Origin: Candidatus Marinacidobacterales bacterium
Lineage (GTDB): Bacteria > Acidobacteriota > Vicinamibacteria > Marinacidobacterales > DATDRI01
NCBI GenBank assembly: GCA_965226495.1
Contig: OZ245365.1
Location: forward strand, 6,208,001 to 6,272,000
DNA: 64,000 nt
Direction: 5' to 3'
Under the pieces are notes generated by a model. That model was not told the DNA's origin. It did not search any database and saw only the letters and a program-made list of their open reading frames with translations. A program made the position numbers and the translations under genes. This document shows, piece by piece, positions 1-64,000 of the stretch (the first letter of the stretch is position 1; every line of letters starts with the position of its first letter).

Positions 1-79
1 CCGAACGAAGAGTGAGGACCCGACAGACGGATGCCGACGGAGCGCGACGCCTGGGGGTGGGGCCCCAGGCGACTGATTA

Positions 80-955
80 ATGGCCGATCCAAAGAAACGA
101 CTCGCGGGAAACGTCGTCGGCCCTTGGTTCGTTGATTCTTCGTGCATCGACTGCGACGCTTGCCGGCAGTTGGCACCTGATGTGTTCTCCGACGGACCTG
201 GATATGCCTTAGTCGCACGACAGCCCGTCGGCCCCGACTCCCCGGACTCTGATGACCGGCTCGGTGCCCTCCGCGCGATGGTTGCCTGTCCGGTAGGGGC
301 CATCGGAAGCGAAGAATCGACCGCGGTGCCTCCCGGGTTGTTCCCGATGCTCCTCGAGGACGGAGTCTTCTATTGTGGCTACAACTCGGAGGACTCATAC
401 GGAGCCAATAGTTTCTTCGTTGAGCGTCCGGAGGGGAACATTCTCGTCGACTCGCCACGATGGGCGAAGCTCTTGGTTCGTGAGCTCGAAGAGCGAGGCG
501 GCATCTCAGACATCTTGCTAACCCATCAAGATGACGTAGCAGACGCCGGTCGCTATCACGAGCATTTCGAAGCCCGGGTGTGGATTCACGAGGCGGAGCG
601 CCGATCCGCGCCTTACGCTACCCATCTACTCGAGAGTGAAGCGCCGAAGGAGATCAGTCCAGGTCTACTTGCCATCCCGGTTCCGGGACACACCCGGGGA
701 AGCACGATGTTTCTCTTGGAACAGAAGTTTCTCTTTACTGGCGACTCACTCTACTGGAGCAGACGGCGGGGCGGGCTAGCCGCCTCGAAGAGCTACTGTT
801 GGTATTCGTGGGACAAACAAGTGGAATCGTTGATCCGGCTAGCAGACTACCGCTTCGAGTGGGTGCTCGCCGGGCACGGAGAACGCATTCGACTATCGCC
901 CAATGAGGCACGCGAGAGCCTGATGGCCCTAACGAGTCGATTCTCTCGCGTATGA
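80..955 (+). CDS. Ferredoxin-like N-terminus fused to a metallo-beta-lactamase-fold hydrolase
   Basis: CIDCDAC...CP ferredoxin motif; THQDD, PGHT, FTGD and GHG MBL motifs. Confidence 0.85.
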   Translation: MADPKKRLAGNVVGPWFVDSSCIDCDACRQLAPDVFSDGPGYALVARQPVGPDSPDSDDRLGALRAMVACPVGAIGSEESTAVPPGLFPMLLEDGVFYCGYNSEDSYGANSFFVERPEGNILVDSPRWAKLLVRELEERGGISDILLTHQDDVADAGRYHEHFEARVWIHEAERRSAPYATHLLESEAPKEISPGLLAIPVPGHTRGSTMFLLEQKFLFTGDSLYWSRRRGGLAASKSYCWYSWDKQVESLIRLADYRFEWVLAGHGERIRLSPNEARESLMALTSRFSRV

Positions 956-2121
956 ACTTCCGCGCTCTATTCGCTCTCGCCACCGCTCACTTCCTCGGAG
1001 ACTCCTATGCCAGTTTCCTGGCCCCTCTTCTCCCGGCACTGATCATTCGACACGGACTGGATCTGAAGGAGGCCGGACTTCTGGCCGCGGTGTTGTCGAC
1101 CGCGAGTCATCTGATGCAACCGGCCTGGGGCTTTCTGGCAGACCGCTGGCCGGGCCGCCGTTTCGCGGTTGCGGGACCCCTTTTGATGGCGATCTGCATC
1201 AGTACCATTGGCTTGGCTCCGAGCTTGGGTTTCCTTGTCCTCGCGCTGGCCGTCGGTGGTAGCGGGATGGCCGCCTTTCATCCCGAAGCCGCTTCTTTGG
1301 CTCGTCAGTCGAGCGGCTCCCGTCCGGCGCTCGGAATGTCGCTCTTCATTAGTGGAGGGAACCTGGGCTTTGCTTTTGGCCCGGTGGTCGTAACCAGTTT
1401 GGTTGCCGCCTTCGGTCTCGGCGGAACCATCTGGGGCATGATACCCGGAGTTGTCGGCGCTCTTATCTTGCTCAAGCTGGTTCCGGCCCCCGCGAACGTC
1501 GCAGAGAGATCCACCGCCAGAAATGCGATCTCCGCAGCGCCTTCTTCTCCCACGATGAAAGCGCTGGTGAACCTTTGGGCAATTTCCATCTTGCGCGGCC
1601 TGGTCACGGTGAGCTTCCTGACATTCTTGCCAATCCTCTTTGCGAGTCGGGGGCTCAGCCTAACTATGGGCGGTCAGTTAGTTACTCTATTTCTCCTTGC
1701 CGGAGCGATCGGGGGCGTCCTGGGAGGCTTTGCCGCCGAGAGGTTCGGAAGCAAACGCATGATGGGTACGACCCTCGCGCTGGTAACGCCGATTCTCCTA
1801 TGTGCGATTTGGACAAGTGGTGTCGTGCAAGGAACGGCCCTGCTGGTGGGCGGGGTTTTGCTGGTCGCTTCCCATCCGGTGAACGTCAGTCTCGCTCAGT
1901 CCCTCGCCCCTAATCGAGCCGGCACGGCGGCCGCGTTCATGATTGGTGTGGCGATGGGTGTTTCCGGTCTTCTCATGCCGGTGGTCGGGGCTGCCGCAGA
2001 CGCGTACGGCATCGAAAAGGCTCTTACGGTTTTGGCGTTCGGTCCATTTTTCGGATCCATCCTCGTGATACCGCTTCCCAAGGCGGTGCCTCGGAATACC
2101 ACCGTATCACCGCTTCCATAG
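952..2121 (+). CDS. MFS transporter (Fsr-like)
   Basis: About 12 hydrophobic helices; GFLADRWPGRR motif A; AFHPEA; ATGA overlap with the upstream gene. Confidence 0.85.
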   Translation: MNFRALFALATAHFLGDSYASFLAPLLPALIIRHGLDLKEAGLLAAVLSTASHLMQPAWGFLADRWPGRRFAVAGPLLMAICISTIGLAPSLGFLVLALAVGGSGMAAFHPEAASLARQSSGSRPALGMSLFISGGNLGFAFGPVVVTSLVAAFGLGGTIWGMIPGVVGALILLKLVPAPANVAERSTARNAISAAPSSPTMKALVNLWAISILRGLVTVSFLTFLPILFASRGLSLTMGGQLVTLFLLAGAIGGVLGGFAAERFGSKRMMGTTLALVTPILLCAIWTSGVVQGTALLVGGVLLVASHPVNVSLAQSLAPNRAGTAAAFMIGVAMGVSGLLMPVVGAAADAYGIEKALTVLAFGPFFGSILVIPLPKAVPRNTTVSPLP

Positions 2122-2155
2122 TTGGCTTGAGATATGATCAGTTTCGGGAGGTAAA

Positions 2156-3193
2156 GTGAATAACCGATTTCTAGACGCCTGTCAGCGCAAGCCGGTAGAT
2201 GCGACGCCGGTGTGGTACATGAGACAAGCGGGGCGTTACATGCCGGAGTATCGGGAGCTTCGCACCAAGCACGCGCTTCTCGAAATCTGTCGCACCCCCG
2301 AGCTCGCGGTTACCGTTACGCTACAGCCTTTGGCCCGCTTGAACGTGGATGCCGCGATCTTGTTTTCAGATCTTCTTATTCCTCTCAAACCGATGGGCAT
2401 CGATTTCGATTTCGTGAAGGGTGAAGGACCTCAGATCGACAATCCGATACGGGGTAGGGAAGATGTGGACCGGCTTCGAGAGTTCGAGCCACGAGAGGAG
2501 CTAGGGTTCACGATGGACGCGATTCGCCTGCTCCGTAAAGAGCTCGAGGGTAAAGTTCCACTAATCGGATTCGCCGGGGCGCCTTTTACATTGGCGTCCT
2601 ACTTGATAGAGGGAAGCTCTTCCCGCAGTTTCGAGAAGACCAAGTCTCTGATGTACGCCGATCCCGAGAGTTGGCATAGGTTGGCTTCTAAGTTGGCCTC
2701 GATGGTTCGGGACTATCTTCTCGCGCAGGTCGAGGCCGGCGCCCAAGCGGTGCAGATATTCGATTCCTGGGCCGGCATCTTGTCACCCGAGGACTATCGT
2801 GAGTTCGTGTTACCACACAGTCAGGCCGTCATAGAAGGCCTGAAGGATACAACAGGCTCATCGGTCCCGGTAATTCACTTTGCAACCGGGAGTACCGGCT
2901 TGCTCCACCTTATTCGCAAGGCTGGAGGAGACGTCATCGGCCTCGACTGGCGCGTCGATCTCGACGTGGGTTGGGACATCGTAGGTAACGACGTTGCGGT
3001 TCAGGGCAACCTCGATCCAGCATTTCTCCTGGGTCCGCCCGAGCTTGCCTTTCGGCGAGCCGACGACATCTTGGCTCGCGCTGGCTCACGCTCCGGCCAC
3101 ATCTTCAATCTCGGCCACGGAATTCTTCCCACCACACCCGTCGAAACGGCGGCCGCCCTGATCGAGCATGTCCATCGGAAAACCGCACGATGA
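2156..3193 (+). CDS. hemE: Uroporphyrinogen decarboxylase
   Basis: PVWYMRQAGRYMPEY, GFAGAPFTLASY, HIFNLGHGI. Confidence 0.97.
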   Translation: MNNRFLDACQRKPVDATPVWYMRQAGRYMPEYRELRTKHALLEICRTPELAVTVTLQPLARLNVDAAILFSDLLIPLKPMGIDFDFVKGEGPQIDNPIRGREDVDRLREFEPREELGFTMDAIRLLRKELEGKVPLIGFAGAPFTLASYLIEGSSSRSFEKTKSLMYADPESWHRLASKLASMVRDYLLAQVEAGAQAVQIFDSWAGILSPEDYREFVLPHSQAVIEGLKDTTGSSVPVIHFATGSTGLLHLIRKAGGDVIGLDWRVDLDVGWDIVGNDVAVQGNLDPAFLLGPPELAFRRADDILARAGSRSGHIFNLGHGILPTTPVETAAALIEHVHRKTAR

Positions 3194-4086
3194 TCGCGGT
3201 CCTGATGATGGCGCATGGAACGCCTGACTCGGTCGACCAGATGGAAGCGTATCTAACGCGTGTTCGAGGTGGTCGTCGACCGTCCGCCGAACTCCTGAAG
3301 GAAATGATCGGTAACTACACCGCGATCGGTGGCCGGTCTCCGCTAACGGAGCTGACCCACGCGCAGGCACGAGCCGTCGAGGCGAAGCTCGGCGAGCCGT
3401 TTCGAGTCTTCGTGGGAATGCGCAACTGGCACCCTTATATAGAGGATGCGGCGAAGGAGATCGTTGACCAAGGGGCGGAGAAGTGCATTGGTATGCCCAT
3501 GGCCCCACAGTACTCGGAGTTGAGCGTCAAGAAGTATTTGGACGAGGCGCAACGGGTCGTCCCCGCCGAGGTTCCCCTCGAGCTGGTTCAATCTTGGTAC
3601 GATCATCCGGGTCTGCTGGACGCGTTCGCCGAGAAACTGAGTTTGGCGCAAGAAATCTGGGGCGTGCCGGAAGAAGTGATCCTCACCGCGCATAGTCTGC
3701 CCGAGCGAGTAAAAGATGTCCCGGGACCGGAGAGTCCGGCGTACCCTGTCCAATTTCAGAAAACCGCCGAAGGTGTTGCGCAAAGGGTTGGATTGAAGCG
3801 CTTTCACATCGCTTACCAGAGTGCGGGTCGGACTCCCGAGCCTTGGCTAGGCCCGGAGCTATCGCAAGTTCTGGAGGAGTTGGCCCGGCAGGGAACAAAG
3901 CGCGTGCTGGTCGTGCCAGTCGGCTTCGTGTGCGATCACACCGAGATCCTTTTCGATATCGATCAACAAGCCAAGGCGTTGGCCGAGGGACTGGGAATAG
4001 AGCTCGCGCGCACCGAGTCACTCAATACCTCCCCGCGGTTCATCGAGGCGGTGGCGGACATCATTCGCTCTCGTGTCGATTCGTGA
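3190..4086 (+). CDS. hemH: Ferrochelatase
   Basis: IGGRSPL, TAHSLP, YQSAGRTPEPWLGP, GFVCDHTEILFDID. Confidence 0.95.
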   Translation: MIAVLMMAHGTPDSVDQMEAYLTRVRGGRRPSAELLKEMIGNYTAIGGRSPLTELTHAQARAVEAKLGEPFRVFVGMRNWHPYIEDAAKEIVDQGAEKCIGMPMAPQYSELSVKKYLDEAQRVVPAEVPLELVQSWYDHPGLLDAFAEKLSLAQEIWGVPEEVILTAHSLPERVKDVPGPESPAYPVQFQKTAEGVAQRVGLKRFHIAYQSAGRTPEPWLGPELSQVLEELARQGTKRVLVVPVGFVCDHTEILFDIDQQAKALAEGLGIELARTESLNTSPRFIEAVADIIRSRVDS

Positions 4087-5486
4087 AACGCACTTCGGTC
4101 GTTGTCATCGGTGGCGGAATCACTGGTCTCGCTGCCGCTTATACCCTTGCTCGTAAGTCGATCGATTTCCTACTCCTCGAAAAAGAGCCAAGGCTCGGCG
4201 GCACGATTCGTACCGAGCGCGAGGCGGGGTTCTTGTTGGATACCGGGCCCGACGCATTCCTCGCTCAAAAGCCGGACGGCGTAGCTCTCTGCCGGGAGCT
4301 CGGTCTCGAAAAACGCTTGATTCCAACCAATCCGGCCGAACGAGCGGTCTACGTGCTACACGGCGGTCGTTTGCATCCGCTTCCCGAAGGAATGGTGTTA
4401 ACGGTGCCCACCCGGATTCTCCCTCTGGTGTCTTCGAGTTTATTTTCCCTTGCAGGGAAAGTGAGGATGGCACTCGATCTTCTGATACCGGCGCGGACGG
4501 GACCGGATGAGTCCATCGCTTCTTTTGTGAGGCGCAGGCTAGGGCAAGAGGCCCTGGAACGACTGGCCGAGCCTCTTCTCGCAGGAATCCATTCCGGCGA
4601 CCCGGAGCGGCTCTCGATGAGTTTCCTTTTTCCGCGTTTCGTCGAGCTCGAGAAGAAGCACGGAAGTCTCATTCGGGGAATGCGCAAAGCTGCCCCTCGA
4701 AGAACTCCCGACAAGAAAGGTGGACTGGCGGCCTCGGTCTTCCTGTCGCTCGCGGGCGGCCTCGGTGAGTTGGTGGATGCGATTGCCGAGAGACTTCCCG
4801 AGGACTCGCTCCTCAAAGGAGAAGGGGTCCGAGCGCTTCGGAAGGACGGGGAGGGTTACTGCTTGCGGCTTGATTCGGGTGAGGAAATCTCTGCCTCCGC
4901 CTGCGTGATGGCGGCTCCGCTGCGGGTGGCGGAACGGCTGGTCGAAAACGTCTCCTCCGACATCGCCGACTTGCTCATAGGTATCCCGACGGTTTCTACC
5001 GCGGTCGTCTTCTTGGGTTTTCCCCGTGAACAGGTTCGCCATCCTCTCAATGGGTATGGTTTCGTCGTACCACGCACCGAGGGACGTCGGATTCTGGCCG
5101 CGACGTTCGTGTCTTCGAAGTTCGCGAACCGTGCCCCAAGCTCTCATGTGCTTCTGCGAGCTTTTTTGGGTGGAGCGAGAGATCCGGACGTGCTCGGACT
5201 CTCAGACACCGCGCTCGTCGACCTGGCGGTGCGCGAGCTCGGTGGAATTCTTGGCTCGCTCGGAGAGCCATCTTTCTCGAGAGTGCGCCGCTGGCAACAC
5301 GGCACACCTCAAGTAGAAGTGGGTCATGCGGATCGCCTGGCGGCTATCGAAGCCCGGCTAAAGGAAATGCCTGGCCTGGAGCTCGCAGGGAATGGAATCC
5401 GTGGAGTCGGTATTCCCGACTGCATTGCGGATGGGCGCGGTAGTGCCGAGGCGGCCGTGCAATTTCTGGAAAGCGGGGGCGCGTGA
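4083..5486 (+). CDS. hemY: Protoporphyrinogen/coproporphyrinogen oxidase (HemY type)
   Basis: GGGITGLAAA FAD motif, GPDAFL, GVGIPDCI; GTG start at 4083 overlaps the hemH stop. Confidence 0.92.
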   Translation: MKRTSVVVIGGGITGLAAAYTLARKSIDFLLLEKEPRLGGTIRTEREAGFLLDTGPDAFLAQKPDGVALCRELGLEKRLIPTNPAERAVYVLHGGRLHPLPEGMVLTVPTRILPLVSSSLFSLAGKVRMALDLLIPARTGPDESIASFVRRRLGQEALERLAEPLLAGIHSGDPERLSMSFLFPRFVELEKKHGSLIRGMRKAAPRRTPDKKGGLAASVFLSLAGGLGELVDAIAERLPEDSLLKGEGVRALRKDGEGYCLRLDSGEEISASACVMAAPLRVAERLVENVSSDIADLLIGIPTVSTAVVFLGFPREQVRHPLNGYGFVVPRTEGRRILAATFVSSKFANRAPSSHVLLRAFLGGARDPDVLGLSDTALVDLAVRELGGILGSLGEPSFSRVRRWQHGTPQVEVGHADRLAAIEARLKEMPGLELAGNGIRGVGIPDCIADGRGSAEAAVQFLESGGA

Positions 5487-5517
5487 GTCAACGGCGGAAG
5501 TTTGAAGTCAGCCGAAA

Positions 5518-5591
5518 TGGCTGGGAAGCAGGGATTCGAACCCCGATTCCGTGGTCCAGAGCCACGTGTCCTACCATTGGACGACTTCCCA
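5518..5591 (-). tRNA. tRNA-Gln(CTG)
   Basis: Reverse complement folds as a cloverleaf: anticodon arm CGTGG-CTCTGGA-CCACG, T-loop GTTCGAATCC, encoded CCA. Confidence 0.95.
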
Positions 5592-5609
5592 AACAACCGA
5601 GTCGTGTCC

Positions 5610-5639
5610 AGCATAGCGGCGGCCAGGCAAATTTGTCAA
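5610..5639 (-). promoter_or_regulatory. Putative sigma70 promoter of tRNA-Gln
   Basis: Minus strand TTGACA-N18-TATGCT just upstream of the tRNA. Confidence 0.55.
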
Positions 5640-5665
5640 CGAATTGAAGCCCACCTTCATTTACT

Positions 5666-5821
5666 CCCTCTCCCTCAGGGGAGGGCCGGGGTGAGGGTGG
5701 CATGTTGGTCTCTTCATTCTTTCCCCCCTCTCCCTCAGGGAGAGGGCCGGGGTGAGGGTGGCTGTTGGTCTCTTCATCCTTTCCCCCCTCTCCCTCAGGG
5801 AGAGGGCCGGGGTGAGGGTGG
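5666..5821. repeat. Three tandem REP-like hairpin units, 60-bp period
   Basis: CCCTCTCCCTCAGGG(A)GAGGGCCGGGGTGAGGGTGG at 5666, 5726 and 5786. Confidence 0.85.
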
Positions 5822-5870
5822 TTCAACACTTGCCCAAGCCGCTTTACCAAAGCGGTTTACGTAGATCGGA

Positions 5871-5965
5871 TGGCGGAGAGGGAGGGATTCGAACCCTCGA
5901 CACAGGCTCATCACCCGTGTAACTGCTTAGCAGGCAGCCCTGTTCAGCCACTCCAGCACCTCTCC
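5871..5965 (-). tRNA. tRNA-Ser(GCT), copy 1
   Basis: GGAGAGG acceptor stem, anticodon loop CTGCTAA, long variable arm, GTTCGAATCC, CCA end. Confidence 0.95.
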
Positions 5966-6047
5966 ATCCAGGGGGGGTTGATTCGAGCCGAGCGGCAGAG
6001 CTATCGTACAACCAAAGGGAAGGGCCGGTCAAAGAAACGCGGCGGTG

Positions 6048-6611
6048 TCACGAAGTTTCTATCGCCTTGAATTGATCTTCGGTGATCCCCATCAGCACGA
6101 TGTCGTGGTAGTCCCCCTCGCGAAAGAAGGCCTCCCGTAACCTTCCCTCTTCGACTAATCCCGATTTTTGATAAGAGCGGATGGCGCGCTCGTTGAAATC
6201 GAAGACCTGAAGGCCCACCCGATGTAGGTTCAGTTCGTTGAAACCGAAACCGAGGAGGAGGTCGACGGCTTCTTTTCCGTATCCCTTGCCTAGGTAGTCG
6301 TGGTTTCCGATCACAATCCCTAGCTCACCGGAGCGATTACGCCAATCGATATTGATGAGCCCGGTCGTGCCGATGCAGAGGTCGTTGTCCCGAAGGGAGA
6401 TCACGAAGGCTCGATTCATCGGGTCCTCCCCACCCATTTGTGTCTCTACGAAGCGCTCGGTCTCACGCTGTGTCTGCGGGAAGATGGCCCAGGAAAGGAA
6501 ACGGACGATGAGCGGGTCGTTCACCCAAGCGTGGATGACGGGAACGTCCTGTGGGAGGAACTCTCTTAGGACTACCTTCTTGCCTTCCACGCGGGGCAAA
6601 GGCTCTCTCAA
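6048..6611 (-). CDS. GNAT acetyltransferase (RimJ/RimL type)
   Basis: GKGYGKEA, LNLHRV, NERAIRSY, EGRLRE; TTG start coupled to the upstream stop. Confidence 0.88.
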   Translation of the reverse strand: MREPLPRVEGKKVVLREFLPQDVPVIHAWVNDPLIVRFLSWAIFPQTQRETERFVETQMGGEDPMNRAFVISLRDNDLCIGTTGLINIDWRNRSGELGIVIGNHDYLGKGYGKEAVDLLLGFGFNELNLHRVGLQVFDFNERAIRSYQKSGLVEEGRLREAFFREGDYHDIVLMGITEDQFKAIETS

Positions 6612-7597
6612 GACGCAGCTTGGAGCTCTCTGAGTCGCTTCTTGGCGTCGGTGACTCCGGGAAGAGAGCCCTCGGCATCCCCCCAAAGCGCGAGGAATTT
6701 CTGATAGTACGAGGCGGCTTCTTCGCTTCGCTCCAGCGCGTCAAGCACTCTCGCCAGCTCGAGTAGGGTCTTCACGTAGTAAACGGGTACGTCGAGCCTC
6801 TGATCTGTAGACTCGACGATCGCTCGATAAGTTGCCGCGGCGTCGACCAGATTCTCCTCGGCGAGGTAAGCGCGGGCAATGGCGTCCTGATAAAGGGGAT
6901 GTGGGAATAGGCCGTTGGCTTTCTCCAGCAGCTCGTGTGCTTTCTTCGGATTGCCTTGGGCGATCGCCAATTCACCTTGCAGATGGTAGACGCGACGCAT
7001 CTGATCGGGCTGCCCCGAGCGTGCGACGGCCTGCTCGAGATCCTGTATCTGGTAGCGCAGGCTTCCCCAGTCGCCCTGCTTGGTGGCAAGGACGCCGGCT
7101 TGGTGGAGCGTGTTCAGGTCGTTCGGACCCAGTTCCAAGGCTGCGACGAAGGCCGCATTCGCCCGACCGAACTGATCGAGCTGGGTAAGTACGTGGCCGG
7201 GATACCAGATCGCGTGCACTTCGGCCGACCGTTCACCCAATTGCTTGGCGAGCTGGGCCTCCTTCTCTGCCTTCGCGAGCGAGGCATCGATGTCGCCTTG
7301 ATAGATATGAGCCCACCCTCCCCACTTGGCTGATTCCATTTGCCAGCGAAGATCCTTCGAGGCGGCGAGCCTCTCGTAGGCCTCGATCGCTTCCCGGTAT
7401 TGGCCGGCGAGCGCGAGACTATGTCCCAGCTCCAGCTGGGCTTCGGGCAAGTCGGGCTGGCTGGCGAGAATTTCCTGGAAGGCAACGATGGCCTCTTCCA
7501 ACTTTCCTTCTTGCCGGAGCTTCTTCCCGGAGTCCAGATCCGGTACGGAACTAGAAATAAACGATGCGAGAATGAGTTGAGTCGTTATGAACATCAT
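6608..7597 (-). CDS. Tetratricopeptide repeat protein, probably exported
   Basis: Repeated helical TPR patterns; hydrophobic N-terminus. Confidence 0.75.
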   Translation of the reverse strand: MMFITTQLILASFISSSVPDLDSGKKLRQEGKLEEAIVAFQEILASQPDLPEAQLELGHSLALAGQYREAIEAYERLAASKDLRWQMESAKWGGWAHIYQGDIDASLAKAEKEAQLAKQLGERSAEVHAIWYPGHVLTQLDQFGRANAAFVAALELGPNDLNTLHQAGVLATKQGDWGSLRYQIQDLEQAVARSGQPDQMRRVYHLQGELAIAQGNPKKAHELLEKANGLFPHPLYQDAIARAYLAEENLVDAAATYRAIVESTDQRLDVPVYYVKTLLELARVLDALERSEEAASYYQKFLALWGDAEGSLPGVTDAKKRLRELQAAS

Positions 7598-7691
7598 GGC
7601 CCTCAGATAATCACAACGGGTGGCGAAGAGTCAATGGGGTGTTGGTCGTCGTGTTAGACTCTGTTTCCGCAGGCCCGCGGCCCAGCTTCCG

Positions 7692-8924
7692 ATGAGCGAA
7701 TACCTACCCCGACTCCGAACGACACTGGACATCATGCCGTCGCCCTTTCCCGATCAGCCGGGTATCGTATTGCGGGACCCGTTCGGTTACAGCGAGGAGC
7801 TAGTCCTGATACCGGAGTCTATGCTCACCATCCTGGCCCGCCTCGATGGGGCACACACCGAGCTCGACGTGCGAACGCTTCTCACCCGGCAACGGGGAGG
7901 GCAGCTCGTTGCTCCGGATCATGTGCGGGGATTCGTATCGCTTCTCGACGAAAGAGGGTTCCTGGAAACCGACGCTTTTTTCCAACTTCGCGACGCCAGG
8001 CATTCGGCGTTCGAAACGGCCCGCGAGCGTGTTCCCGCTCATGCCGGAATAGCCTACCCGGAGCTTGAAGAAGAGCTGCGACAAACGTTCGATGAACAGT
8101 TTCAGGACGACACCAAGCCAGAGGTATCGCCGCTCATGGGCTTGGCGGCTCCTCACGTCAGCCCGGAGGGCGGTTGGGCATCGTATACCGCCGCCTATCG
8201 GCAGCTCGATACCTCACTCAGTGATCGGACCTTCGTCATTCTCGGCACATCGCACTACGGTGAGCCCGAGAAATTCGGGCTCACGAAGAAGGCCTTCTCG
8301 ACACCCCTTGGTATTGCCGAGACCGACGTGGAGTTGGTGTCGGCCTTGGCCGAAGGCGCTCCCGGATCGGTGGTGGAGGAGGATTATTGTCACGCCGTCG
8401 AGCATTCGATCGAATTCCAAGTGGTCTTCTTGCAGTACATGATGAGATCTCCAATACGTATTCTTCCGATACTCTGCGGGCCCTTTGTGGAGAGTCTTGC
8501 CACCGGAAAACCGCCCGAGTCTAACGCGGCGGTCGGTCGGTTCTTCGATGCGCTGGCCGAGCTCGGCGACCGCTATCGAGACAGGCTTTTCTGGCTGCTG
8601 GGAGTGGATCTTGCCCACATCGGAGTTCGATACGGAGACTCCGTTGCGGTGCGAGCCGGCGAGGGCCGCATGGCCGAGGTCGCGGAGCAGGACGGTGAAC
8701 GGCTCGAGCAGATATGCGCCGGCGAGGCCGATGCGTTCTTCGAGTTGGTAAAGCCGGGAGCCGACGAGCTCAAGTGGTGTGGGTTTTCACCGATCTATAC
8801 ATTCTTGGCCTCGCTTCGCCGCCTCACCGAAATCCGAGGCCGGGTACTCCACTACGAACAGTGGAATATCGACCCCGAGTCGGTGGTGAGCTTTGCGGGA
8901 CTCGAGTTCGTAGAGAAGTCGTGA
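7692..8924 (+). CDS. amrB: AmmeMemoRadiSam system protein B (MEMO1 family), copy 1
   Basis: AHAG..YP, AAPH, GTSHY, EHSIEFQ, VDLAHIG, CG..PIY. Confidence 0.85.
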   Translation: MSEYLPRLRTTLDIMPSPFPDQPGIVLRDPFGYSEELVLIPESMLTILARLDGAHTELDVRTLLTRQRGGQLVAPDHVRGFVSLLDERGFLETDAFFQLRDARHSAFETARERVPAHAGIAYPELEEELRQTFDEQFQDDTKPEVSPLMGLAAPHVSPEGGWASYTAAYRQLDTSLSDRTFVILGTSHYGEPEKFGLTKKAFSTPLGIAETDVELVSALAEGAPGSVVEEDYCHAVEHSIEFQVVFLQYMMRSPIRILPILCGPFVESLATGKPPESNAAVGRFFDALAELGDRYRDRLFWLLGVDLAHIGVRYGDSVAVRAGEGRMAEVAEQDGERLEQICAGEADAFFELVKPGADELKWCGFSPIYTFLASLRRLTEIRGRVLHYEQWNIDPESVVSFAGLEFVEKS

Positions 8925-8935
8925 ATCGGAAGTGA

Positions 8936-10261
8936 CTAATTGCTGCCCGCGATCTCGGCCAGTGCTTCGTAGAAGATCCGGATCCCTTTCCCCATATCCG
9001 TAATCGGCACGCGCTCCGCGTCCCCGTGCATCGAGCTCACGACGTCGGCCGTCAGGATCAGCGGGGTAAGCCCATAGCTCTTAGCACCTTTGTGGCGGAA
9101 GGCATTCGAGTCCGTGCCATAAGGGATGAGGATGGGAACCACCGTGGCGTCCGGATCGTGCCGGACAATCGCTTTCGCGAGGGCACCATAGAGACCGCCT
9201 TCGTAGGGTGTCACGACGCTGTCATCTGATTCGTAAAGGACTTCCAGCTCGATCTCTGGATCATCTAACCGTCGCCGGATCTCCGCCAACCACTCGTCGG
9301 TCGAGGTTCCAGGGAGGAGCCGACAGTCGAGCGTGGCCTCCGCCACCGACGGAATGACGTTTACCTTCACCGGCTCGCCCACTCCCGAACGCAAAGTGGT
9401 GAGGGAAATGGTCGAGTGCTGAATGGCACGAGTGAACTTGTTTTCTCCGAGGGGTCCCAACTCGGTTCGCAGCTGCTCCAGCAGCGGGACGGGCGAGCTC
9501 GGCAGTGGATGCGATAGGAGTCGAGTCAGCGCTCGCACTAGACGATCGTTGGGGTTTTGCGCGTGGGGCTGCGAACCGTGGCCGGCGACGCCTTCCGCCC
9601 GCACCTTCAACCACACGAGCTTTTTTTCCGCGACCGAGATGCCGAACACGAGCTTTCCGTCGACGAAAAGGTCACGGCTACCAAACCCGCCTTCGTCCAA
9701 GACGTACTCGGGATCGAGCTCTTGGTAGTGATTTTCGATCATCCATCTCGCGCCTAGCTCGCCCCCGATCTCCTCGTCAGCCACCGCCATGAAAATGATG
9801 TCACGGGAGAGTGGAGCTCCGGCGCGTTTGAGGGAGAGAAAGGAGTAAAGATGGATCATGCCAAGGGCCTTCATGTCCATGGCGCCTCGGCCCCAGACGT
9901 AGCCGTCTTTCGAGACGCCGCCGAAAGGATCCACGTCCCAGCGCGTGCGATCGGCAGGCACCACGTCCATGTGGTGGAGCAAGAGAATCGGTTTCCCATG
10001 CCCTGAGCCTGCGAGACGCGCGGTCAGGTTCACTTTGCCCGGGGCCGACTCGTACTGTGTGACTTCGACACCTTCCGCCCTTAGGACTCCGGAAAGAAGC
10101 TCGGCGGCGGTCGTGACCTTTCCGGGGGGGTTGGAGGTATCGATGCGAATGTAGTCTGTGAGGGTTCGGACCGCCTCGTCAGCGGTTTGCTCCCAGTTGA
10201 TCTCTTGAGCCCGGGCGCCAAGAGGGGTCAAGAGAAGCACGAGCGGTAAGAGAGCTCTCAT
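8936..10261 (-). CDS. M20/M25/M40 family metallopeptidase with signal peptide
   Basis: HMDVVP, GRGAMDMK, ADEEIGG, GHGS, HGDAER. Confidence 0.9.
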   Translation of the reverse strand: MRALLPLVLLLTPLGARAQEINWEQTADEAVRTLTDYIRIDTSNPPGKVTTAAELLSGVLRAEGVEVTQYESAPGKVNLTARLAGSGHGKPILLLHHMDVVPADRTRWDVDPFGGVSKDGYVWGRGAMDMKALGMIHLYSFLSLKRAGAPLSRDIIFMAVADEEIGGELGARWMIENHYQELDPEYVLDEGGFGSRDLFVDGKLVFGISVAEKKLVWLKVRAEGVAGHGSQPHAQNPNDRLVRALTRLLSHPLPSSPVPLLEQLRTELGPLGENKFTRAIQHSTISLTTLRSGVGEPVKVNVIPSVAEATLDCRLLPGTSTDEWLAEIRRRLDDPEIELEVLYESDDSVVTPYEGGLYGALAKAIVRHDPDATVVPILIPYGTDSNAFRHKGAKSYGLTPLILTADVVSSMHGDAERVPITDMGKGIRIFYEALAEIAGSN

Positions 10262-10473
10262 GGTCGTCACCTGTGAGTCTTGGCTTGCAGCTGTCCGCCT
10301 TCGTTCGCCGTATTGCTCCCGCAAACTTCGGCGGACAACCTTCGCCCCAATCCAAAGGCTGGCTTGTCAACCGAAGCCCAGCGGTTTTGATCACTGGGCG
10401 AAGGTTGGCGGATGGTGTAGTTTGGAGCTATCCGGTCTCGGCTGGATTCCATAAAAAACAGGGAATTTACAGG

Positions 10474-10827
10474 TGTGCCTTCTATTTATTCATCCGCGCC
10501 GACCCGAACCTGATCGGTCTCCGATCTGCCGGGACTATGCCTGCATGATTTCGTCGTTTGTTCGCGCTCGGCCCTGGGCACGGCCGCAAACACAGACTCT
10601 AAGTTGCTGATTTATGGGCTATTTCAAAGGGACTTATAACGATTGATTGACAGGCATTTCTCAAACCACCACATCTTGTGCTCTCGCACTTTACTACATG
10701 TTGTTATATGTAGAGGTGGGATGATTGGGGTGTCTTTGATAAGCTGCTCAAACGCAAGGGGTTACTAACATTGTCAATCAATCGTTATAAGTCCCATTTC
10801 AAAAGGGCTGAGTTTTGGCACAGGACG
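10474..10827 (+). mobile_element. Non-autonomous rve/IS481-like mini-element (A end to B end) carrying a nested MITE
   Basis: Left end TGTGCCTTCTATTTATTCATCCG; right end GAGTTTTGGCACAGGACG; both recur across the window. Confidence 0.75.
10629..10795. mobile_element. 167-bp MITE (IS1595-like)
   Basis: Perfect 24-bp TIR GGGACTTATAACGATTGATTGACA; 8-bp TSD ATTTCAAA on both sides. Confidence 0.88.
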
Positions 10828-10885
10828 GGATGCTCTCAAGCCTTGCCGGATCCTGGTTGATACAAAATCCGAGGCAAGTGAGGGC

Positions 10886-10979
10886 TGTGCTCCGCAAAAA
10901 GTCGATCCGGCGTTGATTGCGCGGGTTAGACCTACCATAGTCGGCTGCTTCTGGCCGGTTTTCTTTTTTGCGGATCACA
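10886..10979. mobile_element. 94-bp MITE (E family, TGT...ACA)
   Basis: TIR TGTG(C/A)TCCGCAAAAA; inverted copy at 44918-45011. Confidence 0.8.
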
Positions 10980-11030
10980 ACAGCCAGCGGCCAACGTGGT
11001 CAATACCGGAAAATCAGGTGTTGCCTAGCC

Positions 11031-12446
11031 CTAGCTGAAGTCCACCCCGAAGAACAGCACCGCGATGATGATCGCCGCCACGGCCAGCGGCGACACGAAC
11101 TGAATGAAGAACCGCCACGCTCCATAGTTGAACCACCTGGGTTCTGAGCCATCCACGAGCTCCCGCTCGGTGTAATTGCGCGTCAGGAACCAGCCCGCCG
11201 CGATCGTGATCGCAAATCCCCCGGTCGGGAGCATCCAGTTCGACACGAAGTGGTCGACCATGCCGAACCAGCTCGTCTTGCCGCCGAAGAGCATCTGGCC
11301 GAGCGCGCCGCCGAGTTGGAGCTCGGTGATCGCGCCGACACCACCGAACGACAACGCGGCGAGGACCGTGAAGGCAAACACCGCACCGCCACACAGCAGC
11401 GTCGCCGTGGCCCGCGGCATGTGGTGTTCGTCGATCACGTAGGCAGCGACCACTTCCAGTAGCGACATCGTCGAGGTGAGCGCCGCGAGGGCCACCAGCA
11501 CGTAGAAGAGTGGCCCCAGGAATGCCCCGAACGGGACCTCGGTGAAGAACAGCTGCGGCAGCGAGATGAAGAGCATCCCCACAGTGCCCGTGCCGCTGAC
11601 CTGCTCATCCATACCCGGCACGCTGAAGATCACCGAGAACATGATCACCGTGGCCACGAGTGCGATCAGCGTATCGAGCACGACGATGATCGCCGAGGCT
11701 TTCACGATCGACTGATGCTTTGCGATGTACGAGCCGTACGTCACCATCGCGCCCATGCCGAGCGAGAGCGTGAAGAACGCGTGGCCGAGCGCCTCGAGGA
11801 CGCTCCCCCCATCCAACTCGCCGAAGCGCGGCAGGAAGATGAAGCGGAGCGCCTCACCGGCCCCGGCCATCTCCAAGGCGGAGACGAGCAGCAAGACGAG
11901 GATCCCGAAGAGAATCGGCAGAAAGACACGCGCGATGCGCTCGATGCCCTTTTGGACGCCGAAGTAGACGACCGAGACCGTGGCGATACTGAACCCGAGA
12001 GACAAGCCAAGCTGTAGGCCGCCATTGGCCGCCTGCGCACCGAACAGCTCGCCCATCGAGGCGCCCGCCGGGAATCCACCGACCGACCAGCCCGCGGACT
12101 TGGCGAAGTAGAAGAGCGACCAGCCCGCAATCACCGTGTAGTAGCTGAGCAGCAGAAAGCCGCAGAGCACGCCCCAGAGGCCAACGATGCCCCACGCCGG
12201 CCCGATGGCCTGCTTGAGCGCCCCGACCACGCTCTTCTGCGTCGCTCGCCCGATCAGCAGTTCGGCCATCATGATGGGCAGGCCCACGGCGGCGATGCAC
12301 ACGAGGTACACGAGGACGAAGGCCCCGCCGTTGTTCTCCCACGTGACGAACGGGAACTTCCACAGGTTGCCGAGGCCGATCGCGCTCCCGGTCGCGGCGA
12401 GAATTAAGCCGGTGTTCGAACTCCAATGACCGCGCGGCTCTGACAT
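11031..12446 (-). CDS. Sodium-dependent transporter (NSS/SNF family)
   Basis: GSAIGLGNLWKFP, GGAF, AFFTLSLGMG. Confidence 0.95.
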   Translation of the reverse strand: MSEPRGHWSSNTGLILAATGSAIGLGNLWKFPFVTWENNGGAFVLVYLVCIAAVGLPIMMAELLIGRATQKSVVGALKQAIGPAWGIVGLWGVLCGFLLLSYYTVIAGWSLFYFAKSAGWSVGGFPAGASMGELFGAQAANGGLQLGLSLGFSIATVSVVYFGVQKGIERIARVFLPILFGILVLLLVSALEMAGAGEALRFIFLPRFGELDGGSVLEALGHAFFTLSLGMGAMVTYGSYIAKHQSIVKASAIIVVLDTLIALVATVIMFSVIFSVPGMDEQVSGTGTVGMLFISLPQLFFTEVPFGAFLGPLFYVLVALAALTSTMSLLEVVAAYVIDEHHMPRATATLLCGGAVFAFTVLAALSFGGVGAITELQLGGALGQMLFGGKTSWFGMVDHFVSNWMLPTGGFAITIAAGWFLTRNYTERELVDGSEPRWFNYGAWRFFIQFVSPLAVAAIIIAVLFFGVDFS

Positions 12447-12677
12447 GTGTCGTTCTCCGATCGATGGCGTGGTCTACGGGAGGCGATGCGGCCCCAACAG
12501 ATCCCGGCCCGTGAAGTCTCGCCCAGTAGACGTTACGTAAATACTCTAAAGGATTTCTGTCGGACCAGCGAGCGGCACGGCAGTATCGCGCGTCAGCACG
12601 CTACGGAAAGTCATCCGACCGTGGCGGCCGCCACGCACCTGGGTACTTTCGAGTGAACGAACGATTTCGGTCACTCC

Positions 12678-12742
12678 TGAACCGCCCCTGGGGCGGTTCA
12701 GTGCCGCCGCTACCCCAAATTCAACATCCGGCGGGACATCCC
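12678..12742. mobile_element. Fused IS3-type TIR palindrome followed by an IS256 end
   Basis: TGAACCGCCCC-T-GGGGCGGTTCA (matches 21441 and 27548-27558), then CAAATTCAAC...GGGACATCCC as at 48860-48901. Confidence 0.7.
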
Positions 12743-12831
12743 CCCGCGAGCACGGAGGTGATTACAGCTTTGAAGGTTTTCGAGCTTCTCACAAGTTCTT
12801 GTCAATAGGTGTGTAAAAAAGTTCAGGCAGC

Positions 12832-12997
12832 GGTGCTTCCGCCATTAAGTGTTGGTGAGATGACGCTAAGACTTTACGCTGCATTAAATTACAGCCAAAA
12901 TAGCGCTCGCGACCTTCGCCGCGCGCTAAATGGAGCGTAAGCTCTTTTTTTGCAAAGGGATACGTACACATCACCAACAGCAAACAGCGCAAGCACC
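12832..12997 (+). mobile_element. 166-bp IS1-derived MITE (D family), copy 1
   Basis: Ends GGTGCTTCCGCC and GCGCAAGCACC; left end matches the TIR of the IS1 at 59962. Confidence 0.88.
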
Positions 12998-13204
12998 TCT
13001 CAAGCACGTTATTGCGTCGGTGGCCCGGCGGCGACAGTGTGCAGAATTTCCACCGCGTCGAAGACGAGTTCGCAGGGCGGCGCTCTCATGGCTGTCTGCC
13101 CGTCGATACGCGATCTTTTTTGCGGATCACAGGCGGATTACACGGACACGAACGGGACGCCGACCAGTAGTTTTCCGCTCAATCTTAACCTCAATCAGAC
13201 TCCT

Positions 13205-13413
13205 CTAGAAAAGGTACTTTAAGTTCAGGCCGACGCCGAACATTTGGATGTCGCCGACCTCAAGGCCGCCCGACACAGGCTCGCTGCCATCCCTGCGAAG
13301 ATTGGGCGGGTGGCTGCGCAGTGGATCCCAGACAATACTGTCGTCGTTTCGAAAAGAATGAAAGTTAACCCAGCGTCCCTTAACCCCGAGCAGTAATACT
13401 TCGGTGAGCGCGT
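13205..13413 (-). pseudogene. C-terminal fragment of an outer-membrane beta-barrel protein, truncated by an IS
   Basis: Ends FGVGLNLKYLF (terminal-Phe beta-signal pattern). Confidence 0.5.
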
Positions 13414-14698
13414 TGTGCATCGTCAAAACTGCTCCGCCCACGAAATCAAGGACTTACGCTCCGCTTGAATTCCGGGCCGAAGACGGCGAAACTCCGCCGC
13501 TATGCTCAACGTTGTTGTCTTCCTCGTCTCACTTGGCGTCCGTGCCATTCGGGCGATGTGTCGGCGCCGCGCCGACCTGGTGTTGGAGAACGTCGCTTTG
13601 CGGCAGCAAGTGACGGCGCTGAAGAAAGAGCGCCCACGCCCACCGCTCGACGACACGGAACGGGCTTTCTGGGTTGCCCTTCGAGGTTCGTGGCCCGTGT
13701 GGGCGAGCCGCCTGCTCATCGTCCACGCGGACACCGTAGCCCGTTGGCATCGCGACCGATTCCGACGGTACTGGGCAAATATCTCGCAGCGCCGCCATCC
13801 CGGTCGGCCTCGGATTGATGCCGAGATTCGCCGCCTCGTCCGCACGATGGCGCAAGACGGCTGGGGGGCGCCACGCATCCATGCTGAGCTCACCAAGCTC
13901 GGTTTCATCATCTCCGAGATTACGGTGTCGCGATACCTACCGCGGCATCCCGCGGAGCCCGACCAGCTGAAGCGATGGATGGCTTTCTTGCGCAACCATA
14001 AAGACGATATCGCCGCCATGGATCTGTTCACCGTGCCCACCGCGTCGCTCCGGCTGCTGTACGGCTTCTTCGTCATCGAGCACGGCCGTCGGCACATCGT
14101 TCACTTCAACGCCACCTTCCACCCGACGTCTGCTTGGGTTATTCAGCAACTGCGTGAGGCGTTTCCCTACGACACTGCTCCGAAATATCTCATCTTCGAT
14201 CGCGACTTCATCTTTAGCGCTGCGGTCATCGAGTTCATCAAAGCAACGGGCACAAAACCCGTTCGCACTTCGTTTCGCAGCCCATGGCAAAACGGAACTG
14301 CGGAGCGGTGGGTCGGCAGCTGCCGTCGCGAGCTCCTTGAGCACGTCGTGGTTCTCGGCGCATGTCATCTCATCCGGCTCGTGCAAGCTTACATCAGCTA
14401 CTATCACGAGGACCGTTGCCACTTGGGGCTGAACAAGGACACACCGAGCTTGAGAGCGGTCACGCACCGACCGTCTCCTACGGCGAAAGTAGTCGCACTG
14501 CCGCGAGTCGGTGGATTGCACCATCGATACGAGTGGCGAGAGGCAGCCTGAGTCAGCTTGGTCGCTCGCGTTACTCGGCTGGTCGCCGAGAAGTTCGTCC
14601 TCAGCACCTTCCCTCGCGCGCTGACCACGCTCTCCAGCATGTGCTCGAGGGCAGTCCGGGCCTAGAGTCCAGTCCCGGATTAATAATGATGATGGACA
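13414..14698 (+). mobile_element. Complete IS481-like element with integrase-core (rve) transposase at 13502-14551
   Basis: TIR TGTGCATCGTCA / TGTCCATCATCA; DDE motifs AMDLF, FDRD, NGTAER; VGGLHHRY C-terminus. Confidence 0.85.
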
Positions 14699-14769
14699 GG
14701 CCCTTGGCCCAGTCGCTAAGCTGCTGATTTATGGTCTATTTCGAAAGGGCCGAGTTTTGGCACAGGACG

Positions 14770-15089
14770 GGGTCATGGAAAGCGACTCCGGCCACATGGC
14801 TGAAAAACGAGCTGCTCATGGTACTAGTCGGCTGCTAGAGGAACAGGCCGATCCCGCGGCTCGGCTCTCTGACCCAGAAATCCGCCTAACAGCCCTTGAA
14901 GAGCTTGATGAACTCCTTGCCCTCTTCACGGAAGACCAGACTGCTCTCGAACTCCTCCGCCTGAAGGGCGATGGCCTTTCTGCGTCCGGGATTCAGCGCG
15001 AACTCGGCATGGGAAAGACGCAGTACGACACCGTCACCAAGCGGATTCGCCGTCGCCTTGCCAAATACCTATCCGAGGGAGGCCAGTGA
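14770..15089 (+). pseudogene. Sigma-factor region-4-like HTH, 5'-truncated by a B end
   Basis: GLSASGIQRELGMGKTQYDTVTKRIRRRL; stop overlaps the next start. Confidence 0.55.
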
Positions 15090-15628
15090 CCATGGAGCCA
15101 AAGAAACAGAACCGGACCAAGATTAACCGAGCACTACGAGATTGTCTCCTTGAGGCGTCGGAAGGCGAGCTTCGTGAAACACTCGCCGATACAGGACAGG
15201 ACTTCGATTCGCTAGCGGCTCGTGGCCGTGCTGCTGCGCAGCGAGCCCTCGCTAAACTGCCCGACGCCGCAGATGTTCAAGACCTGCACCGCGGCCTCGG
15301 TGCGATCCTTCAGATGCTTCGCCGACGCGAGCAGCTTTCCGCGGACAAGCTTGCTCAGGAGGCCCGCGTCAACGTTTCTGAGTTGCGCCGCATCGAGCTC
15401 GACCCAACGTTCGACCCGAACCCACGCACTATCTTCCAGCTCGAGCAGTACTTCAAGCTTCCCTCAAGAAGCCTAGTGGTGCTGTCCGGCGCCGTTCACG
15501 TCGACGACAATGTGCGCGAGGAGGTCGTCCGCTTTGCCGCGAGTTCCGGGGACATCTCTGGACTTACGAAGGAGCAGCGCAAGCACCTTAACCGATTCGT
15601 GAAGTTCCTTCGAGAGAACACCGACTGA
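15086..15628 (+). CDS. XRE-family HTH regulator (CapH/ImmR-like)
   Basis: LRRREQLSADKLAQEARVNVSELRRIE; translationally coupled to the peptidase. Confidence 0.75.
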   Translation: MTMEPKKQNRTKINRALRDCLLEASEGELRETLADTGQDFDSLAARGRAAAQRALAKLPDAADVQDLHRGLGAILQMLRRREQLSADKLAQEARVNVSELRRIELDPTFDPNPRTIFQLEQYFKLPSRSLVVLSGAVHVDDNVREEVVRFAASSGDISGLTKEQRKHLNRFVKFLRENTD

Positions 15629-16551
15629 TGAAGAACCGGCCGATAGACCCGTTCGCGGCGCAAGATATTGAGGACCAGGTTGACAAGGTTCTGCGTGGTC
15701 TGGGCAACCCAGAGCCACCTTTGGACCTGCGCGACGTGCGCGAGTTGCTCAAACTCGACCTTCAGTTCTACAGCAGCACGAACACCGGACCGCTGCGCGA
15801 GTTCGTGAGCAAGGTTAAGCTGGGGGCGAAGCAGCTCGCGATGAAGCCCACCCTCATCCTCGACTTGGTCCGCCAGGCAGGCTTGAAGGCCCTTTGGCTT
15901 CCTGACAGAAAGCGCATCCTCATCGACGAAGGTATGCCTGACCTCAAGATGCGGCACACAGAAGGCCATGAAATCACACACAGCATCACGCCGCACCACC
16001 GCCTGTTCTTGTTTGGCGATGACCGCGAGACGTTGCGTACCTCGTGCCACGAGAAGCTCGAGGCGGAGGCGAACTTCGGCTCCGGACAGCTCCTTTTCAT
16101 CCGGGGCCGCTTCGTTGCCGAGGCCCATGACCTTCCCCGAACGCTGGCAACCGTTCGCGCACTGGCCAAGACCTTCGGTAACACCATAACGATGACACTG
16201 TGGCGTCTTGTCGAAGAAGCGCACGATGACGAGCCCCTCTTCGGGGTCATCTCTCCGCACCCGAAGTACCTCTGCGACGACTTCGATCCGAGGACACCGT
16301 GTCGCTACTTCGTCGAATCACCGGCGTTCCGTGAGAGCTTCGGTATCGTCACTGAAGTAGCAGCCTTCGAGGCGATCCAAGGCTACACGTCATGGGCACA
16401 TGGCGGCTCATTGGGCGAGGGAGAAGTTGTCTTCGTCAGTCGTGACGATGAACGCCATCGCTTTCACATGGAGACGTTCTTCAACCGTCACGAAGCACTC
16501 ACTCTTGGCGTCTATCTCGGTCCCGTTTGTTCACACGTGGTCGTGCCTTGA
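15628..16551 (+). CDS. ImmA/IrrE-family metallopeptidase (CapP-like)
   Basis: HEITH zincin motif and downstream EAEAN. Confidence 0.8.
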   Translation: MKNRPIDPFAAQDIEDQVDKVLRGLGNPEPPLDLRDVRELLKLDLQFYSSTNTGPLREFVSKVKLGAKQLAMKPTLILDLVRQAGLKALWLPDRKRILIDEGMPDLKMRHTEGHEITHSITPHHRLFLFGDDRETLRTSCHEKLEAEANFGSGQLLFIRGRFVAEAHDLPRTLATVRALAKTFGNTITMTLWRLVEEAHDDEPLFGVISPHPKYLCDDFDPRTPCRYFVESPAFRESFGIVTEVAAFEAIQGYTSWAHGGSLGEGEVVFVSRDDERHRFHMETFFNRHEALTLGVYLGPVCSHVVVP

Positions 16552-16654
16552 AATCGTATTGGCCGATGTCCGGCACCTCCTTGTTTGCGGGCAGAGGGAA
16601 GTAGAACGCAACGCTAGCCTTGAAGGCAGAGACGAGAGCGCGAACAAACAACGA

Positions 16655-16730
16655 ATTCATGCCGGCATGGTGCCGGCAGACCGGAGACTAATCAAGTTCG
16701 GTGCGCGCGGATGAATAAATAGAAGGCACA
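16655..16730 (-). mobile_element. Solo A (left) end of an rve mini-element
   Basis: Reverse complement of the end at 23045-23115. Confidence 0.8.
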
Positions 16731-16801
16731 GGATTTCAAGGAATATCAATCCGAACACTGGATCGAGGAACTTGAAAAGACGATTCAAAGGAGGGTTTCC
16801 A

Positions 16802-17059
16802 ATGACCAAACCTGACACCGACAAAGGCTTCGACATCATCGTCAACGGCACAAACTATCCCGTCCCCAACGACGAGGTCTCATTCGATCAAGTCGTCGAT
16901 CTCGCGTATCCCAACGGAGGTCGAGGTCCACTGATCAAGTATACGGTGGATTTTTACAACGGCGCCGGTCGGCCACCGGAAGGCAAGCTGACCGCAGGCC
17001 AGGAAGCCAAAATCAAAGACGGGACCGTGTTCAATGTCACGCGCACTGATCGCTCGTAA
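16802..17059 (+). CDS. Multiubiquitin-domain (beta-grasp) ubiquitin-like protein
   Basis: IIVNG...SFDQVVDLAY...YTV...IKDGTVFNVTRTDRS; GGAGG RBS. Confidence 0.8.
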   Translation: MTKPDTDKGFDIIVNGTNYPVPNDEVSFDQVVDLAYPNGGRGPLIKYTVDFYNGAGRPPEGKLTAGQEAKIKDGTVFNVTRTDRS

Positions 17060-18230
17060 TGCGGATCTGCGAAGACTCGAGGAAGAGGGTTACACGCTTC
17101 GCATCGTTGACGACGCGTATCTCTTGATCGAGAACGTCCCGTATGTCACGGCTCAAGGCGATGTCCAGGAAGGCACCTTGGTCATGGAACTAACTTTGAG
17201 TGGAGATCGCACGGTCCAACCAACCACCCATGTCGCCCGCTGGACCGGCGAGTTTCCTTACGAAGCCAGCGGCGACAAGCTCCTTGCGTTGATTCGCGAA
17301 GATGCAACAAAAGGTTTGCTCTCCGAATCCATTCCGCCCGTGTACCAGCTTTCGGCCAAGCCTGACAGGGGCTATAAAAACTACCACCACAAGGTAACTA
17401 CCTATGTAGACATACTCAGCCGTGAGGCTCGTTGCATCTCCTCCGATTCGACGGCCCAACAGTGGAAGGTCGTTGCCGACCGCGACGACGCCGACAGCGT
17501 CTTTCTCTTTGCGGACACCGCATCCGCCCGGCAGAACACTGCCGACCTCGCCCGAAAGCTCCAGCACGAGCAAGTAGCCATCGTCGGTGTAGGTGGTACT
17601 GGCTCCTATATCCTCGACTTGATTGCGAAGACATGGGTGCGCGAAATCCATCTCTTCGACGACGACCGATTTCTCCAACACAACGCATTCCGGTCGCCCG
17701 GCCCCTTCTCCCGAGACGAACTCGAAGGAGGACCGTTCAAGTCGATATTTCATGCCGAGAGATACTCGCGCATGCGCAAGGCACTCATCGCATCCACCAC
17801 ATGCATTGACGAGACCAACGTCCAGCAATTAGGCGTATTCGACACGGTTTTTCTCTGTATGGACGGGCATCCGATCAAGGCTCAGATCCTAGAGACCTGC
17901 ATGGCCCACGACACCTTACTCATCGACGTCGGTATGGGCCTGTACCGCGTAAACGACTCGATCGCAGGCGTCATCCGGACAACCACCTTCTGCCCGGAAC
18001 ACCACCACCACGCCGAGGCCTGCATAGACCTGGCCGGCGACGATGCGCCAGGCGAGTACGAGCGGAATGCCCAGCTTGCCGAGCTGAATGCGCTGAACGC
18101 CGCGCTCGCTGTCATCAAGTGGAAGAAAGCAAGGGGCTTCTACAACGACCTAACACGGGAACTCAACAGCGAATACGTCATTGACGGCGACAAGCTCATC
18201 AACTCCTACTGCCTAGACGAACCCTCGTGA
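17034..18230 (+). CDS. ThiF/E1-like adenylyltransferase with an N-terminal DUF6791-like domain
   Basis: GVGGTGS, FDDD..QHNAFR, LCMD, DVGMG, AELNALNA. Confidence 0.85.
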   Translation: MSRALIARNADLRRLEEEGYTLRIVDDAYLLIENVPYVTAQGDVQEGTLVMELTLSGDRTVQPTTHVARWTGEFPYEASGDKLLALIREDATKGLLSESIPPVYQLSAKPDRGYKNYHHKVTTYVDILSREARCISSDSTAQQWKVVADRDDADSVFLFADTASARQNTADLARKLQHEQVAIVGVGGTGSYILDLIAKTWVREIHLFDDDRFLQHNAFRSPGPFSRDELEGGPFKSIFHAERYSRMRKALIASTTCIDETNVQQLGVFDTVFLCMDGHPIKAQILETCMAHDTLLIDVGMGLYRVNDSIAGVIRTTTFCPEHHHHAEACIDLAGDDAPGEYERNAQLAELNALNAALAVIKWKKARGFYNDLTRELNSEYVIDGDKLINSYCLDEPS

Positions 18231-18674
18231 AGCTGCGCCAAGTCACGCCGGAATTCGTGGACGAGATCCCGCGAGAGTTAGACCCAGGCAAGCTTTATGT
18301 CTGTTGTCGATACCGTGCGGTCAAGCACCTGTGTGCGTGTGGCTGCGGTGCTGAGATCAACACCCCGTTACATCCCACCGGCTGGACGCTTACGTGCGAC
18401 GGCGTTTCAGTCAGCTTGTCACCGTCCATCGGCAATTGGAGTGAGAAGTGCCAATCCCACCTGGATCATTAACAACAAAATCCAATGGGAACCAAAGTAT
18501 CCAAGACACAAAATTCTGCAAACCAGAAGAGCGCGGGACTTGGAACTGGAACAGTATTTCAGCGCCAATACCAAGCCCGAAACGGGTCACTTTGAGCCGA
18601 AACGGCTCCTCATTTTGACGTCGATGCGACGCTGTCTCACACGAATCTGGCACTGGATCTTGCGTCGTCGCTAG
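18227..18674 (+). pseudogene. DUF6527-like Cys/His protein, frameshifted near 18460
   Basis: HLCACGCG, SLSPSIGNW, CQSH, then WIINNKIQW in another frame. Confidence 0.75.
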
Positions 18675-18710
18675 CCTTGGTCGCTACTCCCTGACCGAGG
18701 GAGTTGACCC

Positions 18711-18863
18711 CGTCCTGTGCCAAAACTCGGCCCTTTTGAAATAGACCACAAATCAGCAGCTTAGACGCCCTTGGATGATGGTGGCGCTCTCCATAATATA
18801 GATGAACTCGACGATGGCCCGTCGCGCGGGTCTTAGAGTGCGTTTGTATTCTTGGACACGACG
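18711..18863. mobile_element. B end (reverse) fused to a diverged C-family MITE
   Basis: CGTCCTGTGCCAAAACTC at 18711; 18763-18863 resembles the reverse complement of 49258-49360. Confidence 0.7.
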
Positions 18864-18981
18864 CGCAGACCTACCCGCCAGGTCCGCCCGTTGCGGACGC
18901 ATTCCGGGCCGACTTCGAAGCTGAGAAGGAAAGGCTTGCGCGAGAGCTCGGGCCCGCGCCGCCCACCTAGGGTGGCCGTCG

Positions 18982-19740
18982 CTACCGACGAATGATCTGC
19001 TGCTTCAGGAGCGCGTCGACGGCGACGACGAGATTCTCGAAAGGCTGCTCCGTACTCGGCGCGGGTTGCAGCCGTCCTTCGCGATCGATTAGGTAGTTGG
19101 CGGGGTATCGCGCCGTCGTCTGATAAATCTCGGGGACGTCCCCCTCGATCGTCAGAAGGGGGTAGCTCACCGACAGGACGTTTTCTTCGAAGTCGAGCTG
19201 CGTTTCGAGGTCCTCTGTGGAGAGGCCGAAGACCATGAATCCCTGTTTCTTGCGTTCCTGATAGAGCTTGTCGAGACCCGGCATTTCCTTGCGGCACGGC
19301 GGACACCAGGTCGCCCAAACGTTTACGAGCACGACCTTTCCTCCATGCTCGTCGAGACGATGAGTGTTGCCGTGGATGTCCGCCGTCGAGAAAGGCGGCG
19401 CCTCGACGTCACTGAGCGCCAGATTCCGCGCCTGCGTAGCGCGCTCGACGACGCCTCGAATCGGAAGGAACACGAGACCGAGCGACAAAATGCCGAGCAT
19501 CAGGCCCACCTTGCTCACGGTTGAGAAGGCTCCTTTGCGGTGGTCGGCGAGCGCGAGGACGAGAGTGATGATGCCCGGCAAGGCCATCGCGATCGCGACT
19601 ATGGAGAGACGGAAGACGAAGTCGGCGTCCCTGTCGGCGCTCGCGCGCGTCAGGCTCCGATAGACGAACAGGCCAAGACCCGCTGCCGCAAAGGGCGACG
19701 CGACGCCGGCCCATAGAGTCCGAAAGTACAGCTTCGACAT
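18982..19740 (-). CDS. Membrane-anchored TlpA-family thiol-disulfide oxidoreductase
   Basis: WATWCPPC, three N-terminal TM helices, LIDREG. Confidence 0.9.
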   Translation of the reverse strand: MSKLYFRTLWAGVASPFAAAGLGLFVYRSLTRASADRDADFVFRLSIVAIAMALPGIITLVLALADHRKGAFSTVSKVGLMLGILSLGLVFLPIRGVVERATQARNLALSDVEAPPFSTADIHGNTHRLDEHGGKVVLVNVWATWCPPCRKEMPGLDKLYQERKKQGFMVFGLSTEDLETQLDFEENVLSVSYPLLTIEGDVPEIYQTTARYPANYLIDREGRLQPAPSTEQPFENLVVAVDALLKQQIIRR

Positions 19741-19980
19741 AACGAAGCCATTCTAGCGTGAGACGGTTCCGTAGCGTGCTAGGGTATTGTCAGGTGCTAT
19801 CAAGTTGAGACGGCGACTGACACAATGAGCCGATGAACAGCCAGCCATCCCGCTACCACATTAATAAGGGGCAATGCCGTTCGCCGAATGATGGAGGCCA
19901 AAAGCGAGCGTGGCAGTAGCCGCGGGTTGGCTTTACAGGCGTGGCCTACCTTAAAGCGTTGCGACGAGGGCGCGTTGCTA

Positions 19981-20387
19981 GCCGGTCTTGAGTTCGTTTG
20001 TGTTTTTGGACACGACGGCGATGAGCCTTCGGTGCCAAGCCAGAAGGGTTTCCGGTGTGACGATACCGGCGACTTCTGCCAAGAGTTTCCGGCCAAGCGC
20101 CTTACCCTTTACCGCGAGCCGACGTCGCTCGTCGTCTGTGAGACGAAGCTTCCTCCCGCAAAGCCGAGCTTTGAGGATTTTGTTCTCCTCGAGCAAGTAG
20201 ACGATAGCGGCCTGGTGGTCACGCTGGAGCCAACCAGCGATGGCGACGACCAACAAGGTCAAGGGCTGGACCGGCGTGCTCATGACCGAGGATTCTAGCT
20301 CCCATTGGCCAATCAAACGTAGATACGTCTATTACGAAACGTCCGGGCGAGCCGGTCTTGAGTTCGTTTGTGTTTTTGGACACGACG
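19981..20387 (-). mobile_element. rve transposase N-terminal fragment between two direct C ends
   Basis: YLLEENKIL...TPETLLAWHR; GCCGGTCTTGAGTTCGTTTGTGTTTTTGGACACGACG at 19981 and 20351. Confidence 0.8.
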
Positions 20388-20401
20388 CCCTACCGCGGTC
20401 C

Positions 20402-20833
20402 TCAGACTTGGAAGCTACCATGCTGGGCGCGACCCCGAACTAACTTTCGAATGTGTCGCTTGTCGTAGTATCGTCCGATACCGATACCAGGACAGTGCTC
20501 TCGCGCCGTGTTCCACTGTGAACGAGTAGCGATTGGCGAGTCTTTGCCCGGCGTGAAGGGGAAGTTCCGGCACTGCGTCGGCCGCACGTCGTAGATCCCA
20601 CAGCCCTTCGTTCTCGGATCCAGGAATACGCAGGTGCCCGAAGCCTCCGATAGAACGCGATGGTCGCCACGTTCCTCAATCGCCCACGCAACCCCAGCCT
20701 TCTGCAACCGACCCACATCGCGCTTGCTCAAAAAGACGCCCTCGACGTCACCCTTGCCGAACATTGACTGTGAGCAGCAGTGACCGCAGTCTGGTTGGCA
20801 CTCGAATCTCAAACCTTTCTTAATCCATCTCAT
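20402..20833 (-). CDS. YkgJ-family cysteine cluster protein
   Basis: CQPDCGHCC, CVFLD, CGIYDVRPTQCRNFPF, CPGIG. Confidence 0.85.
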   Translation of the reverse strand: MRWIKKGLRFECQPDCGHCCSQSMFGKGDVEGVFLSKRDVGRLQKAGVAWAIEERGDHRVLSEASGTCVFLDPRTKGCGIYDVRPTQCRNFPFTPGKDSPIATRSQWNTAREHCPGIGIGRYYDKRHIRKLVRGRAQHGSFQV

Positions 20834-20920
20834 TCCATGTACCGCGCAGTCGCCGCTCGGAGCTCCCGACTCGGACCCCTCATTCGTCCTCTTGCGCTCC
20901 GACTGGCATGAACAGCATCC

Positions 20921-21019
20921 AAATAACGAACCGGGGAGTTGCGGCCGGGGGCCGGGCAAAAGAGACAGACTACAGCTAATGCAGTGCGCCCGGCCGTCAG
21001 CTTCAATGGCGCGTTAGAA
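20921..21019 (-). other. Putative integron attC site
   Basis: Minus strand TTCTAAC overlapping the stop codon, GC-rich imperfect palindrome, CGTTATTT at the distal end. Confidence 0.6.
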
Positions 21020-21325
21020 TGCCCCCTGCCACATGCCGTCGTCATATGACTCCATCGTGGTTTTTAGCCGCTCATAGAGATGGTCGAGTTCCTTTTGGAG
21101 CTTCTTGTCATCCGTGTGATTTGCTTCCGCCGCGATGTAGCCAATTATCTCATCCAGATCATCCAGAGTCAGCTTAACGATGAGTTTCTTACCTTTGACC
21201 ACCGCCATCCGTAGAGGTCCAGTGACCTCGGGCCCACCCATCGCATGCTCCAGTATGAGACTCCTTTGCCGTGGTGTAATGGCGACTTCAATGGGTTGGC
21301 CGTATTCGATCTTCTGTCGGTTCAT
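21014..21325 (-). CDS. Hypothetical protein, integron-cassette-like
   Basis: 103-aa ORF bounded by GTTAGAA upstream and the complementary TTCTAAC at the stop. Confidence 0.65.
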   Translation of the reverse strand: MNRQKIEYGQPIEVAITPRQRSLILEHAMGGPEVTGPLRMAVVKGKKLIVKLTLDDLDEIIGYIAAEANHTDDKKLQKELDHLYERLKTTMESYDDGMWQGAF

Positions 21326-21475
21326 GATTTGCTGAGACTTCGGGTCGTTCTAACGTTCTACCGCCTAAGTATTGTATCTGGCGCACGGGGAACCAGAAAG
21401 AGGTAGGCAGGTAACTCGCGTTACAGTGATTCCCATGGCGTGAACCGCCCCGGGTTTTCCAGGAGACTGTTTTAG

Positions 21476-22984
21476 CCCTAATCGCAAAAAAAAGAGAGCA
21501 AAGTAGCGCGAAAGTATTGACAAAGGAGCCTCTGGGTTTATGTTTGGAGCGTTGCTTCCAAACATAACACCAAACGACCAGAGGCCCCTATAGTGCGCTT
21601 GAAACTATCTCGATTTCGCCGGAACTTCAACAAGGATCTTCCGATCGAGTTCACAGAGCAGAACCTGAGCTCGTTTGGTGGACTGGAACTGTTTTCACGA
21701 TATTTGCGCCGCGTTGAGCTAAGCCGCCGGGTAGGAAAGGCGTGCAGAGGAAAAGGCATTCGGTCGGACTACGGGAGCGTCCGACTGGTTCTGGTGTTGG
21801 TTGGGATACTGCTCGTGGGAGCTCGTCGTCTAGAGCACCTGCAGTATGTCTGTGATGACCCGATGCTGCTTCGCTTCTGTGGGTTGAGAAGACTACCGAG
21901 CCGTCCGACGATCGTGAATTGGCTGAAGCAATTCACGGGAGAGCGGCTCAAGGGCCTATCGGAGTTGAACGGTGTATTGGTCCACGAGCAGATCGAGCGA
22001 TTGGGTCTGAACCGTCTGACGGTAGATATGGACGGCACCGTGGTTCAGGCAGGCAATCAGGTTGGATGGGCGTTTCGAGGATTCAATCCTCATCGCAAGA
22101 AGAATAAAAGTTACTACCCTTTGTTCGCTCACCTGGCTCAGACGGGCCAGATTCTCAAATCCAGAAATCGTCCTGGCAACGTTCACGACTCCAAGGGTGC
22201 CGATGCGTTTCTACGGGAACTGATAGGCGAGCTACGGGGCCAGTTCGGTCGGTCCCGAAAGCTGGAATTCCGCACGGACGCCGCGTTTTTCAACGAAAAG
22301 ATTCTCAAGAGGCTAGAGCGCTCCCGAAGCGAGTTCGCGATCAAGGCTCCGTTCTGGCCGTGGCTCGGCCTAAAGGAGGTCGTCGCTGGGCGCAAGCGAT
22401 GGCACCGCGTGAGTGACGAAATCGACGGCTTCTCCATCAAACACTTCATCGAGCCCTGGAATATCACCGTCCGGATCGCGATCTATCGGAAGCGAGTTCG
22501 ACATCGAACGGCGAAGAACTTCCAGCTCGACCTGTTTTCTCCAGACGACGGCTACTTCGAGTACTCAGCCGTCGCCACCAACAAATCGCTCACCGTCCAA
22601 CGCCTTTGGTACTTCGCTGCTGGGCGAGGCGGCCAAGAGAAAACCTTCGCCGAATTGCGCAGCCAGTTCGCTCTCGACGTCGTGCCCACTAAAAGCTATG
22701 CCGCCAATAGCGCCTGGCAACAGTTGAACGTGCTCGCACACAACCTGTGTCGCAGCTTTCAGCTCGACACCATCGCTGAAACGAAAGGCATCTCTCGAAA
22801 GCGTACATGCACCCATCTGCTGCACACCATCCGCACCATCCCCTTCCGCATCATCAACAAAGCCGGCCGCCTCGTTCGCGTTAGTGGTCGAAACGCGCTC
22901 CGAATGGCCACAAACTCCTCCACTCAGACACTCTTTGAAAGAATCGAACTCGCGCTAGCGTCATGAATTATTGTTCGATTAGGG
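21476..22984 (+). mobile_element. IS1380-family element, transposase 21593-22966
   Basis: TIR CCCTAATCG; TTAG TSD; SSFGGL, VDMDGT, RPGNVH, RTDAAF. Confidence 0.9.
21517..21544 (+). promoter_or_regulatory. Putative IS1380 transposase promoter
   Basis: TTGACA-N16-TATGTT. Confidence 0.4.
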
Positions 22985-23044
22985 TTAGTTGAGTCTCGCC
23001 ATCTATGTCGAATCCTAGAGGCGTTCTCAAAACTCGCGGAGACC

Positions 23045-23455
23045 TGTGCCTTCTATTTATTGATCCGCGCGCACCGAACTTGATTAGTCTCCGGTCTGCC
23101 GGCACTATGCCTGCATGATTTCGTCGTTGGTTCCCGCTCTCATCTCTGCCTTCAAGGCTCGTCGCGAGCTGGCTCTCGAGAATGTCGCTCTTCGGCAGCA
23201 GCTCGCCGTCCTCCGCCGTTCAGTGAAACGGACGCGGCTCTCGAATGTCGACCGCGAGTTTTGGGTGCTGTTGCGCAGAATCTGGACTGACTGGGAGAGC
23301 GTCCTAGTCATCGTGAAACCTGAGACGGTCATCCGCTGGCACCGTTGTGGGTTCAGACGATATTGGACTTGGAAGAGCCGACGGCGTAGGCCCGGACGAC
23401 CAGGCGTCGCTCCCGAAATACGTGAGCTGATACGGAACATAAGCAGGGCCAACCC
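23045..23455 (+). mobile_element. A end plus 5' part of its cognate rve transposase (starts 23115), cut by an inverted B end at 23456
   Basis: LENVALRQQL, VKPETVIRWHR, RPGRP; homologous to the ORF at 13502. Confidence 0.85.
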
Positions 23456-23626
23456 CGTCCTGTGCCAAAACTCGGCCCTCTTGAAATAGACCACAAATCA
23501 GCAGCTTAGACGCCCTTGGAATCCGCCGACCCTTGGGCTGCGTGGCGAGCTACGGGCAGCGGACTTCGCACCCGGAAGTCCCTCATTAGACTGGACTTTA
23601 TCGAGCACAAGAGCGAACGTTCGGTG

Positions 23627-24064
23627 ATGCCGCAGGATACAGGGGTTGGCCGGAACGTCGTTCTGGACGGTTTGGACTTCGCCAGCTTACGGCGGGTCTG
23701 GGAGCAAACGTTTGGGGCTGCTCCCCCACGCTCGCTCTCTCGCGTTTTCATGCGCCGCGTTCTTGCGTACGAACGCCAGTGCCGGACCCTTGGCTGGCAT
23801 TCGGCCACAACCCGGCGCGCTCTGGCTGCCATGGCGAACGGGACGCCAGGCAACGGCGCCGCCGCTCCCGCAGGGTCCGTTTCTGCCGGCACCCATCTCG
23901 TCCGCGAGTGGAATGGCCGGACCTACCAGGTCGAGATACTCGACAACGGCTATCGGTTCGATGGCAAAACCTATCCGTCCCTCACTACCATCGCAAAGCG
24001 AATCACCGGCACCCACTGGTCTGGACCACGCTTTTTCGGTCTGACGCCCAAGCGCAAGGCCTAA
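23627..24064 (+). CDS. DUF2924 domain protein
   Basis: GTHLVREWNG, YPSLTTIAKRITGTHWSGPRFFGL. Confidence 0.9.
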   Translation: MPQDTGVGRNVVLDGLDFASLRRVWEQTFGAAPPRSLSRVFMRRVLAYERQCRTLGWHSATTRRALAAMANGTPGNGAAAPAGSVSAGTHLVREWNGRTYQVEILDNGYRFDGKTYPSLTTIAKRITGTHWSGPRFFGLTPKRKA

Positions 24065-24065
24065 C

Positions 24066-25726
24066 ATGAAGAAAATCCGCTGTGCCATCTATACGCGAAA
24101 GAGCGCGGAAGAAGGTCTCGAGCAGGATTTCAACTCCCTCGATGCGCAGCGAGAAGCCTGCGCCGCGTATGTCGCGAGCCAGAAAGCGGAGGCCTGGGTG
24201 CTGCTGCCAACCGTCTACGAAGACGCGGGGCTCTCGGGAGGAACCCTAGAGCGCCCGGGCCTGCAGCGCTTGCTCGCCGACATCGATGCCGGTCTCGTCG
24301 AGCAGATTGTGGTCTACAAGGTCGACCGGCTGACCCGTTGCCTTCCGACTTTGCGAAGCTCGTCGAGCGGCTCGAGGCGGCCGGCGCGGTTTTCGTCTCG
24401 GTGACTCAGTCCTTCAACACCGCGACCAGCATGGGACGACTGACGCTGCATATGCTGCTGTCCTTCGCACAATTCGAACGCGAGGTCACGGCCGAGCGGA
24501 TCCGCGATAAGATCGCTGCCTCCAAGCGCAGGGGACTATGGATGGGCGGCCGCGTGCCGCTCGGCTATGAGAAGGACGAGCGCACGCTGTGCATCAACGA
24601 GGCTGAGGCCAAAACAGTCCGGACGCTCTATGCGCTGTACCGGAAGCACGGAACGCTCCGGCAGGTGAAGGCCGAGGCGGACCGTCTGAGACTGCGCACC
24701 AAGCAACGCTTCGCCGCGGATGGAACCCGGACAGGCGGGCTGCCGTTCCGTCGCGGACACCTCCACTGCCTGCTGACCAATCCTCTCTACGCCGGCCGCA
24801 TCCGGCACCAGAGGCGTGTCTACGAGGGCCAGCATCCATCGATCATTGCTCCCGAGCTCTGGGACGCGGTCCAGGCGCAGCTGCAGGCAGGGGCTGCCAA
24901 ACCAAGGAGACGCACGACGAAGGGCCGTGCAGTCCGTTCCCCGCTGGCCGGCAAGCTCTTCGACGAGACCGGGGACCGGCTGACGCCGAGCCACACCAAA
25001 AAGAAAAACGGGCAACGGCTCCGCTACTACGTCTCCCGGCGCCTCATCCAGCACAGTGGCCAAAAGGACCTCTCCGGCTGGCGCCTGCCCGCCCCGATGC
25101 TGGAACAGACCGTCGTGCATCTCATCCGACAGCATGTGGATGCTACGACCTCCCCGGCCTCGTTGATCCATGCTCCGACGATGCAAGAGCTCGCCTCGGT
25201 GCGTCGCTTTTTAGACGGGCTGTGTTCCGGTAGCAAGAATGATAGTGCCTCGGCAGCCCCCCTGCTCCGTCTTATCCGGCGGGTCGACATCAGCCCCGGC
25301 TCTGTGTCCATCCTGCTCGACCGCAATACGTTCGCTGCTTGCCTCTCTATGGAGCCCGAGCGCATTCGCGAGGATGCACTCCGCATCCACGCACCGTTCC
25401 GCTTGCGTCGACGCGGCGTCGAGACCAAGCTCGTTCTGGGCAACCCCACGAAATCCGTCGACCGCACACTCCTGCGCAATATCGCCAACGCCCTCTCCTG
25501 GCTCGACCGAATCAAAGCAGGCAAAACCTATGAGCAGATTGCCACCGAAGACGCCATCCCAACGGACCGCGTGCGCAAGGCAATCCGCTATGCCTTCCTG
25601 GCTCCCGACATCGTCCGCGCCATTGTCGAAGGCCGCCAGCCCGTTGGGCTGACCTCGAGCTACCTCTTGCATCATCCGCTTCCCGACGATTGGGAGAAAC
25701 AGCGAGTGCTCGTCAAAACGCTGTGA
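24066..25726 (+). pseudogene. Large serine recombinase, frameshifted near 24340
   Basis: CAIYTRKS, VYKVDRLTR, FAQFEREVTAERIRDK, split across two ORFs. Confidence 0.9.
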
Positions 25727-26004
25727 GCCTGCCAGCGCCCACTCCGTGAATCGGCTCGGTTAGCAGCAAGCTGCTCTCCGACACTGGCCTCCACCAATCA
25801 GCCTCAAACTGGCCCAAATTCCCTGTCATGGTTTCCAGACTCGGATAGCTCCTTGTACTTGGACCGTCTGCGGAGTCATCTTCGTTTCCTCCGTAAAACT
25901 CCGCTGGATGAATTCGAGGTTTGGCCAATTCGAATTCCGCTATTCGCCTTCTCCTCAGGCGCGATCTAGGCGTAGAGCGTCTTCTCATTGTCTGCGCGAT
26001 TAAG

Positions 26005-27090
26005 TGCCTTGGTGCACAACTCGCGATCTCGGTCCACAATTGTCCTGTACTCGCGGATACGAGGTCCCCATGAGCATTTTCAAACGCACTCAGCGGAAGT
26101 ATGTGAAGAAGGCCTATCGCGTGAGGAATTGGCGTGAATATGAGGCGGGTCTACGCAACCGCGGGAGCCTGACCGTCTGGATCTCGCTCACCGCCGGCAA
26201 GCTTGTGAACTGGGACGCGCCCCGGCCAAGGAGGAGGAAACCGGGCCGTCAACGCAAGTACTCGAACCACGCCATCGAGACGGCTGTCACCCTGGGCATG
26301 GTGTTTCATCTGTCATCTAGGCAGAGCGAGGGATTGCTGCGGTCGTTGTTCGCTCTGATGAAGCTAGACAATGATGTGCCCGATCACACCACGATCTCGA
26401 GGCGCAAGGCGAAGCTGGGTAAGGTCCCCTTCTACCAAGACAAGCAGAAGACGCCGTTGCACATCTTGATCGACAGCAGCGGTCTCGCTGTCCACGCCAG
26501 CCAGCTGCGCAGAGCACCAAAGAGCAGGGACTATCGCAAGCTCCATCTGTGTGTCGACGAGCAGAGTGGCGAAGTCGTCGCCGGCGAGCTGACGAGCAAA
26601 AGAGCCCGCGATTCATCGCGGGTTGCATCGCTTGTCGGACAGATCGACAGTCCCATCTCATCGGCCAGAGCTGACACCGCATACGACGCCAGCGGCGTCT
26701 ATGAGGCAATCGAGAATCACAGCGCTCATCGCTCGCCGAGGGTGCTGATACCGCCGCGCAAGGGCGCCCTGCTCGCATCGGGGCCGGCGAGCAGCCGACA
26801 GCGCAATCGCAACATTGCAGCACAAGCTCGGCTCGGCAAACGAAAGTGGCACACAGAATCGGGCTACAGCAAACGGAGCAAAGTCGAGACAACGTTCCAT
26901 CGCTACAAGGCTATCGTGGGCTCAGCGATGCGAGCGAGAGGGTTGGCGGCACAGAGAGTTGAGGCAAGGATCGGGTGCAAGATTCTCAACACCATGACGG
27001 CGCTCGGGATGCCTGATAGCGAGATGATCGGATGATGGGAGTCGGGGCCAAGCGAGCTCTCGGCCTCTATCGGAGTTATGCACCAAGGCA
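26005..27090 (+). mobile_element. IS5-family (IS903-like) element, transposase 26070-27035
   Basis: TIR TGCCTTGGTGCA; NWREY...RGSLTVW, IDSSG, ADTAYD, RSKVET. Confidence 0.88.
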
Positions 27091-27558
27091 ACTCATCGTC
27101 GGTTGGCGAGCGACGACATCGTTGACTGCCGGCATCGCTCTCGATGCGTTGGAGCAGGCGCTGCACGAGCGCCGACTAAACCCAGAAGATACATTGGTGC
27201 ATCACAGCGATCGCGCGTGCAGTACGTCTCGATCCGTTACACCGAGCGGCTCGCCGAGGCGGGTATTGAGCCGTCCGTCAGCAGCCGAGGCGACTCTTAC
27301 GATAACGCTTTGGCTGAATCCATCATCGGCCTCTACAAGACCGAGGTGATCCGTCGACGCGGGCCCTGGCGTGGTCCTGAGGACGTCGAGTTCGCCACCC
27401 TCGAGTGGGTGCATTGGTACAACACGCAACGACTCTTGGAGCCGATCGGAAATGTCTCCCCCATCGAGTACGAGATGAACTACTATCGGTCGCAGGAAGG
27501 CTCGCTAGAGATGGCGAGACTCAACTAAAACAGTCTCCGGAAAACCCGGGGCGGTTCA
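27091..27558 (+). mobile_element. IS3-family orfB 3' fragment with right TIR
   Basis: HHSDR, GDSYDNALAES, WVHWYN; ends GGGGCGGTTCA. Confidence 0.85.
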
Positions 27559-27874
27559 AAACGGTTAGCAGGCAATTCCCTGTTCCGGAAGAACAGGGAA
27601 TTTGAGATGGGCGATCCGGGAATCGCTCTAGAAAGAATAGGGACTTGAGATGACCGATCCAGGGACTTGTCATGAGCAATCACGTGACGATTCAATTCGA
27701 GCCAGGAGCAGCATCCCATACTCTAGCGCGAGTAGCCGGAAGTAGTTTTCACCCAGGGCGATGTTCTTGAAGGCGGCGTCGCTTGCGTGTCCGATTGTGA
27801 GGAAAAATCTTCGTCCCTCGGTGTTACAATCCAGCGCGGGTTTGTTGTTGATTGTCCACCACAAAGCACGGTTG

Positions 27875-28075
27875 GGGCATCCCGGCGGCGGTTGCCGGAT
27901 GGGAACGGATCCGGAGGAGAGCGTCTGCGACAGCTACGGACGGACTCATGATCACGAGAACCTCTTTGTCGTCGGTCCCCCGACGATGCCCGCCGGCGGA
28001 TACACCAACGGAATACTGACGTTGGTTGCTTTAAGCCTACGTTCGGCTCCGAAGATGGCAGAGACGTTGAGCTAG
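27875..28075 (+). pseudogene. GMC oxidoreductase C-terminal fragment
   Basis: HPGGGCRMGTDP..SVCD.YGRTHDHENLFVVG. Confidence 0.75.
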
Positions 28076-28078
28076 TTC

Positions 28079-29710
28079 ATGCGAACCACGTGGGTGACTC
28101 TCGCGACGGCCCTGGCCTTGAATGCGGCCGATGGGGTCGCGGCCTCTGAGTACTCCGAGCTTGTCGTGATCTATGGCGACATCGGTACCGCGCGGTCTCC
28201 CAAATGGGTCGATGGATTGCCGGATCCGAGTCCGGAAACGCTCTCCACGGACCGGCGTCAGTACGAAGAGCTTCGAAAGCGATTGGCCGCCATCGATCCG
28301 ACCGGTTGGCCGGCGGCTCGCAAGATCGACTACCTCCTCGTCCGGTCTCTTCTGAACGGATGGGATTTCGAATATCGCGTCGTGCGAAATCCGTCTCGCA
28401 ATCCCGGTCACTACCTCGTCGGGATTCAGGGTATTGCTTATACCGAGCTTCCTCTCGACGAGAAAAAGCTCGCCGGAATTCGCATGAAGCTGCGCGCGAT
28501 TCCCCGGGTCTTGGAGCAGGGAAAGAAGAATCTCCATGAGAGGTCGCCGGCCCTATCGTGGATCACGATTGGGAATCTGGAGCTCGACATCGGAGTCCCT
28601 CATGGTGAGCCGCGGCGAGACGTGCCGCCTCCGGGGACGATTGGTTGGTTCCGAGATCTCGAGGAACGACTAGGGAAACATCATCCGGAGCTCGTGCCGG
28701 ACGCCGAGGCGGCGCGGGCTGCACTCGAAGGCTACCGGGATTGGCTGAGGAAGGATCCGGGCCGGGCGGACGAGCATCCCGGAGTTGGGCGCGTCGAGTT
28801 CGACTGGTACTTGAAACATGCCCGACTGATTCCGTTTACCGCCGAAGAGATACTTGCGTTTGCAACCCACGAGCTGAAGCGGATGCAGGCGATGCTAGCT
28901 TGGGAGCGGCATCGGAACCGGAAACTACCCGAGCTCGAGCCGGTGGGATCGACAGAAGAATATGCCCGTCGAAAAGAAGACGCAGAGCGGCATATTCGAA
29001 CCTTTCTCGTCGAGGACGACATTCTTACCGTTCCCGAGGACGTCGGGGATTTCACCGAGGCGCGGGAGCAAAGCCGCCCTTGGTTCGCTCGCCCCAGCGG
29101 AAAGCGAAACCTCTGGGAGGAGATCCAATACCGGGACCCGCGACCCGATCTGCTTCATACGGTTATACCGGGCCATGCATTCGACGATCGGGTTCGAAAG
29201 GGGCCCACCCCGATTCGCGAGAACTTCCGCGACCGGGCGGGAAGGGAAGGCTGGACCCTTTATGCTCAGGAGATGCTGTTACGCACGGGTTTTCTGGATC
29301 ATCTGCCCCGCACGCGTGAGCTCATGGTCAACTTCCTCATAGCACGGTCGGCGCGGGCGATTGTGAACGTGAAGCTTCAGCTCAACGAGTTCTCGATCGA
29401 AGAGGCCGTCGATTTCCTTTCTGAGAACGTGCCGTTCAACGCGAAAGACAGCTACCGTATCGATGCCGAGTTCTATGACATGTTGCGGCGGCCCACTTAC
29501 GCCATCAACTGGTATGTGGGCAAGGTGCAGATCGACCGGCTGGTGGCCGACCGCTCTCGCCAACTGGGAGCGGAGTTCGACTTACGGCAGTTCCACGATG
29601 CGTTTCTCGCTTCGGGTGCGATTCCGGTCGCTCTCGTTCGCTGGGCGATGACGGGATTCGACGATGAGATTCAACCCTTGTGGAACGTCGAAACGAGCCC
29701 CAATAGGTAA
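28079..29710 (+). CDS. DUF885-family exported protein
   Basis: Signal peptide; HTVIPGH, EGWTLY, FDLRQFHDAFL. Confidence 0.8.
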   Translation: MRTTWVTLATALALNAADGVAASEYSELVVIYGDIGTARSPKWVDGLPDPSPETLSTDRRQYEELRKRLAAIDPTGWPAARKIDYLLVRSLLNGWDFEYRVVRNPSRNPGHYLVGIQGIAYTELPLDEKKLAGIRMKLRAIPRVLEQGKKNLHERSPALSWITIGNLELDIGVPHGEPRRDVPPPGTIGWFRDLEERLGKHHPELVPDAEAARAALEGYRDWLRKDPGRADEHPGVGRVEFDWYLKHARLIPFTAEEILAFATHELKRMQAMLAWERHRNRKLPELEPVGSTEEYARRKEDAERHIRTFLVEDDILTVPEDVGDFTEAREQSRPWFARPSGKRNLWEEIQYRDPRPDLLHTVIPGHAFDDRVRKGPTPIRENFRDRAGREGWTLYAQEMLLRTGFLDHLPRTRELMVNFLIARSARAIVNVKLQLNEFSIEEAVDFLSENVPFNAKDSYRIDAEFYDMLRRPTYAINWYVGKVQIDRLVADRSRQLGAEFDLRQFHDAFLASGAIPVALVRWAMTGFDDEIQPLWNVETSPNR

Positions 29711-29835
29711 TTTCTTAGAAAGCTGTGAGCGGGTACTAATCGTACAAAAATGCCGTGAAGATTTCGACGATATTGGATCACATCGACAGTGGGCACATGG
29801 CGCTCCCGGAATTCCAGGGCGGTTATGTCTGGAAC

Positions 29836-30002
29836 GGTGCTTGCGCTGTTTACTGTTGGTGATGTGTACGTATCCCGTTGCAAAAGAGTCGCTTACGCTC
29901 TATTTAGCGCGCAGCGAAGGTCATGAGCTGCTATTTTGGCTGTAACTTAATGCACCGTAACGTCTTAGCGTGATCTCACCAACACTTAATGGCGGAAGCA
30001 CC
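29836..30002 (-). mobile_element. D-family IS1-derived MITE, copy 2
   Basis: Reverse complement of 12832-12997. Confidence 0.88.
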
Positions 30003-30485
30003 CGAGCATGCCGGAACGGATGTCGTTCGGCTGCCGTACCGTTCTCCGAATCTGAACGCTTACGTCGAAAGGTTTGTGTTGTCGATCAAGAGCGAGTGCC
30101 TGGAGCGGACGATCTTCTTCGGTGAGCAATCGCTGCGCCGGGCCGTCGCTGAGTTCATCCATCATTATCATGGAGAACGCAACCGTCAAGGGCTCGGGGA
30201 CGCGTTGATCGAAGCGGAAGAATGCGTCGGCAGTCCCCACGGGAACGTGCGATGTTGTAAGCGATTGGGCGGCTTGCTCAGTTATTATCACCGCGCCGCC
30301 GCATAGGAGTTCGGGCGCGCAAGCTGGACGGAACGGATGGTCTGGAGTAGAGGTCTGCTCGCGATCGCCTATCGCAGACCCAGTGCCGCGTCGGCTGGTT
30401 CCCGCAAATTTCGAGAACGCCTCTAGGATTCGAGCTTTCCCGTCGTGTCCAAAAACATAAACGAACTCAAGACCGGCGCGCCGGG
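30003..30485 (+). mobile_element. rve transposase C-terminal fragment, its downstream region and a C end
   Basis: SPNLNAYVERF, RLGGLLSYYHRAAA; 30298-30438 repeated at 61170-61310; C end at 30441. Confidence 0.8.
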
Positions 30486-30608
30486 ACGTTTCGGATTAGA
30501 GGTGGTCCTGGACATGCGAGCGAAACTTCCCGTATAAGGTGGGCATTGCTCGGGGCTGGTTGGCTTCGACAGTGACCTTCTTGTTTCAACTCATTTGTGG
30601 AGGCAGTC

Positions 30609-31019
30609 ATGGAACGTATGTTGGGTAAATTCTCACCGCAGATCTACGCGCTCTTTCGAATCGTCGCTGGCTTTCTCTTTGCATGCCATGGAGCGCAGAA
30701 ATTATTCGGCGTGCTGGGCGGTTTTGGTGGAGAGCCAGGCAACACCGCGGCATTGTTCTCCATGATGGGCTTGGCTGGTGTGATCGAGTTCGGTGGCGGT
30801 GTTTTCATCATGCTCGGCTTCTTCACCGGCTGGGTGGCTTTTGTCTGCAGTGGTCAGATGGCTGCTGCTTATTTCATGGCCCACGCGGGCAACACCCTTT
30901 TTCCGATACAAAACCGGGGTGAACTATCAATGCTTTATGCCTTCCTGTTCCTTTTCATGGCTGCCCGAGGCTCGGGGATATGGAGCATCGATGCCCTGCG
31001 GGGAACTGCAGACAAATAG
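30609..31019 (+). CDS. DoxX family membrane protein
   Basis: RIVAGFLFACHGAQKLFG, NRGEL, GSGIWSID. Confidence 0.9.
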   Translation: MERMLGKFSPQIYALFRIVAGFLFACHGAQKLFGVLGGFGGEPGNTAALFSMMGLAGVIEFGGGVFIMLGFFTGWVAFVCSGQMAAAYFMAHAGNTLFPIQNRGELSMLYAFLFLFMAARGSGIWSIDALRGTADK

Positions 31020-31175
31020 GGAGCGCCGGCAACTGCGGACGCCGCCGAGAATCGACGCTTCCAGCGTCAAGCTGTCGGGCTGGTGAGTGACGACGACTCG
31101 CCGCCAAGGGATTCATAGAGCGCCATTTGCCCGCCATAGGAGGCCAGGCGAACGACGAGCCGGGCGACCAGGTAG

Positions 31176-31920
31176 CTTATGGTGCAAAAACTCAGCCGGT
31201 CATCTTCCGCAGCGGTAAGTGACTTCCGCTACGATGCTTGCGATGAGCACATTTGTCTCGCCACAAATCTTCCTGGTCTTGCTCCTGGCCGGTTGGCTGA
31301 ACCAGGAGCAGCAGAAGATCCTCGAGTATCTGCAGGAGGAGAACCGTGTTTTGAAGGTGCAGCTCGGTCAGCGGTTAGGCTTGAGCGACGAGCAGCGTCG
31401 ACGGCTCTCGGCGAAGGGGAAAGAGCTTGGACGGAAACTCCTCGCGGAAGTGGCAACTCTGGTCACCCCGGATACGATCCTCCGATGGCACCGTGAGCTC
31501 ATCGCGAGGAAAGGACGTACCCTCGTTGTCAAACGGGGCGTCCGCCCATCTCGTTGGAAATCGAGGAGTTGGTCGTGCGCATGGCCAAGTCGAGCCCGTC
31601 TTGGGGCTACGACCGAATCCAAGGAGCTATGGCCAACTTCGGCCACAAGATCGCGCCGAACACGGTAAAGCGGATCTTGAAGGATCACGGTATCGAACCG
31701 GCTGTGCTCCGCAAAAAGTCGATCCAGTGGTACGCGATCTTCCTTTTTTGGAATCACAGGGCTCGTGGACCCAGCTCCACGCGGTACTCTGGGCCGCGAG
31801 GCGCTGGCCCAGATTGCGTCCGTTGCCACACCCGCTACGCTTCTACGCTGGTACCGCGCTACCTCATCGCAGCCAAGTACGATGGCACCAAGAACCGGAG
31901 CCCAGGCGACCTCCGACGGT
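31176..31920 (+). mobile_element. Degraded rve transposase fragments with a 56-bp E-family MITE at 31703-31758
   Basis: [29 protein letters not shown]; 31800-31920 resembles the reverse complement of 56690-56810. Confidence 0.75.
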
Positions 31921-31931
31921 AGGAGTGCGGC

Positions 31932-32050
31932 ATGAGGTCGTCCATGCGCAGCCCGCGACGTTTTCGAGGGGCCCTGCTCGGGCTGGCGGTCGGTGACGCT
32001 GTCGGGACGATCGTGGAATTCCAGCTACGCGGACAGTTCAATCCACACGT
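31932..32050 (+). pseudogene. ADP-ribosylglycohydrolase N-terminal fragment
   Basis: RFRGALLGLAVGDAVG..VEF. Confidence 0.65.
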
Positions 32051-32219
32051 CTATGCTTGTTTCGCCAATAGAAGCTAGAATCCTCGATCATGAGGATGCC
32101 GATGCAGCCCTTGACATTGTTGGTGGTCGCCATCGCTGGTTGGATCCAGCGTGACCAACAGGCCGCTTAGCGTCATCTCACCAACACTTGATGGCGGAAG
32201 CACCACACGACCTGGCACC

Positions 32220-32894
32220 TTATTTCTTGCGTCCGACTAGAAGAGTATTCGGGGGTTCCCGCCAGGCACATTCAGCGTTAAATCCGGCTTCGCGCATGGC
32301 GGTAAGCTCGTCGTCGAGCGGGAAGTAGGTGTCTTCGGACGCCCACTCGTCGAAGTGCTCATAAGCGCGCCGTTCGTCTATGCCGCACGAAACCAAGTGG
32401 CCAGCCCATATGCGGTAGCACTGCTCCTGCCTCACCGGGTGTGCGCTCATGGTCACGTCGGCATTCACGAACACCCCGCCAGGGCGAAGCGTCCGGAAAA
32501 TGCCCTTGTACAGTGCACGCTTGCGTTCCATCGTGGGAACGTGGTGCAGGGCCAGGCAAGCGGACACGGCGTCACATTCCGGGAGCGGAGATTCGAAGGA
32601 ACACTTCTGGAAACGCGCGCGGGCTCCGAATCGCTTGAGTCGGATACGTGCCCGGTCCAGCATCTCCGCATCCACGTCGATGGCCTCGACGACACCCACG
32701 CCTTCATGTTCCAGCATCGCCTCTGCCAGAGCCCCCGTTCCCGCACCGAGGTCTAGCACTAGGGTGGGCCGGATGCCGGCGATTTCGCGGGCAGCCCAGG
32801 TCAATCCTTCCTCGTAGCCCGGGATAAACTGGCGAATGGTCTCGTCGTAGGAATCGATCTCGAGGCGAAGGTGGTTGCGAACGGAATGACTCAT
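32220..32894 (-). CDS. Class I SAM-dependent methyltransferase
   Basis: LDLGAGTG, LALHH, LRPGGVFVNAD. Confidence 0.9.
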   Translation of the reverse strand: MSHSVRNHLRLEIDSYDETIRQFIPGYEEGLTWAAREIAGIRPTLVLDLGAGTGALAEAMLEHEGVGVVEAIDVDAEMLDRARIRLKRFGARARFQKCSFESPLPECDAVSACLALHHVPTMERKRALYKGIFRTLRPGGVFVNADVTMSAHPVRQEQCYRIWAGHLVSCGIDERRAYEHFDEWASEDTYFPLDDELTAMREAGFNAECAWREPPNTLLVGRKK

Positions 32895-32977
32895 AACTTG
32901 ACGGCCACAAGTTCAAATCCTATCCTCCCGACCCCGCTTTTCAAAACCTCTGGGAAGAACCTACGGAGTTTCGCAGG

Positions 32978-33124
32978 TGTGCCTTCTATTTATTCATCCG
33001 CCAGCCCATGGGTCGGAAGTCAGCCCTGCGGCGCGAAATACCCTGGATTCTGCGCGGATTCCAAGGGCGTCTAAGCTGCTGATTTGTGGTCTATTTCTAA
33101 AGGGCCGAGTTTTGGCACAGGACG
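32978..33124 (+). mobile_element. 147-bp A-B mini-element
   Basis: A left end joined to B right end. Confidence 0.8.
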
Positions 33125-33532
33125 GGATTATCGTGTGCGCGGTGTGCTCCGGTGAAAGAAACGGCGGTGGCTCGTCTGTCTCGCTAGGTGAGTTGAGGGG
33201 GGTGCTGAATTGAAATTGAAATATCCGACCATCCGAAACGGTTGTCCGTGCCCTTGCCATGCTGACAAGCTGGCGTGGTGTGGGCGATGCCTTGACCGCC
33301 ATCGACCGACTAAGGGTAAAGACGAGGGAGACGAGTCCGGGTTCGTCGATACCTCCACGGTGATAGGTGCAGGTGTTCCGGTGGCAAGGCGCGATCTAAG
33401 GAGATCATCGTCTCCCACGAAAACAGGCTTGCACATTCGCCGTCTAAAAGCTCTGTAAAGGTCCGCCCTTGCCATACCCCTCTGGCGGCTCACGGACCGC
33501 TTAGCAAAATCAAATATAACAAAGGCTTACGG

Positions 33533-34033
33533 GTGGAAAATCTCATGGCTAAAATGACCAATTGGTTGCGGAAGGCGATCGAATCGTCGAAAGTTCAACC
33601 TCTTGAAGTCCGGGAGGACGTGGCCATGGTCCATATCAATGCGAGCGCCGGCTATGCCCAGGTTGAAAGCTATCGCGATTCCAACTCCGCGTTGATTGAG
33701 CGCCTGCGACCACGAACGCGGCTGGCGATTGATTCCGCGAAGCTGGTCGAGATTGGTCCTGACGTTTGGCTTCGAGCGCACACCGTCCAAGAGAAAGGTG
33801 GCTCCGTGTTCAATTTTCAGATATGGCTAGCGCCCACGTCCGAGGATACGGCTCACATTGCGGCCGGCGTTTTCTTCAGTCGGCCAAGTCCGATTTGCTC
33901 CGGGCGATTTACTAACGTGAAGGATCTCGATCGGGATTACGCGCTCGGGTGGGAGTCGGCCGTCGCTTGGAGCTTTTTGGTTTGGAGCGATACACCCCTG
34001 TACTTCAACGATCCTGGCATGGTGAAAAACTAA
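33533..34033 (+). CDS. Hypothetical protein
   Basis: 166-aa ORF with no recognised motif; a B end follows at 34048. Confidence 0.45.
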   Translation: MENLMAKMTNWLRKAIESSKVQPLEVREDVAMVHINASAGYAQVESYRDSNSALIERLRPRTRLAIDSAKLVEIGPDVWLRAHTVQEKGGSVFNFQIWLAPTSEDTAHIAAGVFFSRPSPICSGRFTNVKDLDRDYALGWESAVAWSFLVWSDTPLYFNDPGMVKN

Positions 34034-34137
34034 GGTGCCTGCTACCCCGTCCTGTGCCAAAACTCGGCCCTTTTGAAGTAGACCACAAATCAGCAGCTCA
34101 GTGCCTGTGTTTGCGACCGGACCAAAGGCCGTAGGCT

Positions 34138-34303
34138 GGTGCTTCCGCCATCGAGTGTTGGTGAGATGACGCTAAGACTTTACGGTGCATTAAGTTACAG
34201 CCAAAATAGCGCTCGTGACCTTCGCTGCGCGCTAAATAGAGCGTAAGCGCCTTTTTTGCAAAGGGATGTGTACACATCACCAACAGTAAACAGCGCAAGC
34301 ACC
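34138..34303 (+). mobile_element. D-family MITE, copy 3
   Basis: Near-identical to 12832-12997. Confidence 0.88.
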
Positions 34304-34397
34304 GATCAAGGCGGAATCAACGACGGATCGAGTTTTTGCAGCGCACAGGCGTTGGCGCATGAATCACGTTCGTGCTGTGGTAAACTCCGGTCCGTTG

Positions 34398-34628
34398 ATG
34401 CTACTGATTGCCAGTCTGATCGATGCCTACTCAGTCATCGTGTTCGTCGCGGCGATCCTCAGCTGGCTTCATCTCCCGCCGAGCGTCCAGGTGGTTCGCA
34501 TCGCCAGGATGTTGACCGAGCCGGCTCTGGCGCCGATTCGCAGGCTGGTGCCACCGAAGGGGAGGATCGACTTCTCGCCGTTGATTCTGCTGGTCCTCCT
34601 TCAGGTTCTGGGCCTCGCGTTGGTCTAA
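34398..34628 (+). CDS. YggT family membrane protein
   Basis: ILSW, LTEPALAPIRR, IDFSPLI. Confidence 0.85.
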   Translation: MLLIASLIDAYSVIVFVAAILSWLHLPPSVQVVRIARMLTEPALAPIRRLVPPKGRIDFSPLILLVLLQVLGLALV

Positions 34629-34647
34629 GGGACAACGGGGTAAAATT

Positions 34648-34753
34648 AGTGACTCCTTCGGGGATGGTGGAAACCCCTCGCCTTTAGGCGAAGAAAAGAT
34701 TGTCGAAGTCCCCGAAGGGGACGAGACTCCCCCGACTGAAGTCGGGGGGTTGA
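34648..34753. mobile_element. IS200/IS605-type non-autonomous palindromic element
   Basis: GGAAACCCCTCGCCTTTAGGCG and hairpin CCCCCGACTGAAGTCGGGGG followed by TTGA. Confidence 0.55.
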
Positions 34754-34807
34754 GAATGAAGCGGGCGCATGAAGTCGACTTCCAGTCGACGCGCCCGCGC
34801 AATCCAC

Positions 34808-34973
34808 GGTGCTTCCGCCATTAAGTGTTGGTGAGATGACGCTAAGACTTTACGGCGCATTAAATTACAGCCAAAATAGCGCTCGTGACCTTCGCTGCGC
34901 GCTAAATGGAGCGTAAGCGCCTTTTTTGCAAAGGGATGCGCACACATTATCAACAGCAAACAGCGCAAGCACC
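34808..34973 (+). mobile_element. D-family MITE, copy 4
   Basis: Near-identical to the other copies. Confidence 0.88.
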
Positions 34974-37900
34974 GCATATCCAGAAACGGTGCCTGTCCCT
35001 CGGATCCCGCGGTCAGCGTCTAGTCGCCTTCGCCGTCACGCTGTCGGCGCTGCTGTCCGGCATCGCGGCGCCGCGGGTACACGCCCAGACCACCTGGGGA
35101 GTGGAGGTGTCGCCGACCACGCTGAGCATCGACGAGGGCGAATCTCTCACCTACCGCCTGAGACTGACTGAGCCACCCCTCGCCGACGGATGGTGGGTCG
35201 TGCTGCGCGTCAACGGCTCGATACGCTACGACGGCCACTATAGAGGAATCAGTTGGGTGCCGTCGGTCGGCTGGGAGTTCAATCGGGACAACTGGGACAC
35301 TTGGCGGGAGGTCAGGGTAACGGCGCTTCAGGACGAAGATGGATTGGATGGGTCGGTGACCTTCACCCACGACGTTTGGGATGAGAATGCCGATTGCCCG
35401 GTGAAGGGTGAGAGCCCGGTGACGGTGCGGGTCATCGACGACGACGATGACCGGGGCAGCAGCCTGCCCACCCTGTCCATCGCGGACGCGGCGGTGGCCG
35501 AAGGGGGCACGGCCGAGTTCGTCGTGACGTTGACACCGGCCAGCACCGAGACGGTGACGGTGAACTTCGAGACGGCGGACGGGACGGCCAAGGCAGGCTC
35601 GGACTACACGCAGACGTCGGCAACGCTGACCTTCACGGCGGGGCAACCGACGAAGACGATCTCGGTGTCGACGGTGGACGACGATGCCCAGGAGTCGGAC
35701 GAACGCTTCACGGTGACCCTGCGCAACCCGGACGGGGCCACGCTGGACGACCACACCGGGGAGGGGACGATCAGGGACAACGACGACGACGACGGTGGCG
35801 GCAGAACTCCGGAGCTGTCGATCGGGGACGCGGCGGTGCAAGAGGGGGGCACGGCCCAGTTCGAGGTGACGTTGAGACCGGCCAGCGAGCAGACGGTGAC
35901 GGTGAACTTCGACCAAGGCGGGCTCGGACTACACAGAGACATCGGGGACGCTGACGGGCTTCACAGCGGGGCAGCGGGGCAACCAACGAAGACGATCTCG
36001 GTGTCGACGGTGGATGACGACGCCCAGGAGTCGGACGAACGCTTCATGGTGACCCTGCGCAACCCGGACGGGGCCACGCTGGACGACCACACCGGGGAGG
36101 GAACGATCAGGGATAACGACGACGGCGGGGGCGGTAGCCTCCCGACCCTGTCCGTCGGCGACGCCGCAGTGGTCGAGGGAGACACGGCCACGTTCCGGGT
36201 GACGTTGAGCGCGGCGAGCGAGAACGTGGTGACCGTATCGTACAAGACGAAGGACGGAACGGCGGTTGCAGGCTCGGACTACACGGCGATGGCGGGGACG
36301 CTGCGTTTCGAGCCGGGCGACACGACGAAGACGATCCGGGTACCGACCGTGGACGACGACACGCCGGAGGAGACCGAAGCCTTCACCGTGGAATTGAGCG
36401 CCCCGTCGGGGGCGACGGTGGCCGACGGAACCGGGACGGGGACGATCAGCGACGACGACGGCGGGAGCCGCAGCCTCCCGACCCTGTCCATCGGCGACGC
36501 CGCGCCGGTGCCCGAAGGGCGCACGGCCAAGTTCAGGGTGACGTTGCGCAGAGAGAGCGGCGAGCCGGTGACGGTGGCTTACCGCACGGTCGACGGGACG
36601 GCGGTTGCGGGCTCGGACTACACGACGACATCGGGAACGCTGCGCTTCGAGCCGGGGGAAACGACCCGGGCGGTTGCCGTGGCGACGCTGATTGACCAGC
36701 TGATGGAGGGCGCCGAGCAGTTTACGGTGGAATTGAGCGACCCGGTGGGGACGACGTTGGCGGACGACACAGGGGTGGGAACGATCACCGACGACGTGGA
36801 GCGCCGCATCGGGCTGGTTAACCAGACCGTCCTTCCGGAGATAGGGCGGACGCTGGCTTTCAGCGCTGTCAGGTGTCGCAGCGATCAGGCGTTCTCGGAC
36901 GCCGCCCAGGGCAGGGCGGAGGAGCCGGTTGGCCGTCTGTCGCTATCTCTCGCGCCGACCTCCGACGGGTGGGCCGCGGCGGGCACCGAGCCGCTGACCC
37001 TGGAGCAGGCGCTCGGCGATTCGTCGTTCCTGATGCCGTCGAAGGAGGAAGAGGGCGGGGCGGGACGTTTCGCGGCGTGGGGCTGCGGCGACTACCGCAA
37101 CCTGGCGGGCGGCGGCGAGGACGGCGTGGTCGCTTGGAACGGCGAGGTGTTCAGCGTGCACCTCGGGGCCGATGTGCGGCTTGGTTCCGACGTGCTGGCG
37201 GGGCTGTCCGTATCCCGGTCGAGGGGTTCGTTCGACTACTACGCGGGCGGCAGAGACGCCGGGGGCGGCGCGTACGAGCTGCAGCTGACGGGCGTCCATC
37301 CCTACCTGGGCTGGTCGGTGTCGTCCGACCTGGACGTGTGGGGAACGGTCGGTCACTCCTGGGGAGAAATCCGGATCGTGGACGACCTCGCCGGGGATCC
37401 CCGGACGAGCGAGGCGATGCTGGACTCTGGAGCGGTAGGCGTCAGCGGTCGGCTCCTGGCGCGCGGGACGACGAGTGTGAAGCTGAAGGGAGAGGGGGCG
37501 CTGGCGCGGCTCGACGTCGCGGGCGACGGGGAGACGTTCGGGGCGGTGACGGTCGACATGCGGCGGCTGCGGCTGAGCACCGAGGCCAGCCATGAGCACG
37601 TGTTCTCCTCCGGCGGGTCGCTCACCCCGTGGGGAGAGCTGGGTGTGCGCCATGACGGCGGCGACGGAGAGACCGGCGCCGGCCTGGAAGTCGGCGGCGG
37701 CCTGCGCTACCAGAATCCGGAGGCGGGGTGGACCACCGAGGGCTACGGCCGCTGGCTGGCGGTGCATGAAGGCACGATACGGGAATGGGGCTTCGGCGCG
37801 CTGCTCCGCTTCGCTCCTGGAGCGTCCGGCCACGGCCCGTCGGTGAGCCTGATGCCGGCATGGGGCAAGACCACGAGCGGCGTGCAGCGCCTCTGGGAGC

Positions 37901-38169
37901 GCGGTGCCACCGACCCGACCGTGCCCAGCGCCTTGGGCACGCGCCTGGATGCGCAGTTCGGCTACGGGTTCGCGGCGTTTCGGGAGCGGGGCGTGCTGGC
38001 TCCCTTCGGAGCCGTGAGCCTGGTCCGCGAGGAAGGACGGAGCTACCGGCTGGGCGGACGGCTGGCGGTGGGCCACTCGGCCACCGTGAGCCTGGAGGCC
38101 GAACGCCGGGAGCGCCCCGCCGCGTCGGTGGTCTACGCGGTCATGGTGCGCGGCGACGTGCAGTTCTAG
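34906..38169 (+). CDS. Calx-beta repeat adhesin with C-terminal autotransporter-like barrel; in-frame start lies inside the MITE
   Basis: Four LSI.DA.V.EG...DGTA.AGSDY...GTI.D.D repeats; RHDGGDGETGAGLE; terminal Phe. Confidence 0.85.
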   Translation: MERKRLFCKGMRTHYQQQTAQAPHIQKRCLSLGSRGQRLVAFAVTLSALLSGIAAPRVHAQTTWGVEVSPTTLSIDEGESLTYRLRLTEPPLADGWWVVLRVNGSIRYDGHYRGISWVPSVGWEFNRDNWDTWREVRVTALQDEDGLDGSVTFTHDVWDENADCPVKGESPVTVRVIDDDDDRGSSLPTLSIADAAVAEGGTAEFVVTLTPASTETVTVNFETADGTAKAGSDYTQTSATLTFTAGQPTKTISVSTVDDDAQESDERFTVTLRNPDGATLDDHTGEGTIRDNDDDDGGGRTPELSIGDAAVQEGGTAQFEVTLRPASEQTVTVNFDQGGLGLHRDIGDADGLHSGAAGQPTKTISVSTVDDDAQESDERFMVTLRNPDGATLDDHTGEGTIRDNDDGGGGSLPTLSVGDAAVVEGDTATFRVTLSAASENVVTVSYKTKDGTAVAGSDYTAMAGTLRFEPGDTTKTIRVPTVDDDTPEETEAFTVELSAPSGATVADGTGTGTISDDDGGSRSLPTLSIGDAAPVPEGRTAKFRVTLRRESGEPVTVAYRTVDGTAVAGSDYTTTSGTLRFEPGETTRAVAVATLIDQLMEGAEQFTVELSDPVGTTLADDTGVGTITDDVERRIGLVNQTVLPEIGRTLAFSAVRCRSDQAFSDAAQGRAEEPVGRLSLSLAPTSDGWAAAGTEPLTLEQALGDSSFLMPSKEEEGGAGRFAAWGCGDYRNLAGGGEDGVVAWNGEVFSVHLGADVRLGSDVLAGLSVSRSRGSFDYYAGGRDAGGGAYELQLTGVHPYLGWSVSSDLDVWGTVGHSWGEIRIVDDLAGDPRTSEAMLDSGAVGVSGRLLARGTTSVKLKGEGALARLDVAGDGETFGAVTVDMRRLRLSTEASHEHVFSSGGSLTPWGELGVRHDGGDGETGAGLEVGGGLRYQNPEAGWTTEGYGRWLAVHEGTIREWGFGALLRFAPGASGHGPSVSLMPAWGKTTSGVQRLWERGATDPTVPSALGTRLDAQFGYGFAAFRERGVLAPFGAVSLVREEGRSYRLGGRLAVGHSATVSLEAERRERPAASVVYAVMVRGDVQF

Positions 38170-38212
38170 CAGCACGCGACGCGCAGGCGCACCGTGCGTC
38201 CCCGTTCTGTGC

Positions 38213-38317
38213 GGTGCTTCCGCCATCAAGTGTTGCTACGCGGCTGCGGGCAGTGGTTCAGGTGCGGAAGAGACCGGGTTGCGCGCCCCAGTGAGCAGGA
38301 AAACCTCGATCCGCGAC
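38213..38317. mobile_element. Truncated IS1 end
   Basis: Identical to 59962-60066; cut by IS5. Confidence 0.9.
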
Positions 38318-39402
38318 GGCGTTGTTGCACCGCTCTGGCTGAGAGCGAAATCCGCCTATGGTGGTGGCCGAGGTATGTTCGAGCATGAAGTATCCCAAGC
38401 GCTGCCAGTACAAGCACGCGAAGCAGAAGAAGTACCACGTTCGCAACTGGGCGGAATACAACGAAGGGCTGCGCCGCCGGGGCGATTTGACAGTCTGGTT
38501 TGACGAGGAGGCAATCGCGAACTGGAAGGCCGACAAGACCGGTAAGCCTGGCGGTCAACGGGTCTATTCAGACATGGCGATTGAAACGGGCCTGGTTGTC
38601 CGGATGGTGTACAAGCTCGCCTACCGACAAACCGAAGGCTTCTTGCACTCGATCGCCTCGCTTCTCGGGCTCGGTATCGAGATCCCGGACTACTCGACGT
38701 TGTGTCGGCGCTCGAGGTTGCTCCGCAAGAAGCTGCGGATTCCGAAAGCCGCGAGCACTCAACCCATCCACCTGATGATCGATAGCACGGGCTTGAGGAT
38801 TCATGTTGGAAACGCTCGCAAACCGCCAAAGCAGCGCGCATGGCGCAAGTTGCACATCGCCGTTGATCGCGAGACAGGGAACATTGTTGCGTCCGAACTG
38901 ACGGCGTCACGAGCTCGCGACGCAACCCGAGTCCCCGCTTTGCTAACACAGATTCAAGCACCTCTAGTGTCGGTGGCAGCGGACAGTGCATACGACAAGG
39001 AAGCGGTCTACGAAGCCATCGAAGCGCACAGTCCTGGACGAAGGACGCGCGTGGTGATTCCGCCGCAACGAAACGCGACGCTCAGTCAGAATTCGAACAC
39101 CGCCATGCAGGAGCGCGATCGCCATATTCGTGCAATCGAAAGACACGGCCGACGTGAATGGTACAAGCTCTCAGGCTACACCAAGCGAAGCATGGTGGAG
39201 AACGCGGTCTATCGTTACAAGGCGATCATCGGGCCGGAGATGCGGGCTCGAACGTTGGCGAGGCAACGAGTTGAACACCGAATTGGGTGCGAGATACTCA
39301 ACAAGATGGCTGCGCTCGGGATGCCCGATACGTACTGCGCCGGGTGACTCTGCAACCGGCACAGGGAGGTCAGCGATTTGCTCCGGGCCGTGCAACAACG
39401 CC
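38318..39402 (+). mobile_element. IS5-family element copy A, transposase 38385-39347
   Basis: TIR GGCGTTGTTGCAC; IDSTG, ADSAYD, RSMVEN. Confidence 0.92.
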
Positions 39403-39855
39403 TCGCTGAATCGCCGGCTAGCTTCATCAAGGTCTATGAACAAATCAAGAAGAACGCTCCGGGAGGCTCGGGCGGTGGCACGGCTCACGAGACCGGGCAT
39501 ATCCAGCGCCAACTCGAACTGAAGGAAGCCGAGTAGGGGATCTATGCGCACATCGCCGCCGCCTCCGGACCGGGCAAGCCTGCAGAGCTGGTCGCCGACG
39601 AAATCGTCGATGCGGTCACCCGCGCAAGCGCCGTGCTCCAGGAAGAACAACGGGAGGCCCCGCTCGCAGAGGCTCTCGAACTCGTCCTGGAGGATGATGG
39701 TGGCGCACTTGACCGTAGCGGTGCGGCGGCTCGGGCTCCCGAGCTGGCTGACGAGGGAGGGTTTGCTAACTCCGGTAGAGATGGGGTTAAAAATGTGGGA
39801 ATGGAACAACATTAATATATCCAACCTTTTTGTTATCAGTAGTTTACAGTATTTA

Positions 39856-39952
<97 letters not shown>

Positions 39953-39994
39953 GCTTGAGGGACGCCCGAGCCTCGGCAGGCAGTTCATACTACA

Positions 39995-41278
39995 ATGCCC
40001 AACTCAAAAAACAAACCACCGAGACACCTAGAACAACTCGGCGGTGAAAAAAGGGTGATTGATTTGCTGCCGAGATTGCGGGGTGACATCGATGTCATGC
40101 CGTCCCCGCTTCCCGAGCAACCAGGGCTCTTGTTGCGAGACCCGTTCCTCTACACCGAGCACATCCTCGTGATCCCTCCGACGTGGGTCGTCGTGCTTCA
40201 ATGCCTCGACGGAGCACACTCGACCCTCGATGCCCAAGTGATCCTCACCCGTCTTGCCGGGGGCCAAATCGTCGCCCGCGAGGAAGTGGAGCAGTTCGTC
40301 TCGGTTTTGAACGAGGCCGGCTACATCGAGGGCGATGAGCTGGACGAGCTGAAAGAGCGCCGCCACGAAGAGTTCCGGCTCGCTCCCATGCGAGAAGCGA
40401 CTCACGCTGGCTCGGCCTATCCCGCGGAGCGCGATGACATCGATACCCTGTTCTCGAAACGACTTTCGAAAGCTCAGGATTCGGATGCAACCTGGCCGCT
40501 CGCGCTGGCTGCGCCCCACGTCTCGCCGCAAGGCGGGTTCGCATCCTACCAGGCGGCGTACCAGCTCCCACCGGTCGCGGAGGAGACCACGTTCGTCGTC
40601 TTGGGGACGTCACACTACGGAGCGCCCGAGCGCTTCGGCACGAGCACGAAGCCGTTTCGCACTCCTCTCGGGACCGCGGAGGTCGACCGGAAGGCTCTTG
40701 CCGACTTCGTGGCGTTCGCGGGAGGCGCGGTTGTCGAAGAAGACTATTGCCATCGCGCCGAGCATTCGATCGAGCTGCAAGTTCTCTTTCTTCAATACCA
40801 GCTCGCACACCCGATTCGTATCCTCCCGATCCTTTGCGGCCCTTTTCTCGACAGCTTGAAGACGGGCAAGCCGCCGGAGAGCATTGACTCAAACCGTCGC
40901 GTGTTCGATGCGCTGGCCGAGCTCCACGCGAAGCGAAATAACCTCGTCTGGGTTCTCGGCGTCGACATGGCCCACATCGGGACCCGCTACGGCCACGGCG
41001 AGGCCGCGCGCGCGGGAGAGGGCGTGATGGAGGAGGTTTCCGAAAAAGACCAACGCCGACTCGAGCGCATCTGTGAGGGCGACGCGGAGGGATTCTTCGA
41101 CCTCGTGCATCCGGGCGGCGACGAGCTCAACTGGTGCGGCTACGCGCCGATCTACGCGTTTCTAAGATCGGTCGGCGCGGCCGTGAAGCTGAGGGGCGAA
41201 GTCCGCTCGTACGAACAGTGGAACATTGACGATAGCTCCGTGGTCACGTTTGGGGCGGTGCATTTTGTTGAGCGCTGA
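39995..41278 (+). CDS. amrB: AmmeMemoRadiSam system protein B, diverged copy 2
   Basis: Shares AAPHVSP, GTSHYG, EEDYCH, EHSIE and YEQWNID with copy 1. Confidence 0.85.
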   Translation: MPNSKNKPPRHLEQLGGEKRVIDLLPRLRGDIDVMPSPLPEQPGLLLRDPFLYTEHILVIPPTWVVVLQCLDGAHSTLDAQVILTRLAGGQIVAREEVEQFVSVLNEAGYIEGDELDELKERRHEEFRLAPMREATHAGSAYPAERDDIDTLFSKRLSKAQDSDATWPLALAAPHVSPQGGFASYQAAYQLPPVAEETTFVVLGTSHYGAPERFGTSTKPFRTPLGTAEVDRKALADFVAFAGGAVVEEDYCHRAEHSIELQVLFLQYQLAHPIRILPILCGPFLDSLKTGKPPESIDSNRRVFDALAELHAKRNNLVWVLGVDMAHIGTRYGHGEAARAGEGVMEEVSEKDQRRLERICEGDAEGFFDLVHPGGDELNWCGYAPIYAFLRSVGAAVKLRGEVRSYEQWNIDDSSVVTFGAVHFVER

Positions 41279-41342
41279 CGAGCCGAGCTCGCCATCGGTC
41301 ATCAACATCGCCGTGGTGGGTCCTGCGCGATCCGTCTCTGCT

Positions 41343-41771
41343 TCACGTCTTCTCGACGTCCGATGGAAGCAATGTCAGAGCGTTGCCCTTTGGGCGGACC
41401 GCTCGGAAGTCGCGTTCATCCACGGTGAGCACGCGTCGAATGTCCAGTCTCTCTGCCGTCGCGATGACGGCGCTATCTACGAGGCCTAGAGCGAGATCGC
41501 GATAAGTTGCGATCAGCTCGCGACAGCGCTCGATGTCCGTCGAGGTCATCGGCTCGAGGCTTAGAGCGCCGGAGCTCAAGCCATCGAGGAAGTCGATCTC
41601 CGCGTCAATCCCCAGGAACTCGCGCAGCAGGTAGTCGAGCTCACCCAAGACCGCGGAGGGAACAATGATCGGTCCTCGTTCCTTGTCGACAATGTCACGG
41701 ACGGCCATATGGTGAGCGTCGTCCGCGTCATACAGCGCATAAAGACCGCCCGTGTCCGCTACCAGACTCAT
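41343..41771 (-). CDS. vapC: PIN-domain VapC toxin
   Basis: ADTG, LGE, LVDSAVIATAE, TVDERDF. Confidence 0.88.
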   Translation of the reverse strand: MSLVADTGGLYALYDADDAHHMAVRDIVDKERGPIIVPSAVLGELDYLLREFLGIDAEIDFLDGLSSGALSLEPMTSTDIERCRELIATYRDLALGLVDSAVIATAERLDIRRVLTVDERDFRAVRPKGNALTLLPSDVEKT

Positions 41772-42034
41772 CTAGCTTCCCTTTCCCGTGGCCTCTCTCG
41801 TGCCTTTCTCGCGGCCTGACGCAGCAACTCCTCAGCGCGATCGGATACGTCGGTCCTGCCACTTCTGTGGCGCCCAATTCCTGTGATCGGCGGGCGCTCC
41901 GGGTGCTCGGCTTCCTCGACGTATCTGCGGAGAGCCTCCCGGATCAGCGCGGCTTGACTCCTTCCCTCGACGGCGGCTCGGTGACGGAGCGCGACGGCGA
42001 CGTCCTCGTCAACATAAACGGTCGTCCTAATCAC
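41768..42034 (-). CDS. CopG/RHH antitoxin
   Basis: RTTVYV...SQAALIREAL; overlaps the vapC start. Confidence 0.85.
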   Translation of the reverse strand: MIRTTVYVDEDVAVALRHRAAVEGRSQAALIREALRRYVEEAEHPERPPITGIGRHRSGRTDVSDRAEELLRQAARKARERPREREAR

Positions 42035-42284
42035 GCATATATGTTAACACATACAAATATCGTAGTCAGTAGGGAGAAAAAGAAACAAATAAATCTATCT
42101 AAGTATTGGTATTTATTGTCTTTGTTGGTGTACTAGATTTTACATTCACTTGTTATTCATCTAATATAAATCGTCTTAGAAAACATTCATTTTGAAGGAG
42201 GAACGGTGATGGCGAGCCCGGCTACTGCTACCGCGACGTGTCTGCTTACCGAAAAAGACATCGAGCAGGGCTAGCAGGGTACTG

Positions 42285-42480
42285 ATGCGGGTCTCGTCGA
42301 ACGGCGGTATCGCCGAGCCCATCACGACGCTCACGGAGGGGCAGGGGTTTCACAGTGCGCCTACGTTTTATCCAAACGGCGAAGCGGTGCTGTTCTCGTT
42401 GGTGTCGACATCAGTGGACGACGCTCAACTCGCCGTGGTGTTGCTCTCCACGGGAGACCGGCGGCTTTTGGGGCGAAACA
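42285..42480 (+). pseudogene. Internal fragment of a TolB/PD40-type propeller protein
   Basis: LMRVSSNGG.AEPIT...PTFYPNGEAVLF. Confidence 0.5.
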
Positions 42481-42590
42481 ATCCCGTTCCACTACGCGGC
42501 TCCTGGCTCGCATCGTTTCCACGGTGAAGAACCGGGCACGGGCACGCACGCGGTCACGGGCAACGTGACACCTGGGCGCAGAAATCAGCG

Positions 42591-43151
42591 TTACTTGCAG
42601 AACTGGTTCGCGGGGGTGACACGGTCCCACGTCAGTCCCGCGGCACGCACTCTCCTGACTCGTGTCGTGTAGCAACCTCGAGGCGCCCTCCCAATCCGCA
42701 CCGTGACTCGACCGTCCTCTCCGGTAAACCCTTTGCGCCGCCACGTGCGGCTTTTCCTTCGAATCACCACGATGACTTTGGCGCCGCTCACGGGAAGGCC
42801 CGCCGCGTCCACCACGCTCACGGTGATGTGCAACGGATTTCGGCGTCGACCAAGGTCCTCCGGCGTGTAAATAATCGAGGCCACACGAACATCATCCGGC
42901 AGTGCGGGGCTCGTGACCGTGAGCAGAATGGCATCGGACGCGGTCTCTCCCTGGGCGTCGACGACCAAGGCCTGAATCGTGTGTACCCCTTCGCTCAGCA
43001 TCGTGGAAATGTTTCCGCCGACTCCGAGCGGACCATCGAGATCGGACGACCACTCGAGAGCGGAGCTCAGATCGCCGTCTTCGGGATCCAGGCCCGAGCC
43101 GGCCAGTGCGATGAGCGTGTCGGAATCGAACCGTGAGTTTCCGGCCGGAGC
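42591..43151 (-). pseudogene. C-terminal Ig/PKD-like fragment of a secreted protein, truncated by IS5
   Basis: DPEDGDLS..LEWSSDLDG.LG.G, LSEGVHTI. Confidence 0.65.
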
Positions 43152-44236
43152 GGCGTTGTTGCACCGCTCTGGCTGAGAGCGAAATCCGCCTATGGTGGTG
43201 GCCGAGGTATGTTCGAGCATGAAGTATCCCAAGCGCTGCCAGTACAAGCACGCGAAGCAGAAGAAGTACCACGTTCGCAACTGGGCGGAATACAACGAAG
43301 GGCTGCGCCGCCGGGGCGATTTGACAGTCTGGTTTGACGAGGAGGCAATCGCGAACTGGAAAGCCGACAAGACCGGTAAGCCTGGCGGTCAACGGGTCTA
43401 TTCAGACATGGCGATTGAAACGGGCCTGGTTGTCCGGATGGTGTACAAGCTCGCCTACCGACAAACCGAAGGCTTCTTGCACTCGATCGCCTCGCTTCTC
43501 GGGCTCGGTATCGAGATCCCGGACTACTCGACGTTGTGTCGGCGCTCGAGGTTGCTCCGCAAGAAGCTGCGGATTCCGAAAGCCGCGAGCACTCAACCCA
43601 TCCACCTGATGATCGATAGCACGGGCTTGAGGATTCATGTTGGAAACGCTCGCAAACCGCCAAAGCAGCGCGCATGGCGCAAGTTGCACATCGCCGTTGA
43701 TCGCGAGACAGGGAACATTGTTGCGTCCGAACTGACGGCGTCACGAGCTCGCGACGCAACCCGAGTCCCCGCTTTGCTAACACAGATTCAAGCACCTCTA
43801 GCGTCGGTGGCGGCGGACAGTGCATACGACAAGGAAGCGGTCTACGAAGCCATCGAAGCGCACAGTCCTGGACGAAGGACGCGCGTGGTGATTCCGCCGC
43901 AACGAAACGCGACGCTCAGTCAGAATTCGAACACCGCCATGCAGGAGCGCGATCGCCATATTCGTGCAATCGAAAGACACGGCCGACGTGAATGGTACAA
44001 GCTCTCAGGCTACACCAAGCGAAGCATGGTGGAGAACGCGGTCTATCGTTACAAGGCGATCATCGGGCCGGAGATGCGGGCTCGAACGTTGGCGAGGCAA
44101 CGAGTTGAACACCGAATTGGGTGCGAGATACTCAACAAGATGGCTGCGCTCGGGATGCCCGATACGTACTGCGCCGGGTGACTCTGCAACCGGCACAGGG
44201 AGGTCAGCGATTTGCTCCGGGCCGTGCAACAACGCC
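43152..44236 (+). mobile_element. IS5-family element copy B
   Basis: 1085 bp; differs from copy A at only a few positions. Confidence 0.92.
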
Positions 44237-44353
44237 GGTGGAAGCCGCGAAGCTTCTACACGAGCGGTAGGCTGCAGCAATATTTGAGAAACTCGGAGAA
44301 CGTGGAAGTTCTAACCCTCGATTCGTTCATCGCAAGAGCAAGGAGACGATCTG

Positions 44354-44611
44354 ATGGCAGATGACACGACACAACGCGCTGCGCATAAATTCTTCGCGGA
44401 ACGATTGCACACGCTGGAGCCGTTCACAAAGGAGGACGTGCTCAACGCCACGGGCTGGACGCTTGACACGCTCAATACTTATTGGTCGAAGCAGTTTCGG
44501 GGCTTCATCGAAGATCTCGGCAGCGGCACTTATCGAGTCCGGGAGCGGTTCAGACAGTTTCTGAATTGGCGGAAGTTTCTAGCGCTCGTGACCCAGGTCA
44601 AGACTCTTCCC
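44354..44611 (+). pseudogene. Hypothetical protein truncated by an A end
   Basis: AGGAG RBS; ORF runs into TGTGCC at 44612. Confidence 0.45.
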
Positions 44612-45320
44612 TGTGCCTTCTATTTATTCATCCGCGCGCACCGAACTTGATTAGTTTCTCCAGTCTGCCGGCATCATGCCTGCATGATTTCATCGTTTGT
44701 TCGCGCTCTCATCTCTGCCTTCAAGGCTCGTCCCGAGCTAGCTCTCGAGAGTGTCGCTCTTCGCCGTCTGGAGATTCAGGGTTTAGTCCGGCATCTGCTG
44801 GTAGCCGCTTCCGGCTCCCTTCGCTTTTTCAGACACGACGGGCTCTGGAATGACCCGGTATAGTGTGGGCGGCTCTCAGCCAGTGGTCTCGGTGAGTTTC
44901 CGGCTTGGGCGAGGACCTGTGATCCGCAAAAAAGAAAACCGGCTAGAAGCAGCCGACCATGGCAGGCCTAAACCACGCAATCAACATTGGATAGACTTTT
45001 TGCGGAGCACAGGTCGCTCTCGTCCGATCCATCCGTGCTGGAAGGCGGTCAAGACGACGAGCGGCTTCACACGACGGCTGCCTCAAGCAACTGTATCCTT
45101 TCCTCTTGCTGGTAGTCGATCACATCCTGCTGCTGGCGGTTGACCCAGCCAGCTAGAACGAGCAGTAGGAATTGCACGTGGTACGTCATCATGGATCTGA
45201 AGATAACACCCTCGGGCCAGACGATTGTAAAGCCTACGGCCCTTGGCCCCGGCGCAAACACAGACACTAAGCTGCTGATTTATGGCCTATTTCAAAAGGG
45301 CCGAGTTTTGGCACAGGACG
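44612..45320 (+). mobile_element. A-B element enclosing an E MITE (44918-45011) and an inverted rve fragment
   Basis: A end at 44612, B end at 45320; LAGWVNRQQQDVIDY on the minus strand. Confidence 0.7.
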
Positions 45321-45820
45321 GGGACGCGAGGAACGGTCGACATCACCCGCACGAGAAAGTAGATCGACCACACGTACCCCGCGGCGAAAGGGATGTCCTT
45401 GGGATTGTTGAAACCGTGCCCCCAAAAACGTGGGGTGAGCAAGAGCAGGAGCGTGGCGAGAAACGCCGTGCGCGCCGTGCCGATCTCACGGGCGAGAAAC
45501 CAGCAACCGAGCGCGCCGGCGAGAGCTACGAGCGCGTTGAGAAGATGGCGGGAGTCGTAGACGTCGAGGGGCAGGAGCCGTTTCCCTACCGCACACAGCA
45601 GATCGAAAGCCGCGCCGTAGTAGTAGAGATCGAGGTAGCGGAACGCCTCCCGATCACGAAAGCCGGACGCGAAGTACTCGTAGACGCCGTCCCCGTACCG
45701 CACGTGGGACGCTTCATCCCACGTCACACCGTAGTCGGTGAACGTGAGCGACACGACGGCCAGTGCGATCCCGAACAAGACCACGGACCACCGACCGTAG
45801 GAGCTCGAGCGTGAGCTCAA
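45321..45820 (-). pseudogene. GT-C (ArnT/PMT-like) glycosyltransferase N-terminal fragment
   Basis: DYGVTWDE, PRFWGHGFNNPKD; cut by a B end. Confidence 0.7.
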
Positions 45821-46350
45821 GACGCGACGGCTTCGACCGTGACCTCGAACCCCGCGTCCGAAAGATCGCTTTCGGAAACCTGGAAACGTTCGGCCGAAAT
45901 GCCACGCGTCGCGAGACCGTCGAGGACGGCTTTGGCGCGCTCCCCTGGCGGTGCCGGGACTTCGAGCGGGCCACGGTGGCCTCGGATCTCGGCGGGAACG
46001 TCCGGATGGGCTTCGAGCCAGTTGGCGATGGAATCGAGCACGCGCTCCGCATCGTCGTCGATGGAAGCCTCGCCCCGCCCGAAGACGACCGTCGCGCTCG
46101 GTCGTAGGACGTCGTCGAAAGACATGCTCGTCGGCGGAGCCTCGTCCACAATTTCGAGCGAGTAGTTCCCGTCCGTAGCCCAGACCTGGCACCAGGTGTC
46201 TCCACAGCCGTCGTTGTCTTGACGGTAGACGACCACCATTTGCTGATCCTCTCCACCGTGCCGCTCGGTCGTCAGTTTGGATTGAGGCACGGGCGCGATT
46301 CTGGGACACGCCTCCAACGAGAGGGCCGGCAGGACGGCCGCGACGCTCAT
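45817..46350 (-). CDS. OmpA-like domain protein, possibly internally deleted
   Basis: VFGRGEASI...EIRGH...ERAKAV..L..RGI. Confidence 0.6.
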   Translation of the reverse strand: MSVAAVLPALSLEACPRIAPVPQSKLTTERHGGEDQQMVVVYRQDNDGCGDTWCQVWATDGNYSLEIVDEAPPTSMSFDDVLRPSATVVFGRGEASIDDDAERVLDSIANWLEAHPDVPAEIRGHRGPLEVPAPPGERAKAVLDGLATRGISAERFQVSESDLSDAGFEVTVEAVAS

Positions 46351-46411
46351 GACGACATCCTACCTCACCTTGTCATCGGCCGGGGTTATCTATACCATCG
46401 GCGTCACTTCC

Positions 46412-48019
46412 GTGAAGCGCGTCTCGTTCGGCCTTGCGATCGTCTTGCTCCTCGCCGCGACGCTTCGGCTCTGGGGGCTCGACTACGGCCTACCGCACCC
46501 ACTCTCCCGCCCAGACGAAGAGCGCATCGTCGGCCGCGCTCAGACGATCTTTGCGACCGGAGACTGGCACCCCGGAAGCTTTTTCTATCCGAGTCTTCTC
46601 TTTTATCTGGATACCGCGGCACTCGGGGCCTACTACGGTGTGCAGAAAGCACGGGGACGCTACGCGCGGCCTTTCGACTTCCTGTACGATATCGCCGTCA
46701 CACGCCCGGGCTTGCACTACCTCATCGGCAGGTGGGTTGGCGCCATCGCCGGTACCCTGACCGTGCTCGTCGTTTTCTTTCTCGGGACGGCGGTCTCTCG
46801 AAGCCGGGCCGTGGGCCTCGTCGCCGCTCTCCTTCTCGCGGTGTGCCACCTGCACGTCCGCGAATCCCACTTCGCCACCGTCGATGTCGTGATGACACTC
46901 TTCGTCACCGTCTCGCTCCTCTTCGCCGTCCATGCGAGCTCGCGACCGACGACCTTCAACTACGTCCTTGCCGGGCTTTTCGCCGGCCTCGCCGCCTCGA
47001 CGAAGTACAACGCCGGCTTGGTCATCCTTTCTTTGTTGTCCGCGAGCTACTCCGTCTATCGGGCGTCGATGCTCGACAAACGGAACGTCGCCACCCGCCT
47101 CGCCGTCGCGGCGCTCGTTTCCGCCTCCGCCTTCGCCGTCACGTCACCCTACGTCTTGCTCCGCCACGAGGGCTTCCTCGCTAACATGAGCGGACTGAGC
47201 GCATTTCTCTACGAGCGTCACGCGGGGCTCGCGCTCTGGGACCACTTGAAGACGACGCTTCCGGCAGGACTCGGTTGGCCCCTGTTCTTGGCGTCGCTCG
47301 CCGGGCTCGCCCGCGCGCTGTGGCTTCGACGTCCCGCCGACGTCGTCATGCTCGCGTTCGTCGTCCCCTACTTCGTTCTCGTTTCCGGCGTACGCGTCAC
47401 CTTTCCGCGCTACATCGTCCCGATCGTTCCCGCGCTCGTCGTCCTCGCCGGGCTCGCCGTCGATTTCGTCCATGGGACCTCGTCCCGCTATCGCTCCGCC
47501 GTCCTCGCCGCGGCCGCGCTCGTGCTCGCGGTTCCGACGCTCGTGAGCTCCGTCCGTTACGATCGCATCGCTTCGAAAAAAGACACGCGTGTTCTCGCCG
47601 CGGACTGGATCGCGGCGAACGTCACACCCCAGAGCCAGATTCTCGTTTGCCGTGGATACGGAGCCCCGCACGTCAACGAGGATCGAAGAAAGCCCCCCGC
47701 TTTCGTGGTCCGCGAGATCGACTGCAACGTCCCCGCTGCCACGGACGACTACCTCGTCACCCACGAGCACGAGCAGCTCGCGAGCTTCTCGAAAATCTCC
47801 CCGGCGTTGTCCGGCTGGCTCGACGCGAATGCACGGCTCCTCGCAAGCTTCGATCCGTACCGGGAAGGCAGCAAGACCGAGCCCGTCTTCTACCGCGCCG
47901 ACGCGTTCTACATTCCAATCGCCGGATACGACGCCGTGGTACGGGGTGGGCCCATCGTCAAGATCTGGAGCTTTGCGCCGAGCCGAGCGATGACGCCGGC
48001 GGTTCCGAAGAAGGAATAG
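46412..48019 (+). CDS. GT39/ArnT-like membrane glycosyltransferase
   Basis: [28 protein letters not shown]. Confidence 0.85.
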
Positions 48020-48263
48020 GTGGTGGTGACGACTTCGTCGCCCGGGCCGATGCCGAGAGCCATGAGACTCATGAGAAGCGCGTCGGTCCCGGACGAAGCA
48101 CCCACGCCAGCCCTCACGCCGCAAAGGCCCGCGCCGCTTCGTTCGATCCGCTCGACCTCCTCACCCAGGATATAGCTTCCGGTATCGAAGCACCGCGCCA
48201 GGACTTCGTCCCGGATCGCCCGTGCCGGGCTCCGAGATCGACGAGAGGGTTCTTCGACGTCAT
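47970..48263 (-). pseudogene. DegT/DnrJ/EryC1/StrS aminotransferase N-terminal fragment
   Basis: [30 protein letters not shown]. Confidence 0.8.
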
Positions 48264-48292
48264 GGGTTCGTTTCCGGCACCATGATATCCGT

Positions 48293-48901
48293 TTGAAAGA
48301 CGCCGGGGCCTGGAATAACACACGCAAGGCACTCGTCGACGTTTTGGGGGACCTCGCGGTCATCCAAAGGTGCCAGATCCATAAACTCCGGAATCTTCGC
48401 TCGTACCTTCCCAAGTCTCGTCACGCCTACGTGCTCCAGACGATGAAGGAAGCCTACAAGTGCAAGAGTGCCGACAAGGCGCGCAAGCGACTTCAGGCAT
48501 TGGTGTCGTAGCTCGAGCGAAACGGCTACGACGAAGCTGCCGGAAGCCTTCGTGAAGGGATGGAAGAGACACTCACGGTCGTGAAGCTCGCGCTGCCCGC
48601 CTTACTTCGCCAGTCTCTTGCCACGACGAACGCCATTGAGAATCTCAACGGAACCATTCGCAGAGTATCGAGAAACGTCAAGCGTTGGAAGAGTCCTTCC
48701 ATGGTTCGCCGATGGACCGCTCTTGGCGTCGTCACCGCGCAGAAAGAGTTCCGGCGTATCAAAGGCTATCGCCATATGGGCGCTCTCGTTCACGCGCTTA
48801 GAAGCAAACAGAAATCTCTTGACAGCGATGAGTTTGCTGCCTAAGAGTATTCACAGGTGCCGCCGCTACCCGACCAAATTCAACAGCGGCCGGGACATCC
48901 C
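48293..48901 (+). mobile_element. IS256-family 3' fragment with an internal stop and right TIR
   Basis: [20 protein letters not shown]; GGGACATCCC end. Confidence 0.85.
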
Positions 48902-49024
48902 CGGGAGTAGGGGAGCCACGCGATAACGAAGGCGATCCATTCTCGACCTCGTCCTGTGCCAAAACTCGGCCCTTTTGAAATAGGGGGATGTCCCGCCGGA
49001 TGTTGAATTTGGGGTAGCGGTGGC

Positions 49025-49200
49025 TTGTCCTTCGCACAATTCGAACGCGAGGTCACGGCCGAGCGGATCCGCGATAAGGTCGCTGCCTCCAAGCGCAAGG
49101 GACTATGGATGGGCGGCCGCGTACCGCTAGGCTATGAGAAGGACGAACGCACGCTGCGCATCAACGAGGCTGAGGCCGAAACGGTCCGGACGCTCTATGC
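49025..49200 (+). pseudogene. Duplicate fragment of the serine recombinase
   Basis: Near-identical to about 24458-24633. Confidence 0.88.
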
Positions 49201-49386
49201 CGTCCTGTCCAAAAACACAAACGAACTCAAGACTGGCGCGCCGGGCCGTTTTGATCGCGTCGTGTCCAAAAATACAAACGAACTCAAGACCGGCGCGCCG
49301 GGCCGTCGCCGAGTTTCATCTATCATTATGATGGAGAGCGCAACCATCAAGGGCTTGGCAACGCGTTTGTGTTTTTGGACACGACG
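49201..49386. mobile_element. Tandem C ends and a 129-bp C-family MITE (49258-49386)
   Basis: TIR CGTCGTGTCCAAAAA(T/C)ACAAACG. Confidence 0.8.
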
Positions 49387-49811
49387 GGCGCCCCAGTCCG
49401 TCAGGTCCGCCCGCCGCCGGCTCCAGCGCGCGACCGCATCCGGTGTAAGGACCTCGCTGAACGCTCGCGCGCGCTTTCCACCGGCTTCGACGTAAACACG
49501 GAACTCGACATCTTCGCCCCGCTCGAGTCTCGTCAGGAGTGCCAAGGAAAATTCGAGTATCGTGCCCGACGGAATCTCAACGGGTAGAGCCAGTTTGGAG
49601 CCGACCGGAAAGGTTATCGCTTCGCTGGCCTCGCCCGAAACGGTTACGGACTGAAGGGCGGGTTGATGGTGCGACACCTCGTCGACATCCGCCGTCGCGA
49701 GTTCGACAAGATCGAATAACGAAATCGTGTCGTTCATGGCGCTGTCCGGAAGCCCGGCATCCCATTCCCGCAATAGCCAACCAGAAAATCCAGGAAGCGA
49801 AGTGCCGCATG
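49387..49811 (-). pseudogene. N-terminal fragment of an exported/lipoprotein (sulfatase-type N-terminal beta domain)
   Basis: Signal ending AGMGC; LEFSL...RW..RRADLTDW; frameshifted and truncated. Confidence 0.5.
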
Positions 49812-49947
49812 TAGAAAGTATCTTAGCCCGATTCGGATGAGCTCCGGCGGTCCGGTTACGCGGCTCGCTGCAACGATCGGAAACGCGCGACGCCTATTGT
49901 CTGCGTCTCCGAAAAGGACTCGAATAACATCCGGAAGTATAAATGTT

Positions 49948-51903
49948 CTAGCGTAAGGAGGAAAACTCGACCGGCTCGAGCGAGATCCAGTCGACGGACA
50001 TCACGGTGTTCCTGCCCCGGAAGCCCGGGAGCCTTCTTCGCGGCGTCTCGGGATAGAAGAAGAAGAGCTGATTCACTCCAGGAAGGAGCACGCTTTCCGG
50101 GACCTCGAGACGATAGGTGGACCAGCCGGCGACGAGGTCGAGCTCGCCCAAAGCGTTGCCGTTGATATCGACGCGCGCCGAGACGGGAAAGTCCTCGACC
50201 TCACGTCGGGCGCGAAAGGTGAGCACGTAGTCTTTGGGGTTACGAATCAGAAGCGTAAGCCACGAGCGGCGACCCCGCGACTGCCTGAAACTGATTCGAT
50301 CCTCGAACTCCGGCACGAACCACCCGTCCCCGACGAGAGGATAGAAGCCCTCGGGCTCCTCACCTAGATCCACGAGCCCGCCGAAGGACCGCGATCCATC
50401 ATGGAGCCACACGCCTTTCAAGTTATCGTAGAGAACCACCCAGACGGGCGAAGGCATCCATCGGTGCGCACGAAGCAATCGCCTGTACACCAGTTCTACC
50501 TGGGCTTCGGCGACTTTGTCGAAGGTCAATGCGTCGTTGCGCGTCGCAACCATCATGCTGTTATAGATGTAGGCGAGCTGCGCGTTCCACATCGCCAGAC
50601 CGAGCATGGCCCCCCCGATGAGCCACATCGGTCTTCGCCGCAGGGCCGCAATTATCTCGGCCAGCCCCCAGGCGAAGAGCGGCAGCATTCCCAGCATCCG
50701 TCGTTGTCCGAATGAGTCCGCGCCCCACCAATCCTGGTTGGAGCTGTTGAATAAGACCTGGACCGCAAAGGCGGCCCATATCGCGAGAACGGCGCGTCTT
50801 TGGCTTCGCAGCAGCAACAGCCAGCCCAGGAGCGAGGCCGCGAAAAGCGGCGTCCAGGTCAAGAGTCCATGCCGGGGCGATAACAGAAAATCCACCCACT
50901 GAGGCCCACTCTCCGCGAGCCTCCCGTGCGACTGAACGGTCCCGACAAAACCGATGCCGTAGCGTGCGAACCAGATCGACGCCTGTATCACACCCGCGAC
51001 GGCCGGCCCGGAAAGGAGAGCCCCCAAGCGCCGGGCGATGCCCCGCTCGCGGCTCAGGATCAGGTCGAGAACGGGGATCAGGATGAGCATCCCGTCCTGC
51101 ACACGAACGAGGGCCATCAATCCCGCCCAGATTCCGGTAATGACCCAGGGACGGATCTCCTCGGTCTCGCGGGCTCGCCACCAACTGAGCGCAAAGGCCG
51201 TGACCGTGAAAACGGACACGCCATGCGACATAAAGGGGTTTGCCGTCAAGTAGAAGTAGAAGGGCGTCGCGAACCAGATGCCTGCTGCCGTTACGAACGC
51301 AATCGCACGTCCGTAGAGCCTGCGCGTGCCGAGCTCGATCAGCACGATCGCAAGGACCCCATAGAAGAACGTCGACGAGGTGGCCGCACCTTGGTAGTAG
51401 GGCGAGAAACCGTCGGTCGACATCTCCACACCAAGAACGGATGCGATCACCGCACTGATGTGGGCCACGCCCATCGCTGGGATCCAGAAGAGGGCCACGC
51501 CCACGGGCATTCGGCTCGTGACCTCGCCTCCACTCATGATCGGCGGCGCTCCGAGCCCCGCATAGTCGTTCTCGAAATCGAGATCGAAGTCGAATAAGAG
51601 CGACCTGGCCTGGACGTAGTACTCGATGCCGTCCCCACCGACACGGTCGTGGATGGACGGCACCGACCAAAGCGCTACGAGCAGGAGACAAAGGCGCGGG
51701 CCGTCCAGCCACGCCTTCTTCACGGGAAGGATCGTCACCACGGCCGCGACCAACGCGACAAAGAGACAGTAGAAGCGCAGCACGTCTGCGGACATTCCGG
51801 CCGAGACTGCGACGCGCACCGGCAGCGCGAGTACGGCGAGCACGAGCGTCAATAGTTCGGCTCGGGTCACCAGAAAACTCCCAACGAGCTGGAGGCTCCT
51901 CAT
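49948..51903 (-). CDS. Polytopic membrane GT-C-like glycosyltransferase
   Basis: DGIEYY..ARSL..D.D, HGLLTWTP, WWGADSFGQRR. Confidence 0.7.
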   Translation of the reverse strand: MRSLQLVGSFLVTRAELLTLVLAVLALPVRVAVSAGMSADVLRFYCLFVALVAAVVTILPVKKAWLDGPRLCLLLVALWSVPSIHDRVGGDGIEYYVQARSLLFDFDLDFENDYAGLGAPPIMSGGEVTSRMPVGVALFWIPAMGVAHISAVIASVLGVEMSTDGFSPYYQGAATSSTFFYGVLAIVLIELGTRRLYGRAIAFVTAAGIWFATPFYFYLTANPFMSHGVSVFTVTAFALSWWRARETEEIRPWVITGIWAGLMALVRVQDGMLILIPVLDLILSRERGIARRLGALLSGPAVAGVIQASIWFARYGIGFVGTVQSHGRLAESGPQWVDFLLSPRHGLLTWTPLFAASLLGWLLLLRSQRRAVLAIWAAFAVQVLFNSSNQDWWGADSFGQRRMLGMLPLFAWGLAEIIAALRRRPMWLIGGAMLGLAMWNAQLAYIYNSMMVATRNDALTFDKVAEAQVELVYRRLLRAHRWMPSPVWVVLYDNLKGVWLHDGSRSFGGLVDLGEEPEGFYPLVGDGWFVPEFEDRISFRQSRGRRSWLTLLIRNPKDYVLTFRARREVEDFPVSARVDINGNALGELDLVAGWSTYRLEVPESVLLPGVNQLFFFYPETPRRRLPGFRGRNTVMSVDWISLEPVEFSSLR

Positions 51904-53624
51904 GAGACGATCTCGTACACAACGACCTCGCCATCACGAAAACGCTCCGGGATCCGCTCGCGATACCGCTCCATCGCCGATTCGAGCTGCCGCCGACGCG
52001 GCTCGGGGATCTCCGAGTAGTGGATCACGACGTAGCGCACCGGCGCACGCTCGAGGAGAAAGCGCAAGATTCGGGAGGTTGGGAAGTAACGCAGCCGTCC
52101 GACGAGCTCCCAATAATCGTTCGGCCACCAGCCGCTATAGCCGTTTACCAGTGGCTTGAAGTGGGACGTCGAATAGTACATGTAGCTCGATTCGCGAACG
52201 ATCTCCTCTCCTTCATGAATTGGAAGCACGAGCACCGCGCCGGGAGATTTTGCCGTGGCGAGCCATCGGTGAGCCGCAGGTATCGGGAGCGCCTCCGGTA
52301 CGACGCGATCCAGCGAGCTCGTTTGGTATTCGAACAACAGAAGCGCGACGAGTCCGACGCCCGCGGCGTTGCGAAAGCGACCAGCGTGGTCGAGTAGAGC
52401 CCTTGCGGCGAAGGCGGCAAGCATACTGCCCCCCACGAGCGCCAGGGTCGTGATCCGTGCGGGAACGCGCATGCCGTTGAAGCCGGGGAAGTGGAGTTGG
52501 AATAAACGATACGGCAGTGGAATACGTACCCCTAGAGCTCTTGTTTCCGGACCGAGCGAGAGTACGAATCCGACCAACAGGAGAGCAACGCCAAACTGCC
52601 AGAAAAGACGGCGCTCACGGGCGCCCGCGACCGCACCCGCGGCGGCGAGCAAAACGGCGACGAAGCCAGGAAACAGAGCTTTCCGACCGCGAGGAAGCCA
52701 CCGAATGTGGGGCGCGTCGTTGAATGCGCTCGGTGTCAGGTACTCGGAGGGCGTCGCCGAGTAATGCACCGTATCCTCGTAGCGCCGATAGAAGCCACGA
52801 TCGCGGTTTCGCTCGTACGGAATAAAGAATGGCAAAGCCACGACGCCGACGCAGATGGCTCCGAGAACGAGTTGCATAGCCGTGCTTTTCGTGAGACGCG
52901 CATCCGGCAGCGAGCGAGTTGACTGCGGAGTGGAAGAGGCCCTGGCGGTTTCGAGGCAAAGCAGAACGCCGAATAGAAGCACCGCGATCACCAGGTACAT
53001 TGCGTAGTAGTTGCACGACAGGATCTGGAGCAGCGAGAAAATGACGACTCCTCCGAGCCAGCCCAGTCCGCCTCCCCGCAGAAATCGATAAAGACACCAA
53101 AAGACGAACGGAAACCATTGGTAGGTGAGCAATTGGAGCTGAACTAAGTGCTGAAAGCGATAGGGCGCCGCGAGGAAGATCGTTCCCGCCACCAACGCCG
53201 CCCAGCCGTTCTTGGTCAGCTCACGAGTGAGCAGGAACATCCCGAGGCCCGATAGGACGAAGGAGCCGAAAAAGGCGACGTTGTAGGTGAGGACGAGGTT
53301 GTTCGTTGCCCAAAAGACCGGCCCTACGAGCACGGTGATGCCCATCATATGCTCGGAATAGGCGAGCGTGTCGGGGCGAGGCGCGAAGATATTCGCGTCG
53401 AACAGAGAAAATGGATCGCGCGGCAGGATGTGAAAATTCCAGGCGAGTGCCCACGCGTTGAGGAGCGAATCGGGGCTCGAGCTCAGCCCTGAGCCGAACC
53501 GTGGAGCGAGTGGCCACGTGAGCCACACGGAAACGGCCACGAAGAATCCGACGGCCGCGAGCGCGGATCCTCTTTTGTCACCCTGGGGCGCGGTGCTCGA
53601 CACGGTCTCTATGTTCCAGTTCAT
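51900..53624 (-). CDS. Polytopic membrane protein (YfhO/GT-C-like)
   Basis: FDANIFAP..DTLAYSE, MRVPAR, LVNGYSG; start uncertain. Confidence 0.7.
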   Translation of the reverse strand: MNWNIETVSSTAPQGDKRGSALAAVGFFVAVSVWLTWPLAPRFGSGLSSSPDSLLNAWALAWNFHILPRDPFSLFDANIFAPRPDTLAYSEHMMGITVLVGPVFWATNNLVLTYNVAFFGSFVLSGLGMFLLTRELTKNGWAALVAGTIFLAAPYRFQHLVQLQLLTYQWFPFVFWCLYRFLRGGGLGWLGGVVIFSLLQILSCNYYAMYLVIAVLLFGVLLCLETARASSTPQSTRSLPDARLTKSTAMQLVLGAICVGVVALPFFIPYERNRDRGFYRRYEDTVHYSATPSEYLTPSAFNDAPHIRWLPRGRKALFPGFVAVLLAAAGAVAGARERRLFWQFGVALLLVGFVLSLGPETRALGVRIPLPYRLFQLHFPGFNGMRVPARITTLALVGGSMLAAFAARALLDHAGRFRNAAGVGLVALLLFEYQTSSLDRVVPEALPIPAAHRWLATAKSPGAVLVLPIHEGEEIVRESSYMYYSTSHFKPLVNGYSGWWPNDYWELVGRLRYFPTSRILRFLLERAPVRYVVIHYSEIPEPRRRQLESAMERYRERIPERFRDGEVVVYEIVS

Positions 53625-53896
53625 GGTTCCATTGAGGCGCGATTTCTCGTCACGCGCACGAGCTGACAGAAGATGTTGCAGATCGAGGACCAGACAGGCT
53701 CTCTCGGTGTCGGTCTCGAAGCGGACATTCTGGTCGTCGAGTGCAATCTCTTCGAGCATATCCGCACCATCCAGGACCGCGCATGATCATCAGTAACGGC
53801 GAGATCGTGCGGAAGCGTTTCTGAGCTCAATTGCGGCGCCGGGGGATCGCCACTCTCAGCGGGGCACCTTCTCCCGTTTCGGGGTCCAGCGCTTCC

Positions 53897-54012
53897 CGTC
53901 CTGTGCCAAAACTCGGCCCTTTTGAAATAGGCCATAAATCAGCAACTTAGCACACTGGCAAAAATTATTTCCCATTCTTGGATGGACGCAATGTGTAGTT
54001 CCACTTCGGCAG
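53897..54012 (-). mobile_element. B end abutting an ISAzo13 3' end fragment
   Basis: 53951-54012 resembles 57951-58012. Confidence 0.75.
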
Positions 54013-54076
54013 CGAAGTGGGTCGTTGGATGTGTCCCGAGGTTCGTGGAAAAAGAACGGCACCCTCCACTCCGTCA

Positions 54077-54717
54077 TCAGGGTATCAGATCAGGCGGCAA
54101 ACCTCCGCGTGTTCGAGAACCTTGCTCAGACGTTGGCAGCCGTCGATGCGCCGTAGTTGAATCTGGCCAGAGGCCGATAAGCCCAAACAGCAAAGCGACC
54201 GCGGACTCCTCGCTGGAGAACGACGCTTGGGTTTTCGTCCGACGTCGAAACTCGCGGTTGAGATTCTCCAGAGCATTGGTCGTTCGAATCGATTTCCACA
54301 TGGCACTAGGAAATTCGTAGAAGGTCAGCAGCTGATTACCGGCCTCCTCTAGGCTTCGGACGACGGCCGGCGCGAGAGGCGTCCATTTGGCGACGAGCTC
54401 GTCATAGGCTTTGCGAGCATCGATCCCGTTCTTGGCGTAGACGATCCGGTTGTAGTCACGCCGGAGCTCACGGCGTGCGTGCGCCGGGCAATGTTCGAGC
54501 AAGTTGGCGCGCTTGTGCTCGGTACATCGCTGCAACCGGCACCCCGGCCACTTCTCCAGCGCTTTCGTCAGCCCCTTGTGGCCGTCGCTGATCACTAGCT
54601 TGGGAGCCCGGAGTCCTCGAGCCTGGAGTCCCTCCAGCACGGAGCCCCAATGCGTCGAGGCTTCGCTCACCGCCACACGCAATGACAACAGACGTTTCTG
54701 CCCGTCTGGCGCGACCC
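54077..54717 (-). pseudogene. IS256-family transposase fragment
   Basis: ISDGHKGL, QRCTEHK, IRTTNALENLNREFRRR. Confidence 0.85.
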
Positions 54718-54751
54718 CGTCCTGTGCCAAAACTCGGCCCTTTTTAAAAGA

Positions 54752-56275
54752 GCCTCTCCTGCCATTTCAGTGGATCCTCTCGAGGGTGAGACCGCCACAG
54801 TTTAGGTAGACGAGACTGATGAGAGCTTCGGCAGAGTGGAGTCCAAAGCTGCGGTGGCTCAGCAGCCGGATTTTGTTGTTCATTCCTTGGAGTCGGCCGT
54901 TGCTGAGTCTCCACGTGACCCACGCGATGACGCCATCGAAGTGGCTGCGGATCATCTTCGCCGCGCGTTTGACGGGCTCTATCCTCGAGCTCATAGCGCG
55001 CCGCAGCCATCCTCGGAGAAACTTCTTGGCCCATGTCTCGGTTTTGTAGGTGTAGAGGTCCATGAAGTCGTCGCGCAGAAGCATGGCGCGGTAGAGGCGA
55101 CGATTAGCTCGCACCTGCTCGCGGAGCACCCGTTTGTCTTTCGCGCTGCGGTTGTGTTTGGCCTTGAGAAGGGGAAACTTGGTGTTCTTGAGGTTGCGTC
55201 GGGCAGTCCCTTTGAGCTCGCGCACCAGCTCGCGCCGGGTCTTATCCACGGCCTCGTTCAGATGCTTGACGATGTGGAAGCGGTCAAAGATCACCCGTGC
55301 CTGAGGAGCCTTTTTGCCGACGACAGTTATGTACGGCTCCCACATGTCCATGCTGACCGCTTCGAGCTCCGCGGCTCTTTGTGGTCCGAGCTTGCGGAAA
55401 AACCGCAGCAGCGTCTTGGCCTTGCGCTCCTTTCCCGCCCAGACGACCCGGCCGCTGAGATGGTCTATTACCACTGTTAAGTACTTGTGGCGTTTGCGGT
55501 AGCTGATCTCGTCCATCCCAATCACCCGCAATCCATCGAGCTCGCGCCGCTCATCCCGCTGCTCGGCAACCACTCGCTGGATGATCCGTCGCACCGAACG
55601 CCACGTCACTCGGAAATAGTTCGCTACGGCGCTGACGTCCGTCCTCTGTGCCAGCCACGCTACCTCTTGCTCGAAGCTTTTGGTAAAGCGGCTTCCCTTG
55701 TCGGCCCAAGGCACCTTTTCTCTGACCACTCCACACCGCCGACATACCACTCGTCGGATCGAGTAGCGAAGATAGGTCCGGACTCCGAACAGGTCCAAGT
55801 GCCGCCAGTAGCGATTGTAGCGATCTTTGTTCTTGCGGACCTTTCGTCCGCAAATCCCGCACAGAGGCTTCCTCCTCCGTGGTACTACATCCACCACCAC
55901 TCTGGCTTTGTCCGCCTGGAAGTGGAAACCTCGGACCCACAGGCCTTGCAATCCGATGAGCTTGTTGACTAACGTAGTAACGCGCATCGCGGGAACGCTC
56001 TTTTCTCTTTCGGAAAAAAAGATTCTAGCGTTCTCGCCGATGCGCATCTACACATGGCTTACCCTCTCAACCCACGGGCCTCACCAAATGCCACTGCCCC
56101 TCAGCGGGAGACGAGGCTGTGGGAAACGCCCCCACGGTTCTGGTCGTTCAGACCTTGCTCACGACTGAGTTCTCTTCGAAGCCTGGAAGGGCGTTTTCCA
56201 TAGCCTCCACTAATCGAGCCCCCCCTTCCTTATTCCATATGAATTAATCTTTCTTGTATATATATCAGGAGGGGC
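54752..56275 (-). mobile_element. ISL3-family element, transposase 54767-55987
   Basis: CGIC/CRRC zinc finger, GMDE, MDMW, DRFH, SNGRLQGMN; imperfect TIR GCCTCTCCTG/GCCCCTCCTG. Confidence 0.85.
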
Positions 56276-56488
56276 CTGTGGGCGCTCGTGGGAAACGCGA
56301 AGCGTTTTCCAAGCGATTGTGGAAAACGCCGCTCCACGTTTGTACGTGCTCACAACCTTTCCCTAAACGCCTCTCTCGCCCGGAGTTTCCGGCGTTTTCC
56401 ACAATCGCGGCAGCGTCCATAGGCCATGCCCTCCAACACAAATCAGATCCCCCGAAACGACAGGAGAACCGTATTTTTGGACACGACG

Positions 56489-56880
56489 GCCTTGAGGAAG
56501 GTGCTCCACGACATGCTCTTGCCCCGCTCCGGAGCCGACGCGATACCGTGCTCGGCGAGGAGCCTCTTGATGGTGTTGCGTCCAAGTTCATGTCCTAGGT
56601 TCTTGAGTGCGCCCCGCAGGCGCGTATATCCCCACGTCGGGTTCTCTCTCGCCACGCGTACAATGAGCTCACGGATATCCTTCGCCGTCGGAGGTCGGCC
56701 TGGGCTCCGGTTCTTGCTGCCATCGTACTTGGCTGCGATGAGGTAGCGGTACCAGCGCAGAAGCGTAGCGGGTGTGGCAACGGACGCAATCTGGGCCAGC
56801 GCCTCGCGGCCTAAAGCCTGGGACTTGACGGCGAGCCTACGCCGGTCGTCGTCAGAGAGCTTGAGACGCTTGCCCCGAAG
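56489..56880 (-). pseudogene. rve transposase internal fragment
   Basis: [22 protein letters not shown]; cut by a C end at 56488. Confidence 0.8.
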
Positions 56881-57691
56881 CCCGGCGCTCGGGCCGCCGT
56901 AGCCGCCCAGGCCGAGGCTGCGCCCCACCGACAGGCCGACCGTGAGCGGACCCCGCCTGTAGTCGGCCCCGAGCATCGTCGTGCGCATGTCGCCGTTGAG
57001 CGACAGCGCCCCCTCCATGCCCCCGAAGTACGACCGGGAGCTGCGGCTCCATACCGACACGACCCCGCCGTGCTGCTCGCGGTTCAGCTCGAACTCCGAG
57101 TTGGAGAACAGGTCGCCGCCCGGCAGGAACGAGCCGAATCCGCCGCCGTGCACGCTGCCCGATGGCCCGTAGTCCGTCATGGCGGCCGCGCCGCCGGCGC
57201 CGCGGGAGCGAGGCTTCCGGGCGCGGTTCGCCGGCCGGGAATTCCGGCCGGGCATGGAACGGGACTTCGCGCTCGGCTTCCTGTCGCAGTTCGGGCAGCC
57301 GATGGGCGCAACCGCGATGGGCGCGAACCCGGTGGGCGCCGCATCAATGAGCGCTGCCTCGATGGGTGCGTCCCCGATGGGAGCACGCCCGTCCGGCCAC
57401 GGCGCCGCCATCCGCTGCTCGACGTGCTCGACCACCTGCTCGGCCGTCGCCCGCCCGAACCGCGCCAGCAGCGCCGCCGGCATCAGGTCCGCGTTCTCGA
57501 TCGTCCCGGTCGCCTCGGCGTCCTCCAGCCACGCCCCCGCCGCGTTCGACAGTGCGAGCACGAACGTCTCCTCGCCCTCGTCGTGCGCGTCGTCGAGCAC
57601 CGTGACCTCGATGGTCTTGCTCGACTCGCCCGCCTGGAACGTCAGCGTGCCGCTCGCCGCCCTGTAGTCCTCGCCCGCCTGCGCGCTGCCG
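56881..57691 (-). pseudogene. Internal fragment of a second Calx-beta/autotransporter protein, with an internal inversion
   Basis: [36 protein letters not shown]. Confidence 0.8.
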
Positions 57692-59922
57692 TGTGCCTTC
57701 TATTTATTCATCCGGGCGCCCCAAACTTGATTAGTCTCCGGTCTGCCGGCACCATGCCTGCTTGATTTCGTCGTTTGGTCGCGCTCTCATCTCCGCCTTC
57801 AAGGCTCGTCGCGAGCTGGCTCTCGACAATGTCGCTCTTCGGCAGCAGCTCGCCGGCCTCCCCCGTTCGGTGAAACGGCCGCGGCTCTCGAACGTCGACC
57901 GCGGGTTTTGGGTAACTGTAGAGCCTAAGGGCCCTTGGCCCAGTCGCTAAGGACCGTGGCAGAAATTATTTCCCATTCTTGGATGGACGCAACGTGTAGT
58001 TCCACTTCGGCAGGGAAGAGGATTTTTTGATGTTGAGTAGCGCCATCGCAGGGTCCGAGATTTTGATGCCCTTAGGATACTGCTTCTTGACGAGACGGGC
58101 GTTAACCTTGAGCCCAGTTTTGGTCTTGGTGGTCCGTATGAAGTTCAGGATGGTTTCGTAGCTATCGAGCGGCCGGCCCGCCCAATTCTTGCTAATCTCG
58201 CTGAACAGGCGGTGCTCGATTGGGTTCCACTTGGACGCACCTGGTGGATAGTGTGCGACCGTGACGTCCAAACCGTGCTCGTTGCACAGCTTGTGCTGGA
58301 TGCCGTGTTTCCATGCACGGCGGGTTGCGCCGTTGCTTCCGCCAGTGTCAGCTACGACAAGTAAATGTTTGCGGCCGGGAAAACGCTTCTGACCTTCAGA
58401 GCGCCACCACTTCTCGATGCATTCGACTGCGAATTGCGACGTGTCGTAAGACGTTCCGACATACACGGTGCCTCGATTACTCTGGAGATCATAGATGCCG
58501 TATGGGATTGCGACCCCATCTGCCATGGAGCGAAAGTCGTGGTCGTTGACGGCATCGCTCTTTTGAGCCCAGACGCGTCCTGGGTTCTTGAAGCGTCCGA
58601 CCAACTCTTTCTTCTTGGTGTCGACACTCAATATGGGATTGCCACGTCGGCTAAAGCGCTCCCGTAGCTGTGTGATGTTGGCGAACTGGGCGTCGCGAGT
58701 TGGAGGAGAGCCATTCGAGATCTTCTTTTTGTTGGTCCGGAGTGAGAAGTTCATCTGTTTAAGCAGCTTCGCGACGGTTTTGCGACTGACGCGAATGCCC
58801 AAGGCCGAGAGTTCGGCAGCTATTTTTTTCGTGGTCTTGCGAGTCCATCTCAGACCGCTGACGGGATCGCCAGCGACCTCGTACTTCATAAGTTCTTCGA
58901 TCGCCGCGATGACTTCTGGCGTTTTTTTTCGACAGCTTTGCGGCCGGCACCCGCTTTTCGGACCCGCTCCACATTCACATCATGCTCAAGTAGCTCGCGA
59001 CGGCCCCGAGCCACAGTGCTAACGTCGAGCCCGAGGATCTCCGCCATCTGGCGGTCACCGCCATAACCTAACTTGAGAGATTCAAGCCCCGCATACACAC
59101 GCCTTTCTCTCTCATCGAGCAGGCTAAAGAAAAGGATGATGGCTGCTTTGAGCTCATCGGGTAGGACGTCTTGAGCAGCAATACTCTTGGACACAGAGGG
59201 TTGCGCTTCCCAAACACGTCGGCTGGCTATTTGCTGTTCACGAATGCTCCTCTTCGGAGAGAAGTAGACATTGCGATTTCTAATCCGAGTGCGGCGAAGT
59301 CTTTTCTCCCAGGCCAATTTCGGCAGCACATCTTTGGTCCCAACCCTAACAATGGCATCAAGCTCCTCCACCGCGTAGCCAGCCTCGGAGGCGTTCACCA
59401 GTCCTTCGGCCGTGGCGACGAGTGTCCCTCGACTTGAAAAGCCGACGGACCGAATCCACCACAAGCCGTTCTCATCAAACTCCGCGAGCTCTCGGAGCGT
59501 GTAGAAACGTCCACGGTGCGAATAGCTGGTGCAGTAGTCGAGCTCTCTCAGTTTCCGGAACACCGTCAGGTCAGCGACAGTCCCCACTGTCTTCTTGAGC
59601 ATGTCCATGGTGGCGATGAGACGTTTGGCAAACAACCCCCGCAGGCGGTCAATGTCAGAGTTACGAATCATAATTCGTAACTCTAACACACAATGACCTA
59701 CGTCTCCAGGGGCAAGCTCTCAAAGAGCTGCAAATAGCTCCATTTGACGCGGTCCCGCCAGGCGATCCGCTTCCCGCCGGCTCGGATCGTTATCCCTGCA
59801 GCAGATGAATTACGACAAAGACTTGGTAGTTATTCTTGCCCCGACCCTAAGGGCCCTTGGCCCAGTCGCTAAGCTGCTGATTTATGGTCTATTTCAAAAG
59901 GGCTGAGTTTTGGCACAGGACG
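57692..59922 (+). mobile_element. A-B mini-element interrupted by ISAzo13
   Basis: A end at 57692, rve 5' fragment, B end completed at 59922. Confidence 0.75.
57951..59847 (-). mobile_element. ISAzo13-family element; ORFs 58886-59689 and 57966-58889 overlap at an A8 run
   Basis: SVDTKKKELVG, DTGGSN, PPGASKWNPIEHRLFS; imperfect TIR. Confidence 0.9.
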
Positions 59923-59961
59923 AGAGTTCGATGACAACGAGCACATAGTAGGTCACGAGCC

Positions 59962-61161
59962 GGTGCTTCCGCCATCAAGTGTTGCTACGCGGCTGCGGGC
60001 AGTGGTTCAGGTGCGGAAGAGACCGGGTTGCGCGCCCCAGTGAGCAGGAAAACCTCGATCCGCGACCACAAAGGAATCGTCGTCGCCAAGAAGATGTCTC
60101 GAAAGGTGAGCCGTCGAATGGTCAGACCGGCCTGCATAGCCGGAGTTCGGATCTCACGTCCGAACTTCAGAGCTCCGTGCGGTCGGACGAAGTTGTAATA
60201 GCAACGGAGCAACTCCAGGTGCTCATCGAGCCTCTCCGTCGAGCGAGCGTGGGAAAGCGTTCGTCTCGAAAGGTATGCCGAGCTTTGCCGGATGGTCAGA
60301 TTCAACCGCTCGATGAACGACGTGTTCAATGTCGAGGAGTCCTCGGAGTTATTGAGCGCGTCTTCGAATCGCCACGCGGCTCCGTGCAGCGCTCTGCGTT
60401 CGACCTTGATGATGCGATCGTTCCTGCGCGTTTTGAGGACTTGGCCGTAAAGACACGCTGGCCCGAAGAAGCGACGGATGACCCTCTGGTAGAATTCGAA
60501 TCCATCCGTAACGATCAGGGGAAGACGCCCGAAATTCATCCGCTTCGAAAGGTCGCGAAACAGAGCGTGAGTGTTCCGGTAGCTTCGCCTTCCCGTCACC
60601 GTCGATGGCCAGAGCCGAGACCAGACCTCGATCGTAACGAAGACCCAACTCGGCGTCTTCTTGTTGCCCGCGAACGTGCGAATCTCGTCGGCTTGAAGCT
60701 CTTCGGCAGCGAAGCCAGCGATCCTTGTGTGGTTGAATCGACGACACACTTGGGCTGCCTTCTCAAGCCAGCGGGCGACGGTGTTCCAGGCAATCCCTTC
60801 GATCCGGGAAATCGAGGAAATGCTGACACCCTCGACTCTGAGAGCGATGACCCCGTCGAAAGTAGCTCTTCGATGTTGGAGACGGTAGTAGGGCGTGCCT
60901 TTCGTCGAGGAGGACGTCTTTCCGCACTCGCCGCACCGGTATCGACGGCGTTTCCCAGACCTGGTTCGGTAGAATCCGTGGCGAACGATGTTTCCGGAAC
61001 TGACTTTGCCCCGCAACGGACATGCGAGATTGAAACATCTGCTATTCTTCACTTCGGCTCGGCCCTGACGATGAGAGAACTGTGTCTTCGGAAATCAGGC
61101 TCAAACTCTAGCACGCGAGCGGGTTACGCGGCGGCCACCAACACTTGATGGCGGAAGCACC
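59962..61161 (-). mobile_element. IS1-family element, transposase 59985-61052
   Basis: Perfect 23-bp TIR GGTGCTTCCGCCATCAAGTGTTG; zinc ribbon, QADE, TDG, TSFIERLN. Confidence 0.9.
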
Positions 61162-61349
61162 GCCGCGACGCCGCATAGGAGTTCGGGCGCGCCAGTTGGA
61201 CGGAACGGATGGTCTGGAGGAGAGGTCTGCTCGGGAGCGCCTATCGCAGAGCCAGTGCCGCGTCGGCTGGTCTCCGCGAATCTCGAGAACGCCTCCAGGA
61301 TTCGAGCTTTCGGCTCCGTTCGCATTTTCGAACACGACGGGGTGCCGAG

Positions 61350-61399
61350 TGTCCAATTTTCGTCCGCCACAAATGTGCAATTTACAGCCGCCGCTAACA
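61350..61399. mobile_element. IS21-like terminal sequence
   Basis: Repeated CAATTT...CCGCC subterminal motifs ending in AACA. Confidence 0.5.
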
Positions 61400-61474
61400 C
61401 CCCAACTTCAAAATGCTACAATTCTTGTCGGCGGGTCAATCGTGCCGACGGCACCAGCTGGCCCTCGTAACGTG

Positions 61475-63881
61475 ATGATGGAGAGACGAATCGGCACGCT
61501 TGTCCTGATGCTGCTAGCATTTGGCGCAGCTTGCAGCGACTCATCGAGAGAGAGCGCTGTTTCCCTTCTCGCTCCTTCTCAGCCTTCCAGGGAAGTGGAG
61601 TTGGAAGGAAAGTCCCGAACAGCGTTTGACGGATCGAGGTGGGTGTCCCCGCTAAAGGTACCGCAGAACGCCGTGCTCCAGTTCTCGATGGCCGTGTTAG
61701 GCACACCCAGTGCCGGTCTACTTGCGACAGAGTTCCTGATCGAGATCGAAGTCGATAGCAAGCGGAGGCGCGCGTTCCGCGAGACCCTTGCTGCACAGGG
61801 GGGGAATCGTTGGAACGACCGCATGATTGATCTCACTCCGTGGGAGGGGAGAGCGGTCTCGCTGATCTTCACGGCGCGGCCTGTGCTGGACGCCTCGGGC
61901 GTGGTGCATCGGCAGTCACTGGTTCCGGTTTGGGGCGATCCGGTTCTTGCGAGCGTGCCTGCGAACGCCAGGTTGGGGCAATCGGTCGAGCTCTTCAATG
62001 ATTGGCATCGCCGACCCGGCCGGACGCACTCAGTAGGCGATACGAAGTTCAGCCACGACCGCGGCTTCTATGAGACCCCTTTCGAAGTGATCCTCACCAC
62101 CGCCACTCCCGACGCAACGATCGTCTATACCACCGACGGCAGTAAGCCGAGCGTGAGTCATGGAATCGTTGGCAACAAGGTTCTTGTGGACAAAACGACC
62201 GTCCTTCGAGTCATGGCGTACAAACCTGGTGCGACGAGCACGAACGTCGACACCCATACCTATATATTTCCGACCACGGTGAAGGAGCAGGCGACTCCGC
62301 CATTCGATTATCCGGCCCCGTTTCGCTCCTTCAATATGACTCCGTACGCAGATCTCGACGTCGGGATCGATCTCGATGTCGTGAATACGAGCAACCAGCG
62401 GGAGTTCGTGGAAGGACTGACGTCGATTCCCACCCTCTCCATTGTCATGGACGTGGACCATCTCTTTAATGAGAGCCAAGGGCTCTACTTTGGAAAGGGT
62501 CCACTGACCCGTCCCACCTCGGTTGAGCTCCTCTATCCCAGCAAGTTTTCCCACTTCGAGGGCTTTCAGGTCGATTGCGGAGTTAGAAGGCATAGTTGGT
62601 CGCATCCCAAGGAAAAGAACTCGTTCCGCCTGGTCTTCAGCAAAGATTTCGGTCCAGGAATGTTGAGATACCCTTTTTTCGAGAGTGCCGTGCATCATGC
62701 CGAATCTGCAGTGAAAGAGTTCAATACCATCGTTCTTCGGGCAGGGGGGGAAGAAAACTGGTCGAGAGGCAGGATCCTCGTCCGGCCGGGAGTGAGCGAA
62801 TTGGCGGTCTATGTCCGCGACCAACACGCTCGAGACTCGCAGCTTTCTTTGAGCGGTACGGCTGCGCACGGCATTTTCGTGCATCTCTATCTGAACGGGA
62901 TTTACTGGGGCGTATATAACGCGGTGGAGCGTCCGGATCGGCGTTTTCTCGCTTCGTACTATGGTGGTGACTCGGCTGACTGGTTTGCTATCAACCATTC
63001 CGGCGTAGTCGGCAAGCCGAACTACCCGCGCTGGTATGTCACCATGTACCGTTATGCGCGTAAGCATGACCTCTCGGAGCCTGCAAAGTACCGGGAGATG
63101 AAAACCCTATTGAATACGGCCCAGTTTAGCGACTACATCCTGCTGAATTGGTTTTCCGGTACGGGAGATTGGGGAGAACGAAATTGGTATGGAGGGATTC
63201 GGATTCACCCTCCCGGTGCCGGATTGTATTTCTGCTGGGATTCGGAGAATACCTACGGGCCTTGCTGACAAAGTTGGGCATGCGGGGGCTTGGGTTCCAC
63301 CCAAGTTCGTATCGGGCGGAACGTCCGTGCTACACCAACTATGGATGGCTTTGGCGGACAGCCCAGAGTTCCGGCTGGAGTTCGCGGATCGCGTCTATCG
63401 TGCCTGCTACAATGGCGGTCCCCTCGCGGACCATATAAACCAAACCAATTTTCGAAAGCTAGCGGACTACGTGGAAGCGGCGATGTTTTGTGAGTCGGCC
63501 CGCTGGGGCGATGCGGGCCCCGGAAGGGAGAATCGTCCCCGCACGCGGGATGTGCATTGGAAGCGGGCGCGGGACTATGTTCTAGACTTGATGGACGGAA
63601 ACGTGGAAAGGTTCATTCGAGAGCTTCGGGACCATGATTACTATCCCACCCTCGACCCGCCGGTGTTCGAACGAGCTTCTGACAGCGTCACTATCCGACG
63701 CCCGGCGGGAGCGGAAAGGGTCTACTACACCCTTGATGGAAGCGACCCACGAAACCCCACAGCACACAGTTTCAGCGAAGCTATTTCGACAATTCCTTTC
63801 TCTCCCAATCTCAAGGGACGTTCACGGCGGGGCGACGAGTGGAGTGCTCTGAACGAATACAGGACTTGGGAACGAGATTAA
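61475..63881 (+). pseudogene. CotH-kinase-family exported protein with chitobiase/Fn3-like domains, frameshifted near 63260
   Basis: YTTDGSKP, VHLYLNGIYWGVY..VER, DW..RNW, WDSE, ESARWGD, YYTLDGSDP. Confidence 0.8.
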
Positions 63882-64000
63882 CCGTACAGCGATTCGATAT
63901 CGGCGAGGTCGGCTTTAGTGGTGTCGTTTATCACTTTAATCCGTAATCCACCGCGATGAAATATCAAGAACGTCCACCACTCCATGAGGGTACGGGAGTG

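Follow-up and report, generated by a model that had tools for sequence, protein, structure and literature searches.

Host-restricted bacterial genomes with expanded insertion sequences (IS), such as those of Bordetella pertussis (IS481), Burkholderia mallei, Shigella and Orientia tsutsugamushi, show rearrangement breakpoints bounded by IS copies. In one-ended or rolling-circle capture (IS91/ISCR), as in Pack-MULEs and Helitrons, gene fragments lie beside a single transposon end. A third precedent is IS26, for which a translocatable-unit model has been published (PMC4196232). Here we compare these and other systems with a 64,000-nt window of a Candidatus Marinacidobacterales genome (contig OZ245365.1), in which positions 10,474-61,399 make up the left-hand third of about 150 kb of repeat-rich DNA located at both contig ends. 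This island looks like an extreme case of familiar transposon-driven scrambling and not like a new DNA-capture machine. It is probably a horizontally fed sink for IS and MITEs whose layout was altered by deletions and by repeat copies recombining with one another.

The genome is a single contig and the region occupies both its ends: it continues past 61,399, where the first-pass annotation had placed its limit, to the contig end and restarts at the contig start. This start falls within an IS5b copy that the opposite contig end does not continue, so that the island size of about 150 kb presumes closure of the circle. When thirteen terminal motifs taken from the window were searched for with up to 5 mismatches, the window gave 51 matches, corresponding to 49 distinct termini, all within 10,476-61,161. 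Genome-wide, 111 of 126 matches fell between 6,218,000 and the end or in 1-33,000, about 2.4% of the genome, so that end density is not uniform. A BLASTn comparison of 10,474-61,399 with the genome placed 535 of 590 non-self HSPs in the four 50-kb bins covering the same zone. The 49 termini and the truncated genes bear out the earlier description of a patchwork of gene fragments at transposon termini. The region is positioned near tRNA-Gln and tRNA-Ser, its left border lying 4.5 kb from the host tRNA-Ser. No direct repeats of a tRNA end were found flanking the island borders, searches of the island for a tyrosine integrase, a type IV coupling protein or any conjugation gene found none, and no Rfam families other than tRNAs were found. 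A single IS91-type transposase was found, at the far border (genome 29,864-31,042). At least seven IS families, plus their MITEs (155-360 bp), are inserted in the island and in one another, and segments between repeats average about 1 kb.

The termini in the window belong to the families RE (11), LE (6), X3 (7), IS1-type TIR (D3a, 10) and D3b (4), the remainder being IS5a (2+2), ISx (1+1), ISAzo13 (2+1), F11 (2) and F10 (2); the first count of 11 B, 8 C, 7 E and 6 A ends came close to these numbers. These short ends are termini of ordinary IS families (IS3/IS481-like, IS1-like, IS5 and ISAzo13) and of their MITEs. LE encodes the N-terminus of a 339-aa rve-type transposase, with an intact version at genome 9300-10319, and the D3 MITE has inverted ends in common with the IS1-like element. 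Outer termini are exact and inner cut positions vary (LE pieces of 29 to 266 nt, RE pieces of 31 to 72 nt), most ends being truncated solo pieces of 31-120 nt; several junctions are plain nesting of one element within another. Segment borders densely set with precise outer termini, foreign pieces that break off mid-gene, the missing duplications, and the one direction shared by the six solo RE ends of the window are what would be expected of a dedicated, undescribed acquisition system, with mini-element ends as array repeats and environmental DNA integrated as kb-sized spacers. However, the ends are irregularly spaced, unit length is not constant, and RE orientations are mixed (five one way and six the other in the window, and mixed across the whole island). 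There is no conserved adjacent gene and no evident dedicated enzyme, the lack of an integrase, a coupling protein and Rfam families other than tRNAs counts against such a system, and the sole recombinase belongs to its own repeat unit, whose window copy is broken. The ends trace to a number of IS families that are unrelated to one another, and sister genomes carry dozens of dispersed copies of the same MITEs. Such a system, already disfavoured, seems extremely improbable; nothing requires array-like capture, since we see ordinary IS/MITE termini, variable inner cuts, both orientations, irregular spacing, nesting and ready-made junctions.

Comparison genomes were G001 and the congener G002, both 86-87% identical to the host in core DNA and 97-100% in island pieces, and G053, from another family of the same order; high copy numbers of ISx, D3, IS5a and IS256 occur in G001, G002 or G053. 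At the left edge of the region, an LE...RE MITE (10474-10831, +) contains a nested 167-bp F11 MITE (10629-10795; 24-bp TIR, 8-bp duplication ATTTCAAA), the empty site of which was seen in contigs that pass from 10625 to 10802. The 166-bp D3 MITE with IS1-type inverted ends (12832-12997, +), without target duplication, has further copies at 29836-30002 (-), 34138-34303 and 34808-34973 and a fragment at 32166-32204; 20 exact copies of 165-166 bp were fetched from G001. ISx (13414-14698, +), a 1285-bp IS3/IS481-like IS (TGTGCA...GGACA) with a 349-aa rve_3 transposase, also lacks a target duplication, and among the matches listed G002 had at least 37 full copies and G001 had 4, at 98-99%. It is abutted by a 75-nt RE end fragment (14699-14773, +). 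An IS1380-family element (21463-22997, +; 457-aa transposase, 30-nt imperfect inverted ends) is followed by an LE end with the first ~410 nt of an LE-type IS, encoding the transposase N-terminus (23043-23455, +). The latter is cut by a 2.5-kb repeat unit (23452-26006, +) comprising an RE end, a DUF2924 gene and the large serine recombinase, split into two frames near 24340; contigs of three of four runs have an extra C after 24343 that puts both parts in one frame. Next come IS5b (26003-27092, +; 343-aa transposase), a C-terminal rve_3 transposase fragment (27091-27569, +) and, further on, a 155-bp LE/RE MITE of subfamily b (32974-33128, +).

IS5a (38318-39402, +; 1085 bp, GGCGTTGTTGCAC...GTGCAACAACGCC), without duplication, cuts a left-end fragment of an IS1-like element (38213-38317, +) that is 100% identical to 59961-60066; a second copy in the same orientation lies at 43152-44236. 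G053 has at least 38 listed copies of IS5a at 99-100% identity. A 580-nt IS256-family fragment (48323-48902, +) has 29 listed copies in G002 and 33 in G001 at 98-100%. A search for terminal inverted repeats of the ISL3 element (54767-56047, -; 426-aa transposase gene, present once in the genome) found none. Near the right side, an LE...RE MITE (57690-59926, +) is interrupted by an ISAzo13-family element (57954-59846) with its transposase in two frames and a flanking 27-28-bp direct duplication, and an IS1-like element (59962-61161, -) carries a 355-aa ORF and 23-nt D3-type inverted ends. The smaller pieces include a 117-nt LE end fragment (16616-16732, -; outer terminus at 16732), a solo RE end (18706-18775) followed by an X3 end piece (18776-18865; both -), X3 ends at 19977-20017 and 20325-20387, and a solo RE end (34044-34137, -) directly abutting a D3 MITE. 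At 29989-30491 (+), an rve_3 fragment (29989-30306), a repeat piece also present at 61163-61311 and an X3 end (30441-30491) are joined. A 714-bp LE...RE pair (44610-45324, +) encloses other repeat pieces, as do the interiors of all four such pairs, which are without captured host gene pieces. Ends are piled up at 48946-49386 (RE of 39 nt, F10 end, 175-nt serine-recombinase fragment, three X3 ends) and at 53893-54748 (RE end, ISAzo13 left-end fragment at 53953-54032, IS256 C-terminal fragment at 54077-54730 (-), 35-nt RE end).

Many genes between these elements are whole: SNF, HTH, M78, multiubiquitin, E1, AhpC, DUF885, methyltransferase, Memo, PIN and the PMT glycosyltransferases. The segment at 10880-12677 (-) holds an intact SNF-family transporter gene by Pfam (11031-12446, GC3 0.89), with a second copy at 6,330,301-6,329,010 (96.9%), and its boundaries differ from genome to genome. 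Two single-copy segments follow, classified with Pfam: 14774-16615 (+), with near-identical contigs in three runs, encodes a small ORF, an HTH protein (15086-15628) and an M78/IrrE-like peptidase (15628-16551), with weak PADLOC matches to HTH_VI and capP; 16733-18705 (+) encodes multiubiquitin (16772-17059) and a DUF6791-ThiF E1-like protein (17034-18230), with weak matches to E1-E2. Before the two X3 ends lies an AhpC/redoxin gene (18982-19740, -), 70% identical at the nucleotide level to a host paralogue at 5.98 Mb. Another single-copy segment (33129-34043, +) has RE termini facing inward on both sides, and 49948-53759 (-), with a 651-aa PMT_2 glycosyltransferase and a 619-aa gene without family match, has diverged counterparts (65-71% nt) in the host at 4.10 Mb and 0.71 Mb. 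An Ig-like gene (Big_1-type, weak; 42591-43151, -) has an open frame that extends into IS5a.

The first-pass annotation had regarded many pieces as cut mid-gene. This was true of GMC, DegT and ADP-ribosylglycohydrolase, while the PMT glycosyltransferases are whole and many other genes are intact. The GMC oxidoreductase C-terminal fragment (27761-28075) covers profile positions 81-138 of 139 and precedes a whole DUF885 gene (28079-29710); this stretch (27671-29710, +) corresponds, in diverged form (74% nt), to the host locus at 4.378-4.381 Mb. The block 45101-48326 contains a PMT glycosyltransferase (46349-48019) and a DegT N-terminal fragment (47911-48420, -; profile 9-91 of 360), and the ADP-ribosylglycohydrolase remnant (31923-32075, +) retains the first 24 profile positions only, below the Pfam cut-off. 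The rest of DegT (profile 92-360) and a GMC N-domain are absent from the island, and genome-wide, too, the lost halves of these two genes did not turn up. An IS1380 copy is cut by IS5a, and its remainder is likewise absent. Truncated transposase genes comprise IS256 pieces and three rve_3 pieces. The Calx-beta gene, previously listed as a cut piece (34906-38169, +; four Calx-beta domains and an autotransporter beta-domain, GC 67-72%), has an open frame that starts within the D3 MITE at 34808-34973, and no Pfam match was found among the ORFs tried for the supposed sigma and beta-barrel pieces. The different GC styles were confirmed, GC3 being 0.86-0.89 in SNF, Calx-beta and 56,443-57,600 versus about 0.65-0.72 elsewhere.

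DNA from co-resident lineages has entered the island, namely from the other-family genome, from the congener and as a Gemmatimonadota-type gene; not all fragments are host-derived. The block 39858-42265 carries tRNA-Ser(GCT) (39858-39952, -), Memo (39995-41278, +) and PIN (41343-41771, -). It is 91.8% identical (nt) to G053, with homology beginning exactly at the tRNA 3' end and the PIN stretch absent from that genome; its Memo shows 91% amino acid identity to that of G053 and 54% to the host's own. Relative to the host locus, tRNA-Ser is 98% and Memo 67% identical (nt), so the diverged homologue of a host core locus noted at first is real. The Calx-beta gene is 90-91% identical (nt) to two places in G053. 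The 3.2 kb of 45101-48326 are 99% identical to G002 (C3:659010-662235), and 33195-34013 are 98.4% identical to the same genome. The SNF protein is 99-100% identical (aa) in several MAGs titled Ca. Marinacidobacterales, 92-95% in Vicinamibacterales and 65-82% in Gemmatimonadota/Longimicrobiales; the gene is of Gemmatimonadota type. The junction between RE and the SNF segment is common to MAG L031; identical junctions in other species indicate that at least some modules arrived ready-made.

Could part of the region be a chimera threaded through repeats of genomes that co-occur in the metagenome? The position of the region at both contig ends, with a start inside an IS copy, would fit such an artefact, as would repeats that other genomes of the order carry at 97-100% identity, short-read contigs that end inside every repeat, with no read or contig found to cover a whole one, and summed contig depths differing by orders of magnitude between neighbouring segments. 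However, the segments of ~1 kb and the MITEs are far below long-read length. Blocks that the island shares with G001, G002 and G053 do not exceed 3.2 kb and lie in different surroundings, so that none of the longer stretches is just the sequence of another genome. In contigs of three further runs from other studies, the joints between single-copy DNA and ends reappear with 0-3 differences, which answers in part the call for a check of junctions in reads, and the SNF junction of L031 also speaks against an artefact. In G002, too, island-type DNA begins ~80 nt past the M20 gene. We therefore regard a partly chimeric assembly as very unlikely.

The lack of target duplications, claimed from the first inspection, held at chance level for ISx, D3 and IS5a and by eye for the IS1-like element. 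Own-flank repeats of at least 3 nt, with 2-nt slack, were scored against mismatched flank pairs. Such repeats were present in 1 of 21 ISx copies (the one in the window and 20 from G002; null 0.17), 2 of 25 copies of the 166-bp MITE (20 from G001 and 5 from G000; null 0.14) and 1 of 9 IS5a copies (null 0.10), that is, 4 of 55 copies. As expected, the positive controls, F11 and ISAzo13, showed their 8-bp and 27-28-bp duplications. By eye, no duplication was visible for IS1380, IS5b or the IS1-like element, and in 13 of 13 copies that have a recognisable repeat on one side, the sequence on the opposite side is not its continuation. Among chromosomal ISx relatives, five of seven had no clear duplication and two were ambiguous; these families may thus insert without one, which would make the missing-duplication argument neutral. 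Two of two such relatives tested lie at synteny breaks versus G001 or G002, and in G002 tRNA-Gln, tRNA-Ser and Memo-M20 are in three places, each with island-type DNA at its border.

These results would also suit a cointegrate or translocatable-unit route, whereby an IS or MITE with adjacent DNA, having left a replicon as a circle or come in on one, was joined beside a resident copy of the same element without resolution or new duplication; repeated, this would yield an element-cargo-element patchwork. The chance-level duplications in three families, the 13 non-contiguous joints, the local clustering of copies and the cargo from other lineages agree with it, as do three IS5a pairs in direct orientation that are 4.5-5.3 kb apart and enclose different cargo of 3.4-4.2 kb. 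IS26 behaves in this way, and its model has been published (PMC4196232). Yet no IS6-family transposase was found among those classified, and the same pattern in three unrelated families suggests that the process acts at the level of the host or region and is not the chemistry of a single enzyme. Most ends, truncated to 31-120 nt, could not be complete substrates, and the outer flanks of the three IS5a pairs are also without duplication. When left and right flanks of 20 ISx copies were cross-matched, 3-nt matches were only weakly in excess (17 versus 6 expected, driven by GGC and ACC). This route is, in our judgement, rather unlikely.

Under the IS/MITE sink that we favour, the host would be a bacterium of a dense sponge-associated community and the island its sink for mobile DNA. 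IS-associated deletions would have taken away parts of genes and older elements, and recombination among near-identical repeats, within the genome and with incoming repeat-carrying DNA, would have exchanged flanks, leaving nearly every element at a breakpoint without matching target duplication. The short ends would be leftover IS/MITE termini, not working parts of a dedicated capture system. Consistent with this, the IS/MITE termini are concentrated in ~2.4% of the genome, their exact outer limits and variable inner cuts are a decay signature, nesting is ordinary (F11; ISAzo13 within a MITE), and junctions recur in the three further runs. The absence of the DegT, GMC and IS1380 remainders points to deletion rather than shuffling. 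By sequence comparison, the island pieces are foreign, recent and derived from neighbours, and flank exchange at repeats seems to be genome-wide in the genus. On the other side, erasure by recombination alone should leave duplications on some recent copies, where only chance level is seen; the 13 of 13 non-continuing flanks are more uniform than slow decay predicts; the three direct IS5a pairs are what a cointegrate or translocatable-unit route would leave; and contigs end within repeats, with the contig start in an uncontinued IS5b copy. The first-pass interpretation survives in part: a sink region repeatedly deleted and rearranged at transposon ends fits the concentration of ends in one zone, the foreign fragments and the absent DegT and GMC remainders, and nothing found requires the undescribed array-like mechanism.

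Among known systems, IS26 translocatable units and the IS26-interspersed resistance regions built by them (PMC4196232) resemble the island in having unrelated segments between copies of one element, copies without target duplications, cargo from other replicons and adjacent deletions. Unlike IS26 (IS6 family), with its whole, directly oriented copies, the island has several unrelated IS families with non-autonomous MITEs, no IS6-family transposase having been found, and mostly truncated solo ends in both orientations. Genomic islands and plasticity zones adjacent to tRNAs share the foreign composition, the mobile-element load and the location near tRNA-Gln and tRNA-Ser, and the captured foreign block begins exactly at the tRNA-Ser 3' end; they differ in that neither an integrase or conjugation gene nor flanking tRNA-end direct repeats were found here, and the left border is 4.5 kb from the host tRNA-Ser. 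With integron cassette and CRISPR arrays the likeness goes no further than the notion of foreign DNA being stored serially between repeated sites; here there is no tyrosine integrase in the island, repeats and spacing are not regular, and the units that repeat are termini from several transposon families, lying in both orientations. Gene fragments beside a single transposon end recall IS91/ISCR, Pack-MULEs and Helitrons, but the sole IS91-type transposase is at the far border, the ends belong to DDE-type elements, and the four LE...RE pairs contain other repeats instead of captured host gene pieces. The IS-expanded genomes share with this one high-copy, near-identical IS, synteny breaks at IS, pseudogenes and gene fragments, and a host-associated community lifestyle, whereas here the elements are confined to a zone of ~150 kb, not spread chromosome-wide, and are accompanied by much recent foreign DNA.

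The host assembly consists of a single contig of 6,337,479 bases (59% G+C), and the window covers its bases 6,208,001-6,272,000. The first 10.4 kb of the window are core DNA encoding hemE, hemH, a protoporphyrinogen-oxidase-like gene, tRNA-Gln, tRNA-Ser(GCT), a GNAT, a TPR protein, a Memo-like protein and an M20 peptidase, and this stretch shows 86-87% identity with two congeneric genomes, G001 and G002. From window position 10,474 onward the character of the sequence switches, and in G002 island-type DNA likewise starts about 80 nt past the M20 gene. A BLASTn comparison of the window with its own genome gave 721 non-self HSPs within 60 repeated stretches. Those from 10,474-61,399 numbered 590, of which 535 fell into four 50-kb bins spanning 6.20 Mb to the contig end plus the first 50 kb, and 24 more into one small locus at 1.35 Mb. 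Between about 6,215,000 and the contig end, and again over the first 30,000 bases or so, the repeated fraction per 5-kb bin was 0.2-0.9; elsewhere it was near zero. A scan with 13 terminal motifs derived from the window found 51 matches there (49 distinct termini), all within 10,474-61,399, and 126 genome-wide, 111 of them in a zone that makes up about 2.4% of the genome. End density is therefore non-uniform, and mobile-element sequence in the island lies far over the genome background. The first-pass annotation had described a 50-kb patchwork of foreign pieces joined at transposon ends. The scan nearly matched its end counts (RE 11, LE 6, X3 7, IS1-type ends 10) and the patchwork is real, but the zone extends over about 150 kb, of which those 50 kb are a third.

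This size is a minimum. The contig starts (genome 1-428) within a copy of the IS5-family element IS5b, 99.3% identical to window 26186-26613, and its continuation is missing from the contig end, so the two island parts may be non-adjacent; circular closure of the contig is putative and sequence is possibly missing between them. No integration module was identified: the island contains no PF00589 match (the nearest lies at genome 43,080-43,595), and its borders show no tRNA-end repeat. The zone has no type IV coupling protein either. Lack of a tyrosine integrase and of a T4SS coupling protein argues against an ICE or plasmid remnant. Rfam searches matched only three tRNAs. At three sites of G002:C3 (2.65 Mb, 5.06 Mb and 5.43 Mb), tRNA-Gln, tRNA-Ser and Memo-M20, which are neighbours in the host, lie far apart, each amid island-type DNA. 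Outside the island, genome 1,352,500-1,360,600, which accounts for the 24 HSPs at 1.35 Mb, carries one LE/RE MITE, one 166-bp MITE and two other island repeats; by eye, the LE/RE MITE adjoins an apparent tRNA 3' end. A short repeat next to tRNA-Gln (window 5642-5837, in the core stretch), with up to 55 BLASTn matches genome-wide and an internal 60-nt periodicity, is a separate, genome-wide family.

The ends are termini of insertion sequences and MITEs. LE (TGTGCCTTCTATTTATT...) holds the start of a transposase gene, and a 339-aa rve-type transposase with the same N-terminus is intact at genome 9300-10319. RE (...GAGTTTTGGCACAGGACGGGG) and X3 (...TTTTTGGACACGACG) are two related right ends. LE and RE combine into MITEs of about 155-360 bp at 10474-10831, 32974-33128 and the 1.35-Mb locus. 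A separate relative, the 1285-bp ISx (13414-14698, TGTGCA...GGACA), has at least 37 full copies in G002 and four in G001 at 98-99% identity; RE was rejected as its right end because the G002 copies terminate at 14698. Elements of the IS3/IS481 family have TG...CA termini and a short target duplication. The termini TGTGCA...GGACA are present in ISx and a duplication was seen in one of 21 copies. Pfam rve_3 passed for ISx and the LE/RE/X3 elements (35.7 against a cut-off of 26.5), whereas the NCBIfam family cut-offs were missed (IS3, 85.8 against 160; IS481, 81.7 against 224); by these scores they are only distant relatives of that family. The four "D" MITEs of the first-pass annotation are exact 165-166-bp elements, here called D3, whose inverted ends match those of an IS1-like element at 59962-61161; twenty such copies were fetched from G001. 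IS1 elements generate an 8-9-bp duplication. The IS1 assignment of this element and of D3 fell short on both counts, with an NCBIfam IS1 score of 79.7 against a cut-off of 100 and duplications in 2 of 25 copies, which is chance level. Transposases above the NCBIfam cut-offs belonged to IS5 (two species), IS1380, ISL3 and ISAzo13, IS256 was represented by a C-terminal fragment, and the IS1 and IS3/IS481 matches remained under cut-off. A 580-nt IS256-family fragment (48323-48902) occurs in at least 29 places in G002 and at least 33 in G001 at 98-100% identity; this IS is hugely expanded in the sister species and the host has fragments only.

Outer boundaries of the element ends are exact and inner ones ragged, LE pieces measuring 29-266 nt and RE pieces 31-72 nt. 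The ends occur in both orientations, with variable lengths and an uneven spacing of tens of bases to several kb. Some junctions are plain insertions of one element within another. A dedicated array-like capture system, one of two mechanisms proposed in the first-pass annotation, does not fit the uneven spacing and mixed orientation, and we regard it as very improbable.

Several genes are truncated, as the first-pass annotation had claimed. The GMC fragment retains the C-terminal 58 profile positions and the DegT fragment profile positions 9-91 of 360; IS256 pieces and three rve_3 pieces are truncated; the ADP-ribosylglycohydrolase remnant has 24 residues and is under cut-off. The frame of an Ig-like gene enters an IS5a copy, that of a Calx-beta autotransporter gene begins within a MITE, and a serine recombinase is split near 24340. 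A Pfam search of 20 small unassigned frames recovered only DegT, IS256 and ADP-ribosylglycohydrolase pieces, and the "sigma" and "beta-barrel" fragments of that annotation were not found among them. Whole genes are no rarer than truncated ones: an SNF transporter, HTH and M78 proteins, a multiubiquitin, an E1-like protein, AhpC, a CxxCxxCC protein, DUF885, DoxX, a methyltransferase, YGGT, Memo, PIN and two or three PMT-type glycosyltransferases. At 14774-18705 an HTH and M78-peptidase pair (weak PADLOC matches to HTH_VI and capP) stands beside a multiubiquitin and DUF6791-ThiF E1-like pair (weak E1-E2 matches), with a 117-nt LE fragment between the pairs; the two pairs may be a ubiquitin-like defence module and its regulators, which a transposon end has divided. 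A unit of DUF2924 and a large serine recombinase is present twice (window 23452-26006; genome 6,294,181-6,296,736), both copies starting with an RE end; the recombinase is intact as a 560-aa frame at 6,294,8xx and frameshifted in the window.

The pieces could be traced to several sources. Island pieces are 97-100% identical to the congeners at the nucleotide level, compared with 86-87% for core DNA: 45101-48326 matches a single G002 locus at 99% identity, and 33195-34013 matches the same genome at 98.4%. The segment 39858-41278 (tRNA-Ser and Memo) shows 91.8% DNA identity with G053, a genome of another family of the order, with homology starting exactly at the tRNA 3' end; its Memo protein is 91% identical in amino acids to that of G053 and 54% to the host's own, and the Calx-beta gene is 90-91% identical to G053. 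Copies of IS5a in direct orientation (38318-39402 and 43152-44236) flank the tRNA-Ser/Memo block and match at least 38 G053 copies at 99-100% identity, far above the flanking G053-like genes (90-92%). A PIN-domain gene (41343-41771) occupies a stretch missing from G053: the locus is otherwise collinear but measures about 44 nt at this point, compared with about 540 nt in the host, as if a small insertion had brought in a toxin-antitoxin-type gene. The SNF gene has a GC3 of 0.89. Its protein identity is 99-100% with copies in several Ca. Marinacidobacterales MAGs, each of which has two, 92-95% with Vicinamibacterales MAGs and 65-82% with a large number of Gemmatimonadota/Longimicrobiales MAGs; the gene is of Gemmatimonadota type. 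In the Ca. Marinacidobacterales MAGs the segment has the same bordering MITEs, although its left end shifts by as much as about 130 nt and its right end by as much as about 200 nt, and the window's RE-to-SNF junction recurs in one MAG (L031). For GMC-DUF885, DegT with its neighbour, the PMT genes and AhpC, identity to host loci is 65-76%; these pieces look like chromosomal DNA from more distant relatives. The sources recognised include a genome of another family of the order, a congener and, for SNF, a gene of Gemmatimonadota type.

Target duplications were sought as own-flank repeats of at least 3 nt with a 2-nt slack, using mismatched flank pairs as the null. They were found in 1 of 21 ISx, 2 of 25 D3 and 1 of 9 IS5a copies, each at or below the mismatched-pair rate (0.17, 0.14 and 0.10, respectively). 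The same script recovered two positive controls, the 8-bp duplication of F11, a 167-bp MITE nested at 10629-10795, and a 27-28-bp duplication around ISAzo13. This ISAzo13-family element (57954-59846) lies inside a MITE and its direct duplication (57926-57953 and 59847-59874) far exceeds the usual few bases. By eye, IS1380, IS5b and the IS1-like element showed no duplication. In 13 copies (4 ISx, 7 D3, 2 IS5a) one flank was a recognisable repeat, and by eye the repeat resumed at the other flank in none. The earlier observation that elements sit between unrelated DNA was therefore right, and it extends to the sister genomes.

Duplications split between different copies were sought as well. Among 20 of the at least 37 ISx copies of G002, 3-nt matches were weakly enriched (17 observed, 6.2 expected), an effect of GGC and ACC that was gone at 4 nt or more; among IS5a copies a single 4-nt match was seen by eye in 81 pairs. 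When the flanks of 55 copies were joined in silico, no uninterrupted empty site was found in the host and a small set of comparison loci, a small database that makes this weak evidence, and the F11 control was recovered. Seven chromosomal relatives of ISx (about 80% identical) showed no clear duplication, two being ambiguous, so the ISx family may insert without one. The two chromosomal copies compared with G001 and G002 both sit where synteny is broken; flank exchange at IS copies is therefore general in the genus and not specific to the island.

The missing halves of the cut genes occur nowhere else in the genome: the island holds neither the rest of DegT nor a GMC N-domain, and for an IS1380 copy truncated by IS5a the lost portion could not be found anywhere in the genome. 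Inversion-type scrambling, which keeps both gene halves, is rejected for these three cases, and deletion or arrival as fragments is favoured over inversion. The other mechanism of the first-pass annotation, deletion and rearrangement at element ends in a sink, fits the data. The island is probably a tolerated sink for mobile elements and foreign DNA of the community: both would build up in this zone, and deletions, together with recombination between repeat copies, would exchange their flanks. The main rival is a route through cointegrates or translocatable units, as outlined for IS26 (PMC4196232). It would account for the complete lack of duplications and for three IS5a-cargo-IS5a units, in which whole copies in direct orientation surround cargo, among the nine IS5a copies; yet no IS6-family enzyme was found among the transposases classified, the same behaviour is seen in three unrelated families, and the other ends are mostly truncated and point in both directions. 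We consider this route possible but unlikely.

Independent metagenome contigs bear on the assembly itself. Window 14800-24700 is partly present in 20 rows from 12 studies, including runs labelled sponge metagenome, and the contigs of four runs were compared with 10400-30399. Single-copy segments were covered with 0-3 differences by contigs that extend into the adjoining ends (for instance 27580-29861 in run X15, 15432-16645 in X18 and 19067-20010 in X1). All contigs end within repeats and none bridges a whole repeat, so the order of segments across repeats rests on the assembly. A partly chimeric assembly, with segments misplaced at these repeats, is nevertheless improbable in our view. Contigs that jump from 10625 to 10802 carry the MITE without its nested element, and in three runs an extra C after 24343 puts both recombinase parts in one frame. 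X1 contigs do not cover 15069-16402 and 27742-29742, which is not evidence of absence. Summed contig depth, which pools all organisms and is not a copy number, was 4-75 on single-copy stretches and 500-10,000 on the repeat families, the serine-recombinase unit and the SNF gene, a hint that their abundance in the samples far exceeds that of the host genome. For the DUF2924/serine-recombinase unit it reached 6,000-10,000 in three runs, against 4-75 for its single-copy neighbours; the unit may be a very abundant community element. The several runs labelled sponge metagenome and the near-identical X1 contigs (records 3-5, 1-2 differences) indicate that the host is sponge-associated. A planctomycete host, suggested by the Pfam name of the ISAzo13 domain, was set aside, since the MAGs that carry segments of the island bear titles of Acidobacteriota-type orders.

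The region displays, at base-pair resolution, co-resident symbiont genomes linked through a shared IS/MITE pool. Between genomes that share only about 86% identity in their core genes, or that come from different families, the same elements are 97-100% identical, and kb-sized chromosome pieces of neighbours travel with them. Missing target duplications and a breakpoint at every testable copy form an unusually clean pattern, which poses a testable question: duplication-free insertion followed by shuffling, or cointegrate-type joining. The former would make the island a good example of a known process; the latter would mean that IS26-like capture is wider than thought. A bolder possibility, which we hold to be rather doubtful, is that in these sponge-associated bacteria three unrelated families (the IS3/IS481-like IS, IS5 and the IS1-type MITE) habitually join unrelated DNA, by their own movement or by host recombination, their copies acting as community-wide docking sites that serially add kb pieces of neighbours to the tolerated zone. 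Joining may then be conservative, end-targeted or of cointegrate type, without target duplication, and IS26-like capture would extend beyond the IS6 family, MITEs included.

Compared with known systems, the region resembles IS/MITE-rich genomic islands in element density and foreign content and differs in having no integrase/att module. An integron would be expected to carry IntI with attI and attC, whereas the island has no tyrosine recombinase and its Rfam matches are to tRNA only. A CRISPR-like array would have regularly spaced direct repeats of constant length, unlike the uneven ends of variable length and both orientations described here. With IS26-type translocatable-unit arrays the island shares internal copies without target duplication (IS5a 1/9, ISx 1/21, D3 2/25, chance level); however, an IS6-family transposase is absent among those classified (IS5, IS1380, ISL3, IS256, ISAzo13, IS1-like and IS3/IS481-like). 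IS-bounded breakpoints, MITE swarms and mosaic islands all have precedents; this region stands out because it is so heavily scrambled, because the scrambling keeps to a single zone, and because its elements are nearly identical in different genera and families of the same community.
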